Shown here: piece after piece, positions 1 to 64,000 of the stretch | Numbering within the stretch: position 1 is the first letter of the stretch | How the letters are laid out: each line of letters starts with the position of its first letter | From: a virus | UHGV virus genome: UHGV-0039337 | Reading direction: 5' to 3' (one strand) | Length of the DNA: 64,000 nt | The notes under the pieces: model-generated | What the model saw: the letters and a program-made list of their open reading frames with translations, nothing else | Databases searched by the model: none | What the model was told of the DNA's origin: nothing | Program-made: the position numbers and the translations under genes

Positions 1-67
1 AGATCACCACAAGAAGACTTTGCTGATGCTATATATATTGCTAAATGTTTAAATCATTGGATGAGAT

Positions 68-95
68 AACGGCATATTCTGCCGTTATTTTTTAT
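68..95 (+). terminator. Rho-independent terminator-like hairpin for a gene lying left of the window
   Basis: Perfect 7-bp stem AACGGCA-TATTC-TGCCGTT followed by ATTTTTTAT. Confidence 0.45.
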
Positions 96-136
96 GCTAA
101 AGAATATATAGTATATTCAAACAAGATAACAAAGAG

Positions 137-994
137 GTGGTAAATATACGCACTATAGAATTGCTTGATTATATTAAATTGCATAATGAAGTTTTATGCA
201 AGAAAATATATAGAATTGAAATATCAAATTTACCATATGCAATTTACCGATTTGACTTATATAAAATACATAAGATGCTATGGTATATAAATTATAAATA
301 TAACATAGTGGGTTACAAAGGAAGTATAGTAACTAAACTATTAAATAACAACCTAGACTATATTGTATATAACAGTGAAGGTTATACCAAAATGACTCCT
401 ACCAATTATATAGATTTTGAGATGTCAAATAGTGAATATAAAAAATTTATAGAAAAATATAGCGATACATTAAGAACTATTTATTATTTATCTACATTTG
501 ATACAGGATTCATAGTAAATAAAAAAGGAATAATACATTTAATAGCTGATATATACAATATATCATTAACAGGAGATGTAGATTATATAGATGAATCTAA
601 AGAATATGAAATACATATAAATAATAAATATTATTTTACATCAATGGGTTATTTAAAAAACGAGTTAGGAATTAATAACATAATAAGAAATGATCTATGC
701 TATGCTAGAGAAATAGGTCCTGGTGATATACAATCATATAAAAATTATACATATAATGTAGATATTTCATTACATAAAAATGATTCAACAAATACTATTG
801 ATGATGATTTATTGACAAAAGGATACAAACATGAAGTGCTACAATGGTTTTATACACAAGATGAATCTAATATAATATCTTCGCCTTCTCCTAGCTATCC
901 TGCACAAGTTACAATAGATACTGCAACAAACACTACACGATATTTTGATGGTAACCAATGGGTTACTGTAATAGGTAACGGTAGGGAGGCTTGA
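137..994 (+). CDS. Hypothetical protein (start codon uncertain: GTG at 137 with a weak nearby RBS)
   Basis: 285-aa ORF, first gene after the terminator. The C-terminal ...YFDGNQWVTVIGNG looks phage-structural, but no motif was recognised. A GAGGTGG-like RBS overlaps the putative GTG. Confidence 0.4.
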   Translation: MVNIRTIELLDYIKLHNEVLCKKIYRIEISNLPYAIYRFDLYKIHKMLWYINYKYNIVGYKGSIVTKLLNNNLDYIVYNSEGYTKMTPTNYIDFEMSNSEYKKFIEKYSDTLRTIYYLSTFDTGFIVNKKGIIHLIADIYNISLTGDVDYIDESKEYEIHINNKYYFTSMGYLKNELGINNIIRNDLCYAREIGPGDIQSYKNYTYNVDISLHKNDSTNTIDDDLLTKGYKHEVLQWFYTQDESNIISSPSPSYPAQVTIDTATNTTRYFDGNQWVTVIGNGREA

Positions 995-995
995 T

Positions 996-1757
996 ATGCA
1001 AATAGAATATAAAGACTTGGAGTTATATAAAAAATGTCCAGTTAAGCATTACATGAAAACATGTGGTTATCATGTATCTCATAAATCATATAACGACTAT
1101 TTACACGATATGTATAATTTTCTATTAGCAGCTATGTTTTATCATGGTGAAGATGCCGTTGGAATTACAGAAAAATACTGGGAAGATGCATATAGAAAGA
1201 ATCAAGATATAATAACAGAAAAGCAATGGCTCAAAGGTGTAGGTTATATGTGTAATATCTATGATTACTTTTTATATTCTAATATGAAAATAGTAGCTGT
1301 TAATTATCCTTATTTAATAGAGTTTCCAGAATATAATGTAGCACTAACAGGTAATATACCAATGATTGCTAATGAAGGCAACGATAATCAATATATTATT
1401 ATTGATCCTTCTTTTAGTAATAAAATGAAAACGAATAAAGACCTGGATCATGACATTAAATACAGCGCTTACTCTAAAGCTATAAGAGATTTATATGATA
1501 GTACAGCTATTATTATTAATAGAAATTTTAATTTAGGACAGGAATGTCTACCTATTATGCGTAATGAAATGCATTACTCAAGATTAGGATTGATAGTAAA
1601 AAATACAATAGAAGCTATTAAAAATGAAATATATATACCTTGTGATGATTATACATGTAATTCATGTAAACTATGTGGTATATGTACATATTGGGGAACA
1701 AGCGCTTTTATTAATCGTAATAAAGTACAGGCCGAACATATTACAAAGAATAAATAA
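996..1757 (+). CDS. Cas4/RecB-family-like PD-(D/E)XK nuclease with a Cys cluster (putative)
   Basis: The N-terminal LELYKKCPVKHYMK resembles the Cas4/RecB N-terminal Cys motif. The C-terminus carries a CxxCxxCxxC cluster (CNSCKLCGIC), and IIIDPSFSNK is a possible D..(D/E)xK. The start overlaps the previous stop (ATGA). Confidence 0.45.
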   Translation: MQIEYKDLELYKKCPVKHYMKTCGYHVSHKSYNDYLHDMYNFLLAAMFYHGEDAVGITEKYWEDAYRKNQDIITEKQWLKGVGYMCNIYDYFLYSNMKIVAVNYPYLIEFPEYNVALTGNIPMIANEGNDNQYIIIDPSFSNKMKTNKDLDHDIKYSAYSKAIRDLYDSTAIIINRNFNLGQECLPIMRNEMHYSRLGLIVKNTIEAIKNEIYIPCDDYTCNSCKLCGICTYWGTSAFINRNKVQAEHITKNK

Positions 1758-1772
1758 AGGTGGTGCTCTTGC

Positions 1773-1889
1773 ATGGGTAAAAGAAAAGGTATACTTATAA
1801 AAGAAGAAGTAGGATTTGTTCCACAAGTTATAGATAAGAAAAAATCTGATAATAAAGATAATAAAAAAGATAAGAAAACTAAGAAATAA
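1773..1889 (+). CDS. Small lysine-rich protein (about 38 aa), not in the supplied ORF track
   Basis: ATG preceded by an AAAGGTGGTG RBS. The ORF is MGKRKGILIKEEVGFVPQVIDKKKSDNKDNKKDKKTKK, ending at TAA 1887-1889. Confidence 0.3.
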   Translation: MGKRKGILIKEEVGFVPQVIDKKKSDNKDNKKDKKTKK

Positions 1890-1954
1890 AGGCGATAGAA
1901 ACGAAATACTTATTAAGTCTATCGATAAAATTAAAGGAGTGGGGAGATAATTAT

Positions 1955-2455
1955 ATGGCTAAGAAATATAAGAACAAGAAAAATAGTCGTGCTAGTATGG
2001 GTAAAATATTTCACAAGAAAACAACAATAGACGGGATAACTTTCGATAGTGAAACAGAAGCTAGATATTATGAATATATACGTGATAATAAAAAAGAACT
2101 GAATATAAAAGAGATAGAATTACAGCCACAATTTGTATTGCAAAATAAATATATACTTACTCCAAACGGTAGACGTATCGACTATAAAGATGATAAACAG
2201 TTTAGAATGGAGCAAAAGAAATATCCTAAATGTACGCATCAAGCTATAAAATATATAGCAGACTTTAAGATAACATATAATGATAACACTATAGATATTG
2301 TTGACGTTAAAGGAACAAAAACGCCAGATTTCAAAATAAAAGAAAAAATATTTAATTATGTGTATCCCGAATATCATAAGTTAAAATGTATAGCTTATTA
2401 TCGTGGCGAATGGTTATTATGGGATGACTATAAAAAGAAAAGTAAAAAGAAATAA
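1955..2455 (+). CDS. DUF1064-family phage protein
   Basis: TIDGITFDSETEARYY...LQPQF...YIADFKITYNDNTIDIVDVKGTKTPDFKIKEKIF matches the DUF1064 signature (ITFDSKKEA..Y ... YxADF ... EDVKG). A GGAGTGGGGAG RBS lies upstream. Confidence 0.55.
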   Translation: MAKKYKNKKNSRASMGKIFHKKTTIDGITFDSETEARYYEYIRDNKKELNIKEIELQPQFVLQNKYILTPNGRRIDYKDDKQFRMEQKKYPKCTHQAIKYIADFKITYNDNTIDIVDVKGTKTPDFKIKEKIFNYVYPEYHKLKCIAYYRGEWLLWDDYKKKSKKK

Positions 2456-2463
2456 TTGCAATA

Positions 2464-3381
2464 TTGGGAGCGATAAAATATATACTGCAAGGGAGATTAA
2501 AATTGAAACCATATGATAATCAAAATGCATTAGCTTTATCTAATGAAGAAAGATTAGAACAATGGGCAGAAGTTGAAGGATTAGTTTTAACATATCAACA
2601 ATATCTACATGACCCCACTGAATCATATCTATCAGAAGAGGCAGCTTACACACTTATGCAGAAATTCTCACCGTTATTCAAATCGTATTTAACAGTAATA
2701 AAATATAATCAAATAGATTGGTCTAGTAAAGAACAAAAGTTGTTTGTTGCTCAATTTATCGGTGACAGAAGACTTAGACAGTTCTTAACTTCTTCTAAAA
2801 AGAAATCAAGTTCAGAAACTAAAGCTAGAATATATGAAGCATTTAATTTTGTAGCAGTAACGTACGGATCATTAAATGAAGAAGATATATTAAGTGATTT
2901 ATATGTATGTTTTATGACATTAATGCAACGCTATAAACAAACAGGTAAAAACTTTTGTGCTTATGTAGCCAATGTATATCATTATGAAGTTTCTAGATAT
3001 ATTAAGAAGTTTACAAGTAACCCATTAGCTGTTAACTATAAGACTTGTACATACGAAGATTCTACCAATGGAGATAGTAATAGTAATATAGAGAACTCAT
3101 ATGAAGATTCCTATTATGAGTCTTATGTAGGTCTTCCAGATTATACATGGATAAATGGAGAAACATGTGATGAGTTATTTGATGACTTGAGTATATTACA
3201 ACGTAAAATATTAGTAGAATATTATATGGAAGATTATAATGATAGCCAAATAGGTGAACATACAGCTACTAATATAGGTACAGTAAATGGTAAACGTAGA
3301 AAAGCCATTAATAACATATGTGTTAAGCTTAACATAGATCCTAAAACAATTCCAAGACAAAGAAAAAATGGCAGGAGATAA
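2464..3381 (+). CDS. Sigma-70-family-like transcription factor (putative phage sigma factor)
   Basis: The central YVCFMTLMQRY...FCAYVANVYHYEVSRYIKK resembles region 2. The C-terminal LQRKILVEYYMEDYNDSQIGEHTATNIGTVNGKRRKAINNI resembles the region 4 helix-turn-helix. Confidence 0.4.
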   Translation: MGAIKYILQGRLKLKPYDNQNALALSNEERLEQWAEVEGLVLTYQQYLHDPTESYLSEEAAYTLMQKFSPLFKSYLTVIKYNQIDWSSKEQKLFVAQFIGDRRLRQFLTSSKKKSSSETKARIYEAFNFVAVTYGSLNEEDILSDLYVCFMTLMQRYKQTGKNFCAYVANVYHYEVSRYIKKFTSNPLAVNYKTCTYEDSTNGDSNSNIENSYEDSYYESYVGLPDYTWINGETCDELFDDLSILQRKILVEYYMEDYNDSQIGEHTATNIGTVNGKRRKAINNICVKLNIDPKTIPRQRKNGRR

Positions 3382-3394
3382 TCCTGCTTTTTTA
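3371..3394 (+). terminator. Rho-independent terminator overlapping the stop of the sigma-like gene
   Basis: GCAGGA-GATAA-TCCTGC stem-loop followed by TTTTTT. Confidence 0.5.
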
Positions 3395-3438
3395 ATGTAT
3401 AAAAAGTATATATTAAGTACATAATAAAGTTAACGGGA

Positions 3439-5139
3439 GTGATAAATATTAAAATAATAGAGCGTAAAGCTGATATAAATAAGGTAAATGAATTATCAAA
3501 TAAATATAATATATCAAAAGATATAGTTAGTTTTCTATTAGGGCGTAATGTTCCTGATAATATAATTCCATTACTTGTAGCTAAAAATGAGATAGATTTA
3601 TTACCATATGATTCATTGACTAATGTAAAAGAAGCAGCAAGTATTATTGCTAAACATATAGAGAATGATTCCAATATATTTATATACGGAGATTATGACG
3701 CAGATGGAGTAAGTGCAACTTATATCATGTATCAAGCTTTAGTGGAACTAATAGAAGCTAACCTACAATACAATAGTAGCGTATATTATCATTTACCTAA
3801 TAGAAGTGAAGGATATGGACTTAATATAGATTGGTGTAAAGCTATTCCTACTAATAACTCATTAGTTATAACAGTTGATAATGGAATAACAAAAAGAGAA
3901 GAAGTTGAATATTTAAAAACTAACAATATAGAAGTGTTAATAACTGATCATCATAAACCACAAAAAGGTATGATACCAGACTGTACAATAGTAGATGCTC
4001 ATCTATATGATACAGATAATATAAATTCTTGTGGATTATGTGGCGCTGCAGTAGCATTTAAAATTATAGCTCAATTATATAAAAACTATGGATACGACTA
4101 TTCTTATATAAAAAAATATGTAGCACATGTAGGTATAGCTACTATAACAGATGTAATGCCTTTTACAGAAGAGAATGTAATATTTATTAGTAATGCTTTA
4201 AAATATATAAATGATTATCCTTATAGTAATGAAGAATACGCTCCAGTAACAGAATCTATATATTATTATGCTGAATCAAATAAAGGTAGTAAAGTTACTC
4301 CAAAAGACATAGCTTTTGGATTTGGTCCTCAAATAAATAGTTGTGGTAGAATGGGAGATATTCAAGTAGCTATGGATTTTATGTTAGCTACAGATGAAGA
4401 AGAACTATCAAATGTATTTAAAACAATGTGTCGACTTAATGACGACAGGAAAAATAAAACTAGCTTAAATATGGTTACTATACAACCTCCAAAGCTAACT
4501 GATTTAGCATTAATAATAAAACTTAATAATATAGAAGGTATAGCAGGATCTATAGCAAGTAATTTGTGCGAACAATACAATATGCCAGTAATAGTATTTA
4601 ATAACGAAGATGAAATATTATCCGGTAGTGCAAGATGTCCTGAATGTTATGATATGCAATGGTTATTGAATAATACAGATCATGTACTAACATTTGGTGG
4701 ACATACTAGTGCCGCAGGATTAAGCATAAAAGCTAAAGACTTTAAAATATTTAAAGACTCTTTTAATAAAGCAGTATCTAAAGCTCCCGTATCCGTATCA
4801 ATAGATGATACAGTATATGTAGATAAGATATTAACATCGTCTGATTTAAATAAATATACTATAACTCAATATGATAGCGTATTATTCTTTAATGAATTTA
4901 CTAGACCTATATATGCTTTAGAAAATATATACATAAAAGGCTATCATTTATCTAAAAATAATCCTAACAATATATGCTTTCATATTAAAACGAAAACTAA
5001 AGAAGTTAAGGTATGGTGTTGGGGTTACAAAGATAAATATAAAGCATTAGGTGAACCAAGTTTAGTAAATATAATAGGTTCTCTTGAAATATTTAACGGT
5101 ATGTTTGTAATAAATATATTAGATATAGAAGCGGTTTAA
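3439..5139 (+). CDS. RecJ-like DHH/DHHA1 phosphoesterase (single-strand DNA exonuclease)
   Basis: GTG start with a GGGAG RBS. DHH motifs are present: IYGDYDADGVSAT (motif I/II) and LITDHHKP (motif III). The length is RecJ-like. Confidence 0.7.
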   Translation: MINIKIIERKADINKVNELSNKYNISKDIVSFLLGRNVPDNIIPLLVAKNEIDLLPYDSLTNVKEAASIIAKHIENDSNIFIYGDYDADGVSATYIMYQALVELIEANLQYNSSVYYHLPNRSEGYGLNIDWCKAIPTNNSLVITVDNGITKREEVEYLKTNNIEVLITDHHKPQKGMIPDCTIVDAHLYDTDNINSCGLCGAAVAFKIIAQLYKNYGYDYSYIKKYVAHVGIATITDVMPFTEENVIFISNALKYINDYPYSNEEYAPVTESIYYYAESNKGSKVTPKDIAFGFGPQINSCGRMGDIQVAMDFMLATDEEELSNVFKTMCRLNDDRKNKTSLNMVTIQPPKLTDLALIIKLNNIEGIAGSIASNLCEQYNMPVIVFNNEDEILSGSARCPECYDMQWLLNNTDHVLTFGGHTSAAGLSIKAKDFKIFKDSFNKAVSKAPVSVSIDDTVYVDKILTSSDLNKYTITQYDSVLFFNEFTRPIYALENIYIKGYHLSKNNPNNICFHIKTKTKEVKVWCWGYKDKYKALGEPSLVNIIGSLEIFNGMFVINILDIEAV

Positions 5140-5160
5140 TCAACCGTTTCTTTTTTTATG
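5132..5160 (+). terminator. Terminator-like hairpin after the recJ-like gene
   Basis: CGGTT-TAATCA-AACCG stem followed by TTTCTTTTTTTAT. Confidence 0.4.
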
Positions 5161-5197
5161 CTATAATATATACTAAATATAAAATGAAAGCTAGGGG

Positions 5198-8100
5198 ATG
5201 ATTAATATAAGTTTTATACATTGTCATGTTCATACAATTTATTCTATGCTCGACGGCTACTGTAAAATAGATGACTTAATAGAAAAAGCCAAAGAATATA
5301 ATATGTCTTCAATATGTATAACTGATCATGGTACACTTGCAGGTATTTATGAGTTTAATGATAAATGCAAAAAAGCAGGATTAAAACCTATATTAGGTAT
5401 TGAAGTATATCAAACTCATGACATATCAAAAATAATACTGCCAGTAGAAGAAAGAAAAAAGATAGCTTGGGATAAATATTTAGAAATAAACAATATAACA
5501 GATGAAAAAAGCCTAGGCAAGCTAACTAATAAGAAAAAAGCAGAACTAAGTTCAGAATATATATATGATACCAAAGGATATCATTTAATCTTAATAGCAA
5601 AAAACCAAACAGGTTGGAATAATCTCGTTAAGTTAAGTAGTAAAGCAAATGATATAGCAATGTTTAATGGTAAAGGGCATATAGATTATAATTTATTAAA
5701 GCAATATAGCGAAGGATTAATATGCACTACAGCATGTATAAGTTCTATGTTTAATCATGCATTATCTAACAATAATATGGATAAAGCTGTTAAGCATATA
5801 AAAATATTATTGGATATATTTCATGATGATTTATACATAGAGTTACAACCTTTAGAATGGAATAAGCAGGTTGAAATAAATAAAAAAGCTATTAAAATAG
5901 CTAAACAATATAATATTAAAACTATAGCAACTAGTGATGTACATTATACCAATTATGAAGATGATTATGAACACGATATATTATTATGTATAGGTACTGG
6001 CAAAACATATAACGACCCTAATAGAATGAAATACGATCATGAATATTGGTTTAGAAATGAAAACGAAATGATAGATGGTTTTAATAGAAGTAATTATACA
6101 AGTGAAGAGATGCAAGCTATTAAAACTGCTATAAATAATACAACATTATTAGCAGATACTGTAGAAGATAATATACAAGTAGGTAGCGATCATGAACTAT
6201 TACCAGAGGTAGATGTACCTGAAGGTTATACAACTAAATCATGGTTAAAGCGTCAATGCTGGACTAACTTATATAAATATCTAACAGACAATAACTTAAT
6301 GGATAAACGTTATATTTATGAGTCTAGATTAAAAGAAGAACTTGATGTAATAATAACTAAAGGTTTTGCTGGATATATGTTAATAGTTCAAGACATAATA
6401 AATATTGGTCAACAAGCTGGTTGTAGTTTTGGGCCTGGACGTGGTAGCGTTGGTGGTTGTCTTGTAGCCTTCTTGCTCGGCATAAGTAAAGGAATAGATC
6501 CTATTGAATATGGATTACTATTCTTTAGATTTTTAACTGTTTCTAGAACTGCAAATCCAGATATTGATAGCGACTGCAGTCAGGTTGATAGACAAAAACT
6601 ATTAAGAATAATAAATAATAAGTATCATAACACTAATGTTACTCAAGTAGGTACATTAACTACATTAGGAGTTAAAAATGGCGTTAAAGATGTCATGCGT
6701 GTATTGAATTATAGTTTTGCAGAATCAAATGCTGTATCTAAAAAATTAGATGAAATATATGCTGAACCAGATTTATCTTTTAAAAAGCTTGATAGTTTTG
6801 AATCTGAAGATCCAGAATTATATAAAAAATATAAAGAGTTAGAATCAGAATATCCTAACGTATTTAAGTTAGCACGTAAATTTAATGGATGTCCTAGAAA
6901 TATGGGAGTACATGCTGGAGGTGTAGGTATAACACCTACTCCAATAAATGATATATATCCTACTAGAAATATTGATGGTAAAAAAGTTACTGTATGGGAA
7001 AAAGATACAATAGAAAAAGCAGGAATCGTCAAAATAGATATGTTAGGATTAAAAACTATATCTGTAATAGAATTATGCTTAAAGTTTATAAAAAAGAATC
7101 ATGATATAGATATATCATTAAACGAACTTTATAATAATAAAGAAATACGTAATGATTCTAATGTATTTAATATGCTATCAGAAGGTAAAACTGATGGTGT
7201 ATTTCAATTTGAAAGTAACTTATTTAAAAATGCTTGTAAGAACGTTAAACCTACAGATATAAATGACTTAATAGCAATTACTGCATTTAATAGACCTGGC
7301 CCATTATCTGCCGGCTTCGATAAGAAATATGCTAATAGAAAAAATGGATTAGAACCTGTAAATTATCCTTTAGGTTGTGATGATATATTAGGTGATACAT
7401 ACGGATGTCTATTATATCAAGAACAATGTATGTTAATATCAAAAAAGGTAGCTGGCTTCGATGATAATCAGGCAGATACATATTTAAGAAAATCACTAGC
7501 CAAAAAGAAACGTGCTTTAATAGATCTTTGTAGACAGTGGTTTATATATGGAAAACCTGAACATGACGAATACGGATCACCTATAGAAGGTGGTATTAAT
7601 AGAGGATATGATGAACAAGAACTTAAAGACTTTTTCGATGAGTTAGAAGGGTACGCTAGTTACGTTTTTAATAAAAGTCATGCAGCGAGTTATAGTCTTC
7701 TAACAGTAATTAGTGCATGGTTAAAATATTATTATTCTGAAGAATTCTTTGCAGCTCTTCTTACTTATTCAGTTGATGAAAAAGCTGATTTATATAATGA
7801 TATATTAAGTAAACAATATGACATACATATAACTGTACCAGATATAAAGAACTTATCTGAAAATTATAATCCAACACAAGGTAAAATAGCATATGGAATA
7901 TCTAAAATAAAAGGAGTAGGTGCTACAGCAATATCTACTATATTAAATGCAGGACCATATGAAAGTGTAGAAGATTTTATAACTAAAGTAAATAAGTATG
8001 ATAAAGCACGTGGTAGTAAAAAAACTGTTAATAAAACAGCTATTATTGCTCTTATTAAAGCAGGAGCTTTTGACTCCTTGGGTGAAACTAATAGATTTAA

Positions 8101-8509
8101 ATTAATTAATCAAGCTTATAATGCACGTAAAGATAAAGACGAAAGACTTGATGAATCTACATGGTCAAAATCTTGTGCTCAAGCATTAGAAATAGAGGTA
8201 TTAAATACATCTATAACTTATCCATTAATATTTAATTCTGCTATGGATAAAGATATTATAACTTTAGAAAACTGTAGAATAATAAACGTTACTGAGAAAA
8301 AAGATAAAAATGGTAAACTTATGGCTTTTGTAAAAGTAAAAGTTAATGATATAGAACCAGTAGATGTTGTAGTATTTAGTAGTTTATATTTAAATAATTA
8401 TGATTTATTTGATGTTAGATATGGCGATGTTATAAATATAACAGGAGAAAAAGACGGAAAGAAATTAAAATTTAAGAAAGGAAGAAGAGAAAAGAAAGAA
8501 GATAATTAA
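5198..8509 (+). CDS. dnaE: DNA polymerase III alpha subunit, DnaE-type (copy 1), with an N-terminal PHP domain
   Basis: Carries the PHP motif HCHVHTIYSMLDG, the catalytic region GPGRGSVGGCLVAFLLGIS, FNKSHAASYSLLTV..YY, and a C-terminal OB-like tail. The length is 1103 aa. Confidence 0.85.
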   Translation: MINISFIHCHVHTIYSMLDGYCKIDDLIEKAKEYNMSSICITDHGTLAGIYEFNDKCKKAGLKPILGIEVYQTHDISKIILPVEERKKIAWDKYLEINNITDEKSLGKLTNKKKAELSSEYIYDTKGYHLILIAKNQTGWNNLVKLSSKANDIAMFNGKGHIDYNLLKQYSEGLICTTACISSMFNHALSNNNMDKAVKHIKILLDIFHDDLYIELQPLEWNKQVEINKKAIKIAKQYNIKTIATSDVHYTNYEDDYEHDILLCIGTGKTYNDPNRMKYDHEYWFRNENEMIDGFNRSNYTSEEMQAIKTAINNTTLLADTVEDNIQVGSDHELLPEVDVPEGYTTKSWLKRQCWTNLYKYLTDNNLMDKRYIYESRLKEELDVIITKGFAGYMLIVQDIINIGQQAGCSFGPGRGSVGGCLVAFLLGISKGIDPIEYGLLFFRFLTVSRTANPDIDSDCSQVDRQKLLRIINNKYHNTNVTQVGTLTTLGVKNGVKDVMRVLNYSFAESNAVSKKLDEIYAEPDLSFKKLDSFESEDPELYKKYKELESEYPNVFKLARKFNGCPRNMGVHAGGVGITPTPINDIYPTRNIDGKKVTVWEKDTIEKAGIVKIDMLGLKTISVIELCLKFIKKNHDIDISLNELYNNKEIRNDSNVFNMLSEGKTDGVFQFESNLFKNACKNVKPTDINDLIAITAFNRPGPLSAGFDKKYANRKNGLEPVNYPLGCDDILGDTYGCLLYQEQCMLISKKVAGFDDNQADTYLRKSLAKKKRALIDLCRQWFIYGKPEHDEYGSPIEGGINRGYDEQELKDFFDELEGYASYVFNKSHAASYSLLTVISAWLKYYYSEEFFAALLTYSVDEKADLYNDILSKQYDIHITVPDIKNLSENYNPTQGKIAYGISKIKGVGATAISTILNAGPYESVEDFITKVNKYDKARGSKKTVNKTAIIALIKAGAFDSLGETNRFKLINQAYNARKDKDERLDESTWSKSCAQALEIEVLNTSITYPLIFNSAMDKDIITLENCRIINVTEKKDKNGKLMAFVKVKVNDIEPVDVVVFSSLYLNNYDLFDVRYGDVINITGEKDGKKLKFKKGRREKKEDN

Positions 8510-8540
8510 AAGATAATTAAAAAAAAAGAAAAAGAAAAAA

Positions 8541-8564
8541 TAACCCGGAAGGGTTATTTTTTTA
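8541..8564. terminator. Bidirectional rho-independent terminator where plus and minus transcription converge
   Basis: UAACCC-GGAA-GGGUUA hairpin with a GNRA tetraloop, flanked by an A-run upstream and a T-run downstream. It sits between the plus-strand dnaE stop (8509) and the minus-strand gene stop (8582). Confidence 0.6.
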
Positions 8565-8581
8565 TGGTTTTAAAAAAAGAA

Positions 8582-8887
8582 TTATAAAGTATATATTAAC
8601 TCAATAATAGATGCTTTAGTTTCATCATCATATTTAGATCTTTTTATCACTTCAACTAAATCTTCTACTGGACTTATTTGCCATAAGTTATCATCAGACA
8701 TTACACTATATGTATTATCTTCGAATAATGCTTGTAATGTATATATACCTAATTCCTTATTTGATTCTGTGCGTACTGGCTTTATATCTATTATCTTACA
8801 TAATCTACTTTTATTAAAATTTGCCTTATCTATAGAATTCTCTAATTGTCCTATATGCAAATAAACTTTATCATTAATATTTAGCAT
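8582..8887 (-). CDS. Hypothetical protein
   Basis: 101-aa ORF. Its ATG overlaps the stop of a tiny upstream ORF (ATGCTAA). Confidence 0.45.
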   Translation of the reverse strand: MLNINDKVYLHIGQLENSIDKANFNKSRLCKIIDIKPVRTESNKELGIYTLQALFEDNTYSVMSDDNLWQISPVEDLVEVIKRSKYDDETKASIIELIYTL

Positions 8888-8946
8888 GGTTTTTTACCAC
8901 CTTTTTTAGTGCCTTTCTTTCCGTCTTTTTTCTTTCCGCAAGCCAT
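8881..8946 (-). CDS. Tiny lysine-rich peptide (21 aa), speculative
   Basis: A GGTGGTG RBS is followed 6 nt later by ATG. The ORF is MACGKKKDGKKGTKKGGKKPC, and its stop overlaps the next start codon. Confidence 0.2.
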   Translation of the reverse strand: MACGKKKDGKKGTKKGGKKPC

Positions 8947-9573
8947 TTATATCACCACCAATTTAGATATCTTTTCTTAATGGTCTACAAGGAATAGGCT
9001 ATGCCGACTATTCCCTATAGACAAACTGTACAGTTATTTATTGAGGTATCCTCGCTAACTCGAGGATACTATTCTATGGCATCTGCCGTTTCTTTTTACA
9101 GTCGGTAATGTGCCATCACAGTTTGAAAATAACTTAAAAGCTACCAAGTTTCTGGACTCAAACCATTACCTACTTTTCTTTGTATAGTGAGAAAAAGCTT
9201 AAAAACTCACATATATATCACTTTTAAAAAATATGTATTTCAAAAAAGTTGCCCGTGATATCATAATTCTAATGAGTTGAGATACATTTTGCTCTCTTAA
9301 GTATAGTTTAAAAATATCTACCACAATTCAATACGAATGAAAGGAGGGAGCCACCGATTGGCTCCCTAATAAATATGGAGGGAGATATTATAAATCAACT
9401 GCAATTAAACTTAATTGCTTCCTAGGTACAGTTACTGTTGTAACTAATTTACTAGGCTCATAAGGTCGTTGTAACCTCATTGATAATAAAATTAGAAAGA
9501 GAAAATATAAGAGCTTTTTGCTCTCTACTAACTATTACTTAATAATATCTGTCTAATAGATTGTTTTGTAGAT

Positions 9574-12500
9574 TTATTTATATTTAGTCCAAAAACTTTG
9601 ACTAGTTATATTAACATCGTCTTTACAGAATTTAGTTACTTTATAAGTTGTTCCTCCATTTTTAACATAGTCTCTCCACAAAGTTTCACTATGAGCCATA
9701 TGCTTATAACAATATGTAACTGAAGCTGATACTCCTTTGCCAGAACCCCAAGATACTACGTATACGTCCATACGTCTATTACCATAATATACACTAGCTG
9801 GACAACAAATATCAAAATCAAATCCTGCATTACCAGTATCAGTTACAGTAAATATACAACTAGGATTTGCTGTTTGTCTACCTTTAAAGTATGGAATATA
9901 TACTTTAGTTCCATATGGAAGGTTATGAGAAGCTACCGTATTACATCTATTACTATGTAATCGATTACCTAAAGCATCGTTATATCCGCCTTCTCCTTCT
10001 TTGTATTGAGTACACTTAGATCCTTTAAGAGCCATTATGTATTTTACTCCATCTATTTCGCCTGCAGTTTCATCTATACCTGAACCGCCATTTTTAGAAG
10101 ATTTATCTGCGTTTATTAATGATTGTGGTCTTAGGAAATAACTATGTCCTGCATGTTTTCCTGTTACATAATAGTCTGCTTTTTCATATTTAATTCCATC
10201 ACGAGGACTTGAACTATGAGCTATCATTCCGTCTCCCATATAGATAATAGCATGTGTAGCTTTACATTCACTACCATTTGATAGATTATTTTTATCTATT
10301 AAACCTGGGCCATATGTCATTAATACATCTCCTGGTAATGCTTTAGCCATACCTTCTTTATCAGCGAACCATATCTTACCGCCTTTTTTAACTACTTCTT
10401 GTGCTAAAGTATTTCCCCCTGGATTTCCTTGTCCTGTGCTTCCGCTATAGAAATCAGAAAGGCCTGCTGCTTTATAACAACATGATACAAATGATGTACA
10501 GTCATAACCTATTTTACCATCAGAACATTTTTGTGGTTTATCATGGTCTACAGTTCTTGGGCTATTAGAATATTTAGCTTTTCCATCTTTGTATTCTTGT
10601 ACTATAGTTTTAGCCATTTCCGTAATTTTCTTTCTTATTGTTGCTCCGTTACCGTTTACTGAATCATCTATATCAGAGTTACCGTTATTATTACCATTGC
10701 CATTACCAGCACTATTAGCAGTTAATCCTATATTGCCTTTAATTCCATTATCGTATTCATAACCAGTTCTATTAAGATTAAAGTTTTCAAAGTAGAAATC
10801 TAATGAACTGTATTTATTTATTTGGACACTATCATCTTTTTCTCTTGTGTCTATCCATTCACCAGAAGCTATAATATCATATGTCTTTTTATCGATGCCC
10901 ATTTGTGTAGACTTTTCAGCTGAAGCTACGTTATCTTCTCCTGGGTCACCTTTTTGATTTTTATACTTAGCTGCTATTTTTTCTGTAGGATAGGCTTTAA
11001 TATCTGGACGTTGTAAATCAACAGATTCTTCTGTCCAATCCATCATAAATAAATAATCGCTAGGAAGTAGTTTATCTAATTCTTTAGCTCGTTCTTCTTT
11101 ATCAGTATATTTTTTCTTTATTTCTTTTTCTTTTAATTTTTTGTCAGCTGTTTGCCATTCATCTATCAAACTCTTTGGTTTTTTCTTTTCTTTTTTATTA
11201 GTATTAATATAATTATATCTTGAACTTCTTTTTTCTACATCATTTAAATTTTTGAAATCATCTAATGACATATAAGACATTTGCATATCATCAAGTATAG
11301 CTGAACCGTTAAATCCTGTTTCATCAAGTATATCATATATTGCACCTACGATAGGTTCATATCTAGTACATGTTAAACATTGATCCATGGTAACAGTTGC
11401 ACCGTCATGTACTCTATCGTCTCTTAAACATCTTATACATTTATATTTTCCCATTACACTTTGTCCACCATAATATACACAGTTTATATTAACACGTGAA
11501 GCCATACGTCCTAGATATCTAGTTACTGTTGATAATATGTTTTCTATACGTACTAATCTTTGTTCAGTCATCTTAGATTGATTAATAGCCATATCATTAA
11601 GCATTGCAAAATTCTTAGCCATAGGATGTGCTATCGGACATCCAGGATGATTACAACTATATACTCTATTTTCTATTTCATCTATTAAAACTTTAGGATA
11701 ATGATTCTCTAAGTCAGTTATCTTATCGTCATATGGATAAGGGTCCATATAGTTTACTGGTTTACCACTAGATTTTTTAGTTTTCTTATCTAGTAATTTA
11801 TAGTCATATGAGTATGATTTATCAAGTGCATCTTCAAGAGATATAGAAGCATCTTCTATTGTTGTTAATGGTATACTATTTTTGCTTAAAGAATCATAAG
11901 TACTAGTAGTATATTTAGGAGGTATAACTAAGTCTGGATATATAGGATCAACCTTACAGTCCATATTCTTATATAGTACACTTAATTCATCTACTGGTTT
12001 AACACAGTGATCTACAGAACCAGGACCTGTTTCTACTACTTTATAACGTATCATATTATCAGTAAAAGTATAAATCTTTTCAGTTAATACTTCTAAACGA
12101 GAATCTGAAGTTAATCCTACAGTTTTAACTTCTACCAAATCTTTATCATATGGTTCAAATGAGTTAGTATATATGTCTATATTAGCTGCTGTAGAATATG
12201 TCATTATTTCTTCATATTCTTTTTGTGTTATAATAGTTTTTATATCTGGTTGTGTAGCGTTAGCTTCAGTAGGTTTTGCTACTTTATATATCATTACACC
12301 ACCATTATCTATAGATGTAGTACCTAATCCAGATAATGTTATTCCTGATGTACTGCTACTATCTCCTATTGTATTATCTATGTTATTCTTATATATTTTT
12401 TCTATTGTTATATCATCTATATATAAATCAAACTTATTTTTGCTTCCTATGAATAGTTTGTAATTACTATCTTCTAATCCAGTAAATATACATCCTATAC

Positions 12501-15500
12501 GTGTCCATATAGTATTTGATATTCCTGATATATCTACTTCTTTTTCGTATTTAACTTTATTTGATTTATCTAATAGTTTTATTGATATATTTGTCTGTTT
12601 TAGTTTGTCTGGATCTAGTGGGCCACTATTTTCATCTTTTTGTGTGACTTGTTTTATATAAAATAATACTCTTAAATAACATTTGCTATCTTTTGCGTCA
12701 AAGTTTTGTGATATACCTGATATCTTATTGCTCGCATTTTTTATACGTGCAAATCCAGTTTTTCTATAAGGCCAATGTCCTTTAGTTCCCCATTCTGGGT
12801 TTGTTATACGTGAGAATTCTATAGAACCCATTTTTGACCACATTGATATATCGTCTTCTTCGAAATCAGCATTTTTTAATGATACTAAGTCAAGATTTCC
12901 TGACGAATTATTATTTTCTTCTTCGCCGTTATCCGGTTTTATTACTTCATCTCCAGGATCTTTTCCATTAGATACTTTAAAATCAGAGTTATCAAATGTA
13001 ACAGCATATGCTTTAACGTATCCAGATGTATCGTTTGTTTTTATTTTATATAAGCCTAGTTTTACATCTGTTCCTATAATAACTACTTTAGTTTGCTCAC
13101 TAAGGTCTTTATTTTGTTTTGCTAATTTAGTGTCTTTATAATAATCTGTATTTTCAAATTTAATCCAACATGTTTGTCCAACATAACTTTGAGATACTTC
13201 TCCATGATTTTTACCTATTACTACCACGTCTTCTTTTAATACATAACCAGTTTTCTTATTAAATTTACATTTATAATATGTGTTCTTTTCTCCGGTTATT
13301 TCTAATTCATCACCAACTGCTAATTTTGCTACTTTGCCTGCTTTTTCTTTTGCATCCTTTTTCATTTCTGTTCCTGATGTATTACCTACATAACAATACT
13401 GCTTATCGTTTTTAGTTTTCGGAGCTCTCATAGCAAATGTAGATGCATGATTTTCTTCTTTTGGTTCATCATGATGGTCACTATCTCCAACCATAAGTAT
13501 TTCAGTTACCAATGTAATATTAGTTGTAGATTCTATTATGCTTTTTATATTATTATAATATGTTATATAATTATTTAATGTTATTCCATCAGAGTTAACG
13601 ATAGAATCTTTTAAATATCCCTCTGAATCCATTAAGTCTTTAGATATATCTATAAAATAAAATCCATTTTTTATACAGTATGATTTTAAATTATTATTGT
13701 ATTTATCAAGAGCTTCATTAAAAGCATCTGCACTTTTATAATCTTGCTCTGAATATCTTTTTCCACAATGAGGTAATTTAGCTACATATACAGGAACGTT
13801 ATTATATAGCTCTTTTATTTTATTTAAAAATCTTACTGTATCATTAGATTCTAAGTTTTCTTTTAATCTGTTATATCCTAAATGTATATATACAAATGAG
13901 ACGTCTTTATTCATTCCTTCTAGTCTGTCTATATTCTTAGTAGGATTGTAATAATAAGAAGAATCTTTAGATATTGCAGCTTCACATATACTATATGTTT
14001 CACCTGTACTGCTTACAAAGTAACTTCCTTCTAATTCATTACTATCTCCTACTATTAGATCTCTCATTTCATATTCCCAGTTATCTCCTATAAACAATCC
14101 AGGATATTGAGTTGGATATATTTCTTCGGTATCGTTATCATCATCTATAGTAGCAATAGCATTAACAGCTCTTTTCCTTGCGGCAAAAGTTTTGACTGCT
14201 GCAGATTTTGCATCACTGTTAGCACTTATGTGACTATCAGTATTATTTTTCTTACCATTTGGAGATACATAATTTAATGGATTTACTGGTGTACCTTTTG
14301 TACCTGAAAAATCTTTATGTACTTCAAAATGTAAGTGAGGTCCGGTACCTATACCAGAGTTACCTACTTCTGCTATCTTATCGCCTTGTTTAACTGATTG
14401 CCCTACTGTTACTATATATTTATTAAGATGTTGATATAATGTTCCTATTCCGTTTCCGTGATCTATTACTACGTAATTACCACGTCCACCATTATATCCT
14501 GTTTTTGCTACAACTACTTTACCAGAATCAGCTGCTATAACTTTTGTACCTTTAGATGCTGGTATATCTAAGCCTCTATGAAATGTAGAAGCTCCAGGAG
14601 TTGGCGCTTTTCTTGGTCCAAAATTTGAAGATATTCTAGTTGATCCAGGTAATGGCCATATAAAATTACCTGAGCCTTTCTCATTTCCGTCACTGTTATT
14701 GTCGTTATTATTGTTGCTATTGTCATTATTACCATTGCCATTGTTTCCAGGTACTATTACTCCATTAGGAAGTGGAGCTGTTTCTATAAAGTTATTAGTA
14801 TTTTGGTTCGTTAATAGATTATTAGGTATATAAGTCGATGTAACTTTACCATACTTTTTATTTAACCAACTTACTTGTTTATCTACTTCTTTACAAAATG
14901 CTATCCATTTATCCTTGTCTAAATACAAGAATGGTGACGGCGCTCTATTAAGATCAAATTCACGCCATAATTGTTTACTAGTAAAGCCTTCATCATATAA
15001 TGCTTTAGCGCATTGTTCTATTAATTTTTTCTCTGTTTTAGGATAATCAACATTACCTGTTTTTTCTACTAAATCATATTCATCATAGAAGAATTCTCCT
15101 ATACTTAATGTGTATTTAGGATGTTGATTATTAAATAGATTGGCGTCTATATATGTATGCGTATTGTTATCAACACTCGCAAAACATATTTTCCCTTTAT
15201 CTACTTTATCCCATGTTATAACTTTTTTATCTGTAGTATTAGATACTGTTTTATTTGTATTTTTTGTGTTTACAAATGCAGCTCTAGTCAAAGCAAACAT
15301 AGTTGTTTCGACTTGTGGGAAAGGATTCTTTTTATATCCTCCTCCAGGTTCTACATAATCTAATGGATCTACATACTTACCATCTATCAGCATTCCAAAA
15401 TGTAAATGCATTAAAGGATTTGACACTGTAACACCTGTTGTACCTATACATTGACCTTTTGTTACAGTGTCTCCTTCTTTTACCTTTATCTCATCAAGTG

Positions 15501-17415
15501 AACCATATACGGTTTGTACTTTATTTCCGTGATCTATACGTACGTAGCCTTTTAATTTAGTATCCGTTAATACTTTTTTTACTACACCATCTGCGTAACA
15601 GAATGCTCCGCTCCCTGTATAATTTGCTATATCAATACCTGGATGGTAATTATATCCGAGCGTATCCGTTCTATATCCAAAGTATGATTGTATATATGTT
15701 TGCATAGGTGCAGGCCAACCAAATGGCTCACTTTGTTGTTGCACTGTTATTTCATCGTTTAAATATGTGCCGTAATCATTTGCATATGCTGATATTTGTT
15801 CTTGATCATAAGATCTATCAGCAAATGTGCTAAATGTTTTCGCTCTTAATCGTTTAGAACCTGATGAGTTAGAAAATTTATCGTACCATTTTTGTGCGTA
15901 TTTTCCTCTAATTCCTGTACCATCCGCACCATCTTCCGCTCTTTCAAAAACATGGCCAAATATTTTAGCTGCTTGTTTAGGATCGGTTAACTTCTTCCAT
16001 GAATCTAGCGTCATATTATATCTTGATTTTCTTAAATGATCAATATATGAATCTCCGCTCCATTCTATCCACATATATTGTATTTGAATATCTGGATCCG
16101 ACCATTCTTTACCAGCTTTTTTGGCGTAATTTTTTAAGGCATTTGCTCTATCGCCTAATAGTTGAAATAATCCTGTAGCTCCTAATCTATTTACATTTTT
16201 TGGATCGAAACTAGATTCTGTTTCTGCATTACCTACTATACCACAAGCTGCAGCTACACTACATCCTTGTGAGATACAATAATTATATATTTTGGTAGGT
16301 ATATCATTTCCGTCTATCTTGTTTATCCCTTCTGATTCTTTTCCTTCCTCCGGTGTTGATCCATCAGTAGAGTTATTGCCTCCATTATTAACTGTAACAT
16401 TTTCTCCGTTTATGATTACAGTTTGATTTAATGGATCTTTAGGTTTTACTTCAAAATCTGATAACGATGAACCTACTATATTACCACCTGTAGTTTGTCC
16501 ACTTGCAGGTTTTTTATTAAAATCTATCTTAGTATCTTTATCCACTTTATAATGAAAGTTTCTATCCCACCCTAGACTTTCAAAATACTTAGCCATACTG
16601 TCTGCAGTACAGTCATGGTAAGGTGGATACATATGCAAGGTTATACCTTTTATCTTATGCATATCTACCCAGTTGTCACTTACATTAGCATTAGGTAATG
16701 ATTCTTGTACAGTAGTAGTGTTATTATAAATTACTGTTATGGAATTGCCTGAACCACTTCCATAATTATTCCCTGAATTACCTTCAGATGGTGCATTGTT
16801 TCCTGAACCATCACCTGTATTTCCATTATCACCAGGTTCTGCTCCGTCTTCTGAACCTAGCTTTTTAAATTTGCTAGAATCTAAATTAAATTTTTTATCG
16901 CCTATTTTAAAACCACAAATAAAACCATCTGATGCATGTGATCTAGGTCTTATTCCTGAAGAGAATACTCCTCTAGGGTCATTTATTACTACATCGTTTC
17001 CGCTCATGGCTACTAATACTACATAGTGTCCTGCTGGTCCATAGCATGTTCTTAAACATCTTTCATGCCAGCTTGTACCAGGATCTTTTCGTCCATCTAA
17101 TACTATTGGATATCCTTGTTTAGCTAATTCACAGCATTTATCAAAACTAGTTATCTTTTCTACTGGTACATTAAATTGTTTACTGATATAAGGGAATAAT
17201 GTATTTTTATCTGCGCCACCACTTGGATTCCATCCATGGCCTTTACATTTTTGACATAGCATATTAGGCGCTACATCTTTACCTAATGCTTTTAGTACCA
17301 TAGATATGGCAGTAGTTGCGCAACCTGCATTCATAATATCCTCATCTATATTTTTATAAGCAACTTGTGACCAATAAGGGAAATCGTTGACTGTTTGTAC
17401 TGGTAGCTCTTGCAT
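9574..17415 (-). CDS. Giant (2613 aa) multidomain virion-associated peptidoglycan hydrolase or ejection protein
   Basis: From the N-terminus: a C39-like papain-fold peptidase (GCATTAISMVLKALGK...HYVVL), Gly/Asn-rich linkers, a lytic transglycosylase SLT-like domain (ACGIVGNAETESSFDPK...GATGLFQL), two M23 peptidase domains (YHPGIDIA...HLHFGM and FHRGLDIPASKGTKV...GPHLHFEVH), a possible SGNH-like segment (LIVGDSN), and an NlpC/P60-like Cys-His domain (DCTSFVSCCYKAAG ... HAIIY). Confidence 0.8.
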   Translation of the reverse strand: MQELPVQTVNDFPYWSQVAYKNIDEDIMNAGCATTAISMVLKALGKDVAPNMLCQKCKGHGWNPSGGADKNTLFPYISKQFNVPVEKITSFDKCCELAKQGYPIVLDGRKDPGTSWHERCLRTCYGPAGHYVVLVAMSGNDVVINDPRGVFSSGIRPRSHASDGFICGFKIGDKKFNLDSSKFKKLGSEDGAEPGDNGNTGDGSGNNAPSEGNSGNNYGSGSGNSITVIYNNTTTVQESLPNANVSDNWVDMHKIKGITLHMYPPYHDCTADSMAKYFESLGWDRNFHYKVDKDTKIDFNKKPASGQTTGGNIVGSSLSDFEVKPKDPLNQTVIINGENVTVNNGGNNSTDGSTPEEGKESEGINKIDGNDIPTKIYNYCISQGCSVAAACGIVGNAETESSFDPKNVNRLGATGLFQLLGDRANALKNYAKKAGKEWSDPDIQIQYMWIEWSGDSYIDHLRKSRYNMTLDSWKKLTDPKQAAKIFGHVFERAEDGADGTGIRGKYAQKWYDKFSNSSGSKRLRAKTFSTFADRSYDQEQISAYANDYGTYLNDEITVQQQSEPFGWPAPMQTYIQSYFGYRTDTLGYNYHPGIDIANYTGSGAFCYADGVVKKVLTDTKLKGYVRIDHGNKVQTVYGSLDEIKVKEGDTVTKGQCIGTTGVTVSNPLMHLHFGMLIDGKYVDPLDYVEPGGGYKKNPFPQVETTMFALTRAAFVNTKNTNKTVSNTTDKKVITWDKVDKGKICFASVDNNTHTYIDANLFNNQHPKYTLSIGEFFYDEYDLVEKTGNVDYPKTEKKLIEQCAKALYDEGFTSKQLWREFDLNRAPSPFLYLDKDKWIAFCKEVDKQVSWLNKKYGKVTSTYIPNNLLTNQNTNNFIETAPLPNGVIVPGNNGNGNNDNSNNNNDNNSDGNEKGSGNFIWPLPGSTRISSNFGPRKAPTPGASTFHRGLDIPASKGTKVIAADSGKVVVAKTGYNGGRGNYVVIDHGNGIGTLYQHLNKYIVTVGQSVKQGDKIAEVGNSGIGTGPHLHFEVHKDFSGTKGTPVNPLNYVSPNGKKNNTDSHISANSDAKSAAVKTFAARKRAVNAIATIDDDNDTEEIYPTQYPGLFIGDNWEYEMRDLIVGDSNELEGSYFVSSTGETYSICEAAISKDSSYYYNPTKNIDRLEGMNKDVSFVYIHLGYNRLKENLESNDTVRFLNKIKELYNNVPVYVAKLPHCGKRYSEQDYKSADAFNEALDKYNNNLKSYCIKNGFYFIDISKDLMDSEGYLKDSIVNSDGITLNNYITYYNNIKSIIESTTNITLVTEILMVGDSDHHDEPKEENHASTFAMRAPKTKNDKQYCYVGNTSGTEMKKDAKEKAGKVAKLAVGDELEITGEKNTYYKCKFNKKTGYVLKEDVVVIGKNHGEVSQSYVGQTCWIKFENTDYYKDTKLAKQNKDLSEQTKVVIIGTDVKLGLYKIKTNDTSGYVKAYAVTFDNSDFKVSNGKDPGDEVIKPDNGEEENNNSSGNLDLVSLKNADFEEDDISMWSKMGSIEFSRITNPEWGTKGHWPYRKTGFARIKNASNKISGISQNFDAKDSKCYLRVLFYIKQVTQKDENSGPLDPDKLKQTNISIKLLDKSNKVKYEKEVDISGISNTIWTRIGCIFTGLEDSNYKLFIGSKNKFDLYIDDITIEKIYKNNIDNTIGDSSSTSGITLSGLGTTSIDNGGVMIYKVAKPTEANATQPDIKTIITQKEYEEIMTYSTAANIDIYTNSFEPYDKDLVEVKTVGLTSDSRLEVLTEKIYTFTDNMIRYKVVETGPGSVDHCVKPVDELSVLYKNMDCKVDPIYPDLVIPPKYTTSTYDSLSKNSIPLTTIEDASISLEDALDKSYSYDYKLLDKKTKKSSGKPVNYMDPYPYDDKITDLENHYPKVLIDEIENRVYSCNHPGCPIAHPMAKNFAMLNDMAINQSKMTEQRLVRIENILSTVTRYLGRMASRVNINCVYYGGQSVMGKYKCIRCLRDDRVHDGATVTMDQCLTCTRYEPIVGAIYDILDETGFNGSAILDDMQMSYMSLDDFKNLNDVEKRSSRYNYINTNKKEKKKPKSLIDEWQTADKKLKEKEIKKKYTDKEERAKELDKLLPSDYLFMMDWTEESVDLQRPDIKAYPTEKIAAKYKNQKGDPGEDNVASAEKSTQMGIDKKTYDIIASGEWIDTREKDDSVQINKYSSLDFYFENFNLNRTGYEYDNGIKGNIGLTANSAGNGNGNNNGNSDIDDSVNGNGATIRKKITEMAKTIVQEYKDGKAKYSNSPRTVDHDKPQKCSDGKIGYDCTSFVSCCYKAAGLSDFYSGSTGQGNPGGNTLAQEVVKKGGKIWFADKEGMAKALPGDVLMTYGPGLIDKNNLSNGSECKATHAIIYMGDGMIAHSSSPRDGIKYEKADYYVTGKHAGHSYFLRPQSLINADKSSKNGGSGIDETAGEIDGVKYIMALKGSKCTQYKEGEGGYNDALGNRLHSNRCNTVASHNLPYGTKVYIPYFKGRQTANPSCIFTVTDTGNAGFDFDICCPASVYYGNRRMDVYVVSWGSGKGVSASVTYCYKHMAHSETLWRDYVKNGGTTYKVTKFCKDDVNITSQSFWTKYK

Positions 17416-17831
17416 TATTTATCCCTCTTATCTGTTGAAGATGCAGTAATTGTATTATCTAATATTTGTTGTCTTATTTTAGCGGCAGCTTGAGAGTCAT
17501 GTATGCCTAAATTAGCATAATCTATATCCCAAGTGTCTTTATCTTCTTCATACCATTGCTTTCTATCTAACAATGTTTTATTCATATATTCTCTTTCTGC
17601 TTCACGTAATGAAGTTATATAATCAAAGCCTTCCATATATTGTTGCGCTTTAGCGTAACCTTCTTCTCTTTTCTTTTCCCATTTTCTATCATGAGCATAA
17701 TTAAAATCTATTATAGCTCCATCTGTTGTGTCGATAAAGTACTCATCGCCATAAGCTAATAACTTATAGTAAGGAATATCGCATCTGATGCATTCATTAG
17801 GTTCTGTTATTCTACATAATATTAATGACAA
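17415..17831 (-). CDS. Hypothetical protein
   Basis: 138-aa ORF. Its stop overlaps the ATG of the giant gene (TAATG). Confidence 0.45.
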   Translation of the reverse strand: MSLILCRITEPNECIRCDIPYYKLLAYGDEYFIDTTDGAIIDFNYAHDRKWEKKREEGYAKAQQYMEGFDYITSLREAEREYMNKTLLDRKQWYEEDKDTWDIDYANLGIHDSQAAAKIRQQILDNTITASSTDKRDK

Positions 17832-17896
17832 AAAATCGCCTCCATTTCATAGTAATCGTATATAATATATATTACTGAAATGAAGACGATTATATC

Positions 17897-20800
17897 TTAT
17901 CTGGATATTTTAAGTAATTTTTTAGAGATAGTTGGTTTAGGTGCTCTATTAAATAGACTACGTAATTTTCTATGACCTCTATTATCCATAGGGATTTCTA
18001 TACGGTCAGGTTTTCTATTATGTTTCTTTTCTGTATTGCTTACTTGTTTTATATGAGTAGCTGATTTAAATAAATTTTTATCTACTGTATTTTTAATTCC
18101 GTCTACTACGTTTGAAGCTATTTGAGTTAATACATCTTGGTTATCACTCATGGCACGTAATCCTTCTTCACTAAATTTACCTTCCATTGATTGTGCGGCG
18201 TGTAATTTAGTAGCCATTAGAGATAGTGTAGCTTCTTGAGTAGTACCTTCATAATATAGGAAATATACAGTTATATCTTTAGTTTGTGACAATCTCCATG
18301 ATCTTCTTGACGCTTGTCTCATAGTATTTAAATTATATCCTAACTGATAAAATACTATAGTAGTAAAATCTAATAGATTTAATCCAGTTTCTATTAAAGA
18401 TGGATTACATATTAACACATCGTATTTGTCTTTAATTAGTTTATTAATAAATTCTTCACGCTTTTCTGCTTTAACAGATGCTTTTAACTCAGCACTTTTA
18501 TATCCATATGAATTTATTAGTAATCTTATATGGTCTCCTAGATTTGTAGTACCTACATCATTATAATATACTAATACCTTTTCTCCTGCTAATACTTTAG
18601 TATTTATTATATCTAATAGTGCTAAGTCTTTATTGGTTGTAAATTCTTCTATTTCTGGTGCAGCAAATAATAGATTACCATCTTCAGTTGCTTCATCTTC
18701 TATGCAATGTGGAGCATCAGGAATAGTAAGCATACGTCTACAATATTGTCTAAGATATTTTCTATTATTTATATCATTATCTGTAGCCATACGTTTTATG
18801 AATTGTTCATAACTATTATAATATTTCAATGTTGTTTCATCCATTTCTATACTATATGGTATTTCTGTATAATTAGGTAGTCCTTCTGTCATATCTTCAA
18901 GAGACACAAAGACTGTATTGTTTAATAGAAATTTAGTAAATACTAATGATGATATACCAGGAAGTAATTTAGAGCTTCTTTTTTTTACTGTTCTTCCATC
19001 TATTATGGAAGTAGTACTATTAACTCCATATATTCTATTAAATTCAGCTTCATCTTCGTAGTTAAATCCTTCTCTTTTCATAGATTGAGGAAGCAATCTA
19101 TATAATAAATAATACATACTATTTACGAATCCGTTCATTAATGTACCTGTCATGGTAATGGTTTTCTTGCATGATTGAGCTAAAATATGAAAGGCATGTC
19201 CTTGTTCTGTTTTACCTTTATAGCTTTGAGCTTCATCAAAAATTCCATAATCAAACACATTATTCATACGTTTTTTAATATAACTAGCTATAGGATACTT
19301 TTTAGTACCTATATATTTATTATTTACTGTGCCGTTTCTAATTAAACTATTATGTTGATCACTTAAGTTTGCAAATAATTCAGAGTCTTTACGCGTCATC
19401 TTAATTCCAGAATTTAAGTAATGATTCATTAATATTTCTATTGTGTCTTTATGAATCCATCCTGATTTACCTAATTTAACCCATTGTAAATTATCATCAT
19501 CTCTATTTACTGCAGTCCATAATTTATTATTACATTTTTTCTTTCTATACGCTTCTTCTTTAAAGTCATATACTTTAATAGTGTTAGTACATATATCATT
19601 AATAGAGTTTTCTTTAGTAAAATCAGTTAGATCTAATGGTACTATTCTTTTTACTTTACGTGATGCACCTGGGTAAATTGGTACAGTAACATACTTAGTA
19701 AGTACTTGTCCACATTCAGGGCATACAAATACATTATTTGCTTTTACCATGTTGCCATGTTCATTTTTGTAGTATCCAATCTTTTTAAACAATACAGCTG
19801 GTCTATTTCCATATCCTATTTTGGCACTTTCTTTAGATAATATTACAAAAGAATTTTCTATTTTATATGGATCAGTTAATATGTCTTTAATAGCTAATAA
19901 TTCTTCTAAGTTGTGTATTATATACGATCTACTATTAGGAACAAAACGTGCTACTTCATTTTTCCAGTTATTAACTAAGTGTGACGGACACATTACAAGA
20001 GTATTAAATCCTTTATTCTTATTAGCATTATGAACATAACAAGCTGCGGAAGCCATAAGAGTTTTACCACTACCCATTTCTCCGACTAAGAACGTATTAC
20101 TATTAACGTTCATATTATTCACTATAGCTTGTATTGCTGAACGTTGTGCTTCATATAAATTAACACCAGCATTATAATATGCATAATCATCTATGTTATA
20201 TAAATAATTATCATAAGTATCTTCACCCGGTATAAATTTAGGTCTAAAAGATGTTTGAATCTTTTTAGCTAATCCTTCTCCAAATAATTGCAAATAATTA
20301 TCTATTCCTGTACAGTTATCTAGTATTGTAGAATGTTCATTCGATCCCTTGATATTAATAACTTCACTATTAAGCCCATCACGTACTATTTCTTCTAATA
20401 TATGTCGTGATCCAATTAATACATAACATAGTAAAGGTTGTTTTCCCTCTAATGCATAATATTCAGTATCTAATTGATTAAATCTCAATTGTTCTTCTAA
20501 TTTCTGTTTTATATATGGTATCCATTCTCTAAGTATAGGTATAGATGAATATTTAACAAGACGTTTGTATAACTCATCTTCTATATTAGATTCGGAATTA
20601 GTAAATATATATGATGTATAATTTTCATGGTTATCTTTAGTAACATAACTATCATTTGCATATGCTATCATGTGCACATAATCAGAATTAGGCATTTTCT
20701 TTGTTTTAATTACATATTTACTACTTGATATTATATAATATCTATTGTTTGCATATATAGTATGTGTTTTATTGTTATTAAGCATAGGTTTAATCATATT

Positions 20801-20935
20801 AATAGTAGAATTATACCCAATCATAGATATGAATATTGCATGTCCATAATTATTTATGATTATTGTATCGGCTTTACAGCCACTAAAACCTCCAATAGAT
20901 ATATTAATATAATCGTTCATTCTTTCTGCTGTCAT
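17897..20935 (-). CDS. SNF2-like superfamily 2 helicase/ATPase with a large N-terminal extension
   Basis: Motif I is GEMGSGKTLMASAA and motif II is GIFDEAQSYKG (DEAQ). Motif III is TMTGTLMNG, and motif VI is QASRRSWRLSQTK. An internal CPECGQVL segment is zinc-ribbon-like. Confidence 0.6.
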   Translation of the reverse strand: MTAERMNDYINISIGGFSGCKADTIIINNYGHAIFISMIGYNSTINMIKPMLNNNKTHTIYANNRYYIISSSKYVIKTKKMPNSDYVHMIAYANDSYVTKDNHENYTSYIFTNSESNIEDELYKRLVKYSSIPILREWIPYIKQKLEEQLRFNQLDTEYYALEGKQPLLCYVLIGSRHILEEIVRDGLNSEVINIKGSNEHSTILDNCTGIDNYLQLFGEGLAKKIQTSFRPKFIPGEDTYDNYLYNIDDYAYYNAGVNLYEAQRSAIQAIVNNMNVNSNTFLVGEMGSGKTLMASAACYVHNANKNKGFNTLVMCPSHLVNNWKNEVARFVPNSRSYIIHNLEELLAIKDILTDPYKIENSFVILSKESAKIGYGNRPAVLFKKIGYYKNEHGNMVKANNVFVCPECGQVLTKYVTVPIYPGASRKVKRIVPLDLTDFTKENSINDICTNTIKVYDFKEEAYRKKKCNNKLWTAVNRDDDNLQWVKLGKSGWIHKDTIEILMNHYLNSGIKMTRKDSELFANLSDQHNSLIRNGTVNNKYIGTKKYPIASYIKKRMNNVFDYGIFDEAQSYKGKTEQGHAFHILAQSCKKTITMTGTLMNGFVNSMYYLLYRLLPQSMKREGFNYEDEAEFNRIYGVNSTTSIIDGRTVKKRSSKLLPGISSLVFTKFLLNNTVFVSLEDMTEGLPNYTEIPYSIEMDETTLKYYNSYEQFIKRMATDNDINNRKYLRQYCRRMLTIPDAPHCIEDEATEDGNLLFAAPEIEEFTTNKDLALLDIINTKVLAGEKVLVYYNDVGTTNLGDHIRLLINSYGYKSAELKASVKAEKREEFINKLIKDKYDVLICNPSLIETGLNLLDFTTIVFYQLGYNLNTMRQASRRSWRLSQTKDITVYFLYYEGTTQEATLSLMATKLHAAQSMEGKFSEEGLRAMSDNQDVLTQIASNVVDGIKNTVDKNLFKSATHIKQVSNTEKKHNRKPDRIEIPMDNRGHRKLRSLFNRAPKPTISKKLLKISR

Positions 20936-20951
20936 TTTTTTTCACCTCCTT

Positions 20952-22415
20952 TTATGTTAAATTATAAAATGTTCCATCAGCACCTAATGCTGTTATCTGT
21001 ACTTTATTTCTTATTGTATCTGTAGATTCTGTAATTATTCTTCCATTTTGTGTTGATTGTTCGGTAACCCTATCTGTTTCTTTAATAGTCATACCTTTTA
21101 TTACGTGGCATATTTCACCACCTTCTTCTACTATACCATCAAGTGAACCTGATGATAAAATAAGTCCTATTTGTCCTATATTAAAAGGAAGTAAGGGACT
21201 CTTGTCTTCTTCTTCTATATGTTCATTTACTGATTTGTAAAATTCATCATATAATCCATCATTTAGTATAGCATCATCTAGTTCTTGTTTATCTAGTATA
21301 CTACCTCTGAATATTTTAATTTCTTCTTCTGGTAAATTAATAGTATATGATTCAGTTAAATAGTTTAATAAATCATCATATTTTATTCTAGATAATCTAT
21401 TAAATTCATCGCTATAAGATGGATTTGATGATTTAATACCTATTATAGTTACATATTTAAGTGCATGTCGGTTTTTATTCATATCATCATCAAATTGTGG
21501 ATCGGTACATTTAAATATTTGAATGTTCTTGAGATTCTTAGCTAAGAATAATTTAAAACTTGGAGATATATCATAAAATGGTAAATTAAGAATGAATATA
21601 CCGCCTAATTTTAAATAACGCATACTATTAGTAATTTGTATATCTTCATTAGTAACTGCTAATCTGCCATCAATCTTTTTAGTGGTATTTATTGTTAATC
21701 TAGGATTAACATATACTATATCGAATACATTGTTACTAATAATAGAGCCTTTAATAGATCCTAAAGCTACTCTATCCATATTATCTTTAGCTTTATCGGA
21801 GCCATAAGTCTCTTCACTTAATCCATAAGTCTTAACTGTTATATTATTATTTCTTTCTAGTTTATATTTTAAAAAGTATTCGTCTTCTCCTTCTCCACAT
21901 TGTATAGAGAATATATTTAATGATTTATTAGTTTTTATGTTGTCTGTTATTTCTGTTATAAAATCTGGATGCATTTTATATATATTTGTATTATCTTCTC
22001 TTATTTCTTTTGCTGCATATGATAAATTATAGCTACATAAATTATAACATTCATTAATTGCATTATTTATAGTATTTACACATGTATCATTAAATGCTTC
22101 TTTAATAGTTTGTATAGTTTCGCATTCCATAACTGTATTTAAAAAAGACTCTATCGTATTTTTATGTGATTGTATTCTCTCAAATACTGTATAGTCATCA
22201 TCAATAATACACAATGTATAATTAAATAGTCTTATACATTCTGTAGCATGTTTATATATAATAGAGCGTGATTTATTTATATCTTCTTTATCTGCTAAAC
22301 TAATTGTAATGTATGATCTAAGAGTATTAAGTTTAATTACTAACTCTTGTGATGGTCTGTAAAATGAAGTTGTTATATATATCACTCCTTTTTCTAATAA
22401 TAAAGGAGCGTACAT
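20952..22415 (-). CDS. Hypothetical protein with degenerate amino-methyltransferase-like motifs
   Basis: IFSIQCGEGEDEYFL is motif I-like. About 60 aa later, DIVYVNPRL resembles the D-hh-x-NPPY motif IV but carries NPRL. Any catalytic role is uncertain. Confidence 0.4.
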   Translation of the reverse strand: MYAPLLLEKGVIYITTSFYRPSQELVIKLNTLRSYITISLADKEDINKSRSIIYKHATECIRLFNYTLCIIDDDYTVFERIQSHKNTIESFLNTVMECETIQTIKEAFNDTCVNTINNAINECYNLCSYNLSYAAKEIREDNTNIYKMHPDFITEITDNIKTNKSLNIFSIQCGEGEDEYFLKYKLERNNNITVKTYGLSEETYGSDKAKDNMDRVALGSIKGSIISNNVFDIVYVNPRLTINTTKKIDGRLAVTNEDIQITNSMRYLKLGGIFILNLPFYDISPSFKLFLAKNLKNIQIFKCTDPQFDDDMNKNRHALKYVTIIGIKSSNPSYSDEFNRLSRIKYDDLLNYLTESYTINLPEEEIKIFRGSILDKQELDDAILNDGLYDEFYKSVNEHIEEEDKSPLLPFNIGQIGLILSSGSLDGIVEEGGEICHVIKGMTIKETDRVTEQSTQNGRIITESTDTIRNKVQITALGADGTFYNLT

Positions 22416-22420
22416 ATAAC

Positions 22421-25400
22421 TTACGCTCCTATACTATTTATTATTATTTTATTATCATCTGTAAACTTTCCTTTAAAGTTTATAGTTTTGTCTTTTTTTA
22501 AATTACTTTTATATTTATCTAGATTGAATAATAAAGCTTCATAATTACCTTCTTTAGTATCTAATGATATAAAAGCATATCTCTTTCCTGATTTAGCTTT
22601 ACGTTTAGTCACTTTTGTTATAATAGCTTGGCCACTTACATAAATATCATTATATTTAAGGTCTTCCAGATTACAACACTTATTATGAATATAATTAGCT
22701 TGACATAAAATTAATTCTATCTCATCTTCTGATGCATATAGTTCCAGGTTAGTATCTTTATTAATGAATATAGAGTATTTAGGTGGATCTGGATGTTTTT
22801 TCTTGGCTGAAAGATAATATAATTCTTCATATAATTCTATAACATTAGAGCCAAATGCTCCTATTGCTATCATGCTATTTAATGCTTTTGTATTACATAT
22901 ACTTTTATTTACATGTTTATATATATGAGCCACTAAAGAATCATCTTTATTTTCTTTTTCTTTATTTAGCCAATAAGTAGCAGCATTATAAGCGTTCTCA
23001 GATACATTTGCAAGGCAGCAGAAGCCGAGTCTAATCCCCTCTGTTTCTACTGTACATTTGTATTTTGATTTAGTTATATCAAGAGGTAGAAATTTAATAC
23101 CTACTTTCATACATTCATTTTGTATTGTTTTAAATTTAGCTTTACGTTCATCAGTTTTACCTGATTTATTATTATACATACAAGTTAAAGTTGCCGCATA
23201 AAATTCTTTAGGATAGTAAATTTTATAATATGCTGTTTCATAACAAGTTAAAGCATAAGCTACAGCATGAGATTTGTTGAAACTATATTTCCCTGAATCT
23301 AATATTAATTGAAATATTTTTTCAAATATATCATCAGTCATAATATTTTTACTTAACTCTTTTAATTCTGCTTTATATGAAGCTATTTTATCAAATTTTT
23401 TTTTGCTAGATGATTTCATAAGCGAATATGCTTCATGCAATGGCAATCCCATATTTGCACAACATTGCATTAATTCTTCTTGATAAATCATAACTCCATT
23501 AGTTGTCTTAGTAGCTTTATCATAAGCTGGATGTATATATTCTATATTTTCTTTGCCTTCTTGTATTTTCATATAATGTTCATCGAGCCCTGATTGAATA
23601 CAAGGGCCACGGACAAGAGCAAGACAATCAGCAAGTTGTTCTATATTACGTGGGTTTAATCTTCTCATGCGTTGTTTGTAAGTATTACTGCCTATTTGAA
23701 ATAGCCCTGTAGTATTACGAGAACAGATTAAATCCCATACTTTTTTATCATTTAATGGATCAAATTCTATATCTATTTTATGACCTGTAAGTTTTTCACA
23801 TTCGCTTAATATACATAAAGTATTTAATCCTAAATAATCATATTTTACTAAGGCCTGACTTTCTGCATCATGTAAATCAAGGGCTGTAGCATTTAATTCT
23901 TTTTTGTCTTGTCTAACCATTGGTGCTACATCAGATACTTTAGATTTAACTATTAATGTACCTGCTGCATGTATAGAAGTATGACATGGTAAACCTTCAA
24001 GCTTCATAGCCATTTCAAATACTTCTGGATATATTTCTTGCCACTCTCTAAGTTCTGGTACTATCTCTAATGATTCTTCTATTGATAAATCGCTTTGCTT
24101 TTCTGTGCCATCTTCAGATTCTTCATATACACATTGAGGTATTAGTTTAGCTATTTTATCTTCGGTCTTTAAGTCTATATTATATAATTTGCATACGCTT
24201 CTTATTGATGATCTTGCTTTACGTATACTAAAAGTAGATACAGCTGCACAATGATCAAGTCCATAAGTATCTAAAGTATACTTAAACATAATATCTCTAT
24301 AGTCACTAGGCACATCTATATCTATGTCAGGGTATTGTGCCCTTGCGGTGTATACTTAAAAATCTATCAAACATAAGATTATATTTAATAGAATCTACTT
24401 TGGTTATTTGAAGTAAATAAGCAACAATAGATCCGCATACGCTGCCTCTTCCAGGGCCCATTTTTGCTCCAATCTTATTCATATATTGTATTAGATCTCT
24501 TGTTATTAAAAAATAAGAACTAAATCCTAAATCATCTATAACTTTAAGCTCTTCATACATTCTATCAACGTATTGTGCTGGATTTTTAATTTTATATTGT
24601 ATTTGATCTAATCTTTCTAAACATAATTTTTCTATATAAGTTTTAGGAATATAACCTGTAGGACATTCAAATTCTGGAAGGTTTAACTCTTCTTGGTTGA
24701 AATCATATGATTCAACTTTATTAGATAAGTCCATAGTATTGTCTAATGCTTGATTAATTATATCTGCATTATACAATTCACTATTAAAAGAATTAAAGAT
24801 TTCATCTCTAGACATCATATAATATATTTTATCTGCATATATACTTTCATCTTCATTTTCTGGTGCTTTTAAATTACGCGTAATTCTTATATGAAAATCA
24901 TGAGTTTTCCAATCTTCCTTATTTATATAATGCACATCATTAGTAGCAATGAGTTTAATGTTTTTCTCTTCTGCTATATTAATCATTGCATTATTAACTT
25001 TAATTTGTTCATCAAAATTACCTGGTTGAATTTCTAAATATAAGTCATCTCTGAACATATTATATAATTCTTCAATATGATTAATAGCTTGTTCATTTTC
25101 ATTGTTTATAATAAGTTGAGGGGCATATCCTCCTACACAAGCTGTAGTACAGATAAGCCCCTCAGTATAGTCTTTTATATGTTCTAAATCTATACGTGGT
25201 TTATAATAATAATATTCAACAGATGCATCTGATACTATTTTCAATAAGTTAGATATGCCTGTTTTATTTTTAGCTATTAATACCATATGATATAACTTTT
25301 TATGTTCACTGTCTTTAATAGTACAGTCTTCACATAAATATATTTCACAGCCTATAAGTGGTTTAATATTATTGTTTATACACTCATAATAGAATCCATA

Positions 25401-25577
25401 CATATTACTTAAAGATCCGTGATCTGTTATAGCTATGGATTTCATATTAAGTTTTTTAGCTTTAGCAATTATATCTTTATTTGTAGCGATGGAATCTCCT
25501 ACCGATCCTTTTGTAGTATGCAAATGAGTTATGCAATAATTATTATAATAAGAAGTCATCGTTATCATCTTCTTCAT
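22421..25577 (-). CDS. dnaE: DNA polymerase III alpha DnaE-type (copy 2); the reading frame needs a +1 shift at CCC-TGA-C (plus 24326-24332)
   Basis: The N-terminal ORF (25577-24327) has PHP motif HLHTTKGSVGDS and GPGRGSVCGSIVAYLL, ending ...HRKGTIP-stop. The +1 frame continues directly as DIDIDVPSDYRD..., matching copy 1 (NPDIDSD), with FNKSHAVAYALTCYETAYYKIYYP downstream. The merged length of about 1046 aa is normal for DnaE. Confidence 0.65.
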
Positions 25578-25854
25578 CTATTTCGAAAATGTCATCTATA
25601 CCTAAAGGAATTTCTCCATCGTTTTCTTTCATTGTACAATCTATACATTGTTTCTTTTTATGTCCGCTTTCAAACGCTAAACAAGAAAAAGTATAATCCT
25701 CATCTTCATCTATATCAATACTTATATGATTTTTTGTGCAATAGCATTTTATATTTTTAAAATCGTATGGACTTAAACAGCATGCTGTATTATATTTACA
25801 TCCAGTAAGATAACATTCTACAGTAGTTTTATTATTTTTGTTATTTGTTTGCAT
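25543..25854 (-). CDS. Small Cys-rich protein with an acidic C-terminal tail
   Basis: 103-aa ORF carrying several CxxC pairs and ending DEDEDY...EEDDNDDFLL. Confidence 0.4.
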   Translation of the reverse strand: MQTNNKNNKTTVECYLTGCKYNTACCLSPYDFKNIKCYCTKNHISIDIDEDEDYTFSCLAFESGHKKKQCIDCTMKENDGEIPLGIDDIFEIDEEDDNDDFLL

Positions 25855-25857
25855 TAT

Positions 25858-26253
25858 TTATTCCTTTCTATATTCTTTACATTCTTGATTATTATATTCT
25901 AATATTTCTCTTAATATTGATCTATGACATATAATATCATTTTTTTCATAACAGATAAGGAATATAGTATATCCTTCATTATTTAAATCTATTATTTCTT
26001 TTAATCCATCAATGAAAAATGGATTGTCAAATGACTCATCTATATATTTTTGTCTATACTCTTTCCAATCAATACTACCATCTTTATACTTGGCTAATGT
26101 AAGTTCCGTGGGCGCAAGTTGAGGCGCCCACTCTATATTATATTTTTTTACGTTTATAGTATTTCTAGGTTTCCATCTAGTTATTAAAAATTTCTTAGTT
26201 GTATCATCATTTGGTAGATTTTTTAAGTTAGACAAATAAGTTGTGTATATCAT
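25858..26253 (-). CDS. DUF488-family protein
   Basis: LITRWKPRN...WAPQLAPTELTLAKYKDGSIDWKEYRQKY...IFLICYEKNDIICHRSILREIL matches the DUF488 pattern (W.P.LaPS..L...y..g.i.W.eF...Y..e ... C.E......CHR). Confidence 0.5.
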   Translation of the reverse strand: MIYTTYLSNLKNLPNDDTTKKFLITRWKPRNTINVKKYNIEWAPQLAPTELTLAKYKDGSIDWKEYRQKYIDESFDNPFFIDGLKEIIDLNNEGYTIFLICYEKNDIICHRSILREILEYNNQECKEYRKE

Positions 26254-26549
26254 TAATGACAGCCACCATTACAAACTCCATTACAATCTCTACTACATGT
26301 ATGTGCTTTTGATTCATTTAAGTTATGAGAAAACTTTTCTTTTCTTGAATCATACTTTTCTTGCATCATACTTCCAGTAGAACCATAACCATCTGCACCT
26401 CTTGTAGTTTCATCTAATTCATCTACTATAAAAGGTTGTGCTTCAAGTACTGGACATAATACTAATTGCGCAATTTTAGCATATTTCTTTAATACAAATG
26501 GTTCTGTTCCTATATTTTCTAGTTCAATACCTATTTCTCCTCTATATTT
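26253..26549 (-). CDS. dut: dUTPase exon 2 (motifs III C-terminal half, IV and V)
   Basis: Begins KYRGEIGIELENIG, then ...AQLVLCP, then TRGADGYGSTG (motif V). The TTG used by the ORF caller is in fact the last codon of the intron, ending in omega-G. Confidence 0.7.
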   Translation of the reverse strand, partial: KYRGEIGIELENIGTEPFVLKKYAKIAQLVLCPVLEAQPFIVDELDETTRGADGYGSTGSMMQEKYDSRKEKFSHNLNESKAHTCSRDCNGVCNGGCH

Positions 26550-27401
26550 CAATTTGTTATGTATAGGCTCTTTATCCTATACTCTCCTACTTTCGTAGAA
26601 GTATCGGACTATATCATTAACTCTCATATAGAGAGCAGAGCGGGGCGCTCGTGTCGGTTTTATTGTTTACCTTACTCAACCGTTAGTCTCTGAACCTTCC
26701 GTATACTTTATAGGCTTCTACGGCTTGGCTGCTGATTAGCATATCTTTCGACTTAGCCTTCCAGCAATTCACCCCGTTTAAAGACTCCAAATTTATTTTG
26801 CTTTATTATATTTTCCTAAAATGTCATGTAATTTGGAATGCTTTGATCTTGATAATATAATTAAATTAGTAGGATCATTATTTATTTTATTTTCATCTAT
26901 ATGATGTACATCATAATTTGGATTTAAATACCATTTGCCATCTATTAATACTGCACAAGATTCAGTAAGTAAATACTGTTCTGCAATTAGCCTATGCTCT
27001 CTAATTCTTCCGAATTTATTTGCAAAAGGATGATCGGGAACATAAACATATATGTAATCATTATACAGTATTTTATTTTGAGTAAAACTAGCATTCAATG
27101 GACCTTTTAATCCATATTGATGATTTCCTTCTCCTTTCATATAATTACTTTTATTGATAATATTACACTCTTCTGAACAAGTTATCATATCTGGATGTTT
27201 TAGTCTTTTAAGTCTTGAAGGTTTAACATAAAATTTTGTGCCGCATATACAACATGAAACATTTGGTTTTTTATTCCATTTATTATACATGTCAGCACAC
27301 GCATGACTACAAACATTTTTTCTATGCTTTTTTATATTATCTGTTTCGTATTCTTCATTACAATAATCGCAATGTCTTAACAATTAAGCGACATCTCCCT
27401 T
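26550..27401 (-). mobile_element. Group I intron (852 nt) in dut with an HNH homing endonuclease gene
   Basis: Splits dUTPase motif III (GTIDS | KYRGEI). Exon 1 ends in U and the intron ends in G. The GC-rich 3' core contains canonical R (GGUUCAGAGACUAAC) and S (AAUGAUAUAGUCCGA) elements forming P7, GACUA paired with UAGUC. Confidence 0.7.
26793..27383 (-). CDS. Intron-encoded HNH homing endonuclease
   Basis: Carries DVHHIDENKINNDPTNLIILSRSKHSKLH (HNH) plus N-terminal Cys-rich zinc fingers. It is in frame with dut exon 1, separated only by TAA, and the ORF caller used a TTG start. Confidence 0.6.
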   Translation of the reverse strand: MLRHCDYCNEEYETDNIKKHRKNVCSHACADMYNKWNKKPNVSCCICGTKFYVKPSRLKRLKHPDMITCSEECNIINKSNYMKGEGNHQYGLKGPLNASFTQNKILYNDYIYVYVPDHPFANKFGRIREHRLIAEQYLLTESCAVLIDGKWYLNPNYDVHHIDENKINNDPTNLIILSRSKHSKLHDILGKYNKAK

Positions 27402-27740
27402 AGAGTCTATAGTACCTGGAGCATTAGGTATTCTTATTTTAGTTTTTAAACCATTACCACTTGTAGGTCTAGCTTGCAATTCTGTGCCTAATGGTATAGA
27501 TGATGCCCAACCAGTGCATGCTAATACTGTTTCTCCTGGCATTATTATCCATGAGGAAACTCCTTTTGCAAAATCTTTATTATCCTCATATGGTTTTTTG
27601 TCTTCATTGAGTCTTTTTAATGCTATTGCAAACACATCCATTCCGCTATCTCCTGGATGTGCATATTTTAATTCTATAGCATCTTCTCTTAATCTTTTTA
27701 CTTTAATAGGCACTTGCGTATAAAAATTCAGTTTAATCAC
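27402..27740 (-). CDS. dut: dUTPase exon 1 (motifs I, II and the N-terminal half of III)
   Basis: Contains HPGDSGMDVFA (motif I), ARPTSGNGLK (motif II-like) and ends GTIDS at the 5' splice site. Confidence 0.7.
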
Positions 27741-27743
27741 TCC

Positions 27744-28283
27744 TTATTTTTTTAATTTTTTACTAACTAAATAGTCTATATATTCTATACCGAAGTTATC
27801 AAACTTACGGCATTTGTCAATTAATTCATTATAGGTCATCCACTTAGCATTCTTAGGTGCATCATATATTTCTTTAATTTTAGCACGATATACTATAGCT
27901 ATATCGTCTGGATTATTTTTTATAGTTTTAATAAATCCAAAATCTTTAACAGTTTTGAGGTCTTTTACTCCACACCTATTAGCATTATATGCTACTATAG
28001 ATTTGATAGGTTCATAATAAAAGATACTTTCTTTAATATAAGCTAAACCATTTCCATTAAATGAGTAACAACCATTACTCATTTTAAATACTAAGTAATG
28101 GTTGTTACTTTCTATTATTAGATATGGTATTATTCTATAGAATAATTTACAGTCATAAGTTACATTTCTATATAGCATATAATTATTATACTTAAGCCAT
28201 AAATTAGACTCGTCTATAGTTAATCCATTATCAAAAGATAGTTTGTATTTTGGTATAACTAATATTTCATTATTCGTCTTCAT
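27744..28283 (-). CDS. Hypothetical protein
   Basis: 179-aa ORF tightly packed against its neighbours. Confidence 0.45.
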   Translation of the reverse strand: MKTNNEILVIPKYKLSFDNGLTIDESNLWLKYNNYMLYRNVTYDCKLFYRIIPYLIIESNNHYLVFKMSNGCYSFNGNGLAYIKESIFYYEPIKSIVAYNANRCGVKDLKTVKDFGFIKTIKNNPDDIAIVYRAKIKEIYDAPKNAKWMTYNELIDKCRKFDNFGIEYIDYLVSKKLKK

Positions 28284-28557
28284 TATTTAATCCATCTTTT
28301 AAAGTTTTAGAAGCTTTAAATGTGGCTCTTTTTTTAGAAGGTATCATTATTTTTTCTTGTGGATTTCTAGGGTTTCTCCCAACTCTTTCAGCTGCTACTT
28401 TAGTTTCAAATGTACCGAAATTTACTAACGATACTTTTTCTCCTGCTTTTAATTCATCTGTTATAGTATCTAATACTGTATTAACTACTAATGTAACATC
28501 ATCCACTGTTTTGTTTGTTTTTTTAGAAACTTTACTTATTAATTCAGACTTATTCAT
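28270..28557 (-). CDS. HU/IHF-family histone-like DNA-binding protein
   Basis: MNKSELISKVSK...VNFGTFETKVAAERVGRNPRNPQEKIMIPSKKRATFKASKTLKD is a typical HU signature. Confidence 0.8.
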   Translation of the reverse strand: MNKSELISKVSKKTNKTVDDVTLVVNTVLDTITDELKAGEKVSLVNFGTFETKVAAERVGRNPRNPQEKIMIPSKKRATFKASKTLKDGLNNEDE

Positions 28558-28579
28558 AAAAAAAATCCTCCAATGTATA

Positions 28580-28960
28580 TTATTTTTTAGTTATTTTACC
28601 ATTATAAAAATCATCAATACAAGCTACATGACATTTAGCACAATTTTCAGATCTACAATTAGGTATATCTCTTTTTATGAGTTCTTTTTTTACATTATAG
28701 CATTTTAATTTTCCATTTTGTGATGGAATATTTAGATTATAATAATTATTTACACATTGAATTTTATGTATTTCATCTGTGTTTTTATTTTTAAATGACA
28801 TAAAACATATACAATCAGCAACTAACTCATAATTTGTTGTATTGTCTCCTGTTAATATTGCTCTTAAATCATCTATTGGCATACCATCTAATGTATTTTG
28901 ATTTTTTATTAATGATAAATATTCAAATAATTCTACGTTTTTCATGTTTATCACTCCCAT
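28580..28960 (-). CDS. Hypothetical Cys-containing protein
   Basis: 126-aa ORF. Confidence 0.4.
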   Translation of the reverse strand: MGVINMKNVELFEYLSLIKNQNTLDGMPIDDLRAILTGDNTTNYELVADCICFMSFKNKNTDEIHKIQCVNNYYNLNIPSQNGKLKCYNVKKELIKRDIPNCRSENCAKCHVACIDDFYNGKITKK

Positions 28961-28964
28961 TTCT

Positions 28965-29774
28965 TTACTCTTGTAACATTTTCTTTAATCTTAACAATGA
29001 TTCATCTATTTCATCTATTGTACCAAATTCGGCTTCTAGCATATCTATTAATTGTGGTGATTTATAAGTTATAACTATTAGTAGATGTTGTAAGTTACTT
29101 TTTCCCCTTGATAACTTATACATGTCTACTATATCACCTACAATATCTTCTGCTATATCTATACCTACAAGTATTAATGCATGAGTTTTTGGTATATATT
29201 TATTTTCTTTAAGTGCTTCTTCATCAAATATACTATTTAATATATTTGTCCATGTATTTTTAGGTACTTTAGAATTATAATGAGGAACTGTTGGCTGTAC
29301 TTTTCCAACACATTCAGTATTTTCAAGATCTTTATGGATGAGCACTTTATCTCCTGTTATATTTTCTGTATATGGAATTATTTTATTGCATTTAGTACAG
29401 AATAGTTCATGTCTATCTCCTTTAAGTTGTATATACTGTATATCTTTTGATATCTTATCTTTTAAGTAACCATCAAAGTTAGCATCTATTACCGTATTTA
29501 CAATTCCTAGATTTAATAGTTCCAATAGGGCTTTTTGCTCTTTTGTTCCTGTTGTATTACGTTCATTTTCTGCTATATTTGTTTTATATAATGCCCAATA
29601 TTCTTTAGGCTTTTTTACCATATTTTTTCTTGAATATACTTGTTCATTAAATTCTGTAGCATGAAATAAATGAGCTTCACGTACAATATCATTACCTACT
29701 ATTACCACTGCATCTTTATACTGTAATAAATTATTTTTCATGCTTTCTAATGCTTTACTTTTATCTACTGCCAT
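28965..29774 (-). CDS. Degenerate SIR2 (sirtuin)-fold-like protein (putative)
   Basis: Motif order and spacing follow sirtuins. VVIVGNDI sits at the GAGIS position, NTVIDANFDGY at the TQNIDGLH position, RHELFCTKC at the HG..CxxC position, and LILVGIDIAEDIV at the VxVGTS position. The second zinc CxxC pair is missing. Confidence 0.3.
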   Translation of the reverse strand: MAVDKSKALESMKNNLLQYKDAVVIVGNDIVREAHLFHATEFNEQVYSRKNMVKKPKEYWALYKTNIAENERNTTGTKEQKALLELLNLGIVNTVIDANFDGYLKDKISKDIQYIQLKGDRHELFCTKCNKIIPYTENITGDKVLIHKDLENTECVGKVQPTVPHYNSKVPKNTWTNILNSIFDEEALKENKYIPKTHALILVGIDIAEDIVGDIVDMYKLSRGKSNLQHLLIVITYKSPQLIDMLEAEFGTIDEIDESLLRLKKMLQE

Positions 29775-30236
29775 TTAATTATCATCTCCTTCATCCATTT
29801 CAAGTTCTGAAGTTAATAATTCTAATAATGTTGTATTGTCTGGTTTTTCTGCTATTTCTGCAGCATATAATTTTTCGTAACATTTACTACAATAATGTTT
29901 ATCTATTTCTAATGCTCCTTCTTTATTTAAGTCGGTATCACCATAATAAGCACAACTATCACATACAGAAGTTCCACATTTATTGCACTTATAAATTTCG
30001 CCATAAGTATTTGCACCACAAGTTGGGCATGTTTTAAGTTCTGGTGGATCATAACCATTATTTTTTTCCTCCCTTGGTATATTCTCCATCTTTTTTGTTA
30101 CTAATTTTAATGGCATTATATTATCATTATTATTTTTAATAGGATTAACTATGGCAGAATTAGTATTGTCTCTTACTATAGTTTTTTTTGCTTTTGTTTC
30201 ATCGACTTCTTTTAATGTACAACTATAAAATATCAA
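29775..30236 (-). CDS. Zinc-ribbon protein
   Basis: CPTCGANTYGEIYKCNKCGTSVCDSC, with an acidic C-terminal tail. Confidence 0.4.
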   Translation of the reverse strand: MIFYSCTLKEVDETKAKKTIVRDNTNSAIVNPIKNNNDNIMPLKLVTKKMENIPREEKNNGYDPPELKTCPTCGANTYGEIYKCNKCGTSVCDSCAYYGDTDLNKEGALEIDKHYCSKCYEKLYAAEIAEKPDNTTLLELLTSELEMDEGDDN

Positions 30237-30309
30237 CTCTGGATTTTTACATATATATTCGTAGTGTTTGCATACTACTTTATGTTTACAATCTGAACAA
30301 AATATACTA

Positions 30310-31437
30310 TCACATCCTTATCTCTTCTCTAATAAATGATTCTATATTTTTTCTTTCTTGTTTTGGAACAAGCTGTAATATATCATCTATTTCTGGACGA
30401 TATCTAGCTTTTAATAAATATAGTTCGTTTAAATAATTAAGTATTATATCTTTAGCTTTCATATATCCATAAGTTATAATCCCTGAGTATATAATATCTT
30501 TTGTTTTAAATCTTTTTTCTAATGCAAAATCAGCAAGGTCATATCCACTAGGTAAAATATATATAAGTGGATATTGTCCTTTGCTGTATATTAAATCAGC
30601 TGCAGATCTTATAGATTTTTGCCCTTTTTCATCATTATCATATAATAATACAGGAATCAATCCTAGTTTATTTATTATCTCATAATGATGTTCTGAAAAA
30701 GAACAACCTAAAGTACATACTACATTATTTAATCCATATTTAGTAGCTAATATTACATCCATTACTCCTTCTGTTATAAATACATATTTTAGAGTTTTAT
30801 CTATATTGTTTATATTATATAAATATGATGATTTATTAAATACAGTATTATTAGAAGAGTGGATATATTTTTTATCTTTTACATTATCTATTCTTCTTTT
30901 ATTGAAGCCTACTATGTTGTTATACATATCATATAATGGAAACGTCAATCTATTTTCTATTATATCATAGCCTAATTCAAATTTAGCTATATCATAACTA
31001 TCTAATCCTCTTTTAAAACAATATTGTTTAACGTTAGTATCTAAATCACGTACATATTTTTCATTTAACTTTTTATTTCTATAATATATCTTTATATTTT
31101 TGTCTTTAGGAAGAGGTAGATTAATTCTTTTAGCTAAATATTCTAAAGATTGTACCCACGTTAGTTTACCTTGATTTATCCATTGAATAAAGGCTATGCA
31201 ATCACTACCATAATTATTGTTTATACCTTTTCTATCGCAATGACATCCAAAACAACACCAGCTATTAGTTTTACTATTAATAGTAAATGATGCTGTACTA
31301 TCATCATGATTCGGATTAGGACATTTACCTGTCCATATATAACGTCCAGCTTTTTTAAGTTCTGTATATTCGCTTGCTAATTCAACTAAATCTGTAGATT
31401 CTTTTACTTTATCTATAAAGTCACGCTGATATTTCAT
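30310..31437 (-). CDS. dnaG: DnaG-type DNA primase (CHC2 zinc finger plus Toprim)
   Basis: The CHC2 zinc finger is KCPNPNHDDSTASFTIN...WCCFGCHCDRKG. The Toprim domain shows FITEGVMDVILATKYG and LLYDNDEKGQKS. Confidence 0.7.
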   Translation of the reverse strand: MKYQRDFIDKVKESTDLVELASEYTELKKAGRYIWTGKCPNPNHDDSTASFTINSKTNSWCCFGCHCDRKGINNNYGSDCIAFIQWINQGKLTWVQSLEYLAKRINLPLPKDKNIKIYYRNKKLNEKYVRDLDTNVKQYCFKRGLDSYDIAKFELGYDIIENRLTFPLYDMYNNIVGFNKRRIDNVKDKKYIHSSNNTVFNKSSYLYNINNIDKTLKYVFITEGVMDVILATKYGLNNVVCTLGCSFSEHHYEIINKLGLIPVLLYDNDEKGQKSIRSAADLIYSKGQYPLIYILPSGYDLADFALEKRFKTKDIIYSGIITYGYMKAKDIILNYLNELYLLKARYRPEIDDILQLVPKQERKNIESFIREEIRM

Positions 31438-32033
31438 TAATGAACCTCAAATTTATCCTCTTGAGGTACAACTACGACACCTGGTACTATCTTATTATCA
31501 ATAATCAATTCATTGTTATTATTCATTGTCGCATTTTTTTTAAGATCTTTCTTATTGACTTCAGTTTTAGTTCTTATATAATCATTAAGTTTATTTTGTT
31601 GTAAGAATTCTAAGACTTGTTTATCGTCATATATATACTTAGGTTGTTGTTTCTTTATAGTAAGTGTACCATTAGGTAATTTAATAGTCTTTTTATTATT
31701 TTCAGCATATTCATTTAATGTAAATGTTCTTAACGCCTCTTCATAATATGCTATTTGATTATCAAGTGGACGTATTCTATCCTCTCTATATTGTTGATAT
31801 AATTTAAGTTGTCGTTCTACTTCTTGATCTACAAACTCATTTATTTCCTCTTTTTGTTGTTTTAATTTGTTTATTTGCTTTAAATAAAAATCGGCATCAC
31901 TTTTATTTTTAACTAATAGTGTGCCGTCTTCTTTTGTATCTCCTGCTAGTTTAACTTTGAGTTCTTCTACTTCTGCAGCTAGCATAAACTGTTCAAGTTC
32001 ATCCATTAATAAATCTTCTTTATTTATTTCCAT
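31437..32033 (-). CDS. Hypothetical coiled-coil protein
   Basis: 198-aa charged, helical ORF. Its stop overlaps the primase start. Confidence 0.4.
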   Translation of the reverse strand: MEINKEDLLMDELEQFMLAAEVEELKVKLAGDTKEDGTLLVKNKSDADFYLKQINKLKQQKEEINEFVDQEVERQLKLYQQYREDRIRPLDNQIAYYEEALRTFTLNEYAENNKKTIKLPNGTLTIKKQQPKYIYDDKQVLEFLQQNKLNDYIRTKTEVNKKDLKKNATMNNNNELIIDNKIVPGVVVVPQEDKFEVH

Positions 32034-32299
32034 TATTCCATCAAATCCTCTTCTATATCTTCAAATGTATCTGCACAAGTAAATCCTATTATTCTTATAC
32101 CATTAAATGATTTCAATATTAAATTATCGTCATAAGCATTTTTATAATAGTCTAACTTGTCATCAAAATTTTCTCTTCTATTTATTATTATTTCTGGTTT
32201 TTCAAAACCTTGCATATCTATTTTGACTGCTACATATCTATATCCTATTCTTTTTGCAGATTTAAAACAATTCTCTAAGTTTTTTATTGTTAATTTCAA
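32033..32299 (-). CDS. Hypothetical protein
   Basis: 88-aa ORF. Its stop overlaps the start of the next gene. Confidence 0.4.
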   Translation of the reverse strand: MKLTIKNLENCFKSAKRIGYRYVAVKIDMQGFEKPEIIINRRENFDDKLDYYKNAYDDNLILKSFNGIRIIGFTCADTFEDIEEDLME

Positions 32300-32326
32300 T
32301 ATATCACCTCATTTTATTTTAACTTC

Positions 32327-33943
32327 TTATAGTTTATCAAGATGGTCGGCATATCCTTTCTTCTTGTTAATAGATTTAAGCGCTATAATATCCCATGATT
32401 CATCTGTTATAAGTTGATATATATAACTGATACGCGATACAGAATTAGCGCGCTTAACTCTACCTCTTCTCTGTGTTTGATCAGCATATGAATTAGCTGG
32501 CTCATACTCTACTAGATAATGACAATGAGATAAAGATATACCTTCTTTTATTGCATTAGTAGCAACTAATACGTTTACGTTTCCGGTATCAAACTGGTTA
32601 ATTGCTATCTCATATTTTTGTTCACTGGTCATAGAACCATTAACGTAAGAGCATTCGATATTAAATGTACTTTTAATGGCTTCAACTATTATATGCTGCA
32701 TACGTTCATAACGTGTAAAGATACATACTTTATTATCTGATTCTATTATAGGTTCAATAATATCAAGTAAACTATTAAGTTTAGGACTAGTAGTGTCATA
32801 TATATCAAACTCTTTAGTGAATGCATTATTTGTTTGTAGAAGTGCAATACTATCTGCTAATTCTTGTGCATAAGTTTGATATGCTTGTAGATTATTTTGC
32901 GCCTTAATCCACCTTTCGTCTGTTTCTTCTACTCCTTGTCGATCTAGTTTATTCAATACAGTATTAAGTTCGTCTATATTGTTATTAATTATATCGTTTA
33001 TTTCTCTCATATTTTTAGTCATAATACATATAGTAGGCGGCATAACATAAAGTTCTGGTAGTTGTCCTGCTATGTCTGATTCATCTTTTTTAAAGATATA
33101 AGGCTTAACTTTATCTATCATTTCTTCTATGTTTTTTGCATAAGCTGGACGCTTATTTCTCCATACTATATAACGATTACTAAACTTAGAATATGATACG
33201 TATATATCTGGTTTAATCATATTGAATATGCTAAATAGATTCAAGGGATTATTAGTAATAGGTGTAGCTGTCAATCCTATCTTAAGCTCTAAGTCTTTAA
33301 ACTTTAATGCTGCTTTAGTGCGTGCTGATTTATAATTACCTATAGCTTGTACTTCATCGAATATTATTCCGTATACATTATGTTCACGTAGTTTTTCATA
33401 TACTTGATCATTTTTTAATGTCTCGTAGTTTAGGATATAAATTCTGCAGTTCTCGAACTGCTTGTTGAATCTCTTTCCTGCTTTGCTAGGGGTGTCAATG
33501 ATATTAGCAGGTAAGTCTGTAAATTTATTTACTTCTTGAAGCCAATTATGTTTTAGTGATGCTTTAGTGCATATAATGATAGGTTGTTCCTGATTACATT
33601 CTAGTACAATACCAGCTCCAATAGTAGATTTACCTGATCCAGTGGGGAGTATCAGTAGACTATTAGGATTATTAAGTGCATAATATATAGCCTCTTTCTG
33701 ATAAGGATAAGGTTGTAGCTTCATATCAGTACCTATAGAGTCCCAAGGATTAATCTTAATAGTGTATTCAAATTTAGATTTGATGTCCTCAAAGTGATCT
33801 TTGAATACTATCCATTCAGAACCTTTAAATTTTTTACGAGCTCCTATAGATACCATATATGATATAAATTTTTTACAATTTGCTAAATCATTCCCTATAT
33901 ATTTAACGCTTATATTTATACCTAAATCGTCTATTAAAACCAT
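32327..33943 (-). CDS. Superfamily 2 DEAD/DEAH-like helicase (UvsW or ResIII-like)
   Basis: Motif I is LLILPTGSGKSTIGAG, motif II is IIFDEVQAIGN, and the C-terminal motif VI is QTQRRGRVKRANS. Confidence 0.6.
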   Translation of the reverse strand: MVLIDDLGINISVKYIGNDLANCKKFISYMVSIGARKKFKGSEWIVFKDHFEDIKSKFEYTIKINPWDSIGTDMKLQPYPYQKEAIYYALNNPNSLLILPTGSGKSTIGAGIVLECNQEQPIIICTKASLKHNWLQEVNKFTDLPANIIDTPSKAGKRFNKQFENCRIYILNYETLKNDQVYEKLREHNVYGIIFDEVQAIGNYKSARTKAALKFKDLELKIGLTATPITNNPLNLFSIFNMIKPDIYVSYSKFSNRYIVWRNKRPAYAKNIEEMIDKVKPYIFKKDESDIAGQLPELYVMPPTICIMTKNMREINDIINNNIDELNTVLNKLDRQGVEETDERWIKAQNNLQAYQTYAQELADSIALLQTNNAFTKEFDIYDTTSPKLNSLLDIIEPIIESDNKVCIFTRYERMQHIIVEAIKSTFNIECSYVNGSMTSEQKYEIAINQFDTGNVNVLVATNAIKEGISLSHCHYLVEYEPANSYADQTQRRGRVKRANSVSRISYIYQLITDESWDIIALKSINKKKGYADHLDKL

Positions 33944-33971
33944 TAAAGCACTCCTTTTCGTTAAGTTGTTT

Positions 33972-35753
33972 CTAAAATCTAGTTATTAAATTAGGATCTA
34001 TTTCTTTTATAAATCTAGATATCTTAACATACTTAGATTGTCCATTTATTATTTGATTTTGTGGATATAACATAAATAAATAATCTTTAGCTCTTGTTGC
34101 AGCGACAAACATTAAACGTCTTTCTTCTTCTATTTCTTTAGGAGCAGTAGATCTAAAAGATGGTAAGCATCCTTCAGCTAAATCTATTATCATTACTGCA
34201 GTAAATTCTAATCCTTTAGATTTATGAATAGTAAGTAAGTTAACTGCGTCATCTTCATCTTCTAGTTCTTCTTTGTACAATGATGCTTGTATTACTAAAT
34301 CTTCTATTGTATCATACTCTTTAGCTACACTAACTAGTTCTTGTAGATTTTCTTCTCTATCTGTTAAGTCTTCTCCTTTGTATTGTTGTTTGAACCATGC
34401 ATAGTATCCTGTATTTAATAATATATATTGTATTAGTTCATATGGTTTCATTTCTGTAACAGCTTTTTCTAATTTATTTATTACATCAACATATTCATCT
34501 ATAGAATTCTTAGCTTTACCTTTTAACGGTAAATTCTTATGAATTATAGCATCACGTACATTTAAATTATTGTCTCTGCAAAAGTTTTCTATTTTTTGTA
34601 ATGATACATCGCCTATACTACGTTTAGGACATGATACACTACGTTTAAATGCTTGAAAATCATAAGGATTGACAAGTAGTCTAAGATAACTAAGTACGTC
34701 TTGTATTTCTGCTCTATTAAAGAAAGGAACACCACCAAATATTTTATATTTGATTTTGTTTTCCATTAATACTTTTTCTACATTACGTGATAAATAATTA
34801 TTTCTATATAATATTGCCATATCTTTATAATCTACGCCTTTACTGTGCATAGTTTTAATATATGCTACTGCCTTTTTAGCTTGTTCTTGTTGTGATTTAC
34901 ATGTAGTTACTACAGCATTCATGCCTTTTATATTACGACCACATGATACTTCTTTATCTATTTGATTACTATTATGAGATATTATAGATTTGCCTATATT
35001 AACTATTGTTTCTGTACTTCTATAATTGATTCCTAAGTTATACATTTTAAGATTAGGATAAATAGCTTTTAGATTTATCATATTGTCTACATCTGAGAAT
35101 CTAAAGCCATAGATAGCTTGATAATCATCACCAACAAAGAATATGTTATTATTTGGTCCACTTAATAAATAAGTTAGTCTAGTATCAGCTATAGACATAT
35201 CTTGGCTTTCGTCGCTACTTACATATTTCCATCTATTGTTTATAGTTTCTTTAATGTCTTCGTGTAGTTCTAATAATTTTATAGTATTAAATATTAAATC
35301 ATCAAAGTCCATAACCATTTGTCTTTTAAGTTCATCTTGATATTTTTCATACATATCAGCTACTTGTTTTTCTGTATCATTTGTAGCATTATTCATTGCT
35401 TGTTGAGGAGTTTGGTAATGTGCTTTAAATGCAGCTATAGATGTTTTTATAAGTCCAGCATCTATATTATAAGCTTTGCTTAATTGTTTTATTATCTTAT
35501 CACTATCATTTTCATCCACTATAGTAAATGTTTTAGTATATTCTAATCTATCTGCATATTGTCTTAGTATTCTATTACATATGCTATGATAAGTACCAAC
35601 AGTAATTCTTTTTCCTTTTTCTCCTACTTTATCTACTATACGTTCTTTCATTTCATTAGCTGCTTTATTTGTAAAAGTAGTTAATAATATATTTGCTGGA
35701 TCTATACCATTTAATATCATATATTGAGCTCTTGCTACTATGACTCTAGTTTT
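33972..35753 (-). CDS. UvrD/PcrA/Rep-like superfamily 1 helicase, exon 2
   Basis: Begins KTRVIVARAQYMILNGIDPANILLTTFTNKAANEM (motifs I-end and Ia), with UvrD-type motifs downstream (FVGDDYQAIYGFR, LGINYRS). The in-frame sequence upstream of the called ATG supplies the KT of the P-loop. Confidence 0.7.
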   Translation of the reverse strand, partial: KTRVIVARAQYMILNGIDPANILLTTFTNKAANEMKERIVDKVGEKGKRITVGTYHSICNRILRQYADRLEYTKTFTIVDENDSDKIIKQLSKAYNIDAGLIKTSIAAFKAHYQTPQQAMNNATNDTEKQVADMYEKYQDELKRQMVMDFDDLIFNTIKLLELHEDIKETINNRWKYVSSDESQDMSIADTRLTYLLSGPNNNIFFVGDDYQAIYGFRFSDVDNMINLKAIYPNLKMYNLGINYRSTETIVNIGKSIISHNSNQIDKEVSCGRNIKGMNAVVTTCKSQQEQAKKAVAYIKTMHSKGVDYKDMAILYRNNYLSRNVEKVLMENKIKYKIFGGVPFFNRAEIQDVLSYLRLLVNPYDFQAFKRSVSCPKRSIGDVSLQKIENFCRDNNLNVRDAIIHKNLPLKGKAKNSIDEYVDVINKLEKAVTEMKPYELIQYILLNTGYYAWFKQQYKGEDLTDREENLQELVSVAKEYDTIEDLVIQASLYKEELEDEDDAVNLLTIHKSKGLEFTAVMIIDLAEGCLPSFRSTAPKEIEEERRLMFVAATRAKDYLFMLYPQNQIINGQSKYVKISRFIKEIDPNLITRF

Positions 35754-36936
35754 CGAATTTGTTATCGTGAGGCTTTTTATCCTTCACTTCTACGGCTATT
35801 AACCGTAGTCCAGCATATTTTTTCGTGTGATTACTAACTGTGAACACGGTGCGGCCTCGTGGGTTCATTATACTCCTTACTTATAAGGTAAGGGATCAGA
35901 ACCTATGCGTTGCGCCTGGTCGATATTACTATCGTCGCTCACATTACTGCTCGCTAGCTTTTCAGCACCTTCGGTCTCGAGTAGGCTGTCTTTTGACTTT
36001 ACGCCATCCTCGCTTAATTCCGCACTAATACTCTCAGGATTTCTCACAGTCTTATCCTGAGACGGCAATATTCTAAATACTTATTATATTTTCTATCTAA
36101 ATAAACGGTAGCATCTTTATATATATAATCAAATATTTTTTTTAACGAATCAATTTTAAAAATATTTAACGAAGGAACTCTATTTTTATTATTATATATA
36201 TGAATATCATCTTCTTTTAATGTAGAAGTATTTATGATGGCGTTTTTTATATCTTCTAGTACTTGGAAATTATAAGAAACAATTGACCATTTGCAATTTC
36301 CTTTTGTTTTCTTTTTGCCAGATAAACTAAAAGATCCATCTCCATCAAAAACGCCTCTTATAAAATGATGCATAAATTCTTCTGGGATGTTTGGAATTTT
36401 CCATCCATAAGTTTTATTGTGCATTACACCGAGTTCTCTTAATCTATTTGCCATATATGGATCTTGAATAGTAAGTCTATAATATGCATATCCAGATACT
36501 ATCCTAGTGCTGATTTTATGTTCAGCTTCCATATCTGTTTTAAATTTTTCTATGTGTTCCTTATCTTTTATGCATACTTCTAAACTATTCTTTTTTGATA
36601 AATGACCATCAGCAAATATAAAGCCTAACCAATATGCACTTTTTTCATTCCATTCATCAAAGAATTTATTATTAAAATATTTTTTATTATGTTGTGCATG
36701 TTTGGTATTTATTCCTTTTTCGTTAAATTTTTTAGCTAAATAATTTCTATCTCTTTCTAATAATTCAGCTACTTTTGTTAAACTTAATCCATTATTATAT
36801 AATTTGATTGCTATGTTTAATTCTTCTTCAGATATTGATTTTCTAGGCATAGTTAAATTTCTCCTTTATAAAAATATATTTAACTATTTATTACCTAGAC
36901 ATGCCGTTTATTTATTTAAGCATTTAAAAATTATCT
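35754..36936 (-). mobile_element. Group I-type intron (1183 nt) in the UvrD-like helicase gene, with a LAGLIDADG homing endonuclease
   Basis: Splits the Walker A motif (TATAGAG | KTRV). Exon 1 ends in U and the intron ends in G. The GC-rich 3' core (35754-36043) is homologous to the core of the AAA-gene intron. It shares a 3' terminal motif AGGAUAAAAAGCCU..AUAACAAA..G with the dut and AAA introns, and has an S-like AAUAUGCUGGAC. Confidence 0.6.
36044..36850 (-). CDS. Intron-encoded double-motif LAGLIDADG homing endonuclease
   Basis: SAYWLGFIFADGHL and HHFIRGVFDGDGSF. It is a paralog of the ORF at 61078-61941. Confidence 0.7.
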   Translation of the reverse strand: MPRKSISEEELNIAIKLYNNGLSLTKVAELLERDRNYLAKKFNEKGINTKHAQHNKKYFNNKFFDEWNEKSAYWLGFIFADGHLSKKNSLEVCIKDKEHIEKFKTDMEAEHKISTRIVSGYAYYRLTIQDPYMANRLRELGVMHNKTYGWKIPNIPEEFMHHFIRGVFDGDGSFSLSGKKKTKGNCKWSIVSYNFQVLEDIKNAIINTSTLKEDDIHIYNNKNRVPSLNIFKIDSLKKIFDYIYKDATVYLDRKYNKYLEYCRLRIRL

Positions 36937-37038
36937 ACCTGCACCAGCAGTAGCAGTAGTTAAACTAGGTCCTTTTATATGCTTAACAGCTGCTTTTTGT
37001 CCGTCGTTTAATCCTTGCAGCAATTCTTCTGCATTCAT
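36937..37038 (-). CDS. UvrD-like helicase exon 1 (34 aa), not in the ORF track
   Basis: A GGAGGT RBS lies 8 nt upstream of the ATG at 37038. The exon encodes MNAEELLQGLNDGQKAAVKHIKGPSLTTATAGAG, the UvrD N-terminus up to the P-loop, and ends ...GGT before the intron. Confidence 0.6.
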
Positions 37039-37081
37039 ACATTAATACCTCCTTTTAAATAATTTATTATACTATCACCTT

Positions 37082-37573
37082 CTAATAATGGTAATCTATT
37101 GTGTTTCCAAAATAATAAGTTATTTCTTTTGTGTCTGGCAAGTTTCTTACGAAGTTATCAATTGATCGTAAGACATTATTACAACAAATGTAAAATCCAA
37201 ATTTTTCATTTACTAATTGTTCTAAACTATATGCTGTAGTACTATTAATAAAATCATCTAGGTTCATTTCATCAACAGTTTGTTGTAATTTATTAAAGCG
37301 CTCGAAAAAATACATTCTTTTAAAATTTGGTGAAAATGTAATACTTTCTACTACTGTATCAGTACTATTTACCGTAAAGAATCTGTTGTATTCTTCCATG
37401 CATTCAAGAAACCATTCAATGTTTTCATTTCTATCTGTATTTTCATATACATAATCTGCTACTTGTCCAATAAACCATGCATGGTGGTTATCATAACCAA
37501 AATCATCCTCATCTAACCTATAATCATCTATGTTTCCTCTTGATTTTTCCAATTGAAATATTGTACTATGCAT
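37082..37573 (-). CDS. Hypothetical protein
   Basis: 163-aa ORF. An SD-hairpin-AUG arrangement lies upstream (see findings). Confidence 0.45.
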   Translation of the reverse strand: MHSTIFQLEKSRGNIDDYRLDEDDFGYDNHHAWFIGQVADYVYENTDRNENIEWFLECMEEYNRFFTVNSTDTVVESITFSPNFKRMYFFERFNKLQQTVDEMNLDDFINSTTAYSLEQLVNEKFGFYICCNNVLRSIDNFVRNLPDTKEITYYFGNTIDYHY

Positions 37574-37620
37574 AATTAATATAGCCAGTAGAATTAACTA
37601 CTGGCTCTCCTCCTCTTTTA

Positions 37621-37824
37621 TTAAAAATTGTTATTATTAGTAAGTTCATCCATAAGATCTCCACTATTATCATAATATTCAGGTTTTTCTGTTTGAGATT
37701 CTTCTACTCCTCCTACTGCTACTAATAATTCATTAAGAGTTTGTTCGCATACTCCTCCAGTAAAACCATTGGCTTCTAACTTAGCGTTACCATCTTTTCC
37801 TATTTTTACTTGTATAGTTCTCAT
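37621..37824 (-). CDS. Hypothetical small protein
   Basis: 67-aa ORF. Confidence 0.4.
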   Translation of the reverse strand: MRTIQVKIGKDGNAKLEANGFTGGVCEQTLNELLVAVGGVEESQTEKPEYYDNSGDLMDELTNNNNF

Positions 37825-37847
37825 ATTAATTATTTCCTCCTTAAATT

Positions 37848-38075
37848 TTATAAAATATTTATATCATAAATTTTTGTTTTTCTAATTTCTATTGTATAAA
37901 GCATATCGTTTATTTCTGCATCAAAATAATTATTTTCATTTGCATTTGTTATATAACTAATTCCATTATCATCTAAGTATTTAATGTATTCTTCTTTTTT
38001 ATATCGTGCACTTTCTATATTAGCACATACGTCTACATTTATTTCGCCATCAAATGACTCTATTACTACATACAT
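37848..38075 (-). CDS. Hypothetical small protein
   Basis: 75-aa ORF. Confidence 0.4.
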   Translation of the reverse strand: MYVVIESFDGEINVDVCANIESARYKKEEYIKYLDDNGISYITNANENNYFDAEINDMLYTIEIRKTKIYDINIL

Positions 38076-38089
38076 TATATATTTCCTCC

Positions 38090-38128
38090 AGTTTTTAATA
38101 AAAAATATAAGGGGCTAATGCCCCTTAT
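38090..38128 (-). terminator. Rho-independent terminator downstream of 38130-38531
   Basis: On the minus strand, an AAGGGGCAUUAGCCCCUU hairpin followed by AUAUUUUUUAUU. Confidence 0.55.
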
Positions 38129-38129
38129 A

Positions 38130-38531
38130 CTAAAATTGTACTGCTGTTATTACTATTTCACCATTTTCATCAACTTCAACAGAATCTATATCAAATCCCA
38201 TATCTGTTAATCTATCTTGATATAATTCAGAATTATAATTTTGTGCTATTCTGTTCATTAATGCATCTTGTTTTCCGTCTCCTCCTAAGCCAGTTCCCCA
38301 AGTATCACCTACTAAAGTAACTCCGCCGTTGTCGTCAACTTTAACTCCTAAGCTTAAAACTTTACCGTCTTTAACAAATGCTGCTGAACATTCTTCATGT
38401 CCCCAAGAATTAGATATACTATTAACTGTATAATCTAAAGAAACACCCATTGATTCTAAACCTTTTTCTAACATTTCCATATCTACTGCTTTTTCCATAG
38501 TATTGTTTTTAACTGATTTCCAAATTGACAT
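38130..38531 (-). CDS. Hypothetical protein
   Basis: 133-aa ORF. Confidence 0.45.
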   Translation of the reverse strand: MSIWKSVKNNTMEKAVDMEMLEKGLESMGVSLDYTVNSISNSWGHEECSAAFVKDGKVLSLGVKVDDNGGVTLVGDTWGTGLGGDGKQDALMNRIAQNYNSELYQDRLTDMGFDIDSVEVDENGEIVITAVQF

Positions 38532-38613
38532 AATTTTACCTCTTTCTTTTTATGCATAACGCATATTCTGCTTTGACCTAGTGGTGCAGACAACCACTTT
38601 ATTTTTTAATATT

Positions 38614-39009
38614 TTAATTAATTTTTGATTTGTCTACATTTTCTAATAATGTAGTTCTTTTTTGTTCTATAAAATCTTGTGCTACTTGTTCAGTAGTGTC
38701 TAATACTTGTTGTGTTGTACGTATCATAGCATCTATATTTTCACCTAAAATTAAATCAGGTATAAAATCTCTGTATACTATTAATATATCTTTTAATGTT
38801 TTATTGTTTACGCCTGTAATAGATTCTCCTAGCGCATCATTTATTTCTATTAGTCTATCAATGCAAGTTAATGCTTCACTAGATAACTGTAAAGCTTTTT
38901 CCATTAAATTTACTACATATTGAGTATCATCATCTATACTTTCTGAATGCGCCGGAGACACCACGGCTTCTTTTTCAAACATATCTTCTTCAAAGATATC
39001 ATCACGCAT
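38614..39009 (-). CDS. Hypothetical acidic protein
   Basis: 131-aa ORF. Confidence 0.4.
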   Translation of the reverse strand: MRDDIFEEDMFEKEAVVSPAHSESIDDDTQYVVNLMEKALQLSSEALTCIDRLIEINDALGESITGVNNKTLKDILIVYRDFIPDLILGENIDAMIRTTQQVLDTTEQVAQDFIEQKRTTLLENVDKSKIN

Positions 39010-39045
39010 GCCTTCATCCTCCTTTTATAATTTATTTACATGCTA

Positions 39046-39618
39046 TTAATTATTTTTTGCTAATAATTTACTAGCAGATTGTACTGATTTAGTATTTATT
39101 TTTCTGTTAGATTTTTGTTTAGGTTCTTCTGATGCATATAATGCTCTACCTTTAGCCCATTCTTCTAAATCTTTTATCTTTTCTTGAGAAGATATAGTTA
39201 TAGGTATTACATCATTTTTAGCTGCTATTAAATCTGCTTTAGTTACTTCAAACTTCTTACCTTCTTTGGTACATCTTAAGAATGCTTTCTTCATGCTATT
39301 TTTAACTATTTGTTCTATTTCTGCTCCAGTATATCCTTGAGTTTCTACTGCTATATCTTTTATTATTTTTTCAGATACATCTAAACCTTTTTTGTTTATA
39401 TGGACTTTGAATATTTCTTTTCTTTCTTCTAAGTTCGGAGTATTGAAAAACCATATATTATCGACTCTACCGGCTCTAGTTAATTCTGGTGGTAAATCTT
39501 TTACATTATTACTAGTCATAATACAGAATATACCATTAGTATTATCATTTAACATTTCTAATATAGTTCCAAAGACTCTTGATAAAGTCCCTGAATCTGA
39601 AGCGTTTGAACTTGCATA
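39046..39618 (-). CDS. AAA+ ATPase exon 2 (sensor 1, arginine finger, sensor 2 region)
   Basis: The in-frame upstream extension YASSNASDSGTLSRVFGTILEMLNDNTNGIFCIMTSNNVKDLPPELTRAGRVD matches the AAA+ second region of homology. The 3' splice site was placed by analogy with the conserved AUAACAAA..G| terminus of the dut and helicase introns. Confidence 0.55.
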   Translation of the reverse strand, partial: YASSNASDSGTLSRVFGTILEMLNDNTNGIFCIMTSNNVKDLPPELTRAGRVDNIWFFNTPNLEERKEIFKVHINKKGLDVSEKIIKDIAVETQGYTGAEIEQIVKNSMKKAFLRCTKEGKKFEVTKADLIAAKNDVIPITISSQEKIKDLEEWAKGRALYASEEPKQKSNRKINTKSVQSASKLLAKNN

Positions 39619-40775
39619 CGTTTTGTTATCAATAGGCTTTTTATCCTATTTTCTGGGGCATTATACCCATTATGAACCTGTTAATTCAGGTTCCAGTCCA
39701 GCATATCTTTTCATGGATTAAATACCACACCATGGAACGGCCTCGTGGACACATTATATTCTACATAGTAGTTTCAGTGTCTATGCGTTGCGGCTGGTTA
39801 AGCTTTTAAACTTATCCTTCACCTCTGATTACGGACATTACCCGCTTTCCAGATTTTTTCCGTTCTAATAATTCTAAGACTTCTGTGGTTTCGTCTTAGA
39901 ACGGCTAATAAATCGTCCTTTTTCATCTCTTGAGATATATGGATGCTCAAGAGCATGACAGTCTTGACATAATGTGATTCCGTTATTAATATCATTAAAT
40001 TCTTTTGAATTTAATATCTTATCTATATTCATATCATATTTATTGCATATATCATATAATTGATTTACATGGTGAGCATGTAAGTTCTTTTTTGTTTTAC
40101 ATTTAGAACATTCATATTTGTCTCTTTTAAGGATCTTTGCTCTCCATTCATCATATTTTTCATGCGTGCGTAAATAATGCGAAATTTCTTTGTAAGTTTC
40201 TTTCTTATTGGTTCTATATTCATCATAGCATTCTTTACTACAAAAGTGCTTTTCGGCTCTATTATATGCATATTTATTTTTTTCAAATTCTTTATTACAA
40301 TTATCACATATTACAATTTGAGTTTCTTTTTTTGCATATTCAATTCTGCATTTTTTATTACAGAAATGCAGATTATGTTTATTTTTAACAGCTAGCACTT
40401 CTTTTCCACAATTATTACATTTAACAAATTCTTTATTTTTACGTTGTTCTGCTATTCTGCATTCAATAGAACAATATTTTGGAATTTGTCCACGCTTACT
40501 TTGTTTATTATAATATGATTCTTTAAGCTTAAAATTTTTACCACAATGTTGACAAATAAGCGAAATTTCTTTACTATATTTTACTTTTCCTTCTTGTTTT
40601 GCTAATTTAGCATGCTCTTTACAGCAATGAAATACTTTATTTTTGCTTTCATTGTATCTTGTAATGGTAATTTTAAACTCTTTATTACAATAATTGCATT
40701 TGACTATCATTATATATCACGTCCTTAATATATTTATTTATTAAGGTATTACCGTGAATGAACGATTTATTTATT
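39619..40775 (-). mobile_element. Group I-type intron (about 1157 nt) in the AAA+ ATPase gene, with an HNH homing endonuclease
   Basis: Separates the Walker B exon (...LLIDEVEKNLGG, ending GGU) from the sensor-1 exon. The GC-rich core at 39619-39873 is homologous to the helicase intron core. The 5' junction is uncertain by +/-1 nt because of a 1-nt conflict between my count and the ORF track. Confidence 0.5.
39874..40710 (-). CDS. Intron-encoded HNH endonuclease with multiple CxxC zinc fingers
   Basis: C-terminal HAHHVNQLYD...NGITLCQDCHALEH (HNH), with six or more CxxC pairs N-terminal. Confidence 0.65.
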   Translation of the reverse strand: MIVKCNYCNKEFKITITRYNESKNKVFHCCKEHAKLAKQEGKVKYSKEISLICQHCGKNFKLKESYYNKQSKRGQIPKYCSIECRIAEQRKNKEFVKCNNCGKEVLAVKNKHNLHFCNKKCRIEYAKKETQIVICDNCNKEFEKNKYAYNRAEKHFCSKECYDEYRTNKKETYKEISHYLRTHEKYDEWRAKILKRDKYECSKCKTKKNLHAHHVNQLYDICNKYDMNIDKILNSKEFNDINNGITLCQDCHALEHPYISRDEKGRFISRSKTKPQKS

Positions 40776-41811
40776 TACCTCCCAAGTTCTTCTCTACCTC
40801 ATCTATTAATAATACACAAGGAGCACAAGATTCAACTAAAGTTTTAACTTGAGCAATCTTTCTTTCTGATTCACCAACAAATTTAGTAAGGACAGAACTC
40901 ATATTTAATTTTAAAAATGGTACGTTTAATTCATTAGCTATAACTTCTGCCATATAACTTTTACTAGATCCTGGAACTCCTAATGCTAAATATCCTTTAG
41001 GCATATCAATACCTATTTCTCTAGCTTTAGGAGACATACATATTTTAGTTTCTTCGAACCATTCTTTAAATCTATGATTACCTCCTACATCATTCATTGT
41101 TGCTTTTGCCTCTTTGTAGTCTAACAAACCACTTGATTTTATCATAGATATTTTCTTTTCTTTTAACATTTCATAACTTAATTCATCATATTTAACATAT
41201 GATTCATCAAGAATTTCTATTATTTCTCTTCTACTATAACCTATAAAGTATTTATATACTTCTTCTGTATCTATTTCTTGATTTCTTACTTCAGCATAAT
41301 CATTTATTAATTCTTTTATATCTTCATCTGTTAATTCGTCATAATTTAATTCTTTAAACAAATGGTCTAATGTTGCATTTGATTGATGAGTAGGACTAAT
41401 AACTATAATAGGAGTATATATAGATTGTTTAAATTCTAATATTTCTCTGAATACTCTGGACCATGCATAATTTCCATATAATAAATCCATATCTTTTAAT
41501 ATGATAGCTGATAGTTCCATACTTTCTTTATCGCTTTGTATCTTATTATATAAAGATAATATAGCGGCACCACTAGTACCATTTTTAACTCCACTACTTT
41601 TATCTAGCATTTCTTTTACTATATTATTTTTACTATCAGTATTTAATTTATATATACCGGAAGATGGTTCAAAATCATATATAACATCTATACCTTCTTC
41701 TTTTAGAGTATTTATAACAGAAGCTACAACTTCTTTTTCTTGTTCAGATTTAATCCATATAGCTTCTTTTTTTATTTCTAATAATAAAGCTAATTCTTTA
41801 TTAAATTTCAC
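40776..41811 (-). CDS. AAA+ ATPase exon 1 (Walker A and Walker B)
   Basis: Walker A is LALGVPGSSKS and Walker B is CVLLIDEVEK. The ORF ends with a stop three codons into the intron. Confidence 0.6.
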
Positions 41812-41829
41812 TTATTTATTTCATCTCCT

Positions 41830-42762
41830 TTAACTTAATAAATACTTATTAATATTTATTTTTACTATATTCATTCTTTTGTTTCGTTTACAACATTTTA
41901 TAAGAGTTTCTTGTTCATTGTTTTTAAGTAATTCTTCTATTAAATAACTAGTACTCATATCTTTATTTGGTAGTTTTAATCCTTTTAACTTAAGTTTTTC
42001 GGCATTATAGTTTTCTTCTTTAGATGGATTCTTTTTAGCTATTTTAGTATTATTTAAATCAAAACTACAGTATTTAATAGATTTTCCATTATTAGAATTT
42101 ATTTTTAAGCTTTTGAATATGATAGCTTCATTTTCATTTATTATTACTTTAGCATCTGTATTATCAAGAGAGTCTTCGGCGTTAAAAAGTATAACTTCAA
42201 ATAGTACCATAATATCATTTTGTATTAATAGTCTATTAGCTACTCCTATCATATTGTTAGTACCTGCTCTAAATATCTCTATTCTATAATTAAATAATTC
42301 ATTAGATAATAGTATATTTTCATTAAAAGCTTTGCTATACAAGTTTTCTTTTATTATATTTATTCCTTTAGTTATAATATTTAAGTTAGATACATTAACG
42401 TTTTTATTTTTATTATTTCTTAATGTAGTTAATATTTCTTCTACTAATTCATACAAATCTAACTCATAGTTATCAGAAAATAATACTTTATCTTTTTTAG
42501 TAACTGTACCAATTATAAATAATTTATTATCATTATCAGAGTCATATTTTAATTTAAACTTCATAACTATATCATTGTTATTATCTGTATTAAATGGAGT
42601 AAAAGTTTTCTCTAGTAATAAACCTTCCATAATATTATCTACTGCTATTGTTTCATTTGCTATTTTACTAAGATCTACGCTATCTATACTATAATCATTT
42701 TCTGTATCAATTATGGGTTCGTCTAAATACATTATTCCATTTTTAATTGTCGCTTTCATCAT
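41830..42762 (-). CDS. Hypothetical protein
   Basis: 310-aa ORF. Confidence 0.45.
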   Translation of the reverse strand: MMKATIKNGIMYLDEPIIDTENDYSIDSVDLSKIANETIAVDNIMEGLLLEKTFTPFNTDNNNDIVMKFKLKYDSDNDNKLFIIGTVTKKDKVLFSDNYELDLYELVEEILTTLRNNKNKNVNVSNLNIITKGINIIKENLYSKAFNENILLSNELFNYRIEIFRAGTNNMIGVANRLLIQNDIMVLFEVILFNAEDSLDNTDAKVIINENEAIIFKSLKINSNNGKSIKYCSFDLNNTKIAKKNPSKEENYNAEKLKLKGLKLPNKDMSTSYLIEELLKNNEQETLIKCCKRNKRMNIVKININKYLLS

Positions 42763-43435
42763 TTTCTCCTTTCTTCAAATAGATTAAATTATTTTTATTA
42801 TCTAGTTTTAATCCTTCTATGTCTTTCATATATTTATAATTCATATTAGGTATATCCCATATCTTTTGATTTCCACTACCTATTGAACCATAAAATCCAT
42901 CTGATACGTCAGATTTATATAATTTTTGCGTAGCGTCAAATTCTCCATCTACTAATATATCTATATATTTTAATAGTTCGTCTACTTTACTTACTGATAC
43001 AGGATATTTATTATTGTTATCATTCAAATCTTTATTCATATATCCTTTACGTATTTTAAGTAAGTCATGCCAAGTATAGACAAATATATGATAATTATAT
43101 TTTGTTTTTAATTCTTTACACAATACTATTAAGTTATCAATTTGATCTAGAGGTTCACCTCCTCCTATAGTTATATATTTATTAGGAGTATTTTCATTTA
43201 GAAATGCTGCTAATTCTATAGGATCCCTAGTAAATTCTATTCTAGATGTATCCCATGTAATAGAGTTAAAGCATCCTGGACATTCGTCTCCATTCATTGC
43301 TTTTTTGCATCCTAATAAAAATATTTCTGTTCTTTTATTATTATCAGGAGATGGTCCTGCTGTAGTAGCTTCAAGTTTAATATCGAATATACTTAACCCT
43401 ACTTTTGGCGGTAATTTTCTCAACAATATTTTCAT
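42743..43435 (-). CDS. Glycyl-radical enzyme activase-like radical SAM protein (NrdG-like)
   Basis: ECPGCFNSITWD resembles the NrdG ECPGCYNKSTW, and TIGGGEPL resembles the SAM-binding GGEPL. The first Cys of the CX3CX2C triad is displaced. Confidence 0.4.
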   Translation of the reverse strand: MKILLRKLPPKVGLSIFDIKLEATTAGPSPDNNKRTEIFLLGCKKAMNGDECPGCFNSITWDTSRIEFTRDPIELAAFLNENTPNKYITIGGGEPLDQIDNLIVLCKELKTKYNYHIFVYTWHDLLKIRKGYMNKDLNDNNNKYPVSVSKVDELLKYIDILVDGEFDATQKLYKSDVSDGFYGSIGSGNQKIWDIPNMNYKYMKDIEGLKLDNKNNLIYLKKGENDESDN

Positions 43436-43451
43436 CTACCTTTCATTTTAT

Positions 43452-43488
43452 TTAAAAAAATATATGGCGATCTTTAAATCGCCATATA
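43452..43488 (-). terminator. Rho-independent terminator downstream of 43493-43789
   Basis: On the minus strand, a 10-bp AUAUGGCGAU..AUCGCCAUAU hairpin followed by AUUUUUUUAAAUAAA. Confidence 0.55.
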
Positions 43489-43492
43489 TCAA

Positions 43493-43789
43493 TCAATTAT
43501 TTTCTTTTATCCATTCTTCAATACAATCATATATATAATTATTATATTCGCTGAAATCATATTCCATTAAATCTTCTTTAACACTGATATATATATCTTC
43601 AATGTCTTTTTCAGATAATTTTTCATAGTTTTCTTCGTATCTAAAACAAGAATCTAATATATTATCTACATCATCTCTTAATCCTAAATCGTATACGATA
43701 TCAGTTATATTTTTATAATCAATATTATTATTTTTTAATATTCTTTTTACTTTTTCTATATCGTATTTGTCATTTATCTTTATGATCAT
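43493..43789 (-). CDS. Hypothetical acidic protein
   Basis: 98-aa ORF. Confidence 0.4.
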   Translation of the reverse strand: MIIKINDKYDIEKVKRILKNNNIDYKNITDIVYDLGLRDDVDNILDSCFRYEENYEKLSEKDIEDIYISVKEDLMEYDFSEYNNYIYDCIEEWIKENN

Positions 43790-44037
43790 CCACGTGGCAC
43801 CACCTTTGGAGACATATTAGAATCAATTAACTTATTACATTTGGCACATCTAATGGCATATCTTCTTTCTGCTTCTACATAAGTAGTATCTAGAGATGTT
43901 ACGTTTTTATCTAACATGTATTCTACTCTTTCATAAAAATAAAGACTTCCACATTCAGGACATGATAATTCATTATCATCATCAAACATTAATCCCATAT
44001 TATTTATCACCTCCTGGATGTTGTAAATCTTTATCAT
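43786..44037 (-). CDS. Zinc-ribbon small protein
   Basis: CPECGS...CAKCNK. Confidence 0.4.
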   Translation of the reverse strand: MIKIYNIQEVINNMGLMFDDDNELSCPECGSLYFYERVEYMLDKNVTSLDTTYVEAERRYAIRCAKCNKLIDSNMSPKVVPRG

Positions 44038-44737
44038 TTTGCAATAATTCTATTAATTTATCCATATATTTAGGATCCATATATTCTATATCCTGTACTT
44101 CACCATCAGATGCTTCTGATATCCAATAAGCTAAATCATCTATGGAATATCCGTTTAATTCACATATTTGATTTATATAGTTAAATTGATCTGCATATTG
44201 TTCTTTTAACTCATCAGTCCATGCTTTAAATAACGAATCATTTATTTCATCAAAATAATCTTCTTCTGCACCACTTCTATATAATTCAAGTGCTATACCT
44301 AATAAAGTAGCTGCTTTTTTTAGTGCATCTGATTGTGCACCTTTGTATCCGTTAATAGACTGAACTGATTGATTACCATTTATTGCTTGAGAACCAAACG
44401 CTGATTTAGTAATAGTAAAATACTTGTTATTTTCGTCTTTAAGATTAACAGTTAGTTCTACTATACACCATGCAGTAGGTGGTTGTGGCACTGGTTCTTT
44501 ACCGTCTTTTTTAACGAATGGAGCAGGAATACCAGGTTCCATCCAATGGTCTACTATTCTCATAGACCAGTTATGTCCAAATATATTATTTAATATGTCT
44601 ATACAAGTATTAGCTGATATATATGATAAATCTGGCTTATTACCATACTGCGGTTTCTTTTTAATTAGTTTAGGGTCAAGATTTTTACTTAATTCTTTTC
44701 TAATATTTTTGTCTAACTTAATAGGTATAAGTGCCAT
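44000..44737 (-). CDS. Rad52/Rad22-family single-strand annealing protein (Sak-like recombinase)
   Basis: CIDILNNIFGHNWSMRI and GYKGAQSDALKKAATLLGIALELY match the Rad52 family. Confidence 0.55.
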   Translation of the reverse strand: MALIPIKLDKNIRKELSKNLDPKLIKKKPQYGNKPDLSYISANTCIDILNNIFGHNWSMRIVDHWMEPGIPAPFVKKDGKEPVPQPPTAWCIVELTVNLKDENNKYFTITKSAFGSQAINGNQSVQSINGYKGAQSDALKKAATLLGIALELYRSGAEEDYFDEINDSLFKAWTDELKEQYADQFNYINQICELNGYSIDDLAYWISEASDGEVQDIEYMDPKYMDKLIELLQNDKDLQHPGGDK

Positions 44738-44750
44738 ATTTTACCTCCTT

Positions 44751-45626
44751 TTAATATGCTTTAGCTAATTCTAATTTAAATACAGAACCAAATGTAATTA
44801 ACATTTGTCTATTTATTTCTATTTCTTTAACAGCTGCTTCATAAAATTCTTGTCTTTCTCTATAGAATTTTAATAGTACAGTTAAATCTATTATAGATTC
44901 ATCATGTTCGTAATTTTTCATAGCATACATACCATTCATTTTTCTTTCTTCTGAATTAGTACCAGTACTACTAGCTATTCTAACTTCTTCCATAATATCT
45001 TTGAGATTAGCTAATGCTACTTTAGATTCTGTAGCTAATATTATTAATTCTCTCAATGTTGAAGACATGTCGGCTATTAATGATTTAACACTAGTAGGAT
45101 CAAGTTCTTCTGTGATAACTATTTTATTTAACATGCCATTTACTCTTTTTTTTTCTTCTGCCCATCCTTCAGCACATGGCATAATAGTATCAAGCATTAA
45201 TTCTTCAGCTTTTTCTAAATCAACAGCTTCTTTATTTTCTTTAGATTCTACTGATTCTTCTTTCTTTTTCCTTCTATTAGATTTCTTTTTAATAGGTTTT
45301 TCTTCTGACGTATCTTTTGATTTAGGTGCAGTATCTATTAATTTTTCTGTCTTATTTTCTTCTGATTCTTTATCTAATTTTTCAGTTACTTGTTTCTCTA
45401 TCTTTTCTTCTTCTATTTTTCCTTCTATTTTTTCTGTTACTTCATCAGTTATGATAGGCTCAGACTCTTCAGGAGTTTCTTCAATTTTTTCCTCTACTTC
45501 AGTTTTTTTTATTTCTTCAATTTTTTCTTCTTCGAATTTTGACTTTTCATCTAATTTGACTTCACTCATAGATTTTGCTGGTTTTAAAGGTCTTGGTGTT
45601 TTTACTTTTTTCATAAAATTAGCCAT
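44751..45626 (-). CDS. Hypothetical Lys/Glu-rich low-complexity protein
   Basis: 291-aa ORF with EEKIEE repeats, sitting next to the annealing protein. Confidence 0.45.
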   Translation of the reverse strand: MANFMKKVKTPRPLKPAKSMSEVKLDEKSKFEEEKIEEIKKTEVEEKIEETPEESEPIITDEVTEKIEGKIEEEKIEKQVTEKLDKESEENKTEKLIDTAPKSKDTSEEKPIKKKSNRRKKKEESVESKENKEAVDLEKAEELMLDTIMPCAEGWAEEKKRVNGMLNKIVITEELDPTSVKSLIADMSSTLRELIILATESKVALANLKDIMEEVRIASSTGTNSEERKMNGMYAMKNYEHDESIIDLTVLLKFYRERQEFYEAAVKEIEINRQMLITFGSVFKLELAKAY

Positions 45627-46180
45627 TATTTATCTCCTTTCGTTATTTTACATATAGTTTGCTTTATTGCAAATTCAATATCATAGTAATTATAGATATT
45701 TTCATGTTTTTCAGTTTCTTTGAAATATTTAAATTTTTGTTTGTCATCATTAATACGTCTTTCTATTTCCTTTGGATTATCTCCTCTATTTTTGAGTCTT
45801 AAATACAAATCGCCAATTTGAGAATTTACTAAAATCGGATGTAATCTATCAATTCCAAAATACTCTTTAAATGCTTTAAAACCATCAGTTTCTATAACTA
45901 TTAAATAGTCCTTATTTTTGTCTTTAAAATCGGATTTTTTATATCCGTATTTCCATACAGATCCGTCATATACGGTATATTCACGCATTTCGATAAAATC
46001 ATCAAAATTATCATCAAAGTGTTTATTGTCTACGTAATGATAATCTACATCTTTTATTTCTCCTGCTCTTATTGGTCTAGAAGTATAAGATACAATTAAA
46101 GGTATTTTAAGTCTTTTAGATACTTCACGGGCAATAGTTGTTTTTCCAGTACCTGACATGCCCATTATGCAATAAATCAT
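45626..46180 (-). CDS. Guanylate kinase-like or deoxynucleotide monophosphate kinase-like P-loop kinase
   Basis: GMSGTGKTT P-loop, followed by SYTSRPIRAGEIKDVDYHYV (guanylate-kinase-like TTRxxRxGExDGxDYxFV). Confidence 0.5.
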   Translation of the reverse strand: MIYCIMGMSGTGKTTIAREVSKRLKIPLIVSYTSRPIRAGEIKDVDYHYVDNKHFDDNFDDFIEMREYTVYDGSVWKYGYKKSDFKDKNKDYLIVIETDGFKAFKEYFGIDRLHPILVNSQIGDLYLRLKNRGDNPKEIERRINDDKQKFKYFKETEKHENIYNYYDIEFAIKQTICKITKGDK

Positions 46181-46192
46181 TATTTAACCTCC

Positions 46193-46420
46193 TTAAATAT
46201 CTTTTATTAGAAATTCTCTTTCATAATGTATAGTAAATTTATATCCTAATTTCTTAAGATAATGAATATACACTTTCTTTCTTCTAGGGTCTGACCATGC
46301 TACTACTATACGCTGTTTTTGATATGGATTTTCTTCTTTAATAAACTTTTCAAATGCTATAAGTCCATTTTTTGCCCAAATTAATCCTTCTAAGCCACAT
46401 GTTTCAGTTGTTATATCCAT
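46193..46420 (-). CDS. Hypothetical small protein
   Basis: 75-aa ORF. Confidence 0.4.
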   Translation of the reverse strand: MDITTETCGLEGLIWAKNGLIAFEKFIKEENPYQKQRIVVAWSDPRRKKVYIHYLKKLGYKFTIHYEREFLIKDI

Positions 46421-46434
46421 ACTTTTTTGTCCTT

Positions 46435-46623
46435 TTAGCCATTCCCAAATACGTTTTTTTTATTATTTATAACAAAAGATACATTCCATTCCCATGTTTT
46501 ACTAATCGTTTCTTTTCCAAGAAATAGGACTCCAGTTTGTCCATTTGAAAACTTTGTTTTTGTATAATATCCATAAAATATTTCGTTTTCTTCTAATCTT
46601 TCGAATTTATAGATAATTATCAC
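46435..46623 (-). CDS. Hypothetical small protein
   Basis: 62-aa ORF. Confidence 0.35.
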   Translation of the reverse strand: MIIIYKFERLEENEIFYGYYTKTKFSNGQTGVLFLGKETISKTWEWNVSFVINNKKNVFGNG

Positions 46624-47243
46624 TTCCTATTACTTATATATTCTTGAGCTTTATTAAAAGTATCTATTATGTCATCTATCTTGTCATCTATAGATTCATT
46701 AAGCTTGCTAAAATTAAAAATATCACGTACAGAATACGTGATCAATGTGTAAATACCTTTATAACATGTGTTTTTGTCTATATTTTCTAATATGTTTACA
46801 TTATCTGGTACATATTGATTAAGAGCAGTTGCGCCCATACTAATTATTATATCTGGCTTTACAAAATCTATTGTAAAGTCTGTATATTGTTTACAGTTCT
46901 TAAGTTCAGTATAGCTTGGTAATCTATATTCTCCATCACTACGTTTACATATACATTTAACAGCTGATGTTACAAATATATCAGACTGGTTTATTTTAGA
47001 ATAGTCAAGTAATTCTTGAAACATTTTTTTATATTCTTGAATATCTGTAGCATAATCGGTTATAATAAGAATACAAGCATTTGGATTACCATAACTTATG
47101 TCTCTCTTATTAGTGTTATTACATAATGTACATGTATTTACTTTTGTATTTAGTGTTTGCATATTATAGGGAGCCAATAATAATCTGGCAGTTTCTAAAG
47201 GGTTATTGCTCCCTATAATAGCTTTAAATGTTCTATTTTTCAT
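46620..47243 (-). CDS. Uracil-DNA glycosylase superfamily-like protein (family 4 architecture, catalytic motifs divergent)
   Basis: CTLCNN...ACILIITDYATD sits where C..C...GEAPG is expected, and DIFVTSAVKCICKRSDGEYRLPSYTELKNC matches vyitNvvKCRPP.NR.P...E...C. The HPS motif is not conserved. Confidence 0.3.
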   Translation of the reverse strand: MKNRTFKAIIGSNNPLETARLLLAPYNMQTLNTKVNTCTLCNNTNKRDISYGNPNACILIITDYATDIQEYKKMFQELLDYSKINQSDIFVTSAVKCICKRSDGEYRLPSYTELKNCKQYTDFTIDFVKPDIIISMGATALNQYVPDNVNILENIDKNTCYKGIYTLITYSVRDIFNFSKLNESIDDKIDDIIDTFNKAQEYISNRK

Positions 47244-47263
47244 ATCGCCAGTCCCTTTCTTAT

Positions 47264-47452
47264 TTAATTAAATATTTTTAATTTTTTACCACACATAGGA
47301 CAATATTTTATTTTACAATTTACACTTATATCGTTACCTTTTTTGTCTATACCATAAACTACTAAATATCTTGGTCCTAAATGTAATTCTAATCCTAATA
47401 CGTCTCTATTTTGTTTACAAATAGGTTCACCTTTTTCACAATATTTACACAT
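47264..47452 (-). CDS. Zinc-ribbon small protein
   Basis: CKYCEKGEPIC ... CPMCGKK. Confidence 0.4.
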   Translation of the reverse strand: MCKYCEKGEPICKQNRDVLGLELHLGPRYLVVYGIDKKGNDISVNCKIKYCPMCGKKLKIFN

Positions 47453-47782
47453 TTATAGCACCAACTTTCCTTTGTAATGTATCATATTGTTTTCTTTTTT
47501 AGAGATATCTGTTACAGGCTCTATAATATGTCTTATTGAGCCTTTTGCTGTTGAATAAGTTATATATATAGTTTGAATATTAAAAGCATCAAATACTTCT
47601 TCTTTTGTTATTATCATGCCTTCTTCTTTTATTGCATCATAAGTTATGAATATTGCTGATATCGCTAATTCATTAGTAATTAATACTATTTTGCCTCCAT
47701 AGATTCCTCCTGCAAGTAAAAATTGAGGAGAACTATCTTCAGATGCTGCTATTTCTTCATCTAATAAGTTTACTTTTTCCAT
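47453..47782 (-). CDS. Hypothetical protein
   Basis: 109-aa ORF. Its stop overlaps the thyX start. Confidence 0.4.
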   Translation of the reverse strand: MEKVNLLDEEIAASEDSSPQFLLAGGIYGGKIVLITNELAISAIFITYDAIKEEGMIITKEEVFDAFNIQTIYITYSTAKGSIRHIIEPVTDISKKENNMIHYKGKLVL

Positions 47783-48615
47783 TATTCGAAATCACTCGCC
47801 TTCTTAGGCTTTCCACAGCTCATATTACCTTCACCGCATTTACCATGAACACAATCTGGACCTGCATTTTTAAATAAAGCAGGAGCTATTTTCTTACATT
47901 CTTTTAGCATTTCGGTAGCCATTTCACGTATTTCCCATTGTGCTCTATTACAGCATCTTACATTAAAGAAATGCAAAAGCGATCTAGCATTCATGGTAAC
48001 TGCTATTTTAGTTTCACATGCATTAGGAAATACATATCTGGCATCTTCTATAGCTTGTTTTTCTGCTTTACTATAATCTTTAGGGAATTTTTCAGCATAT
48101 AAATTAAATACTTTTGACATGTTTGGTGCTTCATTAGGATTTTCCTTTAATATTTCTTTTATGCAACTACCAAAATCTGAAGCATGTTTATCGGTTAATA
48201 TGTCTTGCATTAATAAATCTACTAATTCGTTATATGCTTCTTGATCTCTTTTCATAGTTTCTATAAATATTTTTTTAGCTTCTGGATTATTTTTAATAGC
48301 AGGTGGTATTATATATTCAAATTGTTCTAATTTAACATATCTTTGTGATTGTTGAGAATAAGAAGCTATTCTATGTCTAACTAATTGATGCGTTAAACTT
48401 CTAGATACACCTTCTATTGCAAAAGTAAAGCTAGCATGTTCCAATGGTGATTCGTGACCTATATCTGCTAAATGGTTTACAAATTTATTTATAGACTCCG
48501 GAGTTAATTTTTCTGTTAATTCATCTACTCCTACAGCTGAATAGCATAATTTAGCAGCTTGTGCCGCCACTTTGTCTGGTTCTGGTGTGTAAGTTAGTAT
48601 TTTTACTTTTAACAC
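47782..48615 (-). CDS. thyX: Flavin-dependent thymidylate synthase ThyX
   Basis: The ThyX signature RHRxxSxxxxSxR is present as [16 protein letters not shown]. Confidence 0.8.
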
Positions 48616-48801
48616 TTAATCGCTCTCCTTGTTATTATTGTTAGATCTTATTATATATGGCTCATTTTTATTCACTGCATAATTTTCAGCATTTAAAGTC
48701 CATTCTATTTTTTCCCCTGTTTCAGGATTTGTAATAGAACATATAACTTTATTGTTTCTTTCTTTTTTAGACATTTTTTGTGAATCTTTTGATAATGTCA
48801 T
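48616..48801 (-). CDS. Hypothetical small protein
   Basis: 61-aa ORF. Its ATG overlaps the stop of the upstream zinc-ribbon ORF (TAATGA). Confidence 0.4.
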   Translation of the reverse strand: MTLSKDSQKMSKKERNNKVICSITNPETGEKIEWTLNAENYAVNKNEPYIIRSNNNNKESD

Positions 48802-48959
48802 TAGCTATTTTCAACTCCTATAACAATTGTGAATGTTTTGTTACAATTTCTACATAGATAAATATACTTTATATGTTTATTATCTGTATATTTTTCTATT
48901 AGCGTTAATTCTAAACCTTTACAATTTGGACATTTAATATCATCATACATATTATTCAT
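48801..48959 (-). CDS. Zinc-ribbon small protein (52 aa), not in the ORF track
   Basis: A strong AGAGGAGG RBS lies 6 nt before the ATG at 48959. The ORF is MNNMYDDIKCPNCKGLELT...YLCRNCNKTFTIVIGVENS, and its stop overlaps the next ATG. Confidence 0.4.
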   Translation of the reverse strand: MNNMYDDIKCPNCKGLELTLIEKYTDNKHIKYIYLCRNCNKTFTIVIGVENS

Positions 48960-49040
48960 CCTCCTCTTTTTTTGTTGCGCTCACAATGTTTACATTTACA
49001 TTTATGATTAAAATTAAAGTCAAATATAAAAACTTTTTAG

Positions 49041-49463
49041 TTAATTCTTGTTTTTCTTTTCTTCAATATCATTATTCATTTTATTTGTATCTTCTTCAAG
49101 AGCTTCTTTTAAAGCATCTTCAAATTTGTCTATCATTTCTGCTATATATTTTTCATCAAATTCCATAAGAGAAATTCCTTCTCTGTTTAATTCTGTTTTT
49201 AATCCTTCATATAATTCAAGTACATATTCTTTATTATATTCACCTTTTATTTCCATGCTTTGAGTGGCAAATATTTCAGCTGTACTTGTTATTAAAGCAG
49301 CTTTGTTATTTAAATAATCATCTAAATCTTCTTGTAATACTTTTGTTCCTAAAGCAATATTAGCTTCATAAGATATACAGAACTTATAAGCTTCTATCCA
49401 ACTTTCAATTACTTCTTCATAACTCATTTTCTTTTTGCTCATTATCCATTTCTCCCTTTTCAT
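49041..49463 (-). CDS. Hypothetical protein
   Basis: 140-aa acidic ORF. Confidence 0.45.
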   Translation of the reverse strand: MKREKWIMSKKKMSYEEVIESWIEAYKFCISYEANIALGTKVLQEDLDDYLNNKAALITSTAEIFATQSMEIKGEYNKEYVLELYEGLKTELNREGISLMEFDEKYIAEMIDKFEDALKEALEEDTNKMNNDIEEKKNKN

Positions 49464-49669
49464 ATTTCTTCTTTTTTATCATACATTAAACATGCATAGT
49501 TTGGATTATAATATAATTCGTCTTTATCCACATAATGCATTTCACCTGTTCTAATATGTGATATTTTAAATAGTAATTTATTTTTTTCTGACACTATACC
49601 TTTTATTTGACCTGCACTATATGGTTCTTTTGAATAATAAGCCAATACTTCTTTCATATTTTTCACCAC
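49460..49669 (-). CDS. Hypothetical small protein
   Basis: 69-aa ORF with a GGTGGTG RBS. Confidence 0.4.
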   Translation of the reverse strand: MVKNMKEVLAYYSKEPYSAGQIKGIVSEKNKLLFKISHIRTGEMHYVDKDELYYNPNYACLMYDKKEEI

Positions 49670-49670
49670 C

Positions 49671-49696
49671 TAAAAAAGGGTGTGTTAAACACCCTC
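49671..49696 (-). terminator. Rho-independent terminator after the ribonucleotide reductase gene
   Basis: On the minus strand, an AGGGUGUUUAACACACCCU hairpin followed by UUUUUU. Confidence 0.55.
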
Positions 49697-49702
49697 TATT
49701 AT

Positions 49703-51595
49703 TTAATTACATTTACTGTATCCACAATTTACACAACTAATACATCCTTCAGTTTTTAATAGTGTTTTTTCTTCACATTCAGGGCATGTCATGTAATAAT
49801 CATTTGTTTCTTTAGCTGTTTCTGTTTTTTTAGTTTCTAATGGTTTAGACTTTTCTTTTTGTTGTATTGTTTTAATTTCTATTTCAGTATCATCATCAAA
49901 ATCTATAAATTCTTCCATGAATTGATTATGAGCATTTACTAATGCATAAGCTACTGCTGATGCACATGATGAACCTTTAGAAGTTGTTTTGTCTTTATAT
50001 TTAGAAATACTATATGATGGACATACTAAAGCTGATTCTAATTGATCTGCTATTTCTTCTACTGGTGCTCCTTTTCTTGCACATAGACTAGTAAGTCTAG
50101 ATACTGCATTTAATAAAGATAAACAACCACCTTTGCTTCCTTTATCTAAGAACACTTCACGTAATTCTCCAGTTTCAGGACAGAAATAGAAAGTACAATG
50201 CAAACTTCCACATCCAGTTTTAAGTTTTCTCTTAATACCGATTACGGAATCATCAACTAATATAGTATCTCCAAATTTAAGCATAGATTTAGCTTTTTCT
50301 ATTGGAGTTAGATTCGACTCTTTTTCTTCTTTTTCATTACTTACTGTAAGAATACCTGCTCTTTCACAGTTATTTCTATATATAGTTAATCCTTTAACTC
50401 CTTTTTCGGCACCATATAAATAAATTTCTTTTATTTGTTGTGGCGTAACATCTTCTGATAAATTGACTGTAGATGAAATCGATGCGTCTATATATTTTTG
50501 AATAGTAGCTTGTACATCTACTCTATTAAATGGATCTAATTGGTGTGTTGATATAAAGTATTCAGGTAAATCATTAGTATTACCTGTAACTTTTCTATAG
50601 TCTTCAACTATTTTAGCTTCTACTGTATAGTAAACATCTTCATCATGTAAGCTTTCAGTTTTTCTAGTATAACTATAAGCAAAATTAGGTTCTACTCCAT
50701 ATGAAGTATTAAGTAATCCAGCTACAGTTCCAGTAGGTGCTATTGTAGTTAATTGGCTATTAAATAGTCCATTTTGTAGCGCAGCTTTTAGTGTATTTGT
50801 TTCGTAATAATTTAGATTTCCAACTAAATTTTGTATTATATCTGATTTAAATGTTTTGTCTGCATCATAATTTTTAAATGGTGTGTTGCCTTCTATTTTT
50901 GCATAATCAGCACTAGCTATTATACTATTATATAATAAGGCAGTACCTATTGTTTCTATCACTAATAATGATTCTGACGAACCATAAGTTATTCCTAATT
51001 TTATTAAAGTATCTGCCAATCCCATTATTCCAAGTCCTATTTGTCTTAAATCGCCTACGGTTTTACGTTGTTCTTCTAATGGATGTAAAGGCATACCTTC
51101 TATTAATACATCATTTAATGCAAATATAGCTTTATGAATTACTTTTTTAAATTCATCGTAATCAAATCTAGCGTTTGGTGTAAATGGATCAATTATAAAC
51201 TCACTTAAATTAATAGCACCAAGCAAACATGAACCTCCTGCAGGAAGAGGTTCTTCAGCACATGGATTCACACCTACATAATTAAAATCATCATAATATT
51301 GCATTAAGTTATAATTTTGTATTTTATCCCAATAAAGAATTCCTGGTTCTGCCATTCTCCAATTGTTTAATGCTAGTTTATCCATGATTTTATTAGCGTC
51401 GATTAATTTTACTATAGTATTTCCATCTTCTAATTTAAATGTACAAGGATAACTCTCTTTATTTTTAACAGCTTCAATAAAATTACTATTTATCATAACT
51501 GAAATATTTGCTTTAGTTATGGCATTTAAATCTGTTTTTATATCTATAAATTCTTCAATGTCTGGGTGGCTTACATCCATGGATATCATGAGTGC
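49703..51595 (-). CDS. Ribonucleotide reductase large subunit (class I/II fold, probably NrdJ-like), exon 2
   Basis: Begins ALMISMDVSHPDIEEFI. It carries the catalytic NPCAEEPLPAGGSCLLGAINLS and a C-terminal CPECEEK...CISCVNCGYSKC zinc ribbon. No small-subunit gene is present in the window. Confidence 0.75.
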   Translation of the reverse strand, partial: ALMISMDVSHPDIEEFIDIKTDLNAITKANISVMINSNFIEAVKNKESYPCTFKLEDGNTIVKLIDANKIMDKLALNNWRMAEPGILYWDKIQNYNLMQYYDDFNYVGVNPCAEEPLPAGGSCLLGAINLSEFIIDPFTPNARFDYDEFKKVIHKAIFALNDVLIEGMPLHPLEEQRKTVGDLRQIGLGIMGLADTLIKLGITYGSSESLLVIETIGTALLYNSIIASADYAKIEGNTPFKNYDADKTFKSDIIQNLVGNLNYYETNTLKAALQNGLFNSQLTTIAPTGTVAGLLNTSYGVEPNFAYSYTRKTESLHDEDVYYTVEAKIVEDYRKVTGNTNDLPEYFISTHQLDPFNRVDVQATIQKYIDASISSTVNLSEDVTPQQIKEIYLYGAEKGVKGLTIYRNNCERAGILTVSNEKEEKESNLTPIEKAKSMLKFGDTILVDDSVIGIKRKLKTGCGSLHCTFYFCPETGELREVFLDKGSKGGCLSLLNAVSRLTSLCARKGAPVEEIADQLESALVCPSYSISKYKDKTTSKGSSCASAVAYALVNAHNQFMEEFIDFDDDTEIEIKTIQQKEKSKPLETKKTETAKETNDYYMTCPECEEKTLLKTEGCISCVNCGYSKCN

Positions 51596-52537
51596 CGATT
51601 GTACCGTTTCTTTCGAAATACTTTAACATCGTTTTATACGATCGGTCTAGACTATATCTTCAACTCATATTCTTTTACCGAATATGAGTTGCTTGGTACT
51701 TCCGGTCAGGATTTTCACCTAATTACCCGTACTCTACTCGGTTATTCTCTTAGATATTTCTTCTAAGATATCCTTTCGATAGTCGTTTGACTTTATTTTA
51801 TATTATATAGCTTCATAAGTTATTATATAGTTTTTTAATTTTCCTCTACTTGGCATAGGTTTTTTACCCTCTGCATATAATCCTAAAACCGTTATATTTC
51901 CCGCTGAATATCCAAAGTATCTTGCTAATTCTGATAGTGATACGAATTCTTTAATAAAGTTTCCTTCTCTATCATAAAGGTATACATGCTTATTGCAAGT
52001 ACAACAATCATCACCGTATGCTTGCTGTGTGTTTTCGGATATTGTGCCCCATTTTAGGTTTGTATAATGATTATTTAATTTATTGTTATCTAAATGTAAT
52101 ACTATAGGGTAATCATTTGGATTTTCTAAATAAGTCATAGCGACTAATCTATGCACCCTAAAATGTCTTCTTATTCCATCTTTACATACTAACAATAAAT
52201 CTTCATAACCATCTTTCATTATTCTTGTCGATAAAAACCTTTTTAATATTTTTGAATATATTTGCCCATCTTCGGTTATACTATAATAATCTTGTTTTAT
52301 ATTGAAGCAATCCAAATCTTTTATAAAAATCATCTCCTAATAATTTTTATAAGAAATGGCATAATATAAAATCTTAGCACAGGATTAGCATACCTATATG
52401 GCTTTAGCCTCCCCTGTTAGCACACTCATTAATAACCATTTCCTGTTATTACTAATATACGCTGAGTGTACACCCTAGTTTTTAGGTTCACCAAGTTTTT
52501 CATTATATATCACTATATAAAGGCGGCCGATATTTTA
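51596..52537 (-). mobile_element. Group I intron (942 nt) in the ribonucleotide reductase gene, with an HNH_3-type homing endonuclease
   Basis: Splits ...IGQKGRRG | ALMISMDVSHPDI (conserved RRGA.M...HPDI). Exon 1 ends in U and the intron ends in G. The core has R (GUCAAACGACUAUCG) and S (AAGAUAUAGUCUAGACC) elements. Confidence 0.7.
51803..52333 (-). CDS. Intron-encoded HNH_3-family homing endonuclease
   Basis: VLHLDNNKLNNHYTNLKWGTISEN is an HNH_3 motif. Confidence 0.6.
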   Translation of the reverse strand: MIFIKDLDCFNIKQDYYSITEDGQIYSKILKRFLSTRIMKDGYEDLLLVCKDGIRRHFRVHRLVAMTYLENPNDYPIVLHLDNNKLNNHYTNLKWGTISENTQQAYGDDCCTCNKHVYLYDREGNFIKEFVSLSELARYFGYSAGNITVLGLYAEGKKPMPSRGKLKNYIITYEAI

Positions 52538-52984
52538 ACCGCGTCTACCTTTTTGACCTATAAGTCCTGTTGTCATAGAATATAAATCCATAAAAGATAC
52601 TGCTCCTGATGTGGTTTTGGCTGCATTATGTACTGTAGCTTTATTTGGTCTAAGTTTTGATATATCAATTCCCACACCTCCACCATAGGAGAAAGTTCTA
52701 GCTAATTTTTTTGCCGTATCAAATATACTTTCTAAATTATCTTCAGGTGGTTCTAAAACATAACAATTAGAATAAGTTACTTTTGTTCCATTTTTTTGTA
52801 ATCCTCTATTAGCAAGTATTCTGCCTCCATATATAAATTTTTTATCAAGTATTAATTGCTGTACTTCTTTATCCCCGTTAGTTACTCTTTCTAAAAATTC
52901 ATCAAATGTTTCATTATTATATCTGTATTTTCTTTCATATTCACTTACAGATAGTTTTGATGTTAGCCATTCTTTTATATCCAA
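52538..52984 (-). CDS. Ribonucleotide reductase large subunit exon 1
   Basis: NCYVLEPPEDNLESIF...SYGGGVGIDISKLRP...SGAVSFMDLY...IGQKGRRG is the RNR N-terminal core. Confidence 0.7.
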
Positions 52985-53039
52985 TATATCTACCTCTCTT
53001 TTATCCTTATATACTGTAATTAAATATTACTACACTTAG

Positions 53040-54419
53040 CTAGTCATATGACACATCATTTTTGTCATGTCTAAATCTTTTAAATCGTGGTAGTCTTATA
53101 CTAGTTAATCCAGTTTTTTCATCTTTTGTTTCTCCGAAATAAACTACTTCTATTAATTTACCTATATACTTATCTGAATTAGCCCATACTTCTTCTCTTA
53201 TAGCATCTGTTAGTCCAGATCCTACATGTACTAAATTATCTTTATATTCAATTATAAATGCACCTAATCTTCCAGCGTCTTTTCCTTTGCCTTCAATCAC
53301 ATCTACTACTTTAAAATCTCCTGATACTTCAGGCTTCATTTTAAACATACTAGTACCTTTAGCTCTTACATATGAAGCATCAGCTATATCTATTACTAGG
53401 CCTTCTTCACCTTCAGCTATAATTTCTTCATATGTTTCATATATATCTTGCATTAATTTTTCATCTACTTTTACATCATTATAATAAACCGGTACTGTTG
53501 TAATATGTGATATATCTAATTCTCTTATCATATTGACTATGTCTGCTAGTCTATTGCAACGTGGCACCTTATACTCTTCGTAGTTAAAGAAACCTTCAAT
53601 ATCTTCTAGATAATCGAATACTATGAAGTCAATACCTATTTTAGTATCATCCTTACCTAATATTTTAGTAGTAGCATTAAATCTAGTAGTAGAATCTTCG
53701 AATTCTCCATGAGCTATCATTTCACCATCGTATACACCATCTGGTAATAGTTTAGCTTCCTCTATTATTTCTACTAAATTATTATCTAGTTTACCGCTAG
53801 AAGTATATATATTTACATCGTCGTCTTGTTTAATTACTTTATATCTATAACCGTCTAGTTTTAATGTGACGGTTATATTCTTACCTAGTATTTTCTTAGT
53901 TTTAAGTTCACCAGTTTTATTATCAACTAAAGAATGGCCTTTACGTTCTCTCCAGTTTCTTTCTAATCCTGGTATATGACCATAAGCTGTAAGATCAGTA
54001 ACGCCACATTTAAAGTCTTTAGTTAATATATCTGATACAAACTGTCTCTCTTTTTTATCTTCTATGTTGTTTAAAAATCTTTGTGTATTGTATACATCTT
54101 GGTCTTTACCTGTATTGTTCTCTAATAAGAATTCTATTAATAGCTTTATACTAGTAAAGTTTACTTCAAAGAACTCTTTTGTGTCTTTGAATTGCTTTTT
54201 TAGTTTAGATTTTTTAATACCTGTAATTTTATTATCATTTAATAGATATTCTATTAGATAACAGAAATCAGGATCTGATGCGTATTCATCAAGAGTATCA
54301 AGTTTATCTTGTACTTTAGATTTAGATTTGAGATTTGTGAACTTATTATATAAATCAGTTATATTTTCCACTATACTAAACTCTCCTCCATAATTACAGC
54401 TTGTACTTCGCAACAGCAA
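53040..54419 (-). CDS. ATP-dependent DNA ligase
   Basis: Motif I is VTLKLDGYRY (KxDGxR). An EGLVI-type motif (GEEGLVIDIADASY) and a C-terminal OB-like region are present. Confidence 0.65.
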   Translation of the reverse strand: MLLRSTSCNYGGEFSIVENITDLYNKFTNLKSKSKVQDKLDTLDEYASDPDFCYLIEYLLNDNKITGIKKSKLKKQFKDTKEFFEVNFTSIKLLIEFLLENNTGKDQDVYNTQRFLNNIEDKKERQFVSDILTKDFKCGVTDLTAYGHIPGLERNWRERKGHSLVDNKTGELKTKKILGKNITVTLKLDGYRYKVIKQDDDVNIYTSSGKLDNNLVEIIEEAKLLPDGVYDGEMIAHGEFEDSTTRFNATTKILGKDDTKIGIDFIVFDYLEDIEGFFNYEEYKVPRCNRLADIVNMIRELDISHITTVPVYYNDVKVDEKLMQDIYETYEEIIAEGEEGLVIDIADASYVRAKGTSMFKMKPEVSGDFKVVDVIEGKGKDAGRLGAFIIEYKDNLVHVGSGLTDAIREEVWANSDKYIGKLIEVVYFGETKDEKTGLTSIRLPRFKRFRHDKNDVSYD

Positions 54420-54772
54420 GTTTTATTAACTGGTAAAGAATCTATCCATTGGTCAAGTAACTCTAATTTGAGGTCTATATATTCATCTGTTATAACTACG
54501 GATTTATAATTATCTTCTTCTAAGTCTTCCATATATATAGCACATCTTTTATCATCGTGCTCATCACAATAGAACCATCCATGAGGTGATCCTATATTAT
54601 TATCTTCAATATCTATAGATGTACATACGTCAAATACTATATAGCCAAATATTGATCTCTCAGGATGTCCTGAACAACTAAATTCAGTTACATATCCTTT
54701 ATTATTAAGTTTTTTAATATGTGGTGCTATTTTTTCATCAACTTCAAATGTTTTTATTTGTTGCATTATCAT
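54371..54772 (-). CDS. Hypothetical protein
   Basis: 133-aa ORF. Confidence 0.4.
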   Translation of the reverse strand: MIMQQIKTFEVDEKIAPHIKKLNNKGYVTEFSCSGHPERSIFGYIVFDVCTSIDIEDNNIGSPHGWFYCDEHDDKRCAIYMEDLEEDNYKSVVITDEYIDLKLELLDQWIDSLPVNKTCCCEVQAVIMEESLV

Positions 54773-55379
54773 TATTTTTAACCACCTCTAATTCAGCTTT
54801 AAGCATATCAACTTCTGCTTGTAATTTAAGATTTTCTGCTTCTGTAAATATACGCTTTTTATCTGCTAAATTTATTCTATGCTGTGCTTCTTTTGCTGTT
54901 TTTCTATCTTCTGTCATAGTAGCTACTATGTCATTCATTTGCTGTTTATCTATTACCACATATTGTTGTTCGTCTGTATTTTTAAAACTAAATACTAAAT
55001 ACCAGAAGTCCATATTCTCAGCTGGCGCTTCTTTTGCAAGTTTATCTAACCATTCTTTCTTAATAGTAAATTGAGAATGACCACGTGCTCTTATTACTTC
55101 TTGTGTCTTTACTTCTTGCATAATATTAACAAGGCCAAGAATTTGTTCATCGCCTTTTATTTTGCCAGCACCAGAATTTGGTGTTAATCCTGTACTAATA
55201 GTAGCAACATTTGATTCATGGTTTATCATTTCTGCTTTAGAACCCATACGATTAGATTCTTTATTGTAATTCTTTTTTAACCCATATGTTTTCTTTTTTA
55301 TCTGTTCATATTTAGATCCATTTACGCACATTAGACACCTATTGGTGTCTAAGTGCTTACACATATTACAATCATGCAT
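54744..55379 (-). CDS. Hypothetical protein with an N-terminal Cys cluster and a C-terminal coiled coil
   Basis: 211-aa ORF starting MHDCNMCKHLDTNRCLMCVNG. Confidence 0.45.
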   Translation of the reverse strand: MHDCNMCKHLDTNRCLMCVNGSKYEQIKKKTYGLKKNYNKESNRMGSKAEMINHESNVATISTGLTPNSGAGKIKGDEQILGLVNIMQEVKTQEVIRARGHSQFTIKKEWLDKLAKEAPAENMDFWYLVFSFKNTDEQQYVVIDKQQMNDIVATMTEDRKTAKEAQHRINLADKKRIFTEAENLKLQAEVDMLKAELEVVKNNDNATNKNI

Positions 55380-55702
55380 TATTCTTTTTCTTCCTGTGTT
55401 TCAAGATTCATTATTTCTTTATGTTTTCCTTCTGTAGTTTCACATATTATATTGGTTATATCATGAAATAACTTATTCATTTTGTTTACGCTTCTTTCTA
55501 CTGCTTTAGTTTTTTTGATAAAAGCTACATATTTGTCTACAGTTTCTTCATCATTGACATCTCCATCATTATATTTTATTGCTGAATCTAGTGCTGCATT
55601 TAAAACTGAGGTTAAATATATATCATCTGTTCTATCATAAATACTATATGAAATTTTGTTTTGATCCAATATTTCTTTTGCAGAATCATCTACTACTAAC
55701 AT
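55379..55702 (-). CDS. Hypothetical protein
   Basis: 107-aa ORF. Confidence 0.4.
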   Translation of the reverse strand: MLVVDDSAKEILDQNKISYSIYDRTDDIYLTSVLNAALDSAIKYNDGDVNDEETVDKYVAFIKKTKAVERSVNKMNKLFHDITNIICETTEGKHKEIMNLETQEEKE

Positions 55703-55715
55703 TCAATCACTCCTT

Positions 55716-56291
55716 TTATTCTATTAAAGATATAATTTGATTATTCATATTTCTATATTGATATATATTGCTTCTTGTCATGTTGTCTAAAGTATATAAA
55801 GTTACTTTTAAATCATCAAATGTAGTATATTCTAAATCGTCAATTTTCGGTATTTCTATTATTTCGTCTTCGTCATTCATTTCATAGAAATCTGCTTCGT
55901 TTCCTTCCCAAAAACATGAATTATCTATATCTTTGTCGTTCATATATACATGTATTTCTCCTTCAGCGTAATCTATATTAGTTAATCTTTGTTCCTCGGA
56001 AAGCGCTATTAATCCTCTATCTCTATCTAGATTATCTTCTAATGGTTTAAAACCTAATTGTTCATAAACATATTGTCTATCTTCTATATTTACTCTAGCA
56101 CCTATGTTTTCTAATGCTTTTATAATATTAGTTTCTAGCACTCTTGTTTTTGCAATAGAGTTATATGACCTTATAAAATCTTGAGCTTTGTAATATGCAG
56201 ATCTAGAATAAGCACTCCAATGATAATATACGTTTATGATAGGTGCTTCTCCTCTATTTTTATATATATTCATAATTAATCTTTGTCCCAT
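55716..56291 (-). CDS. Hypothetical protein
   Basis: 191-aa ORF. Confidence 0.45.
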   Translation of the reverse strand: MGQRLIMNIYKNRGEAPIINVYYHWSAYSRSAYYKAQDFIRSYNSIAKTRVLETNIIKALENIGARVNIEDRQYVYEQLGFKPLEDNLDRDRGLIALSEEQRLTNIDYAEGEIHVYMNDKDIDNSCFWEGNEADFYEMNDEDEIIEIPKIDDLEYTTFDDLKVTLYTLDNMTRSNIYQYRNMNNQIISLIE

Positions 56292-56336
56292 AAGTTCACC
56301 TCTAAAAGAAATAAGCCTATAAACATAGGCTCATTA

Positions 56337-57545
56337 TTATTCTGTTATTGTTTCATCTAACATAGCTTCAAGTTTTTCCATTTCTTGTGCTTCACTTTCT
56401 GCTTGTTCTTTTAATTGCTTTACTTCATCTTCAGGTAAATCTTCTACAGCATAATTTCCTTCTACTTTAGATTTAAGATATTCAAAATATTCTGGATGTG
56501 CTTCTATATAGTTCATGAAAGCTGCTAGACCATTCCATTTAGCTACTGTACCATCTGGTAAAGTTCTTTCATTACCTTTTTCTTTTTCTCCAATTGCATT
56601 GTATTCTCTTATCCAAGCGCCTTTCTTTTCAACTATACCTGAATTAAATACTGCATCTATTATTTCTGGATTTCTATCTATACCACTTCCATATTTTACA
56701 TAGTATCCTATCTTAACATATGTATTTCTATCAGTGATACAATGGTTTTTAGTTACTTTTAAGTCTATTGTCATATATTGATCTTTTACGCTATATAGCA
56801 TATCTTTATTATCCATAAAACCTTTAGATAATTCTAAAGTAAGAACATTATTGTATCTTATTTGTTTACCGCCACCTATAAGTGCACCGGCTCTAGGACC
56901 TCCACCTATGTTGGTACTATAATGTTGAATAGTAATTAATGCAGTTCCTGAAGAGGCTATTATAGGTATAACCTTTCTCATAAATTTACTATTAACTCTA
57001 GCTTGTAATGCAACAGTATCATCTTTCATATCATTTTGAAACTCTTTAGTAGGAGTTAAACATTTTAGTGAGTTTATTACTATCATATCTACTCCAGTAT
57101 AAGCCATTCTTATAACATAATCCAGAACTTCTTCTGCTGTCATATCGTCAGTATTCATAAATATGAATCTGTCTTTTAAATCTTCATCGGTTATACCAAA
57201 CATTTTAATAGAAGTAGATTCTAATGAATTTTCACTTTCTATCCAACATCCAGTAAAATCAGGATCATTTTTAAGGTTATGCGCAATAGTTTCCAGCATC
57301 AGCATAGTTTTACCACTGTCAGGATTTCCTGCTACTAGAGTATATTTACTTCTAGGTATACCTCCACCTGTAGCTTCATTAACTCTCAATGATGGTGTAG
57401 GTATATATTCTATTACTAATTTTTCTGCTATGTCTTCATCATTAAGAGTACCTATGACTGTAGTACCTGCAGCTTTATTTATATCTTTAATAGCTTCTCC
57501 TATCAGTTTTTTTCTTTCTGCTAGGCTTTTACGTTTTATCGCCAT
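56337..57545 (-). CDS. RecA/UvsX-family recombinase-like ATPase
   Basis: EATGGGIPRSKYTLVAGNPDSGKTMLMLETIA is a RecA Walker A context, MIVINSLKCLTP is RecA-like (vvDSvaaL.P), and the C-terminal tail is acidic. Confidence 0.65.
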   Translation of the reverse strand: MAIKRKSLAERKKLIGEAIKDINKAAGTTVIGTLNDEDIAEKLVIEYIPTPSLRVNEATGGGIPRSKYTLVAGNPDSGKTMLMLETIAHNLKNDPDFTGCWIESENSLESTSIKMFGITDEDLKDRFIFMNTDDMTAEEVLDYVIRMAYTGVDMIVINSLKCLTPTKEFQNDMKDDTVALQARVNSKFMRKVIPIIASSGTALITIQHYSTNIGGGPRAGALIGGGKQIRYNNVLTLELSKGFMDNKDMLYSVKDQYMTIDLKVTKNHCITDRNTYVKIGYYVKYGSGIDRNPEIIDAVFNSGIVEKKGAWIREYNAIGEKEKGNERTLPDGTVAKWNGLAAFMNYIEAHPEYFEYLKSKVEGNYAVEDLPEDEVKQLKEQAESEAQEMEKLEAMLDETITE

Positions 57546-57562
57546 ATAATCTCTCCTTTCAA

Positions 57563-57910
57563 TTAATTAATTTTATTTATATAATCATTTAATGATTTTA
57601 TAAGCTCGTCTATTTCTTTTGTAAGAGATTCAGGTGGCGCTGAATTAAAACTTTTATAATAACTATCTACAATATTTTTTTTACGTTGTTCTAATATATA
57701 TACATTAGCTCTAAAAATTGGTTTTGCTGCATTCATATTTACGCTTTTATCTTCTGTCTCTATATATTGTATTAATTCTTCAAGGAAAAGAGCTACAACA
57801 TTACGTACAGCATCTTTTCCTTCATACATCGAAGAAGAAGCAGCTACGCCTATAAAATTAGTTATAGCTGCTCTTAATGATTCTTGTTCATTTGTATATG
57901 GTTTTGCCAC
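57563..57910 (-). CDS. Hypothetical protein
   Basis: 115-aa ORF. Confidence 0.4.
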   Translation of the reverse strand: MAKPYTNEQESLRAAITNFIGVAASSSMYEGKDAVRNVVALFLEELIQYIETEDKSVNMNAAKPIFRANVYILEQRKKNIVDSYYKSFNSAPPESLTKEIDELIKSLNDYINKIN

Positions 57911-60342
57911 TATTCCTCTACCTCTTCTATTTGCTCTTCAGGTAAACAAGTAACAGCTACTACATAGTCGTCTTTATCTAAGTTAATTAATTTAGTGCCT
58001 GTAGTATGTCTACTAGAATGAGCAATATTATTCGCATCTATTCTTATAGTTTTGCCATTAGCTGTAGCTATAAGTATATTAGCATTATCTAATATAAACG
58101 CAGATACAACAGGACCTGTTTTATCACTTACTTTATGACAGAAAATACCTTTGCATCCTCTAGACTTAGAAGCAAATTCTTCTTCATTAGTTGCTTTAGC
58201 TATACCATATTTAGTTACAGTAACTACTTCTGTATTAGAATGCATAGATAATATACCTATTACTTCGTCACCTTCACTTAGTTTTATACCTTTAACACCT
58301 CTAGCTGATCTACCACTAGGTCTTACTGTATTAGAGTTGAATCTAGTAGATAAACTATTAGCAGTAAGTATCATAACTTCTTCGTCGTCTTTAGCTAATA
58401 AAGCTCCTACTACTTCATCATCATCTACTAATCCCATTACTTTAGTAACGTTAAATCTATTAGATAATTGTGCTAATGCTAAACGTTTTATTTGTCCTTT
58501 TTTACTTACAAGAACAAGATAGCGTTCTTTGTCATTAAGATTAGTAGCTAATGTTTTAATAGGATACTCTCCTTCTTCCATAGATACAAAGTTAGCTAAA
58601 TTTTTACCACGAGAGGACTTATTTACTTTAGGTATTTTATATGCTTTAACTGTATGACATCTACCTGTATTAGTTATAAATAATAAGTCATCTTTACTGT
58701 TAATAGTAAATAAATCTACTACTAATTCATCGTCTTTAGTATCGGCTCCTTTAGAACCTTTACCAGCTCTTCTTTGTTTATTATATTCATTAGTAGCTAC
58801 AGATTTTATATTTTGATCACTTGTAACAGTAACTATTAATTCTTCATCTTTAATTAGATCTACTAATTCTATTTCATCTTCTAGCTCTATTGCTGTACGT
58901 CTTTCATCTCCATATTTATTTTTCATTTCGGTAAATTCTTCTATTAATTGTTTTAATATTACTTCGTCGTCTTTTGTTAGGTTTATTAAATGAGGTAGTT
59001 GTTCATACATATTAGATAAATCTGTTTCTACTTTTTCTTCAGATACTTTAGACAATCTTGATATTTTCATATCATATACATATTTAGCTTGTTCTTCTTC
59101 TAAGTCAAGTTCATCTTGTAATGATTGTATAGGATTATCTTCTTCTCTTATAATATGAATAACTTTATCTATATTTTCTATAGCTTTTTGTACGCCTTCT
59201 AATATTAATATATTATGATTTAATTTAGTTAAATCATATTGAGAGCGTCTGCGTACTATTTCCATACTGTGTATAATAAATTGTTCAAGACAATCAAGTA
59301 TGCCGAATTCTTTAGGCATTCCGTCTAATAATGCTTTAACATTATAATTTATAGATATTTGTAAATCTGTTTTAGATAATAAATGTTTTATTACTAAATC
59401 TGGATTAGCACTTTTTTTAAGTTTAATTTGTATATTACAGTTTTCTGTACGTTTAGTTACATCTAAAACTTCACGTATGCCTTCTACTTTATTATCTATA
59501 CGTAAATCATCTATTTTGTTTACTAGTTTTAATTTATTTACTTGGTATGGTAGTTCTGTAATTCTAATTATTTTATTATGTCTTTTATCTTCTTCTATAT
59601 CGTATTTACATCTTAAAATTACTTTTCCTTTACCTTCGCTTATTATTTTAAGCCATTCTTTATTAGAAGTTATTATTCCCCCATCTGGAAAATCTGGGCC
59701 TTTTATTATTTTAGCTATATCACTACATTCATACTCTTCATCTTTTAATGCTTTATCTATCATAAATAATATCGCATCATATATTTCTGTTAAATTATGA
59801 GGTGGTACATAAGTAGACATAGACACGGCTATACCGTTTGTTCCATTAGCTAAAAAGTTAGGCAATAAAGATGGTAACGTCATAGGTTCTTTTAAAGTAT
59901 TGTCAAAGTTATCCATATAATTAACAGTATCTTTTTCTATATCTTTACATACAGCATCTCCATATTTAGATAAATGACATGTAGTATATCTATAAGCGGC
60001 AGCTTTAAATCCATCTCTATTACCAAATGAAGTAGTTGTATCTATTAAAGGATATCTCATTACCCAATTTTGTCCTAATCTGGTAAGCGCATCATATAAT
60101 GAGATATCGCCGTGTGGATATGTCGTTGCTAATACTGAACCTACTACTTTTGCACATTTTTTTTCTGGATCTGTACTTTTCATTCCATGAGTATACATAT
60201 CCCATATTATTTTTCTACCTGATGGTTTTAATCCCGTATTTACATCAGGTATTGCTCTATCTCCTATAACAGCTAATGCATAAGCTTTATATCTAGGAGC
60301 TAGAGCGTCGCCTACTGATTTTTCTATAATATGTTCAGCCAC
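57910..60342 (-). CDS. Type II topoisomerase subunit A (GyrA/ParC-like)
   Basis: YKAYALAVIGDRAIPDVNTGLKPSGRKIIWDMY matches the GyrA N-terminus (Yam..i..RAlPDvrDGLKPv.RR.l). The length is 810 aa. Confidence 0.8.
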   Translation of the reverse strand: MAEHIIEKSVGDALAPRYKAYALAVIGDRAIPDVNTGLKPSGRKIIWDMYTHGMKSTDPEKKCAKVVGSVLATTYPHGDISLYDALTRLGQNWVMRYPLIDTTTSFGNRDGFKAAAYRYTTCHLSKYGDAVCKDIEKDTVNYMDNFDNTLKEPMTLPSLLPNFLANGTNGIAVSMSTYVPPHNLTEIYDAILFMIDKALKDEEYECSDIAKIIKGPDFPDGGIITSNKEWLKIISEGKGKVILRCKYDIEEDKRHNKIIRITELPYQVNKLKLVNKIDDLRIDNKVEGIREVLDVTKRTENCNIQIKLKKSANPDLVIKHLLSKTDLQISINYNVKALLDGMPKEFGILDCLEQFIIHSMEIVRRRSQYDLTKLNHNILILEGVQKAIENIDKVIHIIREEDNPIQSLQDELDLEEEQAKYVYDMKISRLSKVSEEKVETDLSNMYEQLPHLINLTKDDEVILKQLIEEFTEMKNKYGDERRTAIELEDEIELVDLIKDEELIVTVTSDQNIKSVATNEYNKQRRAGKGSKGADTKDDELVVDLFTINSKDDLLFITNTGRCHTVKAYKIPKVNKSSRGKNLANFVSMEEGEYPIKTLATNLNDKERYLVLVSKKGQIKRLALAQLSNRFNVTKVMGLVDDDEVVGALLAKDDEEVMILTANSLSTRFNSNTVRPSGRSARGVKGIKLSEGDEVIGILSMHSNTEVVTVTKYGIAKATNEEEFASKSRGCKGIFCHKVSDKTGPVVSAFILDNANILIATANGKTIRIDANNIAHSSRHTTGTKLINLDKDDYVVAVTCLPEEQIEEVEE

Positions 60343-60356
60343 GCTATCTTCCTCCC

Positions 60357-60755
60357 CTATAATATCGTATAATCTTCTTCAGACATTATATATTGTCTTT
60401 TTTCTGTATTCATTACTTTGCTATTCATACACATAGAAACTATTTTATTAGCTTCTTCTGCGTCTTCAATTGTTATTTTAATTAGTGTTCTATGTTCTGG
60501 ATTCATAGTTGAATCCCATAAACCTTCTGCTGATAATTCACCTAATCCTTTTAAATAAGTTATATTTAATTTTTTATTAGGATATTGTTGTTTAATAGAA
60601 TTTAATTCAGCATCATCTATAGCATATAACGTAGTATTTTTATCTACTATAATCTTATATAATGGTGGGCATGATAAATATAAATAACCTTCTTCTATTA
60701 TAGGTCTAAAATATCTATAAAATAATGTTATATACAAAGTAGCTATATGATAACC
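60357..60755 (-). CDS. Type II topoisomerase subunit B (GyrB/ParE-like), exon 3 (C-terminal)
   Basis: Begins GYHIATLYITLFYRYF and carries GYLYLSCPPLYKI (the GyrB PPLYK motif). Confidence 0.7.
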   Translation of the reverse strand, partial: GYHIATLYITLFYRYFRPIIEEGYLYLSCPPLYKIIVDKNTTLYAIDDAELNSIKQQYPNKKLNITYLKGLGELSAEGLWDSTMNPEHRTLIKITIEDAEEANKIVSMCMNSKVMNTEKRQYIMSEEDYTIL

Positions 60756-62013
60756 CGATTACACCCTCGGTTTCCCGATATTTATCAGGGGTCTAGACTA
60801 TACCTTCGCCATTTCAGGCGCACTGAACGTAGTCGTTGGACTCCTCCTGTTCGGAGTCGGCTGCTGATTTTCCATTAATTCACCCTTAGCACGTATTTAA
60901 TAATACGCTTTTGTCTCAGCTTAGGTAATCCTCAATACTTTTTTCTGCTTTCGCAACATTCATATAAGTTTGTTTCATCTTATATTGTAGTGATTAAGGC
61001 TTTAGGAATTCCCAGCAAGCGGTCAGTGTAATAATCCTATAGGTTATTATTCCCTATAAGACGACTATATTTATAAATTAATTATATTTTAAATAGAGAT
61101 TTAAATAACGTTCAAATTTGCGTTCCATATATATAGTACAATCTAAATATAACCAACTCATTATTTGATATACTTGATTATCACCACATAATCTTAAACT
61201 TTGAACGTTTCCGTCTCCGTTTTTATGTCTTTTTTGTAATTTTACATTCTCTTTATTTAAAATTGTTTTAAGCGTTTCTAAAAATTCTGTAGTACCTAAT
61301 ATACTAATATCATAAGTATGATATTTTTTATCTCCTGATATTGACAGAGATCCATCTCCATCAAAATATCCTCTAATAAAATGTCTTTGTAATTCTTTTG
61401 GTACTATATCCTCTGAAGGAAATAAACAATGATTGGTTTTATCAAGGCTAAAACCTTTATTAACTAAATCTTGATACATCTTTTTGCTAGTTATAACCAT
61501 TTTTGACTCTCTTGTAATACAATCAAAACTTTTATTGTAATGTTCATAATCTCTTATTGGATACGTAGAGTCTATATCTTTTTTAAATTTTTCTATCATA
61601 TTACGATCTTTTGTGGCTAACGTTAATCCTATTTCATTCCCTCTATTTGTTATATATCCATCAGCCATTAAAAAACCCAACCAATAAGCTTTATGTTCTG
61701 TATCAATAACTTCAAAGTAATTATCATTTACTTTATTTCTTCTTAAATCATCAGGACTTTTCTTTTGATATAGTCCTGCTTTAATTAAAACTGGATAAAT
61801 AGTTTGAGGTTTTCTATCTTTTAACGATTCTTTATTCTCACAAATCCATTTTACGCTATGTCCCTCTTTATATTTATTGCATATCCATTTTTTATCTTCT
61901 TCAGAAAATGATTTTCTTATTCTTTTTGTCAATATATTCACCCCAATATTTAGTTTCTTTATCTAAATATTACGGTGAACGTAGACGCTTATAATAATTA
62001 TTTATAAATCTTA
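60756..62013 (-). mobile_element. Group I intron (1258 nt) in gyrB-like, with a LAGLIDADG homing endonuclease
   Basis: Splits DADVD | GYHIATL (GyrB Toprim DADVDG.HI.tLLLTFF). Exon ends in U and the intron ends in G. The core has R (GUCCAACGACUAC) and S (AGGUAUAGUCUAGACC) elements. Confidence 0.7.
61078..61941 (-). CDS. Intron-encoded double-motif LAGLIDADG homing endonuclease
   Basis: KAYWLGFLMADGYI and RHFIRGYFDGDGSL. Confidence 0.7.
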   Translation of the reverse strand: MNILTKRIRKSFSEEDKKWICNKYKEGHSVKWICENKESLKDRKPQTIYPVLIKAGLYQKKSPDDLRRNKVNDNYFEVIDTEHKAYWLGFLMADGYITNRGNEIGLTLATKDRNMIEKFKKDIDSTYPIRDYEHYNKSFDCITRESKMVITSKKMYQDLVNKGFSLDKTNHCLFPSEDIVPKELQRHFIRGYFDGDGSLSISGDKKYHTYDISILGTTEFLETLKTILNKENVKLQKRHKNGDGNVQSLRLCGDNQVYQIMSWLYLDCTIYMERKFERYLNLYLKYN

Positions 62014-63202
62014 ATCAACATCGGCATCGCTCATTATTATTATCTTATGATATCGTAAGTTATCTATATTAAAATCTTCACCTATACCACACTCTAAACT
62101 ATATAATATATCTTTTAATTTATCAGATGATAATACTTTATCTAAAGTCATTTCTTCTACATTTGGTATTTTCCCGAATACAGGTAATATTGCTTGAGTA
62201 TTCTTGTCACATGCGGTAGTTGCTGTAGAAGCTGCACTATCACCTTCAACTAAAAATATTTCGCAAGCTTCAGGATCTTTACTAGCACATTTTACTAATT
62301 TTTCAACTTTTTTATTAGCGAAATTTTTATTCTTTCTTGCAGCTTCTTTTGCTTTATAGGCGGCTTCTCTGATCTTGTTTGATTCAATAACTTTATTAAG
62401 TATATTATCTTTATCATTCGGTAGTTTATCAAATTGATCTTCACAAAACTCCTTTACTTCACTATACAATATGCTTGCTATTACAGGCATATTTAAATAA
62501 TCTTTTCCTTGTCCTATATAGTTAGGATCTGGTACCTTGACACTAACTACTGCTATTATACCTTCACGTGTGTCTTCTGCTGTTAATTGTGTTTTAGATT
62601 TAGGATATTCATTTTCAAAGCAATCTTTAACAGCTGTAGCTATACCACGTTTAAATCCTGTTATATTAGAAGATTTACCATCGGTATTTATAACATTATT
62701 AGTAAACGCTATTATATTATCACTATAAGCCTGAGTCCAAGCAAAAGCTACAGATATTTCACACGATTTATCATTATCCATTTCAACTGATTTAGTTAAG
62801 AACCAAGGATCATGAATACTTTCTTTGTTAGCTGTAAGTTCTTCAACATATGCTTTAACACCCTCTGGATAATTATAGATTTCATGTATGTTATAGTCCC
62901 CATATTCTATATCTACTTTAATAGTAAGTTCAGGATTAAGATAGCATATTTGTTTCATTCTGCTATTAATAGCTGGTATATTAAAATCATCTTTATCAGC
63001 CCATATTTCAGGATCTGGTTCACATTGTATAAGAGTCATAGTAAAGTCTTCACGTGATATTTCTTCTACTTCGTGTAATTTATGAGTCACTAATCCTTGT
63101 TCAAATTCCATATCATATACTTTACCACCAGTATATATTTCAACATGGAACCATTTAGATAAGAAGTTTATACATGATGCTCCTACGCCATTTACAATAG
63201 TT
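62014..63202 (-). CDS. GyrB/ParE-like subunit B, exon 2 (transducer and Toprim)
   Basis: The in-frame extension upstream of the called Met gives TIVNGVGASCINFLSKWFHVEIYTGGKVYD (GyrB HGVGvSvVNALS region). Further on are FLVEGDSAAST and IMSDADVD (Toprim). Confidence 0.65.
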
Positions 63203-63868
63203 CACATAGGTTCGCTATTCCTATGCCGCACTATTACGTGCAGCCTCTAGTTTTCACTAGGGATCGGACTATATCATCACCCTTTAATAAGGGGTTCTCC
63301 ATTTCCATTTAATAGGTAATTAAGAGCCTTATTACGGCTCACCTAACCGCTTGGCTGTACTCTACTCACTTCTGTTACTATCAGAATCGCTTTCGATAGT
63401 CTCTGAACTTTCATTTATTCCATTTAAATAACCAAATTCTTGTTCTTTTTCTCTTCTAAAATCAATACACATCTGTTTAGCTTGTTCATAACCATATTTT
63501 TTACACGATCTTGATATTCTACATTTTTTATGTTCATTATCTTTTATTTCTGCAATCCAAGAATCTCTACTTTTATCATATCTTACACCTTTTATTCCGC
63601 TTGTGTTACATTCTCTTAATGATGTATTTTTTAAATTTTCGTGTCTTGTTGTTATTCTTAAATTGTTTTTACGATTATCCAGACCGTTATGATTTAAATG
63701 ATCTACAACAATGTCGTAACCTTCTACGTCTAATATTAATCTGTGCAAATATATTGGTTATATAAAATAAATGTTTAGCTGCTGATTGCCATATGCTTAT
63801 GCACTTAGGTTTCCAGCAATTAAAAGAATTTTTCGATACACATTACTGCGTAAAGGGACTAAATAGTT
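63203..63868 (-). mobile_element. Group I intron (about 666 nt) in the gyrB-like ATPase-domain region, with an HNH-AP2 homing endonuclease
   Basis: The core has R (GUUCAGAGACUAUCG) and S (GAUAUAGUCCGAUCC) elements. It separates ...FEEGVKSAGL from (T)IVNGVGAS. The exact junction is ambiguous because AACUAUU occurs at both boundaries. Confidence 0.55.
63362..63748 (-). CDS. Intron-encoded HNH endonuclease with an AP2-like DNA-binding domain
   Basis: VDHLNHNGLDNRKNNLRITTRHEN is the HNH motif, and GIKGVRYDKSRDSWIAEI is AP2-like. Confidence 0.6.
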   Translation of the reverse strand: MHRLILDVEGYDIVVDHLNHNGLDNRKNNLRITTRHENLKNTSLRECNTSGIKGVRYDKSRDSWIAEIKDNEHKKCRISRSCKKYGYEQAKQMCIDFRREKEQEFGYLNGINESSETIESDSDSNRSE

Positions 63869-64000
63869 AATCCAGCTGATTTAACACCTTCTTCAAATTT
63901 AGTACCAGCTTTTAATCTAGACATACATAATTCAGCTATGGTACATCCTGGTATTTCATCTGATTCTTCTGTAGGTAACGCACCTGCGCTATCTGTTACT
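63869..64000 (-). CDS. GyrB/ParE-like subunit B, exon 1 (partial, continues beyond the window)
   Basis: The reading frame gives ...EIPGCTIAELCMSRLKAGTKFEEGVKSAGL, matching the GyrB GHKL ATPase region (S.aEvimt.LHAGGKFd...YKvSGGLHGVG). Confidence 0.5.

Follow-up and report, generated by a model that had tools for sequence, protein, structure and literature searches.

Two divergent members of the DnaE type of DNA polymerase III alpha subunit are encoded on opposite strands of the 64-kb stretch of DNA analyzed here (hereafter the window), which belongs to the replication region of a human-gut jumbo phage of about 271 kb and 28% GC. Judging from their sequences, both polymerases are ancient, possess complete polymerase and PHP active sites and are apparently functional. 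The reading frame of copy 2 is broken immediately before its first catalytic aspartates, and this copy is probably a maintained recoded gene, whose full-length product would be obtained only through a putative +1 slip of the ribosome at a CCC_UGA sequence. The host of the phage is probably a Firmicute, since the lysins are of Gram-positive type and the GC content is low. The positions of both polymerase genes, the shift site and the neighboring genes are given in Table 1.

Table 1. Polymerase loci, shift site and adjacent genes in the 64-kb window.
Feature	Position	Strand	Description
RecJ-like DHH/DHHA1 exonuclease	3439..5139	+	Directly upstream of copy 1
DnaE copy 1	5198..8509	+	Single intact ORF, 1103 aa, DnaE-type Pol III alpha
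SNF2-type helicase	17897-20935		Next after the DUF6094 gene
DUF6094 methyltransferase-like gene	20952..22415	-	Directly downstream of copy 2
DnaE copy 2, overall	25577-22421	-	Two ORFs in different frames
DnaE copy 2, frame-0 part	24327..25577	-	416 codons plus TGA stop; ends ...FDRFLSIHRKGTIP*
DnaE copy 2, +1-frame part	22421..24328	-	635 codons plus stop; begins DIDIDVPSDY
Shift site CCC_UGA_C	24326..24332	-	No second CCCTGAC on either strand of the 64-kb window

The initial annotation had described the two copies as DnaE-type enzymes that are only distantly similar, share one architecture and lack a proofreading exonuclease of the PolC type, and each of these points was borne out. Both copies exceed the cut-off of TIGR00594 (787 and 672 bits, cut-off 434), and their identity lies at roughly 29-32% (28.6% by BLASTP, E 2e-113; 31.9% across 1004 columns aligned with MAFFT). 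The motifs quoted at that time, GPGRGSV.G and FNKSHA..Y, were found in each copy (GPGRGSVGG with FNKSHAASY, and GPGRGSVCG with FNKSHAVAY). The Pfam domains of copy 1 are, in order, PHP, DNA_pol3_alpha, DNA_pol3_finger, and HHH_6. In copy 2, the frame-0 ORF comprises PHP and positions 2-99 of the DNA_pol3_alpha profile, corresponding to the beginning of the palm, and the +1-frame ORF comprises positions 98-260 of this profile, the finger, HHH_6, and a weak C-terminal OB fold. As no species-level equivalog cut-off was reached by either copy, both are regarded as divergent members of the DnaE type. Their scores with PolC models (168-183 bits) were far below the cut-offs of 873-1043, and no DnaQ-like exonuclease domain was detected in either copy in the Pfam domain search. 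An identity as error-prone DnaE2/ImuC polymerase was not supported by the scores of both copies with the model of that subfamily, NF004225 (420 and 379 bits, cut-off 939); canonical DnaE models score higher.

Inspection of the active-site aspartates had been set beforehand as the test able to expose one copy as a pseudogene, and all three residues were found in each copy, which speaks against that reading. The triad of copy 1 (D455, D457, and D614) falls in the same alignment columns as that of copy 2 (D417, D419, and D580), which in turn aligns with D401, D403, and D555 of the Escherichia coli enzyme (phmmer against 2hnh). In copy 2, D417 and D419 are encoded only after the +1 shift. Likewise, the nine PHP residues that we take to be metal ligands (H, H, D, H, E, H, C, D, H) are, in alignment with Taq Pol III alpha, all kept in copy 1 (H10, H12, D19, H44, E69, H129, C180, D247, and H249) and in copy 2 (H18, H20, D28, H53, E78, H97, C147, D214, and H216). 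With the nine ligands present in both PHP domains, intrinsic PHP proofreading would be possible in both copies.

A recent duplication, which had already been discounted, does not account for the pair. In an NJ tree, the families of copy 1 and copy 2 are each monophyletic (bootstrap 195/200 and 200/200); a sister relationship of the two families received an NJ support of only 66% and should not be over-read. A single contig of 286,990 bp carries orthologs of both copies (P0112 and P0189) with no more than 47-50% identity, from which we conclude that the pair is ancient and has been conserved throughout this jumbo-phage family. Orthologs of copy 1 are intact ORFs over an identity range of 95% to 46%. 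The claim that two polymerases are unusual for a phage also held: 1456 matching places were distributed over 1446 GenBank phage records, so that two DnaE loci per record are rare. Neither copy gave a megablast match among GenBank phages, a set without any close DNA relative of this phage, and tblastn returned only matches of about 30-34% identity. The best 60 matching phage records listed have one matching place each. Among them, Moorella phage MTATph1, Bacillus phages 019DV002, Blastoid and Andromeda, and Geobacillus GBK1 exhibit the same architecture and 30-34% identity to each copy but, unlike the ~271-kb phage, carry single DnaE-type polymerases. In scans of IMG/VR, one distant locus was recovered for copy 2, against three for copy 1; an exact-pattern scan of this collection gave no match, and a scan of genome contigs retrieved only bacterial chromosomal dnaE genes at 30-35% identity and no clue to the host.

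Each polymerase is embedded in its own set of neighbors, and this gene context is what bears on the possible division of labor first suggested for the two enzymes (leading versus lagging strand, or early versus late replication). The pairing of copy 1 with the RecJ-like exonuclease is conserved, with an 8-nt gene overlap in a distant relative (L017), and its module consists of RecJ, a resolvase-like protein and a nuclease. The synteny of copy 2 with the DUF6094 gene and the SNF2-type helicase is kept in all relatives examined, and the module of copy 2 comprises a DnaG-type primase, helicases, and Gam. The retention of two anciently diverged C-family polymerases in one genome resembles the PolC and DnaE pair of low-GC Gram-positive bacteria such as Bacillus subtilis. 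Here, however, both enzymes are of DnaE type, there is no PolC architecture, and the PHP sites are complete. DnaE1 and DnaE2 (ImuC) of Actinobacteria and Proteobacteria offer another case of two DnaE paralogs per genome, from which the phage pair differs in that neither copy reaches NF004225 and both PHP sites are complete; no imuA or imuB neighbors were found at the loci examined. As far as we could find in the literature searched, which contained nothing relevant on a frameshifted phage Pol III alpha or a phage dual DnaE, a conserved DnaE paralog pair has not previously been described in a phage family.

The frameshift reported for copy 2 in the initial annotation was confirmed, at 24332-24326 (CCC TGA C). 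The closest intact ortholog (L009, 88% amino acid identity) has ATA CCT GAC ATA GAT, encoding IPDID, and reads ...GGCACAATACC-TGACATAGAT, with CC where the window has CCC; one extra C in the lineage of the window gives ATA CCC TGA C within the PDxDxD catalytic motif. This insertion created CCC_UGA_C, at which, according to the mechanism that we propose, the peptidyl-tRNA-Pro in the P site would re-pair from CCC to CCU, the U would be skipped, and reading would resume at GAC (D417). Re-pairing from CCC to CCU keeps two or three base pairs for tRNA-Pro. The slip would take place on a rare CCC codon, with a weak UGA-C stop waiting in the A site; in the window, CCC represents 2.3% of Pro codons and TGA 5 of 36 stops. 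The slip would yield a copy 2 protein of 1051 aa, with a junction, KGTIPDIDID, identical to that of intact orthologs, and would thereby restore the ancestral protein sequence exactly. The predicted tryptic peptide across the trans-frame junction is GTIPDIDIDVPSDYR. Ribosomes that terminate would produce a PHP-containing fragment of 416 aa.

CCC_UGA is already documented as a shifty stop for +1 frameshifting, on which Listeria phages PSA, A118 and A500 rely, as do some antizymes (PMC3082878; PMC5009743). Its baseline efficiency in E. coli is only about 2%, and most ribosomes may therefore terminate. Besides the identical hexanucleotide, the Listeria phages, where the gene concerned is tsh, share with the present one a low GC content, a rare CCC codon (5% in Listeria, PMC5009743, vs 2.3% here) and the possibility of re-pairing onto CCU. 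Nevertheless, the Listeria tsh and antizyme shifts serve the C-terminal extension of a structural protein or antizyme regulation, whereas the shift in copy 2 would occur mid-gene, in a polymerase catalytic motif, and restore the ancestral frame after a recent 1-nt insertion. The prfB gene (RF2), with CUU_UGA_C, likewise has a shifty stop in a UGA_C context, but copy 2 has no Shine-Dalgarno (SD) sequence at 3-nt spacing, the distance used in prfB, and no RF2 autoregulatory logic. An SD-like AAGGG, shared with the intact ortholog L009, is located 7 nt upstream of the site. RNA folding around the site revealed no convincing stimulator: the fold downstream is not unusual (z = -0.93), and the 5' arm of a 7-bp stem that brackets the site (z = -2.1) would be within the ribosome. 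With the gathering threshold applied, Rfam gave no RNA family for either the window or its relative L002. There are no tRNA genes in the 64-kb window, hence neither a phage suppressor nor a tRNA-Pro is visible in it. Stop-codon reassignment was ruled out, as the two halves lie in different frames, and so was an intein or intron at the junction in the window, where there is no intervening sequence.

The exact 28-nt site is carried by the window, L001, L002, L013/L014, L015, and L047. L047 is 100% identical to the window, and the seven assemblies hence amount to five independent variants, which differ elsewhere by up to about 8% (7.8% at the nucleotide level). Both halves are open in all five, with zero other indels or stops. 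The C-terminal ORF in its 622-aa form is represented by 30 distinct protein variants in five clusters, and the 19 variants listed occur on about 60 contigs (Logan, ENA, and NCBI), including contigs of 270-273 kb. On both sides of the site, each in its own frame, dN/dS was 0.03-0.14, with dS up to 0.43. Over the 450 codons following the site, pN/pS in the +1 frame was 0.047 (Fisher p = 5e-38), a value still obtained with the test limited to the segment where frameshifted alleles cluster together, whereas the other two frames gave pN/pS >1 and 47-65 stops. Pairs of frameshifted sequences (0.06-0.11) were no more relaxed than an intact pair (0.157). The nine variable positions nearest to the site, three upstream (frame 0) and six downstream (+1 frame), are third-position synonymous except for one D-to-N change; the 15 nt encoding DIDID are invariant, a stretch too short to be informative. 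Copy 2 is a recombination mosaic, the ends of one variant (L013) being 99% identical to an intact allele (L007), and intact backgrounds may therefore be where part of the divergence underlying dN/dS arose. The time depth of the CCC insertion appears shallow (dS about 0.4), with intact alleles circulating in sister lineages.

Because the site is conserved, no other lesion is present and dN/dS is low in both frames, decay and sequencing error are largely ruled out as explanations. That copy 2 might be decaying, as first suggested, thus gave way to strong purifying selection in both frames and to retention of the catalytic aspartates. A pseudogene caused by the 1-nt insertion, leaving copy 1 as the sole working polymerase, would explain why the stop interrupts the gene exactly before the catalytic aspartates and why copy 2 departs more than copy 1 from some conserved motifs (RPGP to RGPC, YQEQ to YQEE, and a degraded HhH GVG). 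These divergent motifs are, however, present in intact orthologs too, the allele is widespread, and dN/dS in both halves (0.05-0.11) is as low as or below that of intact orthologs, so that this reading is extremely improbable. Very unlikely, too, is a cause at the DNA or RNA level, be it an assembly or sequencing artefact, a phase-variable C tract or transcriptional slippage. The difference is indeed a single base in a short homopolymer, and the CC allele with identical flanks occurs in other phages (L009 and L048), but at least six runs and three data sources gave assemblies with the same CCC, on diverged backgrounds. Moreover, all other genes of the AT-rich window, among them ORFs of 2613 and 1103 aa, are free of frameshifts. 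Known transcriptional slippage needs about 7-9 identical bases, for which a run of three C is far too short.

Purifying selection alone cannot tell a fused protein from two products, and the two ORFs could be translated separately, ORF1 (416 aa) and ORF2 acting jointly or apart, for example through termination-reinitiation at GTG 24313 or ATG 24289; lacking D417 and D419, the pieces would then have a non-catalytic or exonuclease-only role. The 622-aa ORF2 is predicted by gene callers, and GTG 24313 is only 14 nt past the stop. Most genes in the window are preceded by a GGAG or AGGAG SD, but no SD-like sequence was found at either of these codons, and the +1 frame offers no ATG, GTG, or TTG ahead of the catalytic aspartate codons. 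ORF2 would thus be deprived of two of three catalytic aspartates that are kept in every intact ortholog. In addition, variable sites from GTG to ATG are synonymous in the +1 frame, contrary to what a start at ATG would lead one to expect, and CCC_UGA_C is a textbook shifty stop that would restore the exact ancestral sequence. We consider separate translation unlikely, and recoding of a single polymerase the better reading of the locus.

In relatives, the catalytic motifs of copy 2 are also targets of insertion. Intron-like elements with HNH ORFs of 301 and 164 aa interrupt these motifs in L002, L048, and L018; copy 2 of the window has none. The insertion of L002 (7439-8705) is placed between nucleotides 1147 and 1148 of the gene, with the exon ending in ...GGAT and the intron in ...AAAG, and its precise removal restores the ORF. 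It spans the whole Rfam model RF00028 and keeps conserved core strings, but matched it with only 23.8 bits (E = 0.0015); because the gathering score of 50 was not reached, this insertion is designated as group-I-like only. In L018, which belongs to a clade of 57% identity, a group-I-like intron, whose ORF contains HNH_3, sits between PD and VDLD, with the exon ending in ...CCAGAT and the intron in ...AATCG.

These insertions bear on a further, tentative reading to which we assign a low probability, namely that the indel is itself adaptive. The extra C might disrupt the target of an HNH homing endonuclease at the catalytic motif, low-level +1 slippage supplying enough polymerase, as documented under the concept of savior indels for herpes simplex virus (HSV) thymidine kinase (PMC5009743). 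Alternatively, recoding might deliberately set a fixed ratio between a free 416-aa PHP protein of exonuclease type and the full-length polymerase, in the manner of tau and gamma of dnaX. In line with an endonuclease target, the intron with the HNH_3 ORF in the 57%-identity clade is located 3 nt downstream of the position of the extra C, further interruptions occur at GS|IV (L002 and L048) and after KYDYLG, and the intact alleles P0002 and P0006 diverge at exactly the invaded motifs. This evidence is, however, purely circumstantial, and L002 combines the frameshift with an intron located 100 nt upstream of it, so that not all invasion was stopped. As regards the ratio, copy 2, like dnaX, could be a replisome gene with two products from one mRNA, but dnaX uses -1 frameshifting or transcriptional slippage. 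If either version is true, a phage replisome that has two DnaE paralogs with separate partner modules would gain a new level of regulation.

Irrespective of its origin, the recoding proposed for copy 2 has its nearest counterparts in compensatory frameshifting, as described for the +1 insert of mitochondrial nad3 in birds and turtles and for a G-run indel in HSV thymidine kinase (PMC5009743). As in those genes, a single-nucleotide insertion has been retained over time, with +1 slippage as the putative source of the product. We know of no savior-type case described in a bacteriophage replicative polymerase, and none turned up in the literature searched. Copy 2 would thus represent a clean natural case of compensatory recoding outside mitochondria and endosymbionts, in a setting where expression level matters. 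It also carries a warning for annotation, since a polymerase gene that appears "split" or "frameshifted" in a metagenomic jumbo phage is not automatically a pseudogene. Hotspots of introns with homing endonucleases at the catalytic motifs tie recoding, mobile-element conflict and replication to one locus, and with the phage DnaE pair, the question of why two C-family polymerases are needed can be approached in a compact system.

Two DnaE-type (PHP-domain Pol III alpha) polymerase genes of shared architecture, copy 1 and copy 2, had been assigned to the window in the initial annotation, and both loci and their domain content were confirmed. Also as described there, the copies are only distantly similar (28.6-31.9% identity) and neither has a PolC-type proofreading exonuclease. 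Both passed the C-family superfamily model TIGR00594, and neither reached the cut-offs of the PolC and DnaE2/ImuC models. The catalytic aspartates were found in both alignments, with D417, D419 and D580 of copy 2 aligning with D401, D403 and D555 of Escherichia coli DnaE, and D455, D457 and D614 of copy 1 occupying the same columns. Alignment with the Taq enzyme revealed nine out of nine PHP metal ligands in each copy; therefore, the missing PolC-type exonuclease need not equal a lack of proofreading potential. The sequence comparisons support a reading as two functional paralogs.

Features of the window and of related loci (coordinates refer to the window unless a relative's locus is named)
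Feature	Coordinates	Strand	Description
Copy 1	5198-8509	+	Intact 1103-aa ORF; PHP, DNA_pol3_alpha, finger and HHH_6 domains
Copy 2	25577-22421	-	Architecture of copy 1, but a 416-codon ORF and a separate +1-frame ORF
Proposed shift site CCC_UGA_C	24332-24326	-	In copy 2
Stem bracketing the shift site	24307-24341	-	GGGCACA/UGUGCCU, 7 bp, 21-nt loop
RecJ-like exonuclease	3439-5139	+	DHH/DHHA1/OB; always directly upstream of copy 1
Multi-hydrolase protein	9574-17415	-	2613 aa; C39-like peptidase, phage tail lysozyme/SLT, two M23 peptidases, GDSL-lipase-like, SH3 domains
dUTPase region	26253-27740	-	118-aa ORF 27384-27740; HNH ORF 26793-27383; 99-aa ORF 26253-26552 (dUTPase profile positions 71-129)
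Ribonucleotide reductase large subunit, two pieces	49703-52984	-	52535-52984 (profile positions 1-76) and 49703-51589; HNH_3+NUMOD1 endonuclease ORF 51803-52333 between them
AAA+ ATPase, distantly clamp-loader-like, split	39046-41811	-	40771-41811 (AAA profile positions 2-68); 39046-39555 (AAA lid); separated by HNH ORF 39874-40710
Topoisomerase II region	57910-63748	-	LAGLIDADG ORF 61078-61941 between topo II-like pieces
HNH_3+AP2 ORF	63362-63748	-
Group-I-like intron in copy 2 ortholog	L002 7439-8705; L048 ~4235-5501		HNH ORF; GS/IVAY
Group-I-like intron in copy 2 ortholog	L018 ~6228-7047		HNH ORF; PD/VDLD
Broken SNF2 helicase	L015 9353-11895		291 aa, 273-aa LAGLIDADG ORF, 184+ aa
RecJ-like gene	L017 8317-10008		Overlaps copy 1 ortholog by 8 nt
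PriCT_1-type primase and DnaB_C helicase	L017 15844-17953		Near copy 1 ortholog
DnaG-type primase, UvrD and SNF2 helicases	L016 2801-3970		Near copy 2 ortholog

The copy 2 ORF breaks at palm-domain profile position 98/99. The junction on the minus strand (...CGC AAG GGC ACA ATA CCC TGA C ATA GAT ATA GAT GTG...) reads RKGTIP followed by a stop in frame 0, and (P)DIDIDV, the catalytic PDxDxD motif, in the +1 frame. Since the +1 frame contains a TAA just 30 nt upstream and lacks any ATG, GTG or TTG ahead of the Asp codons, the motif's two catalytic Asp residues are translatable only by ribosomes coming from frame 0. Most genes here are preceded by a GGAG-type SD, but neither candidate internal start, GTG 24313 or ATG 24289, has one. 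The nearest intact ortholog (P0001 from locus L009, 88% aa identity) carries CC for the CCC of the window and is otherwise the same over the junction, and L048 is a second intact allele with matching flanks; the lesion is therefore a single-C insertion. A +1 slip in which CCC is read, U is skipped and GAC is decoded next would restore the ancestral KGTIPDIDID exactly.

Sequencing error was rejected as the cause of the extra C, as the identical 28-nt site recurs in L001, L002, L013/L014, L015 and L047, from six sequencing runs and in diverged variants. L047 does not differ from the window (100% identity; possibly the same strain), so that five distinct variants were counted; these differ by up to 7.8% nt, without other indels or stops, and pairwise dS among frameshifted variants reaches 0.35-0.43. 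Decay of copy 2 had been raised in the initial annotation as an alternative. For pairs diverging by 2% nt or more, dN/dS ranged from 0.03 to 0.14 upstream of the site (frame 0) and from 0.04 to 0.10 downstream of it (+1 frame), and these low values, together with five variants free of further lesions, led us to reject decay. Copy 2 has a mosaic, recombined structure: over its first 600 nt and its last 560 nt, L013 matches the intact L007 at 99% identity, while the central part clusters with the frameshifted alleles. The key selection test was therefore limited to the central segment. The first 450 codons past the site yielded a pN/pS of 0.047 (Fisher p = 5e-38), versus 1.7 (47 stops) and 4.3 (65 stops) in the other two frames. 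Constraint was at least as strong in frameshifted pairs (0.06-0.11) as in intact orthologs (0.157), and the variable positions nearest the site on either side are third-position synonymous in the frame appropriate to that side. The form with a 622-aa C-terminal ORF is represented by 5 clusters totalling 30 distinct protein variants, of which the 19 listed correspond to ~60 Logan, ENA and NCBI contigs, some of 270-273 kb; every match of at least 95% identity has this form. Judged by these substitution patterns, this phage replicative polymerase maintains, within its catalytic motif, a putative +1 frameshift at a shifty stop, a feature missed in the initial annotation. The centre of L007 copy 2 is just 75-78% identical to all others, with the variant motifs GYGRGS and KYDYLAINNL.

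CCC_UGA has been described as "especially +1 shift-prone", with an efficiency of ~2% at baseline in E. coli, 15% in pheL and 60% with a nascent-peptide stimulator, and Listeria phages PSA, A118 and A500 and some antizymes make productive use of it (PMC3082878; PMC5009743). In the terminology of Atkins et al., compensatory frameshifting of a retained indel is the class that best describes the copy 2 case, with the extra C possibly a "savior" indel (PMC5009743). Features fitting the CCC_UGA class are the low use of CCC among Pro codons (2.3%), the minority status of TGA among stops (5/36) and the single occurrence of CCCTGAC in 64 kb. In the prfB shift context C follows UGA, as it does here. RNA folding around the shift site revealed no convincing stimulator. 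A stem shared with the intact ortholog brackets the site (fold z = -2.1); a role as a classical 3' stimulator is disfavoured by its geometry. Termination at the site would give a 416-aa PHP-containing product, possibly the predominant one.

In both polymerase genes, conserved motifs are hotspots of intervening sequences. An insertion of 1267 nt that carries a 301-aa HNH ORF, present in the frameshifted L002 and the intact L048, lies at gene nt 1147/1148, in the Ser codon of GS/IV within the GPGRGSVCGSIVAY stretch; it gave a full-length, sub-threshold match to RF00028, and its ends (preceding U, last base G) fit the usual group I splice sites. In a clade of 57% identity, PD and VDLD are separated by an ~820-nt insertion that carries an HNH_3 ORF and sits 3 nt from where the extra C falls, and further members stop at KYDYLG, the motif with the third catalytic Asp. 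Among copy 1 relatives, truncations fall at YLRKG and right before FNKSHA, and the intact proteins P0002 and P0006 are divergent at these motifs (GYGRGS, KYDYLAINNL). We hypothesize that the extra C is tied to homing-endonuclease conflict, an idea motivated, not proven, by these motif-site insertions.

Endonuclease ORFs also interrupt other genes. The dUTPase gene appears split by an HNH ORF, being one 213-aa ORF in L007. The ribonucleotide reductase region gave no Rfam intron match at gathering threshold. The SNF2 helicase gene downstream of copy 2, intact in the window, is broken by a LAGLIDADG ORF in the 99.5%-identical relative L015.

The window (GC ~28%, with uniform, strand-biased skew) is a dense DNA-metabolism region. 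A plus-strand block ending with copy 1 meets a long minus-strand block at ~8500-9600, where GC and AT skew flip sign. Its products include, besides the RecJ-like exonuclease, a DUF1064/resolvase-like protein, a PD-(D/E)XK nuclease, a DnaG-type primase, UvrD-type and SNF2-type helicases, Mu Gam, ribonucleotide reductase, thymidylate synthase, an ATP-dependent ligase, a UvsX/RecA-like recombinase, topoisomerase II subunits and several HNH and LAGLIDADG endonucleases. All relatives retain the giant hydrolase (1767+ to 2622 aa) downstream of the copy 2 module. Close relatives are human-gut metagenome contigs (e.g. Hadza samples) of up to 270-287 kb that include a lysis cassette, which indicates an uncultured jumbo phage; no near relative was found among GenBank phages. 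Lysins and composition point to a probable Gram-positive, low-GC host.

The pair is old and has been conserved. In metagenomes, copy 1 and copy 2 belong to separate large ortholog families, with identities down to ~46-50%, and the two families are separately monophyletic in an NJ tree (195/200 and 200/200); the distance between them approximates that of either to bacterial DnaE, and their sister grouping received just 132/200. P0112 (copy 2 type, 50%) and P0189 (copy 1 type, 47%) share one 286,990-bp contig with conserved local synteny, namely RecJ followed by copy 1, and dUTPase, a small ORF, copy 2, a DUF6094-like gene, the SNF2 helicase and the giant hydrolase. Longest contigs of equal size suggest that at least three further ortholog pairs co-occur likewise. 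Among GenBank phages, 1456 DnaE match places were distributed over 1446 records with a match, so two DnaE loci per genome are rare there. The RecJ-like gene always adjoins copy 1 and overlaps it in the 47%-identity relative L017, which suggests that the two form a coupled functional pair.

Regarding division of labour, the copy 2 module comprises the DnaG-type primase, the UvrD and SNF2 helicases, Gam and dUTPase, and copy 1 is preceded by RecJ, the resolvase-like protein and the PD-(D/E)XK nuclease. Loci L017 and L016 hint at two primase/helicase/polymerase sets in a distant relative. This gene context would be compatible with two polymerase-plus-partner sets like PolC and DnaE in Firmicutes.

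Follow-up and report, generated by a model that had tools for sequence, protein, structure and literature searches.

A 2613-residue protein of an uncultured gut phage combining several predicted peptidoglycan hydrolase domains with a conserved Cys4 core

One open reading frame of the 64-kb window (the whole stretch of 64,000 nucleotides that was analysed) encodes a protein in which several predicted cell-wall hydrolase domains follow one another, and it raises the question of what use a phage makes of such a protein and at which step of infection it would act. The reading that we regard as the best, reached by analogy and by exclusion, is that the protein is carried in the virion as an entry lysin or ejection protein of a clade of large (130-280 kb) phages, and we give it about an even chance of being right.

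The preliminary description had placed an open reading frame of 2613 codons at this locus, and we found it to be genuine, with exactly these coordinates, on the minus strand and with an ATG start (Table 1). With the base composition of the gene, 2613 codons in a row would be free of stops with a probability of about 1e-104. The source is an uncultured gut phage of about 270 kb; an identical copy of the protein was found on three independent contigs, one of them of 271,414 bp, scaffold_15 of MERR22-1_SAMEA4969126 in ENA ERZ28615758, the gene recurs on independent metagenomic contigs of about 270 kb, and 53 full-length-type homologues were collected. Neither a signal peptide nor a transmembrane segment was detected in the 2613 residues, the highest hydropathy over 19 aa being 1.26. 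The protein is a chain of at least 12 globular domains separated by linkers, which had been described as Gly/Asn-rich and are indeed present as Gly/Asn/Ser-rich stretches (aa 184-236, 332-365, 878-926, 1035-1061, 1674-1708, and 2222-2262). An Rfam search of the 690-nt spacer downstream of the gene returned no match.

Table 1. Coordinates of the giant gene, of the segments of its product and of neighbouring features in the window.
Feature	Residues (aa)	Position (nt)	Strand	Remarks
Two terminator-like hairpins		9345..9525	(-)	directly 3' of the giant gene's stop codon
Giant multi-lysin gene		9574..17415	(-)	2613 aa, 291 kDa, ATG start; predicted modular peptidoglycan hydrolase
Peptidase_C39_2 cysteine peptidase	11-147	16975..17385	(-)	Cys32, His130
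D2, highly conserved segment	226-345	16381..16740	(-)	57-100% identity across family
Phage_lysozyme2 (lysozyme-like, SLT clan)	374-514	15874..16296	(-)	matches phi29 gp13 N-domain
Peptidase_M23 copy 1	~575-690	15346..15693	(-)	H591, D595, H670, H672
D5, highly conserved segment	~735-885	14761..15213	(-)	always after M23 copy 1
Peptidase_M23 copy 2	945-1046	14278..14583	(-)	H946, D950, H1027, H1029
SGNH/GDSL-like domain, degenerate	1106-1294	13534..14100	(-)	GDS->GDN, DxxH->DGIT
SH3b-type wall-binding region	~1340-1480	12976..13398	(-)	SH3_3 match
D9, conserved domain	~1510-1690	12346..12888	(-)	NxDFE..W start motif
D10, most conserved region of family	1700-2225	10741..12318	(-)	58-99% identity
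Cys4 core, family-defining, ~190 aa	~1880-2065	11221..11778	(-)	long helix, four invariant Cys
NlpC/P60-like cysteine peptidase, probable	~2290-2420	10156..10548	(-)	Cys2306, His2388, His2400
3D-like (DPBB) C-terminal domain, possible	~2460-2613	9577..10038	(-)	HNLPYGTK..TVTDTGNAGFDFD
138-aa ORF, conserved upstream partner		17415..17831	(-)	stop overlaps giant gene's ATG (TAATG)
SNF2-family helicase, conserved upstream neighbour		17897..20935	(-)	1012 aa
DUF6094 (methyltransferase-like) protein, conserved upstream neighbour		20952..22415	(-)	487 aa

The multi-hydrolase composition proposed in the preliminary description was borne out by Pfam searches together with the catalytic motifs, which identify a C39_2 peptidase, a Phage_lysozyme2 domain and two M23 peptidases with confidence and make an NlpC/P60 domain probable and a 3D-like domain possible. 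The catalytic motifs of the C39_2, lysozyme-like, both M23 and NlpC/P60 domains are intact. The N-terminal C39-like peptidase scored well above the Pfam cut-off (E=5.8e-12, 46.8 bits versus 24) and has its Cys/His dyad. The next enzyme had been described as an SLT-type lytic transglycosylase; the SLT-clan fold was recovered, but the SLT score was merely at the threshold (21.7 versus 21.3 bits) and the "phage tail lysozyme" family, Phage_lysozyme2, scored much better (E=2e-31, 109 bits versus a cut-off of 28.2). This region carries a NAETES motif (aa 395-401), the conserved catalytic Glu motif of the Phage_lysozyme2 class, and matched the N-domain of phi29 gp13 in the PDB (E=6e-6). Peptidase_M23 was detected in two stretches (E=2e-51, 172 bits versus 28.7), and both LytM-type copies keep HxxxD and HxH.

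The remaining modules were assigned with less certainty. For the possible SGNH esterase, the segment does exist, below the Pfam cut-off (26 bits versus 32.9) and with clear homology to SGNH domains that are intact in relatives, most of which keep GDS and DxxH; the copy studied here is probably inactive as an enzyme, since its catalytic Ser and His are replaced by Asn and Thr. An SH3_3 domain missing from the earlier list was detected at the Pfam cut-off at aa 1354-1397. By eye, a similar second repeat follows it. The NlpC/P60 domain of the giant protein itself stayed under the Pfam cut-off (20.2 bits versus 23), but the family profile matched NlpC/P60 structures exclusively among its top PDB hits (3h41, E=0.005), in an alignment resting on the YDC[TS]S and His motifs, whose residues are invariant in the family, and relatives of about 1000 aa scored from 1e-8 to 1e-11. 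At the C-terminus, where the earlier list had no domain of this kind, four of eight aligned family members matched the 3D domain (PF06725; best E=5e-4), whereas the giant protein's own C-terminus, in which a DTGxxxFDFD motif is present, did not. A search of PDB sequences with the C-terminal profile found no match.

About 900 aa of conserved sequence, contained in D2, D5, D9, and D10 and absent from the earlier domain list, received no assignment, and across the family conservation is higher in these non-catalytic segments than in the catalytic domains. When ten sub-segments were searched separately against Pfam, D2, D5, D9, D10 and the C-terminus gained no assignment, and profile searches of PDB sequences with D5, D9 and the Cys4 core gave no match. 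The Cys4 core, whose motif reads INCVYYGG..IRCL..DQCLxCTRYEP, had no counterpart in Pfam, PHROG, PDB or BFVD. An AlphaFold2 model of aa 1700-2250, built with 14 family sequences, reached a pLDDT of 39, and one of the core, built with 40 diverse sequences, a pLDDT of 66; in the latter the Cys4 part was modelled poorly, the sole confident long helix spans about 45 residues, and Foldseek comparison of the core model with PDB and BFVD yielded no match (E>2). The NxDFE..W start of D9 may recall carbohydrate-binding modules, a likeness that we infer from the motif. D2 and D5 might be the separated parts of one Amidase_2 fold that has degenerated and taken up a nested insertion; hhalign aligned them co-linearly, but at a P of only about 0.02, and we keep the idea as a lead.

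The Cys4 core marks a family of multi-lysin proteins of 500-2800 aa, found almost exclusively on viral contigs of 130-280 kb; in IMG/VR it occurs on 43 contigs, mostly of 130-265 kb. In most members C39_2 is missing and exactly its N-terminal position is taken by Amidase_2 or GH25, which suggests that the substrate of the C39_2 cassette is also the cell wall. Lytic cassettes are swapped, lost or duplicated across the family: the lysozyme is lost in some members, M23 copy 2 is missing in many, and SGNH varies as well. Exchangeable cassettes combined with better-kept non-catalytic parts are the pattern expected of a structural anchor bearing swappable enzymes. In some relatives the equivalent region is split into several adjacent ORFs, and stand-alone core-domain proteins occur. 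Megablast and tblastn searches of 50,697 phage records found neither a full-length relative nor a match to the core, which was also absent from 72,556 plasmid records, and a word-index protein search with the core profile retrieved metagenomic fragments alone, with no cultured host.

A long block of replication and nucleotide-metabolism genes ends with the giant gene, a placement conserved across the clade. Among its neighbours are genes for the SNF2 helicase, the DUF6094 protein, DnaE, and RecJ, and every annotatable neighbour in the window belongs to replication or nucleotide metabolism. The order methyltransferase-like gene, SNF2 helicase, small ORF, and multi-lysin was found in 44 of 48 related loci. 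The preliminary description had proposed to look for tail genes beside the giant gene, and none (chaperone, tube, distal tail or hub) was recognised in the window or within 10 kb past each end. Among relatives, structural genes adjoin the gene in the distant locus L035 alone, where genes that match tail and virion-structural PHROGs over nearly their full length follow it directly; no homologues of these neighbours were found in the other loci. Downstream genes elsewhere include RtcB, Ant, NrdD, and TerL, the last lying 6 kb from the gene in locus L033, and some core-domain relatives adjoin Rep3 (locus L004) or ParA/ParB (locus L035).

A lysis cassette (GH25, glucosaminidase, Phage_holin_1, and Amidase_3-SH3_3) was located in a near-identical genome at 4-6 kb beyond the position corresponding to the window start, and another relative has a cassette of a holin and an Amidase_2. 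The presence of terminase, holin and lysis genes identifies these elements as phages. Their hosts are probably low-GC Gram-positive gut bacteria: the Gram-positive host suggested earlier is plausible in view of the Phage_holin_1 and Amidase_3-SH3_3 cassette, the SH3b region, the binning of related contigs with Bacilli and Gemella MAGs and a GC content of 28%.

Since the near-identical genome and the other relative have separate holin and lysin cassettes, the giant protein does not appear to be the lysis enzyme. A role at entry is favoured by its intact catalytic motifs, by the lack of a signal peptide and of transmembrane segments, by the phage nature of the contigs and by the anchor-like pattern of conservation and cassette exchange, as well as by likenesses to known virion proteins. 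The closest of these in module order is phi29 gp13 (PDB 3csq, tail-knob morphogenesis protein 1), where a lysozyme-like domain, a linker and an M23 domain are arranged as in aa 374-700 of the giant protein. This virion lysin belongs to a phage with a Gram-positive host, but it has 365 aa and two domains and is encoded in a late structural operon, whereas in the giant protein these domains make up a fraction of 2613 aa and the gene stands within a replication block. In tblastn searches of cultured phages, the lysozyme and M23 regions matched genes annotated as tail tip lysozymes, tail-associated peptidases, and tape measures, which counts in the same direction; no match to phage records extended beyond individual lytic domains. 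The hits over these two regions include staphylococcal tail tip lysozyme and tail-associated peptidase genes. The two-domain virion lysins of staphylococcal phages, such as phi11 Gp44 (endopeptidase and SGNH), Gp49 and HydH5 (PMC5380687), also mix peptidase, lysozyme and SGNH cassettes, but with at most two lytic domains, in proteins of 60-100 kDa encoded in tail modules.

The M23 region also matched gp28 of cyanophage A4 (PDB 9k2v, E=1.5e-9), a capsid-internal ejection protein with LT and M23 domains, which again argues for a role at entry. Such proteins, T7 gp16 among them, are large, soluble and packaged in the virion, bear glycosidase and M23 activities and digest peptidoglycan at entry (PMC12002296). 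A4 gp28 and T7 gp16 possess helical bundles for assembly, and their genes, unlike the giant gene, stand among structural genes; outside M23 no similarity was found. In size, the nearest counterpart is SP-beta CwlP/YomI, the largest characterised virion lysin (252 kDa, two lytic domains), which is listed as probably tail-located (PMC5380687). It too is a giant phage protein of a Bacillota host with lysozyme/SLT-type and M23 domains. CwlP serves as a tape measure; the protein described here is larger (291 kDa), has at least five intact lytic domains and lacks tape-measure features. Another giant structural lysin of a jumbo phage, phiKZ gp181 (246 kDa), forms a needle-like puncturing device (PMC5380687), but it has a single glycosidase domain and a Gram-negative host, and tblastn of phage records detected no sequence relationship.

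On the other side, the location of the gene in a replication block, away from any structural module, speaks against a virion-carried entry lysin. Known virion lysins are usually encoded among tail or head genes. Searches of Pfam and PHROG detected no gp27-like hub, MuF or other known virion-anchoring domain in the giant protein. We infer its presence in the virion, the scaffold role of its conserved segments and the timing of its action as follows. The protein would be synthesised in the cytoplasm without an export signal, and D2, D5 and D10, the latter with its long helix and Cys4 core, would form a scaffold that docks or oligomerises it in the particle, flexible Gly/Asn/Ser linkers joining the interchangeable lytic and wall-binding cassettes. 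At infection, the lysozyme-like domain, and perhaps the 3D-like domain, would cleave glycan strands, while the two M23, the NlpC/P60 and the C39-like domains would cleave stem peptides and cross-bridges, and SH3b would keep the protein on the wall while a path for the tail or the DNA opens.

A later step of infection has also to be considered. As an accessory lysis enzyme, the protein would remain in the cytoplasm, reach the wall once the holin had opened the membrane and widen the bond specificity of the three dedicated endolysins, or would be set free at lysis and attack neighbouring cells or wall debris. It shares the lack of signal peptide and transmembrane segments with canonical holin-dependent endolysins, its gene is outside any structural module, and gut-phage surveys call multicatalytic proteins with C39_2, Phage_lysozyme2 and NlpC/P60 domains endolysins (PMC13284279). 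We nevertheless hold this role to be unlikely: a complete holin and three-lysin cassette lies a few kb off without adjoining the giant gene, 291 kDa is far above the size range of endolysins, a conserved non-catalytic scaffold of about 900 aa has no obvious use in a soluble enzyme, and the lysozyme and M23 module matches tail or ejection lysins, not lysis-cassette genes.

The conserved upstream genes open a bolder, rather doubtful extension, in which the methyltransferase-like gene, SNF2, the small ORF and the multi-lysin would form an invasion cassette whose products are packaged together and injected with the DNA. Polyvalent proteins, for which delivery together with the DNA has been proposed, are multidomain chains of very large size; they commonly bear lysozyme and peptidase domains and often a methyltransferase-SNF2 dyad, and what defines them is that unrelated activities are united in one chain (PMC5512222). 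Here, by contrast, all recognisable catalytic domains are directed at the cell wall and the methyltransferase-like and SNF2 proteins are encoded by separate upstream genes, so that the cassette would amount to a polyvalent protein divided into separate genes. The Cys4 core would then be a new module that directs cargo into the virion or brings about its oligomerisation, and that allows an open-ended set of wall-degrading cassettes to be loaded, and the giant protein would be the largest and most multicatalytic virion lysin so far. The resemblance of the upstream pair to the DarB-type dyad (PMC5512222) counts for the entry-lysin reading as well, and the placement of the gene beside this pair in the replication block could indicate an injected protein set. 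The DUF6094 and SNF2 genes were considered as homologues of P1 DarB, but their sequences lent this no support, no similarity to DarB or to annotated phage records being detectable; their matches were confined to unannotated metagenomic records. The analogy therefore holds at the level of domain class alone.

A different fate of the chain would be processing. As a polyprotein precursor, the protein would be cleaved at the linkers, either by the C39-like domain that it contains or by a protease of the phage, and individual lysins would be freed for entry or lysis. C39 peptidases classically cleave after Gly-Gly, which the Gly-rich linkers would suit, and the multi-ORF equivalents and stand-alone core-domain proteins of relatives agree with separate products; processing by an embedded peptidase is moreover a theme of polyvalent proteins (PMC5512222). 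In most members Amidase_2 or GH25 stands in place of C39_2, which points to an N-terminal cassette that hydrolyses the wall rather than one that processes the chain, and we judge a precursor decidedly unlikely; being compatible with an entry or a lysis role, it would not truly exclude either.

We consider quite improbable an intracellular or early role tied to the replication block, such as remodelling or weakening the host wall, superinfection exclusion or service as a VirB1/PrgK-type hydrolase of a conjugative or plasmid-like element. The conserved place of the gene in the replication region, following the SNF2 helicase, and the core-domain relatives next to Rep3 or ParA/ParB would fit it, as would the matches of the NlpC/P60 profile to Tn916 Orf14-type conjugation hydrolases (PDB 9ubf and 4hpe). 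The conjugation hydrolase PrgK combines LytM, SLT, and CHAP domains, and PrgK and Tn916-type hydrolases draw on the same lytic folds to open a channel in the Gram-positive wall. These enzymes, however, are membrane-anchored and encoded in type IV secretion clusters, whereas the giant protein has no such anchors or genes. Because it lacks an export signal, it has no route to the wall while the cell is intact; furthermore, no conjugation genes were seen, none of the 72,556 plasmid records contained the core domain, and terminase, holin and lysis genes identify the elements as phages.

Hardly credible is a tail tape-measure protein with lytic domains, like SP-beta CwlP/YomI or T5 Pb2, an option raised in the preliminary description which the large size, matches to PHROG tape-measure families (phrog_10030, 4070, 9570, and 19487) and the existence of SLT- and M23-bearing tape measures (PMC5380687) would favour, but which meets PHROG matches limited to the M23 and lysozyme domains, the absence of recognisable tail chaperone, tube, distal tail or hub genes from the 64 kb and 10 kb on each side, the absence of a hydrophobic segment, a chain of at least 12 linked globular domains instead of a long helical rod, and, in related genomes, family lengths between about 500 and 2800 aa, too variable for a length ruler.

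If the giant protein is virion-borne, as the preferred entry-lysin reading holds, it would be the largest virion lysin known, its 291 kDa exceeding the maximum of 252 kDa reported so far, and also the most multicatalytic; five virion lysins with two lytic domains were counted in a 2017 review (PMC5380687). The protein offers several putative catalytic domains directed at low-GC gut Gram-positives, and its family would constitute a natural record of lytic-cassette exchange on a fixed scaffold that is useful for lysin engineering. The Cys4 core, whose fold would be worth solving, provides a clean marker for this uncultured jumbo-phage clade, which was found mainly in gut or faecal samples.

The giant gene is real and not an assembly artefact. 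The ORF of the preliminary description was confirmed: 9574-17415 (-) holds one uninterrupted ORF with an ATG start, encoding 2613 aa. With the gene's own base composition (coding strand 41% A, 28% T), one stop would be expected per ~11 codons, and the chance of 2613 codons without one is about 1e-104. Three contigs from independent assemblies, up to 271,414 bp long, encode the identical protein. There are also a close form (2622 aa, 97% identical) and 52 further full-length-type homologues of 1870-2810 aa, all metagenomic.

Pfam scans of the whole chain and of segments, combined with catalytic residues read from the sequence (Table), recovered the C39-like cysteine peptidase and the two M23 metallopeptidases proposed earlier, both M23 copies with Zn-type His/Asp motifs. 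The proposed SLT-type lytic transglycosylase was retained as a lysozyme-like domain, whereas the classical SLT model was barely at threshold. The NlpC/P60 region scored below the Pfam cut-off, but the best PDB matches of its family profile were all NlpC/P60 structures (3h41, E=0.005, and the Tn916-type hydrolases 9ubf and 4hpe), aligned on the catalytic motifs. Of the suggested SGNH esterase only the fold stood: the segment is a true homologue of the intact domains of relatives, but in the giant protein and its closest relatives the nucleophile Ser is replaced by Asn and the catalytic His by Thr. An extra, intact SGNH copy in the homologues P0002 and P0003 is absent from the giant protein. Its C-terminus has a DTGxxxFDFD signature, and the Pfam 3D domain was matched by four of eight aligned family C-termini. 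Judged by its motifs, the giant protein has five intact lytic domains (four confident, plus a probable NlpC/P60), one apparently dead esterase-like domain, a wall-binding SH3b and possibly a 3D-like C-terminal domain, joined by Gly/Asn/Ser-rich linkers where such linkers had been noted. The 5' half of the gene, with the C39, lysozyme and M23 cassettes, has 33-34% GC versus 25-31% elsewhere in the window, a difference that Gly-rich linkers or a recent acquisition of cassettes could explain.

Features of the giant protein and of the window around its gene
Feature	Protein (aa)	Window (nt)	Match, or identity among family members	Motif read from sequence
Peptidase_C39_2	11-147		Pfam 46.8 bits (cut-off 24)	Cys32/His130
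D2, conserved segment	226-345	16381-16740	57-100%	
Phage_lysozyme2	374-514		Pfam E=2e-31	NAETES
Peptidase_M23, two copies			Pfam E=2e-51	H591-D595 with H670-H672; H946-D950 with H1027-H1029
D5, conserved segment	~735-885	14761-15213	60-100%	
GDSL-type SGNH	~1146-1271		Pfam 26 bits (under cut-off 32.9)	GDN; DGIT
SH3_3	1354-1397		Pfam 27.6 bits (cut-off 27)	
D10, conserved segment	1700-2225		58-99%	
Cys4 core of D10	~1880-2065			INCVYYGG..IRCL..DQCLxCTRYEP
NlpC/P60 (probable)	~2303-2414		Pfam 20.2 bits (under cut-off 23)	Cys2306/His2388/His2400
GC-richer 5' half of gene		14001-18000		
Downstream DnaE		5198-8509 (+)		
Spacer		8888-9573		
Hairpin in spacer		9345-9367		
Upstream DnaE (split)		22421-25577 (-)		
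Stretches with homing-endonuclease ORFs		60357-63111; 49703-52984; 26793-27383; 39874-40710		
LAGLIDADG ORF between GyrB pieces		61078-61941		
HNH/NUMOD1 ORF between ribonucleotide-reductase pieces		51803-52333		
Further HNH ORFs		26793-27383; 39874-40710		

About 900 aa of the giant protein lack a domain assignment, and it is here (D2, D5 and D10) that the family is best conserved, while identity falls to 25-40% in the SGNH domain and to 34-40% from NlpC/P60 to the C-terminus. Comparison of the members shows the catalytic cassettes to be shuffled: the N-terminal C39_2 is swapped for Amidase_2 or GH25, about ten members lack Phage_lysozyme2, M23 copy 2 is an insertion and SGNH is duplicated in some. 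An exhaustive HMMER search with D10 among 1.84 billion representatives retrieved 207 proteins, most having in common just the ~190-aa core with its long helix and four invariant cysteines. Many core proteins are of 700-1400 aa and carry NlpC/P60 and M23 alongside SLT, Phage_lysozyme2, VgrG3_C, glucosaminidase or Amidase_2. Gene length in related loci varies between about 500 and 2800 aa, and in some cases the gene is divided over adjacent ORFs. No match covering the core was found in Pfam, PHROG, PDB sequences, PDB folds or BFVD, and AlphaFold models of the D10/core region were poor except for the long helix. D2 and D5 flank the lysozyme-M23 module and, when concatenated, were co-linear with nearly the whole N-terminal Amidase_2 of relatives (hhalign P ~0.02), with the Zn ligands replaced (RHGD to REFD, CP to SP). 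This weakly suggests that they may be a degenerate amidase/PGRP-like fold divided by a nested insertion.

In IMG/VR, 43 contigs carry the core domain, almost all of them 130-265 kb long, and cluster members were seen repeatedly on contigs of ~266 kb and ~277-281 kb, recurring sizes that suggest complete genomes. A large terminase subunit is encoded 6 kb downstream in one relative, and a holin and Amidase_2 cassette is present in another. In a near-identical 269,929-bp genome a lysis cassette lies some 4-6 kb past the start of the window (4475-7248 of locus L054); it has a Phage_holin_1 gene flanked by the genes of three separate lysins (GH25, glucosaminidase, Amidase_3-SH3_3), unusually rich for a phage that also bears the giant lysin. 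Neither the core nor a full-length relative was found on any cultured phage or plasmid among phage and plasmid records. The core was present on just four GTDB contigs, two of them phage-sized and binned as "Bacilli bacterium" and "Gemella sp.", and the GenBank matches of neighbouring genes were "Bacteriophage sp., human fecal samples". From contig sizes, terminase, lysis cassettes and database matches, the carriers are uncultured jumbo or near-jumbo phages, mainly from gut or faecal samples; they probably infect a low-GC Gram-positive bacterium. Distant core relatives adjoin ParA/ParB genes on a 138-kb IMG/VR contig (L035 3518-5335) and a Rep3 initiator on an 8.6-kb contig (L004 1483-2643), a hint that the wider group includes some plasmid-like members or phage-plasmids.

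Nearly all annotatable genes of the window (GC 27-31%) serve replication and nucleotide metabolism: two DnaE-type polymerases, RecJ, primase, several helicases, ligase, a UvsX/RecA-like recombinase and topoisomerase II, besides ribonucleotide reductases, thymidylate synthase, guanylate kinase, a Holliday-junction resolvase and several homing endonucleases. No recognisable capsid or tail gene was found in the 64 kb or within 10 kb past each end. The giant gene is the final one of a leftward block, followed by terminator-like hairpins, and is convergent with the second DnaE gene. The start codon of the giant gene shares bases with the stop of a 138-aa ORF (TAATG), and farther upstream lie genes for an SNF2-family helicase (1012 aa) and a DUF6094 methyltransferase-like protein (487 aa). 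Of 48 related loci, 44, with core identity as low as 38%, have the helicase gene upstream in the same orientation, preceded in nearly all of the 44 by the DUF6094-like gene; downstream neighbours differ.

We give about even chances to the giant protein being a virion-carried entry lysin or ejection protein, the latter having been one of two roles proposed earlier. No signal peptide or hydrophobic segment was found in it, so that peptidoglycan would be reachable only from outside, from the particle, or after a holin. The second route would suit an endolysin; however, a complete lysis cassette already exists elsewhere in the phage, and the size and large conserved non-catalytic scaffold are unfitting. 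A virion-carried protein is favoured because a conserved scaffold with exchangeable enzymes is the pattern expected of a structural anchor bearing adaptive lytic cassettes. The lysozyme-then-M23 module directly matched the phi29 tail-knob lysin gp13, which has the same architecture, and matches spanning lysozyme and M23 in cultured phages led to genes annotated as tail tip lysozyme, tail-associated peptidase or tape measure. The M23 region matched cyanophage A4 gp28, a capsid-internal ejection protein (LT and M23) for which wall digestion at entry has been proposed (PMC12002296). Speculatively, the beads-on-a-string design could let domains pass one by one along a narrow channel. As a caveat to this virion-carried role, where presence in the particle is itself presumed, the conserved home of the gene is a replication block and not a structural module. 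The adjoining genes for the methyltransferase-like protein and the SNF2 helicase are reminiscent of a DarB-type dyad known from injected polyvalent proteins (PMC5512222), and their products might form a co-injected cassette with the giant lysin; this we consider unlikely, gene order being broadly conserved in the clade anyway, and neither protein had detectable similarity to DarB or any annotated phage gene. The other role proposed earlier, tape measure, was rejected because the gene context is wrong, PHROG tape-measure matches are confined to the lytic domains, a helical rod or hydrophobic segment is absent and family length varies about five-fold.

Characterised virion lysins are of 37-252 kDa, mostly with one lytic domain, and a 2017 review listed only five with two (PMC5380687). 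Among the multicatalytic "endolysins" of a 2026 gut-phage survey (PMC13284279), the number of such domains reaches four, one example being C39_2-C39_2-Phage_lysozyme2-NlpC/P60; no family like the giant multi-lysin was found in the literature searched, passages of that survey included. The individual enzyme folds are ordinary. What is new is the scale, together with a family that swaps cassettes on an uncharacterised Cys4 core, is restricted to one uncultured large-phage clade and keeps a conserved place after the SNF2 helicase.

The ~690-nt spacer between the giant gene and a 101-aa ORF has no ORF above 41 aa and no Rfam match, and contains a strong GC-rich hairpin; the equivalent spacer is ~750 nt in locus L001 and just 144 nt in L002. 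The DnaE-type Pol III alpha paralogues flanking the giant gene are ~35% identical in the N-terminal and 24-27% in the C-terminal part, and about half of the related loci have both. The upstream copy is split into 416-aa and 630-aa ORFs 13 bp apart; an HNH endonuclease ORF lies between the halves in L001 (1-3883), and the gene is intact in L002 (1921-5055, 1044 aa). An intron or a homing endonuclease may have left this split behind, or the polymerase may genuinely consist of two parts. Homing-endonuclease ORFs abound among the replication genes of the window, and in L001 a LAGLIDADG ORF interrupts the SNF2 helicase itself. Past the window end (L053 1-9750) lie genes for ClpP, a ClpB-like AAA protein, PhoH-PIN, a microbial PARG-type ADP-ribose glycohydrolase and an antiterminator Q-like protein.

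Follow-up and report, generated by a model that had tools for sequence, protein, structure and literature searches.

A second DnaE-type polymerase gene of a low-GC gut phage with a putative +1 shifty stop, CCC_UGA_C, directly before its catalytic aspartates

Organization of the minus-strand polymerase gene

We examined a 64,000-nt stretch of the virus genome UHGV-0039337 (hereafter the window), in which an intact gene for a DnaE-type polymerase lies on the plus strand and a second, paralogous gene lies on the minus strand, divided between a zero-frame ORF1 and a +1-frame ORF2 (Table 1). Including its stop codon, ORF1 occupies 24327..25577 and comprises 416 aa from the first ATG; its true start is likely to be Met7 at 25559, which would yield a protein of 410 aa, as in the gene calls for its counterparts in three related loci (L002, L004 and L014). 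At the end of ORF1 the minus strand reads AGT ATA CAC CGC AAG GGC ACA ATA CCC (24332-24330) TGA (24329-24327) C (24326). The original prediction, that the zero frame runs to ...SIHRKGTIP and then UGA while the +1 frame continues as DIDIDVPSDYR, can be read directly off this strand: from 24328 the +1 frame encodes DIDIDVPSDYRDI... over 635 codons up to a stop at 22423-22421, and the 630-aa ORF listed for this region is the part of it that starts at GTG 24313. By our own estimate, the chance of a stop-free +1 frame of 635 codons in DNA of 28% GC is ~1e-24, and the length of this open frame far exceeds chance expectation. The CCCTGA hexamer itself showed no enrichment in the window (9 observed vs 7.8 expected).

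A +1 fusion of the two frames would comprise 1051 aa if initiated at the first ATG, and 1045 aa if initiated at the Met that is called as the start in relatives, compared to 1044 to 1047 aa for intact relatives, in agreement with the earlier proposal that a +1 shift restores a full-length DnaE. The +1 continuation had also been said to match the NPDIDSD segment of the plus-strand paralog, and this was borne out by an end-to-end alignment of the fusion with that protein (29% identity, E 2e-113), which bridges the junction (RKGTIPDIDID vs RTAN-PDIDSD). The predicted trans-frame peptide diagnostic of a +1 shift is GTIPDIDIDVPSDYR.

Table 1. Features of the minus-strand polymerase locus and of its plus-strand paralog in the window.
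Feature	Position	Strand	Description
Paralogous DnaE-type polymerase	5198..8509	+	Intact, 1103 aa, NPDIDSD in frame
ORF2	22421..24328	-	+1 frame; rest of palm with catalytic Asp, fingers, HhH and OB-like domains
DIDID codons	24314..24328	-	GAC ATA GAT ATA GAT; first two Asp equivalent to D401 and D403
Putative shift site	24326..24332	-	CCC UGA C; CCC (Pro) in P site, UGA then C in A site
Overlap of the two frames	24329..24355	-	9 codons open in both frames, from +1-frame TAA to zero-frame UGA
AAGGG, candidate Shine-Dalgarno-like element	24340..24344	-	Encodes Lys-Gly; 7 nt upstream of CCC
ORF1	24330..25577	-	Zero frame; PHP domain and first ~100 positions of Pol III alpha palm

Domain content and position of the catalytic aspartates

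Pfam searches placed PF02811 (2.8e-41) in ORF1 and PF17657 and PF14579 in ORF2, with PF07733 cut between the two frames at profile positions 99|103 (2-99 in ORF1, 103-260 in ORF2); a weak PF01336 match was also obtained. Matches to the PDB entries 2hpi and 2hnh were recovered at E 1e-72 to 1e-75. In the alignment to 2hnh_A, PDIDID corresponds to PDFDVD, the segment of E. coli DnaE containing D401 and D403, and KYDYLGL corresponds to KFDFLGL (D555). As judged from these sequence matches, the predicted product is a C-family DnaE-type (Pol III alpha) polymerase, an assignment that holds for the frameshifted fusion alone. The first residue decoded beyond the shift is the equivalent of D401, and the third that of D403. 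The earliest codon at which ORF2 could start, GTG 24313, comes after DIDID, which itself follows the UGA, and no ATG, GTG or TTG was found in the +1 frame upstream of DIDID in the window. A separately initiated C-terminal fragment would therefore lack both aspartates and be catalytically dead, and polymerase activity in the window clade would be expected to require the shift.

These observations bear on the possibility of a split polymerase, in which ORF2 is initiated separately, through re-initiation or coupling after the UGA, and the two polypeptides then associate, as is known for phage genes that mobile elements have interrupted. Such an arrangement would also predict purifying selection on both halves, and relatives are often truly split near this motif by HNH-carrying introns; further, GTG 24313 lies 13 nt past the UGA and is replaced by the non-start codon GTA in the in-frame locus L006, and Val-type alleles possess a +1-frame ATG 7 codons upstream. 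Against this stand the predicted loss of the catalytic residues and the initiation signals themselves, as neither GTG 24313 nor ATG 24289 is preceded by a GGAGG-type Shine-Dalgarno sequence, nor is the ATG of L023 preceded by a Shine-Dalgarno sequence, although strong ones are used elsewhere in this phage. A start at ATG 24289 is also disfavoured by the distribution of variable sites between the UGA and this ATG, four of five of which are +1-frame third positions (p about 0.045). The two frames of the window overlap, offset by 1 nt and with nothing inserted between them, which does not correspond to a split by a mobile intron or homing endonuclease. We regard two separately translated subunits as quite unlikely.

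The putative shift site and candidate stimulatory elements

The +1 frame opens just 9 codons upstream of the UGA, following TAA 24358-24356, and any shift must fall within this overlap, the only stretch in which both frames are open. We place the putative shift at CCC|U, where CCC_U can re-pair as CCU in the P site and where the A site would hold UGA followed by C, the sole TGAC among 49 ORF ends. Re-pairing on CCU would skip U24329, leaving GAC (Asp) as the next decoded codon. Homology is seamless from this codon (...GTIP|DIDIDV, as in the in-frame P0001), with PDB DnaE sequences aligning across it. TGA terminates 6 of the 49 ORFs, and CCC accounts for 10 of 480 Pro codons (2%). Reassignment of TGA to sense would be of no help, since the zero frame meets TAG six codons later. 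Transcriptional slippage or phase variation was likewise rejected, CCC being present in every carrier assembly of the window clade; a run of three C residues is also too short for either.

The original prediction had likened this context to that of RF2. In prfB, which encodes RF2, autoregulatory +1 frameshifting occurs at CUU_UGA_C with a Shine-Dalgarno-like AGGGGG element spaced 3 nt upstream. The likeness extends to UGA-C in the A site, a proposed +1 slip in the P site, and an output expected to depend on RF2 activity. However, the P-site codon is CCC rather than CUU, for which the CCC_UGA of Listeria phages and pheL is a closer precedent, and the product is a DnaE polymerase rather than a release factor, so that there is no obvious feedback loop. 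The AAGGG element noted in the original prediction is indeed present, but it lies 7 nt rather than 3 nt from the shift codon, corresponds to Lys-Gly codons, and occurs in identical form in the in-frame L006 and thus is not specific to frameshifted alleles, which argues against a prfB-like stimulator. In these respects the site differs from a prfB-type cassette.

Downstream of the shift site, the minimum free energy of the RNA was no better than that of shuffled sequences (z -0.11), and a consensus fold of four haplotypes displayed no covarying or compensatory pairs. In this fold AAGGG and CCCU form a 4-bp hairpin to which no significance could be attached. The hairpin of the consensus fold downstream begins within the UGA, too near to act on a ribosome that holds CCC in its P site. 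The triplet xUA precedes CCC, at the E-site position, in all carriers. Rfam searches of the whole window identified no family at the gathering threshold, and no tRNA genes (suppressor or Pro) were detected in the 64-kb window or in nine related loci.

Inheritance and recurrence of the extra C

CCC_TGA_C was identical in the window and in 17 of 17 carrier loci fetched. Sixteen of these are independent of the window, deriving from 15 SRA runs and the assembly ERZ27287489; the seventeenth, L014 (ERZ28615758, a 271-kb scaffold), matches the window at every nucleotide of the C-part and may be the same genome. The nearest in-frame relatives (L006, L007, L009 and L013) read CCT GAC, and the window clade thus carries one extra C, such that the one-base insertion offered as an alternative in the original prediction is literally true in evolutionary terms. 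Within the window lineage the extra C is strictly clade-specific, being absent from the sisters L006 and L013. The corresponding 622-aa C-fragment cluster comprises 26 distinct members from dozens of contigs, some of about 271 kb, and none of the uninterrupted homologs recovered exceeded 88% identity.

The same data address whether the true sequence is CC, with CCC arising from sequencing or assembly. A single-base change in a short C run resembles an error, and the window by itself could not exclude one. Agreement among all 17 loci, 16 of them independent and spanning several run series and assemblers, together with the clade-specific distribution and distinct linked haplotypes (in L023 the extra C is linked to neighbouring substitutions separating it from L009), disfavours the homopolymer error considered earlier, and we view an artefact as exceedingly improbable. 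A run of three bases is moreover no error hot spot for short-read consensus sequences.

Megablast of the gene against phage records returned no match, and the best tblastn hit to phage records had 31% identity, indicating no close cultured relative from which annotation could have been borrowed. A protein scan of IMG/VR yielded a single relative (26%), while a DNA pattern scan of the same resource yielded just two chance matches in unrelated genes (L026 and L027). A pattern scan of JGI metagenomes, in which CC or CCN was allowed, identified one locus, L013, which is in frame.

The shift site was also identified in at least three other lineages, in one case seen in DNA and in two forced by overlapping ORF products. 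L023 reads GTA CCC TGA C, and its N-part is 98.3% identical to the in-frame P0003; between the C-parts of L023 and L009, Sd was 36 and Nd 5. P0255 begins MNVKDLYPDIDLD and P0279 begins ...SVKDLYPDIDCD, and these starts, combined with N-fragments ending in ...KGSVP, force the sequence AAA GGA TCT GTA CCC TGA Y. The sites of P0136, P0255, P0279 and P0147 were deduced from protein, that is from overlapping ORF products, rather than from DNA. Alleles with the frameshift are interspersed among in-frame ones, at identities of 94 to 99%. Among relatives no frameshift-type break was found elsewhere in the gene, other truncations corresponding to intron sites or contig ends.

Selection on both reading frames

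Among carriers, dN/dS ranged from 0.04 to 0.10 on either side of the site, with dS up to 0.36 to 0.43, values which disfavour the decaying pseudogene that the original prediction had kept open. For the N-part, comparison of the window with L004 gave a dS of 0.43 and an omega of 0.09; for the C-part in the +1 frame, dS was 0.32 to 0.36 and omega 0.05 to 0.06. The in-frame sisters L006 and L013 have an omega of 0.12, so constraint in carriers is no weaker. Since the insertion, ORF2 has accumulated about 100 synonymous vs about 28 non-synonymous changes among window-clade carriers, and no stop or second indel was observed in its 635 codons in any carrier (8 distinct C-part nucleotide sequences). 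Purifying selection on both frames persisted after the insertion, and carriers display neither an omega near 1 nor the further lesions of a pseudogene.

It may nevertheless be that this copy is non-functional or dispensable, the inactivating C being tolerated thanks to the intact paralog in the window, with the apparent constraint reflecting pre-insertion history or recombination. The coexistence of frameshifted and in-frame alleles in close genomes is as expected for neutral loss, and no stimulatory element was found. Set against this are the excess of synonymous changes with ORF2 still intact, and an omega not above that of the in-frame sisters. Divergence is also normal up to the site, with no low-divergence tract around it and substitutions present within about 25 nt on either side, so that a recent sweep of the indel onto old backgrounds could be explained only by a conversion tract shorter than about 50 nt. 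Further, random inactivation would strike many positions, whereas only this one is seen to be hit, and repeatedly, and the change there creates the best-known +1 shifty stop. We consider a dispensable copy unlikely on these grounds. The conservation and purifying selection expected of a shifty stop are thus present, though in-frame alleles coexist with the frameshifted ones; this coexistence is equally compatible with a programmed signal and with a leaky mutation that is nearly neutral, and in the presence of an intact paralog low or zero activity of the shifted copy might be tolerable.

Proposed decoding and comparison with known recoding systems

Taken together, the comparative evidence favours a +1 shift at CCC_UGA_C, the main reading of the original prediction. 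We consider it probable that this low-GC gut phage, with a genome of ~271 kb, encodes at the locus a second DnaE-type polymerase that is functional, the heritable C insertion in its gene being decoded by shifty-stop +1 frameshifting; the slip, its efficiency and the trans-frame protein are predictions made from DNA. The insertion converts CCT GAC (Pro-Asp) into CCC UGA C. When Pro-CCC occupies the P site of an arriving ribosome, the A site would hold UGA-C, a weak stop following a C-terminal proline. The majority of ribosomes would probably terminate, releasing the 410 to 416-aa PHP-containing fragment. In a fraction of cases the peptidyl-tRNA-Pro would slip +1 onto CCU, Asp-tRNA would read GAC, and translation of 635 more codons would result in an enzyme of 1045 to 1051 aa with its active site (...GTIPDIDID...) unchanged.

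CCC_UGA is a documented +1 shifty stop in the tsh tail gene of the Listeria phages PSA, A118 and A500 (PMC3082878, PMC5009743). Both cases share the CCC/UGA motif, a phage of a low-GC, Shine-Dalgarno-using host, a +1 frame leading to a functional protein, and rarity of CCC (5% of Pro codons in Listeria, 2% here). In tsh, however, shifting extends a structural protein at its C terminus and both products are used, whereas here the shift falls within an enzyme, 40% along its length and immediately ahead of the catalytic aspartates; the termination product is a truncated palm, and the signal is polymorphic with in-frame alleles. The same motif and the same proposed P-site slippage are found in E. 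coli pheL, where UUC_CCC_UGA leads to 15% incidental +1 frameshifting; 19 E. coli genes end in CCC_UGA, and CCC_UGA alone supports 2% or less in this species (PMC3082878). These E. coli cases indicate that the motif alone yields a measurable +1 shift and that nascent-peptide context can raise its rate (PMC3082878); UGA-C is a weak stop context and termination after Pro is slow (PMC3082878). The +1 product of pheL is unconserved, unlike the 635 codons under strong purifying selection at the present locus.

Low-level translational compensation of an indel in an important enzyme gene is known as corrective 'savior-indel' frameshifting, for example in a G-run of herpesvirus thymidine kinase (PMC5009743), and an E. 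coli rpoB +1 insertion is rescued by 5% slippage at CCC_AGG (PMC10861913), which similarly combines a slippery Pro codon with an A-site codon that is decoded slowly. Those examples represent single mutants under drug selection or in the laboratory, whereas the indel described here is fixed in a natural clade and recurrent in wild phages. Recoding also occurs in the replicase machinery at dnaX, where a -1 frameshift produces tau and gamma of DNA polymerase III (PMC5009743), so that one gene again yields two products, one short and one long; this system differs in involving the clamp loader instead of the alpha subunit, a -1 shift at A_AAA_AAG, and Shine-Dalgarno and hairpin stimulators. Full-text searches of a literature library found no +1 recoding of a catalytic DNA polymerase subunit, and we know of no described case.

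Homing introns and biological significance

In relatives, several HNH-carrying introns target the PDxD motif, and inserts occur immediately behind the codon of D401, behind that of D403, and 98 nt upstream, with the insert at 98 nt upstream in L005, L019 and L013 and at 4 nt downstream in L024. The extra C sits 4 nt from an intron insertion site known in relatives. We raise, as a speculative and rather doubtful extension, that the extra C may be no passive leaky mutation but a toggle at a hot spot for homing, one that recurs and is kept by selection. The extra C could have arisen from endonuclease cleavage and repair, could protect against cleavage, or both, and as such a toggle would survive only because CCC_UGA_C is readable by a +1 slip; alternatively, the toggle could be a switch for the dose of the second replicase. 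If the homing-related reading is true, translational recoding would form part of phage defence against selfish introns.

For the favoured reading of a heritable insertion decoded by +1 frameshifting, a shift directly before the active-site aspartates would tie enzyme output to the efficiency of UGA termination, i.e. to RF2 activity. In practical terms, the gene calls of dozens of gut phage assemblies list this gene as two separate 'partial' polymerases. The coexisting alleles also constitute a natural experiment on the level of frameshifting that suffices to sustain a replicase gene, and allow a test of whether the indel interacts with the homing introns crowding the same motif.

Structure of the interrupted polymerase gene

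The +1 break at CCC-UGA-C in the original prediction was fully confirmed by reading both frames of the second DnaE-type polymerase gene. Beyond the UGA that ends the zero-frame portion (ORF1), the zero frame reaches a TAG six codons on, while the +1 frame from 24328 (ORF2) runs for 635 codons, beginning DIDIDVPSDYRDI..., and extends upstream of the UGA for just 9 open codons after TAA 24358-24356, with no ATG, GTG or TTG among these nine. The two portions joined (the fusion) give 1051 aa, or 1045 aa if started at the Met chosen by gene callers in relatives, in agreement with the predicted length of about 1046 aa and with the 1044 to 1047 aa of homologs that have no break.

In ORF1 lie a PHP domain and the part of PF07733 (Pol III alpha palm) that covers profile positions 2-99; this palm domain resumes in ORF2 at profile position 103 and is followed by finger and HhH domains. 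Alignments of the fusion to solved DnaE structures (E 1e-72 to 1e-75) place its PDIDID on E. coli PDFDVD, site of catalytic residues D401 and D403, and its KYDYLGL on the D555 motif; the D401 and D403 equivalents are thus residues 1 and 3 decoded past the shift. The anticipated match to the plus-strand paralog also extends over the whole length of the fusion, and this one phage has two DnaE-type polymerases with a mutual identity of only 29%. The DUF6094 protein (uncharacterised methyltransferase family) directly downstream keeps its position beside the polymerase in all relatives examined. The nearby dUTPase ORF varies from 84 to 108 aa among several relatives and is longer in locus L007, a size range which suggests an N-terminal part fused or truncated in different lineages.

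Coordinates of features in the window and, where a locus is named, in relatives
Feature	Position	Strand	Remarks
Second DnaE-type polymerase	22421..25577	-	
ORF1	24327..25577	-	416 aa, C-terminal end ...SIHRKGTIP
ORF2 as listed	GTG 24313 to 22421	-	630 aa
Shift site	CCC 24332-24330, TGA 24329-24327, C 24326	-	AGT ATA CAC CGC AAG GGC ACA ATA CCC TGA C
Plus-strand paralog	5198..8509	+	intact
SNF2-type helicase	17897..20935		1012 aa, intact
DUF6094 protein	20952..22415	-	487 aa
dUTPase ORF	26253..26552	-	99 aa
HNH_3 endonuclease	26793..27383	-	196 aa; PF13392, 1.6e-6
Equivalent of L005-type intron site	between 24431 and 24430		intron absent
L005-type intron	L005:2593-3859		1267 nt
HNH_3 element	L024:6192-7024		833 nt
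Split helicase	L011:7353-9869		
Longer dUTPase	L007:8669-9310		213 aa

Conservation and selection

With the fusion as query against 5.8 billion proteins, many uninterrupted homologs were identified at 88%, 85%, 81%, about 73% identity and lower; matches at 95 to 99% identity were without exception 622-aa C-terminal fragments, forming a cluster with 26 distinct members, whose contigs number in the dozens and in several cases measure about 271 kb. No close cultured-phage relative was found, and the sole IMG/VR relative shares 26% identity. The sequence ATA CCC TGA CAT AGA TAT AGA T was present in 17 of 17 fetched loci with this arrangement (carriers; L002-L005, L011, L012, L014-L022), drawn from 15 SRA runs and 2 ENA assemblies; 16 are counted as independent of the window, as ORF2 is nucleotide-identical to its counterpart on L014, a 271,414-bp ENA scaffold. 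The nearest in-frame relatives instead read ATA CCT GAC (L006, L013), CCA GAT (L007) or CCT GAC (L009), and the window and its close carriers therefore have one extra C. The suspected one-base insertion is accordingly real, and the sequencing error proposed as its source, or an assembly artefact, has a practically negligible likelihood given an identical CCC TGA C across all of these loci.

Among carriers, Nei-Gojobori dN/dS was 0.09 for ORF1 (window vs L004; dS 0.43) and 0.05 to 0.06 for ORF2 in the +1 frame (window and L002 vs L004, L005 and L012; dS 0.32 to 0.36), the latter based on about 100 synonymous vs about 28 non-synonymous differences. Values were 0.12 between in-frame sisters L006 and L013 (dS 0.27) and 0.10 between carriers and in-frame sisters (dS about 0.75). 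No further stop or indel occurs in the 635 codons of ORF2 in any carrier. Divergence between the two main haplotypes stays normal as far as the site: the 150-nt bin that spans it holds 10 differences, and substitutions occur within about 25 nt on each side; the indel therefore predates diversification of the clade, rather than having swept recently onto old backgrounds. Judged by these substitution patterns, the gene with the extra C is not a decaying pseudogene, contrary to one alternative first entertained. A dispensable or dead copy is unlikely, given the low dN/dS in both halves and the lack of a second lesion in ORF2; nor would random inactivation be expected to strike repeatedly at one position, creating a classic shifty stop.

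That the halves are translated separately is quite unlikely. In the window clade no +1-frame start codon precedes the catalytic aspartates, such that a C-terminal fragment begun at GTG 24313 or ATG 24289 would lack both, and neither start is preceded by the strong GGAGG-type ribosome-binding site typical of phage genes in the window. Of five sites that vary among haplotypes in the stretch from the UGA to ATG 24289, four are +1-frame third positions, which is weak evidence for its translation. To regenerate the ...GTIPDIDID... of in-frame relatives, the shift must be +1 and fall at CCC|U.

Recurrence in other lineages

A search with ORF1 only returned many N-terminal fragments of other lineages stopping at the catalytic motif, in several classes. 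In the ...KGSVP class, P0135 (DNA L023, pig gut) carries the same motif, GTA CCC TGA C ATA GAT TTA GAC; its ORF1 and in-frame P0003 share 98.3% identity, and substitutions adjoining the site set it apart from L009 (ORF2 Sd 36, Nd 5). C-terminal fragment P0255 (75% identity to window ORF2), which shares a longest contig of 224,341 bp with the 410-aa N-terminal fragment P0290, starts MNVKDLYPDIDLD, and fragments P0296 and P0279 (the latter at 50% identity) start MSVKVLYPDIDLD and ...SVKDLYPDIDCD, respectively. All three starts are +1-frame readings of ...ERKGSVP*, and their sites were deduced from protein by back-translation, the two overlapping frames forcing AAA GGN TCT GTA CCC TGA Y. The ending ...YERKGSVP is shared by more than a dozen distinct N-terminal fragments, which come from more than 25 contigs. 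Frameshifted and in-frame alleles are closely paired (P0290/P0292, 98.3% identity; P0300/P0294, 97.5%; P0293/P0003, 99.0%; P0136 and P0304 vs in-frame P0302, about 94%). This interleaving would reflect either repeated gain and loss of the C or an old polymorphism shuffled by recombination. No frameshift-type break elsewhere in the gene was seen among family fragments and relatives.

Mobile elements at the active site

Unlike the ...KGSVP class, fragments ending ...PD, ...PDVD and ...PDID (P0140-P0161, P0303, P0305) reflect true insertions. In L024, from relatives at about 52% identity, an element with an HNH_3 gene lies between CCA GAT and ATA GAT, directly after the D401-equivalent codon and 4 nt from the position of the extra C; it begins TAA, finishes G, and matches group I introns weakly. 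In other lineages the interruption follows the second Asp, and intron-less alleles at 97 to 100% identity occur too. This distribution marks the catalytic PDxD motif as a hot spot of mobile insertion. In L005, L019 and in-frame L013, a group I intron that encodes a 301-aa HNH endonuclease splits GGAT|CTATT (Gly-Ser|Ile) at a point 98 nt before the shift site; it is found both with and without the extra C, and its match covers the full RF00028 model (23.8 bits, E 0.0015, below threshold). A link between the extra C and homing endonucleases, raised by the active-site position and patchy recurrence beside intron sites, is speculative and doubtful.

Other optional elements were also observed. The SNF2-type helicase is split in L011 into 291 aa and a further piece, with a 273-aa LAGLIDADG-like ORF between, apparently a further case of optional mobile insertion within the replication module that holds the polymerase. 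Most relatives share the free-standing HNH_3 endonuclease gene that separates the dUTPase gene from those upstream, but L007 lacks it. Bacterial DnaE fragments annotated DNA polymerase III alpha (P0248, P0243, P0250, P0237), including ones of about 416 aa (Clostridium perfringens) and 409 aa (Tissierella), end just past ...LFER or ...PDIDI and carry unrelated tails, a pattern suggesting that introns or inteins interrupt cellular or prophage genes, too, at nearby positions.

Candidate recoding mechanism

Comparative sequence evidence shows the feature to be real, inherited and under selection; its best and probable explanation is shifty-stop +1 ribosomal frameshifting at CCC_UGA_C, yielding a predicted full-length second DnaE. 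Termination at the UGA, the likely fate of most ribosomes, would yield a PHP fragment of 410 to 416 aa with a truncated palm at its end. CCC_UGA is described as especially prone to +1 shifting. Listeria phages PSA, A118 and A500, whose low-GC host uses CCC for 5% of Pro codons, employ it in their tsh gene; shifting reaches 15% in E. coli pheL and, where a nascent peptide stimulates it, as much as 60%, and is usually <=2% with the motif alone (PMC3082878, PMC5009743, PMC10861913). The window resembles the tsh case in both motif and rarity of CCC (10 of 480 Pro codons); TGA ends 6 of its 49 ORFs, and the shift-site stop is the sole TGAC.

Downstream RNA folded no better than shuffles, no covariation was found in the consensus fold around the site, and no tRNA genes were found within the 64-kb window and 9 related loci. 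The upstream AAGGG, first proposed as a prfB-like aid, is not supported as such: it lies 7 nt from CCC and is the same in in-frame L006, whereas the Shine-Dalgarno-like element of prfB lies 3 nt from the shift codon. With no stimulator found, shift efficiency may therefore be low. The codon before CCC is xUA (AUA or GUA) in all carriers, which may matter for E-site release.

No earlier report of +1 recoding in catalytic DNA polymerase subunits was found in the full-text papers searched; a known kind of recoding would here act in an apparently new gene class, and what is unusual is that the site adjoins the catalytic residues and recurs patchily beside intron insertion sites.

Follow-up and report, generated by a model that had tools for sequence, protein, structure and literature searches.

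A window of 64,000 nucleotides (the whole stretch of DNA that was analysed) from an uncultured phage of ~270 kb carries five DNA-metabolism genes whose coding sequences are interrupted, and raises the question of what the inserts are and whether the gene pieces could be rejoined. Six inserts of 675-1258 nt, 6,068 nt in sum, lie in dut, a UvrD-like helicase gene, an AAA+ ATPase gene, the class II ribonucleotide reductase (RNR) gene and, twice, gyrB, all on the minus strand (Table 1). The region very probably holds six mobile group I introns with homing-endonuclease genes. An earlier note on this DNA had placed six endonuclease-bearing introns in five essential genes; all six were found at the genes that it named, the word essential being an assumption. 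The same arrangement is present in independent assemblies and is therefore not an assembly artefact.

Table 1. Exons, introns and intron elements of the five interrupted genes. Positions are written from low to high; read 5' to 3' on the minus strand, each feature begins at its higher coordinate.
Feature	Position	Strand	Remarks
dut exon 1	27402..27740	-	ends ...NAPGTIDS, last base U
dut intron, 852 nt	26550..27401	-	Rfam Intron_gpI match, Pfam HNH_3; terminal G at 26550
dut intron HNH_3 ORF	26793-27383		
dut intron IGS	26782-26788		GGAGUCU
dut intron P7	26684-26688 / 26607-26611		GACUA / UAGUC
dut exon 2	26253..26549	-	starts KYRGEIG
Helicase exon 1, 34 aa	36937..37038	-	ends ...TATAGAG inside Walker A
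Helicase intron, 1183 nt	35754..36936	-	variant-P7 class; family covariation; terminal G at 35754
Helicase intron LAGLIDADG ORF	36044-36850		
Helicase intron IGS	36064-36066		GCC
Helicase intron P7	35904-35908 / 35813-35817		GCAUA / UAUGC
Helicase exon 2	33972..35753	-	starts KTRVIVARAQ
AAA+ ATPase exon 1	40777..41811	-	ends ...LLIDEVEKNLGG; Pfam AAA profile positions 2-68
AAA intron, 1158 nt	39619..40776	-	variant-P7 class; blastn and family covariation; terminal G at 39619
AAA intron HNH ORF	39874-40710		
AAA intron IGS	39903-39905		GCC
AAA intron P7	39782-39786 / 39701-39705		GCAUA / UAUGC
AAA+ ATPase exon 2	39046..39618	-	starts YASSNASDSG; Pfam AAA 74-129 and lid domain
RNR exon 1	52538..52984	-	ends ...GQKGRRG
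RNR intron, 942 nt	51596..52537	-	Rfam Intron_gpI match to 3' half; Pfam
RNR intron IGS	52523-52527		GCCGC
RNR intron HNH_3+NUMOD1 ORF	51803-52333		internal
RNR intron P7 3' strand	51649-51658		within GAUAUAGUCU
RNR exon 2	49703..51595	-	starts ALMISMDVSHPDI
gyrB exon 1	63870..64000	-	runs off the window; 3' end reads ...KSAG and base 1 of the Leu codon
gyrB intron A, 675 nt	63195..63869	-	Rfam Intron_gpI, two half matches
gyrB intron A IGS	63856-63859		GUCC
gyrB intron A ORF, HNH_3 (partial)+AP2	63362-63748		internal
gyrB exon 2	62014..63194	-	(…L)NGVGAS ... IIMSDADVD
gyrB intron B, 1258 nt	60756..62013	-	Rfam Intron_gpI, Pfam LAGLIDADG_3
gyrB intron B LAGLIDADG ORF	61078-61941		
gyrB intron B IGS	61062-61065		GUCG
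gyrB exon 3	60357..60755	-	starts GYHIATLYITLFYRY

Exon Colinearity and Splice Boundaries

Virtual removal of the inserts left a single open frame in every gene. The spliced products aligned without a gap across the junctions with solved homologues, namely a PDB dUTPase (across S113|K114), PcrA (across a junction inside Walker A, AGAG|KT), T. maritima NrdJ (at G149|A150) and GyrB (both sites). The AAA product was continuous with VAT/Cdc48 within 2 residues; its junction falls in a variable loop and could therefore be placed only to ~2 residues by protein alignment. Intron-less alleles were also found. Helicase homologues of 56-57% identity lack the intron, the 57%-identical one reading AGAG|KTRV and the homologue L035 reading TATAGAGKTRVI, and in the contigs L031 and L032 gyrB lacks intron A and reads GGLNGLG over the site. 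The complete gyrB exon 1 is visible in the genome L028.

The last base of the upstream exon is U and the last intron nucleotide is G at all six sites, and a guide (IGS) with a G opposite the exon-terminal U is readable in every intron. The P1 pairing is 7 bp long in dut (AGACUCU/GGAGUCU, 7/7) and in gyrB-A (GGAU/GUCC plus 3 bp), 5 bp in RNR (GCGGU/GCCGC), 4 bp in gyrB-B (UGAU/GUCG) and 3 bp in the helicase and AAA introns (GGU/GCC). In the pre-mRNA each intron would fold into a P3-P9 ribozyme core, with the exon-terminal U paired to the IGS G in P1. An exogenous guanosine bound at P7 would presumably attack 3' of that U, and the terminal intron G would then replace the guanosine, with ligation of the exons and restoration of the reading frame. 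Judged from the sequence, exon joining by splicing is predicted for all six introns.

Canonical and Variant Ribozyme Cores

The cores are real islands of elevated GC content, as had been reported, although they span 0.35-0.46 over a background of ~0.27 and are not uniformly at 45%. The canonical P7 claimed for four of them (GACUA...UAGUC) is present in dut, RNR, gyrB-A and gyrB-B, and the variant motif A(A/G)AUAUGCUGGAC occurs in both the helicase and AAA cores, whose claimed homology agrees with 71% identity in alignment. Canonical-P7 and variant-P7 cores together bear out the claim of at least two ribozyme lineages.

When searched alone, the four canonical cores matched Rfam Intron_gpI (RF00028, gathering threshold 50 bits), and only the dut core was above the threshold, with 75.4 bits (E 1e-19). 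The RNR 3' half (25.9 bits, E 2.5e-4), the two gyrB-A halves (40.0 and 36.4 bits) and gyrB-B (35.2 bits, E 1.4e-7), which has a large P5 extension, fell below it singly, their cores being divided by ORFs or P5 insertions. The helicase and AAA cores gave no Intron_gpI match at E<=10 in searches of ~300 nt. The Infernal run on the whole genome that the earlier note had suggested would have given a false picture, for whole-window Rfam searches came back empty though the dut core alone reaches 75 bits. Standard Rfam scanning missed all six introns at window scale, and two of them at any scale. Over its final 47 nt, gyrB intron B shares 94% identity with a Staphylococcus phage.

Besides the helicase and AAA introns, the variant family takes in the gyrA introns annotated in Bacillus phage AR9 and members on about 20 IMG/VR contigs; the AAA intron matches the AR9/PBS1 gyrA introns by blastn at E 2e-9. 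The covariation analysis covered 19 sequences, among them the AR9 gyrA introns, whose annotation marks them as spliced. In this alignment 97.9% of the cells were paired, compared with 32-38% when the partners were slid, and two-sided changes were found at 16 pairs in P3, P4, P6, P7.1 and P8. The helices follow group I order, P3 enclosing P4-P6 and P7 spanning P3' and P8 as a pseudoknot. The variant P7, A(C)GCAUA/UAUGCU, a putative guanosine-binding helix, is fully complementary and lies in the right place, with the G-C pair and the adjacent bulge preserved. Being invariant across the family, it shows no covariation there; its sole covariation is against the canonical GACUA/UAGUC. The hairpin P7.1 between P7 and P3' covaries at all four of its pairs, and the dut intron carries an insertion at this position in the Intron_gpI alignment. 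This extra helix after P7 indicates subgroup IA, taken broadly (IA1, IA2 or IA3). The lineage also has a conserved GCC guide with an exon ending in GGU, as seen in the exons of seven family members, and in L023 the exon GUCGGU pairs with the deviant guide GCCGAC.

A common 3' segment, AGGAUAAA(A/G)AGCCU...AUAACAAA..G, was confirmed in the dut, helicase and AAA introns, and consists of a stem with an AUAAA(A/G)AG loop followed by RAUAACA..G. The copy on the canonical dut core is almost exactly like those on the variant helicase and AAA cores, and an extra RNR intron of the sister genome L028, with a third core type, has the module as well, so the module occurs on different cores. This pattern would fit a recent exchange, by recombination or module swapping between introns of this genome, rather than common descent; the segment had been taken as a sign of such exchange. 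The module proved to be lineage-wide, however: it is conserved in the 19 variant-class introns (AR9 and 15 IMG/VR contigs among them) and is found in a canonical-P7 thyX intron of a crAss-like phage. Its stems covary around a fixed loop, as is usual for functional peripheral elements. The sequences around it have diverged, and we consider such swapping unlikely. Nor are the six introns recent copies of each other, since the helicase and AAA cores are 71% identical, the two LAGLIDADG proteins 31% identical and the HNH ORFs barely related.

The missing Intron_gpI match and the non-canonical P7 of the helicase and AAA cores could also suggest another class of structured RNA or ribozyme, for example one related to RAGATH-22, that is removed by a different mechanism. 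Over P7.1-P9 the AAA core did give a weak RAGATH-22 match (21.6 bits, E 0.037), but this score is far under the 120-bit threshold of that family. The group I helix order and pseudoknot with strong covariation, and the U...G boundaries, make this explanation very improbable. Moreover, J8/7 reads AAAAGAUA as in the canonical introns, the CAACG before P7 is the same in gyrB-B and RNR, and canonical-P7 introns have the P7.1 loop, the joiner and the 3' module in common with the variant cores. The helicase and AAA introns are a sister lineage to the canonical ones, with the same architecture (P7.1 hairpin, 3' module).

Intron-Encoded Endonucleases and Mobility

As had been claimed, all six intron ORFs match homing-endonuclease families; four are HNH and two LAGLIDADG. 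The Pfam matches were HNH_3 in dut, HNH_3 and NUMOD1 in RNR, HNH_3 (partial) and AP2 in gyrB-A, and LAGLIDADG_3 in the helicase and gyrB-B introns; the AAA ORF, with HNH_2 at 19.8 bits, is the one under the Pfam cut-off (21). A position near the 5' end, said to hold for all but the reductase intron, holds for dut, helicase, AAA and gyrB-B, where the ORF sits in the P1 loop, downstream of the 5' splice site and upstream of the IGS. The count is four of six because the gyrB-A ORF, like that of RNR, is internal, both lying in the P6 region of the core. The gyrB-A ORF (128 aa, with its partial domain match) may be defunct.

Near-identical genomes vary in intron content, gyrB intron A being missing in L031 and L032 and additional RNR introns being present in L028 and L030. 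In L031 and L032, ~1 kb of gyrB flanking the intron A site is only 40-80% identical, after which identity returns to 93-100%. The 53%-identical helicase of L039 is interrupted by an intron where the window helicase is, and in L065 the AAA site holds a derivative of the AAA intron that has lost its endonuclease gene. The presence/absence polymorphism is consistent with cleavage and homing by the putative endonucleases, which would cut or nick intron-less alleles of co-infecting relatives, whereupon repair would copy the intron and the exon sequence beside it. As a separate observation, introns of the variant class turn up repeatedly between the Gly and Lys of Walker A (Gly|Lys) in unrelated helicases.

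Phages often carry free-standing endonucleases, and gene callers give the halves as separate ORFs, as expected if the genes were truly split by such insertions and the halves were translated separately and associated in trans. The split nrdA of phage Aeh1 and the split T4 topoisomerase genes are reportedly of this kind. We give the split-gene explanation almost no credence. The helicase is cut inside Walker A, leaving a first half of only 34 aa, and at the junction the downstream halves lack a start codon. Each insert has a 200-300-nt ORF-free structured core with a group I match or covariation, every insert keeps the U...G boundary rule, and the intron-less homologues are exactly colinear. 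These results support group I introns with homing-endonuclease genes, as the earlier note had proposed. Inteins were rejected, as the exon frame reaches a stop codon 0-6 codons inside each insert and is not translated through.

Implications

The window offers a well-resolved intron-dense case from an uncultured jumbo phage, with natural intron-plus and intron-minus alleles that are useful for studies of homing, co-conversion and phage-phage competition. Phage group I introns escape standard Rfam scanning, so that phage genomes and metagenomes probably hold more introns than are counted, and annotation there treats split ORFs as independent genes. An improved covariance model could be seeded with the variant-P7 family. 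Tentatively, the helicase/AAA type may be an undescribed group I subgroup, invisible to RF00028, in which the two P7 pairs beside the guanosine-binding G-C pair are swapped (GCAUA/UAUGC), and whose fixed GCC guide and endonucleases possibly let it colonise the Walker A Gly|Lys site (GGU|AAR) in the UvrD, SNF2 and DnaB superfamilies. If so, one ribozyme lineage would be specialised on the most widespread motif of nucleotide-binding proteins.

Comparison With Known Intron Systems

The gyrA gene of Bacillus phage AR9/PBS1 (KU878088 35264-38405) has its CDS annotated as a three-piece join, and its introns have the variant core of the helicase and AAA introns, GCAACGCAUAG, with a P7.1 hairpin that carries a UGAAAC...AAUAUAAU loop. 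They also share CCA(C/A)GAG, AAAAGAUAUGCU, the GGAUAAAAAGCC 3' stem-loop, the UGCCGU guide region and GGU at the end of the 5' exon. They differ in having no ORF, in their length of about 430 nt and in their location in gyrA, and they end in ...UAAUAACUAACAG/UAUUAG, whereas the variant introns of the window end in GAUAACAAA..CG. The thyX intron of the crAss-like phage cr111_1 (MT774387 45.4-47.3 kb) is 72% identical to the dut core over 190 nt. It has a canonical P7 and agrees with the dut intron in its P7.1 loop, its ACACGA joiner and its 3' module, but it lies in another host gene and in a phage of another order. In its record thyX appears as two separate CDSs with no intron annotated.

Phage subgroup IA introns with endonuclease ORFs include those of T4 td, nrdB and nrdD, the SPO1 DNA polymerase gene, and Twort orf142 and nrdE (PMC3984707 and references therein). 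These introns lie in genes of nucleotide and DNA metabolism, at codons of conserved motifs. They have U...G boundaries, conserve the J8/7-P7 element AGAUAUAGUC, form one more helix behind P7 and carry ORFs for HNH or other homing endonucleases in their loops. The window introns resemble those of T4, SPO1 and Twort in gene type, U...G ends, the AGAUAUAGUC element, the post-P7 helix and the loop ORFs, and are unlike them in that six occur in 38 kb, four have P1-loop ORFs and two have an altered P7.

Bastillevirinae genomes hold multiple group I introns each, in the genes for DNA polymerase, terminase, RNR and thymidylate synthase; most of these introns encode an HNH endonuclease, and CM matches are often one-sided or absent (PMC11878797). 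The claim that the classic intron-rich phages carry fewer introns found no support, as the one Siophivirus genome analysed has 6 introns in 2 genes (PMC11878797, Table 3) and AR9 gyrA alone has two. The Bastillevirinae introns cluster in few genes, whereas those of the window are spread over five, including dut, UvrD, AAA+ and gyrB. The intron density is high, yet not unmatched, and the intron load, though dense, is ordinary in kind for a phage.

Interruption of Five Genes by Six Introns

All genes between 26 and 64 kb of the window were on the minus strand. ORF translation showed that five of them (dUTPase, UvrD/PcrA-like helicase, AAA+ ATPase, B12-type ribonucleotide reductase and GyrB) were in pieces separated by an endonuclease-like ORF, with GyrB in three pieces. 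The intron boundaries were set by reading the minus-strand sequence, and in all six introns the last base of the upstream exon was U and the last base of the insert was G. Intron sequence totalled 6,068 nt and made up about 16% of the region flagged (26253-64000). In composition, the islands without ORF had a GC content of 0.35-0.46 compared to about 0.27 elsewhere.

Boundaries of the six introns (canonical P7 in dut, RNR, gyrB-A and gyrB-B; variant P7 in helicase and AAA) and Pfam matches of their ORFs
Intron	Coordinates	Strand	Length (nt)	ORF match
dut	27401-26550	minus	852	HNH_3
helicase	36936-35754	minus	1183	LAGLIDADG_3
AAA	40776-39619	minus	1158	HNH_2 (19.8 bits, slightly below the cut-off of 21)
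RNR	52537-51596	minus	942	HNH_3 + NUMOD1
gyrB-A	63869-63195	minus	675	partial HNH_3 + AP2 (128 aa)
gyrB-B	62013-60756	minus	1258	LAGLIDADG_3

When the exons were joined, each gene gave one open reading frame. The spliced products were aligned gap-free across the junction (marked ^) for the dUTPase with a solved structure (...GTIDS^KYRGE), the helicase with PcrA (...AGAG^KTRV, within Walker A), RNR with Thermotoga NrdJ (...RRG^ALM..HPDIEEF), and GyrB with E. coli GyrB at both sites (GL^NGVG and DADVD^GYHI). The AAA junction was located in a loop between Walker B and sensor 1, where the alignment with VAT has a 2-residue gap; the two halves matched positions 2-68 and 74-129 of the Pfam profile.

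The comparative evidence from other contigs was stronger still. Intron-less helicases in IMG/VR, 56-57% identical to the window copy, were uninterrupted, and the one that was translated (L035) reads TATAGAGKTRVI. At the site of the window intron, another helicase, L039 (53% identical), also had a homologous intron, again with a LAGLIDADG ORF. An intron-less AAA allele was sought among the relatives and was not found, all five seeming to be interrupted at the same site. The same arrangement was seen in independent assemblies (contigs of 269,929 and 271,414 bp), so that an assembly artefact can be dismissed and the host is a jumbo phage; megablast against cultured phages gave no close relative. 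The six interruptions in five genes described in the earlier note are thus confirmed, with the frames restored on joining the exons, and its main interpretation is correct. Mobile group I introns in the DNA-metabolism genes of phages are a known kind of element, to which the inserts belong; we infer their splicing and cleavage.

A gene broken without any insert was also observed. The DnaE-like Pol III alpha gene at 22421-25577 (-) was in two ORFs with a one-base frame change near 24313-24345, immediately 5' of the PDIDID motif, and the same break was present in the independent assembly L033; a second DnaE-like gene (5198-8509, +) was intact. A programmed frameshift, a pseudogene or an error common to both assemblies may each account for the break. 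In addition, the 2,613-aa ORF at 9574-17415 (-) had peptidase C39-like, phage tail lysozyme/SLT and two M23 peptidase domains, with weaker GDSL-lipase and SH3 matches below the cut-off. The product resembles a giant lysin associated with the tail, or a protein of the tape-measure type.

Ribozyme Cores and Endonuclease ORFs

In the whole-window Rfam runs, Intron_gpI had zero matches at the gathering threshold and at E ≤ 10 over 39 kb. This is a false negative of the filter, as the searches with single cores showed. The dut core alone scored 75.4 bits (E 1e-19) against Intron_gpI, above the 50-bit threshold. The gyrB-A intron scored 40.0 and 36.4 bits, one half on each side of the ORF, gyrB-B, which has a large P5 insertion, 35.2 bits, and RNR 25.9 bits (E 2.5e-4) in the 3' half, while the helicase and AAA cores searched singly against Intron_gpI gave no match. 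The Infernal check proposed earlier gave matches for four of the six introns with single cores and for none with the whole window. Since even a core of 75 bits was passed over, routine Infernal annotation would miss all six introns. CMs were previously reported to overlook, in many cases, one side of a phage intron (PMC11878797).

Each canonical intron had a readable guide with G facing the splice-site U. The dut guide GGAGUCU, located 3' of the ORF, formed 7 of 7 pairs with AGACUCU at the end of the exon; on the 3' side, AUUU paired with the exon sequence AAAU. The guides of gyrB-A, RNR and gyrB-B were GUCC, GCCGC and GUCG, respectively.

The two LAGLIDADG endonucleases shared 31% identity and the HNH ORFs were barely related. 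This low relatedness indicated that the six introns are independent acquisitions and not recent copies. The gyrB-A ORF is possibly decayed. A placement of the ORF near the 5' end held for four introns, in which it lies in the P1 loop, and failed for RNR and gyrB-A.

A Probable Variant-P7 Family Within Phage Group I Introns

The helicase and AAA cores were 71% identical. A signature pattern derived from both was run on IMG/VR and returned 25 loci, of which about 21 were true relatives, and blastn matched both introns in gyrA of Bacillus phage AR9/PBS1, a CDS annotated there as a three-piece join. For covariation, 19 non-redundant members were aligned and the helices were assigned by position; P9 and the outer 3' stem were excluded from the count because MAFFT misaligned them. 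The paired cells reached 97.9%, compared to 32-38% with slid partners and 77.8% in shuffles (n = 19 sequences). Changes on both sides were found in 16 pairs, located in P3 (4 of 6 pairs), P4, P6, the P7.1 hairpin (4 of 4) and P8 (5 of 5). The helix order P3-P4-P5-P6-P7-P7.1-P3'-P8-P7' is the group I pseudoknot.

In the predicted variant P7, A(C)GCAUA/UAUGCU, the bulge and the G-C pair of the canonical C(A)GACUA/UAGUCG are retained and the next two pairs are swapped; this P7 is invariant within the family, its sole covariation being against the canonical type. This pairing fits all members and the canonical register. Two other pairings were dropped, CCAG/CUGG because it would require a 7-8-nt bulge, and GUCCA/UGGAC because the helicase copy does not conserve it.

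The guide of the variant class is a conserved GCC in UGCCGU, immediately 5' of P2 and 3' of the ORF, with partner exons ending in GGU. In one member (L023), the exon GUCGGU and the deviant guide GCCGAC formed 6 of 6 pairs. A weakness of this reading is that P1 of the window helicase and AAA copies has 3 bp only. A P2 of ACGGCA/UGCCGU across the ORF was feasible in these two copies, but the AR9 introns have no 5' partner, and UGCCGU was preferably assigned to the guide region. An alternative pairing may mask the guide.

The variant class shared CAACG before P7, J8/7 AAAAGAUA, the P7.1 loop UGAA...AUAUAAU and a CACGA joiner with the canonical-P7 introns of dut and crAss-like thyX. From these common elements, we read the variant class as a probable sister lineage among the IA-type introns of phages and not as a novel kind of RNA. 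The claim of at least two intron lineages in the window held. On the other hand, the 3' terminal segment common to the dut, helicase and AAA introns had been taken as a sign of recent spread or recombination, which was not borne out. This module consists of a stem capped by a fixed AUAAA(A/G)AG loop, then RAUAACA..G, and was also conserved in AR9, the IMG/VR members, the crAss-like thyX intron and an extra RNR intron of a sister genome, with covariation in its stems. The module is a peripheral element of the whole lineage, and swapping among introns, though a minor possibility, is not needed to explain it.

In the AAA intron, the stretch from P7.1 to P9 (39626-39758, -) gave a weak Rfam match to RAGATH-22 (21.6 bits, threshold 120). 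Perhaps this orphan motif is a piece of variant-class introns, or the match may be due to chance; it was dropped as a lead, with the score far below threshold and nothing found on the motif in a literature search.

Repeated Location Between Walker A Gly and Lys

Variant-P7 introns were located exactly between the Walker A Gly and Lys codons (GxxGxG^K[TS]; DNA GGT^...^AAR) in helicases of three superfamilies, namely the UvrD type (window helicase, 36937/35753; L012/L039), the SNF2/ResIII type (L007 and L015; L008 from the 3' exon only) and the DnaB_C type (L001 and L023; L022 by flanking exon sequence; L009 from the 3' exon only). The complete junction was recovered in the window copy and six loci, and the 3' exon started with Lys in 12 of 16 family members. 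No description of the family or of this location was found in the searchable literature, a search outside which lies the AR9 genome paper, a possible source. The variant-P7 family and its repeated Gly^Lys location in UvrD-, SNF2- and DnaB-type helicases are the most interesting residue of the analysis.

Intron Turnover and Comparison With Known Phages

Two contigs (L031 and L032) had an identical RecA protein, yet their gyrB lacked intron A and read GGT GGT T^TA AAT GGA (GGLNGLG) across the site. Between their gyrB alleles and those of the window (62014-64000) and the sister genome L028, the first ~1,040 nt around the site were 40-80% identical, followed by 93-100%. This fits a tract of recombination or co-conversion around the homing site.

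The sister genomes carried two further RNR introns, one in L028 (16290-17010, after VNPCA^EEPLP) that combined the same 3' module with a core of a third type, and one in L030 (13925-14795, after KFIYGG^RILANRG) with a canonical P7, which gives the phage lineage at least eight intron sites in this replication module. Moreover, a 65%-identical AAA gene of another IMG/VR phage (L065, 3384-3826) had an intron at the same site in which the HNH ORF was deleted except for the last ~70 nt, a state that corresponds to endonuclease loss in the homing cycle. There are thus signs of ongoing intron turnover among near-identical genomes.

A higher intron density than in the classic intron-rich phages, as had been supposed, was not supported. 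A single Siophivirus genome has six introns in two genes, and 45 introns in 37 genes are listed for Bastillevirinae (Table 3 of PMC11878797).
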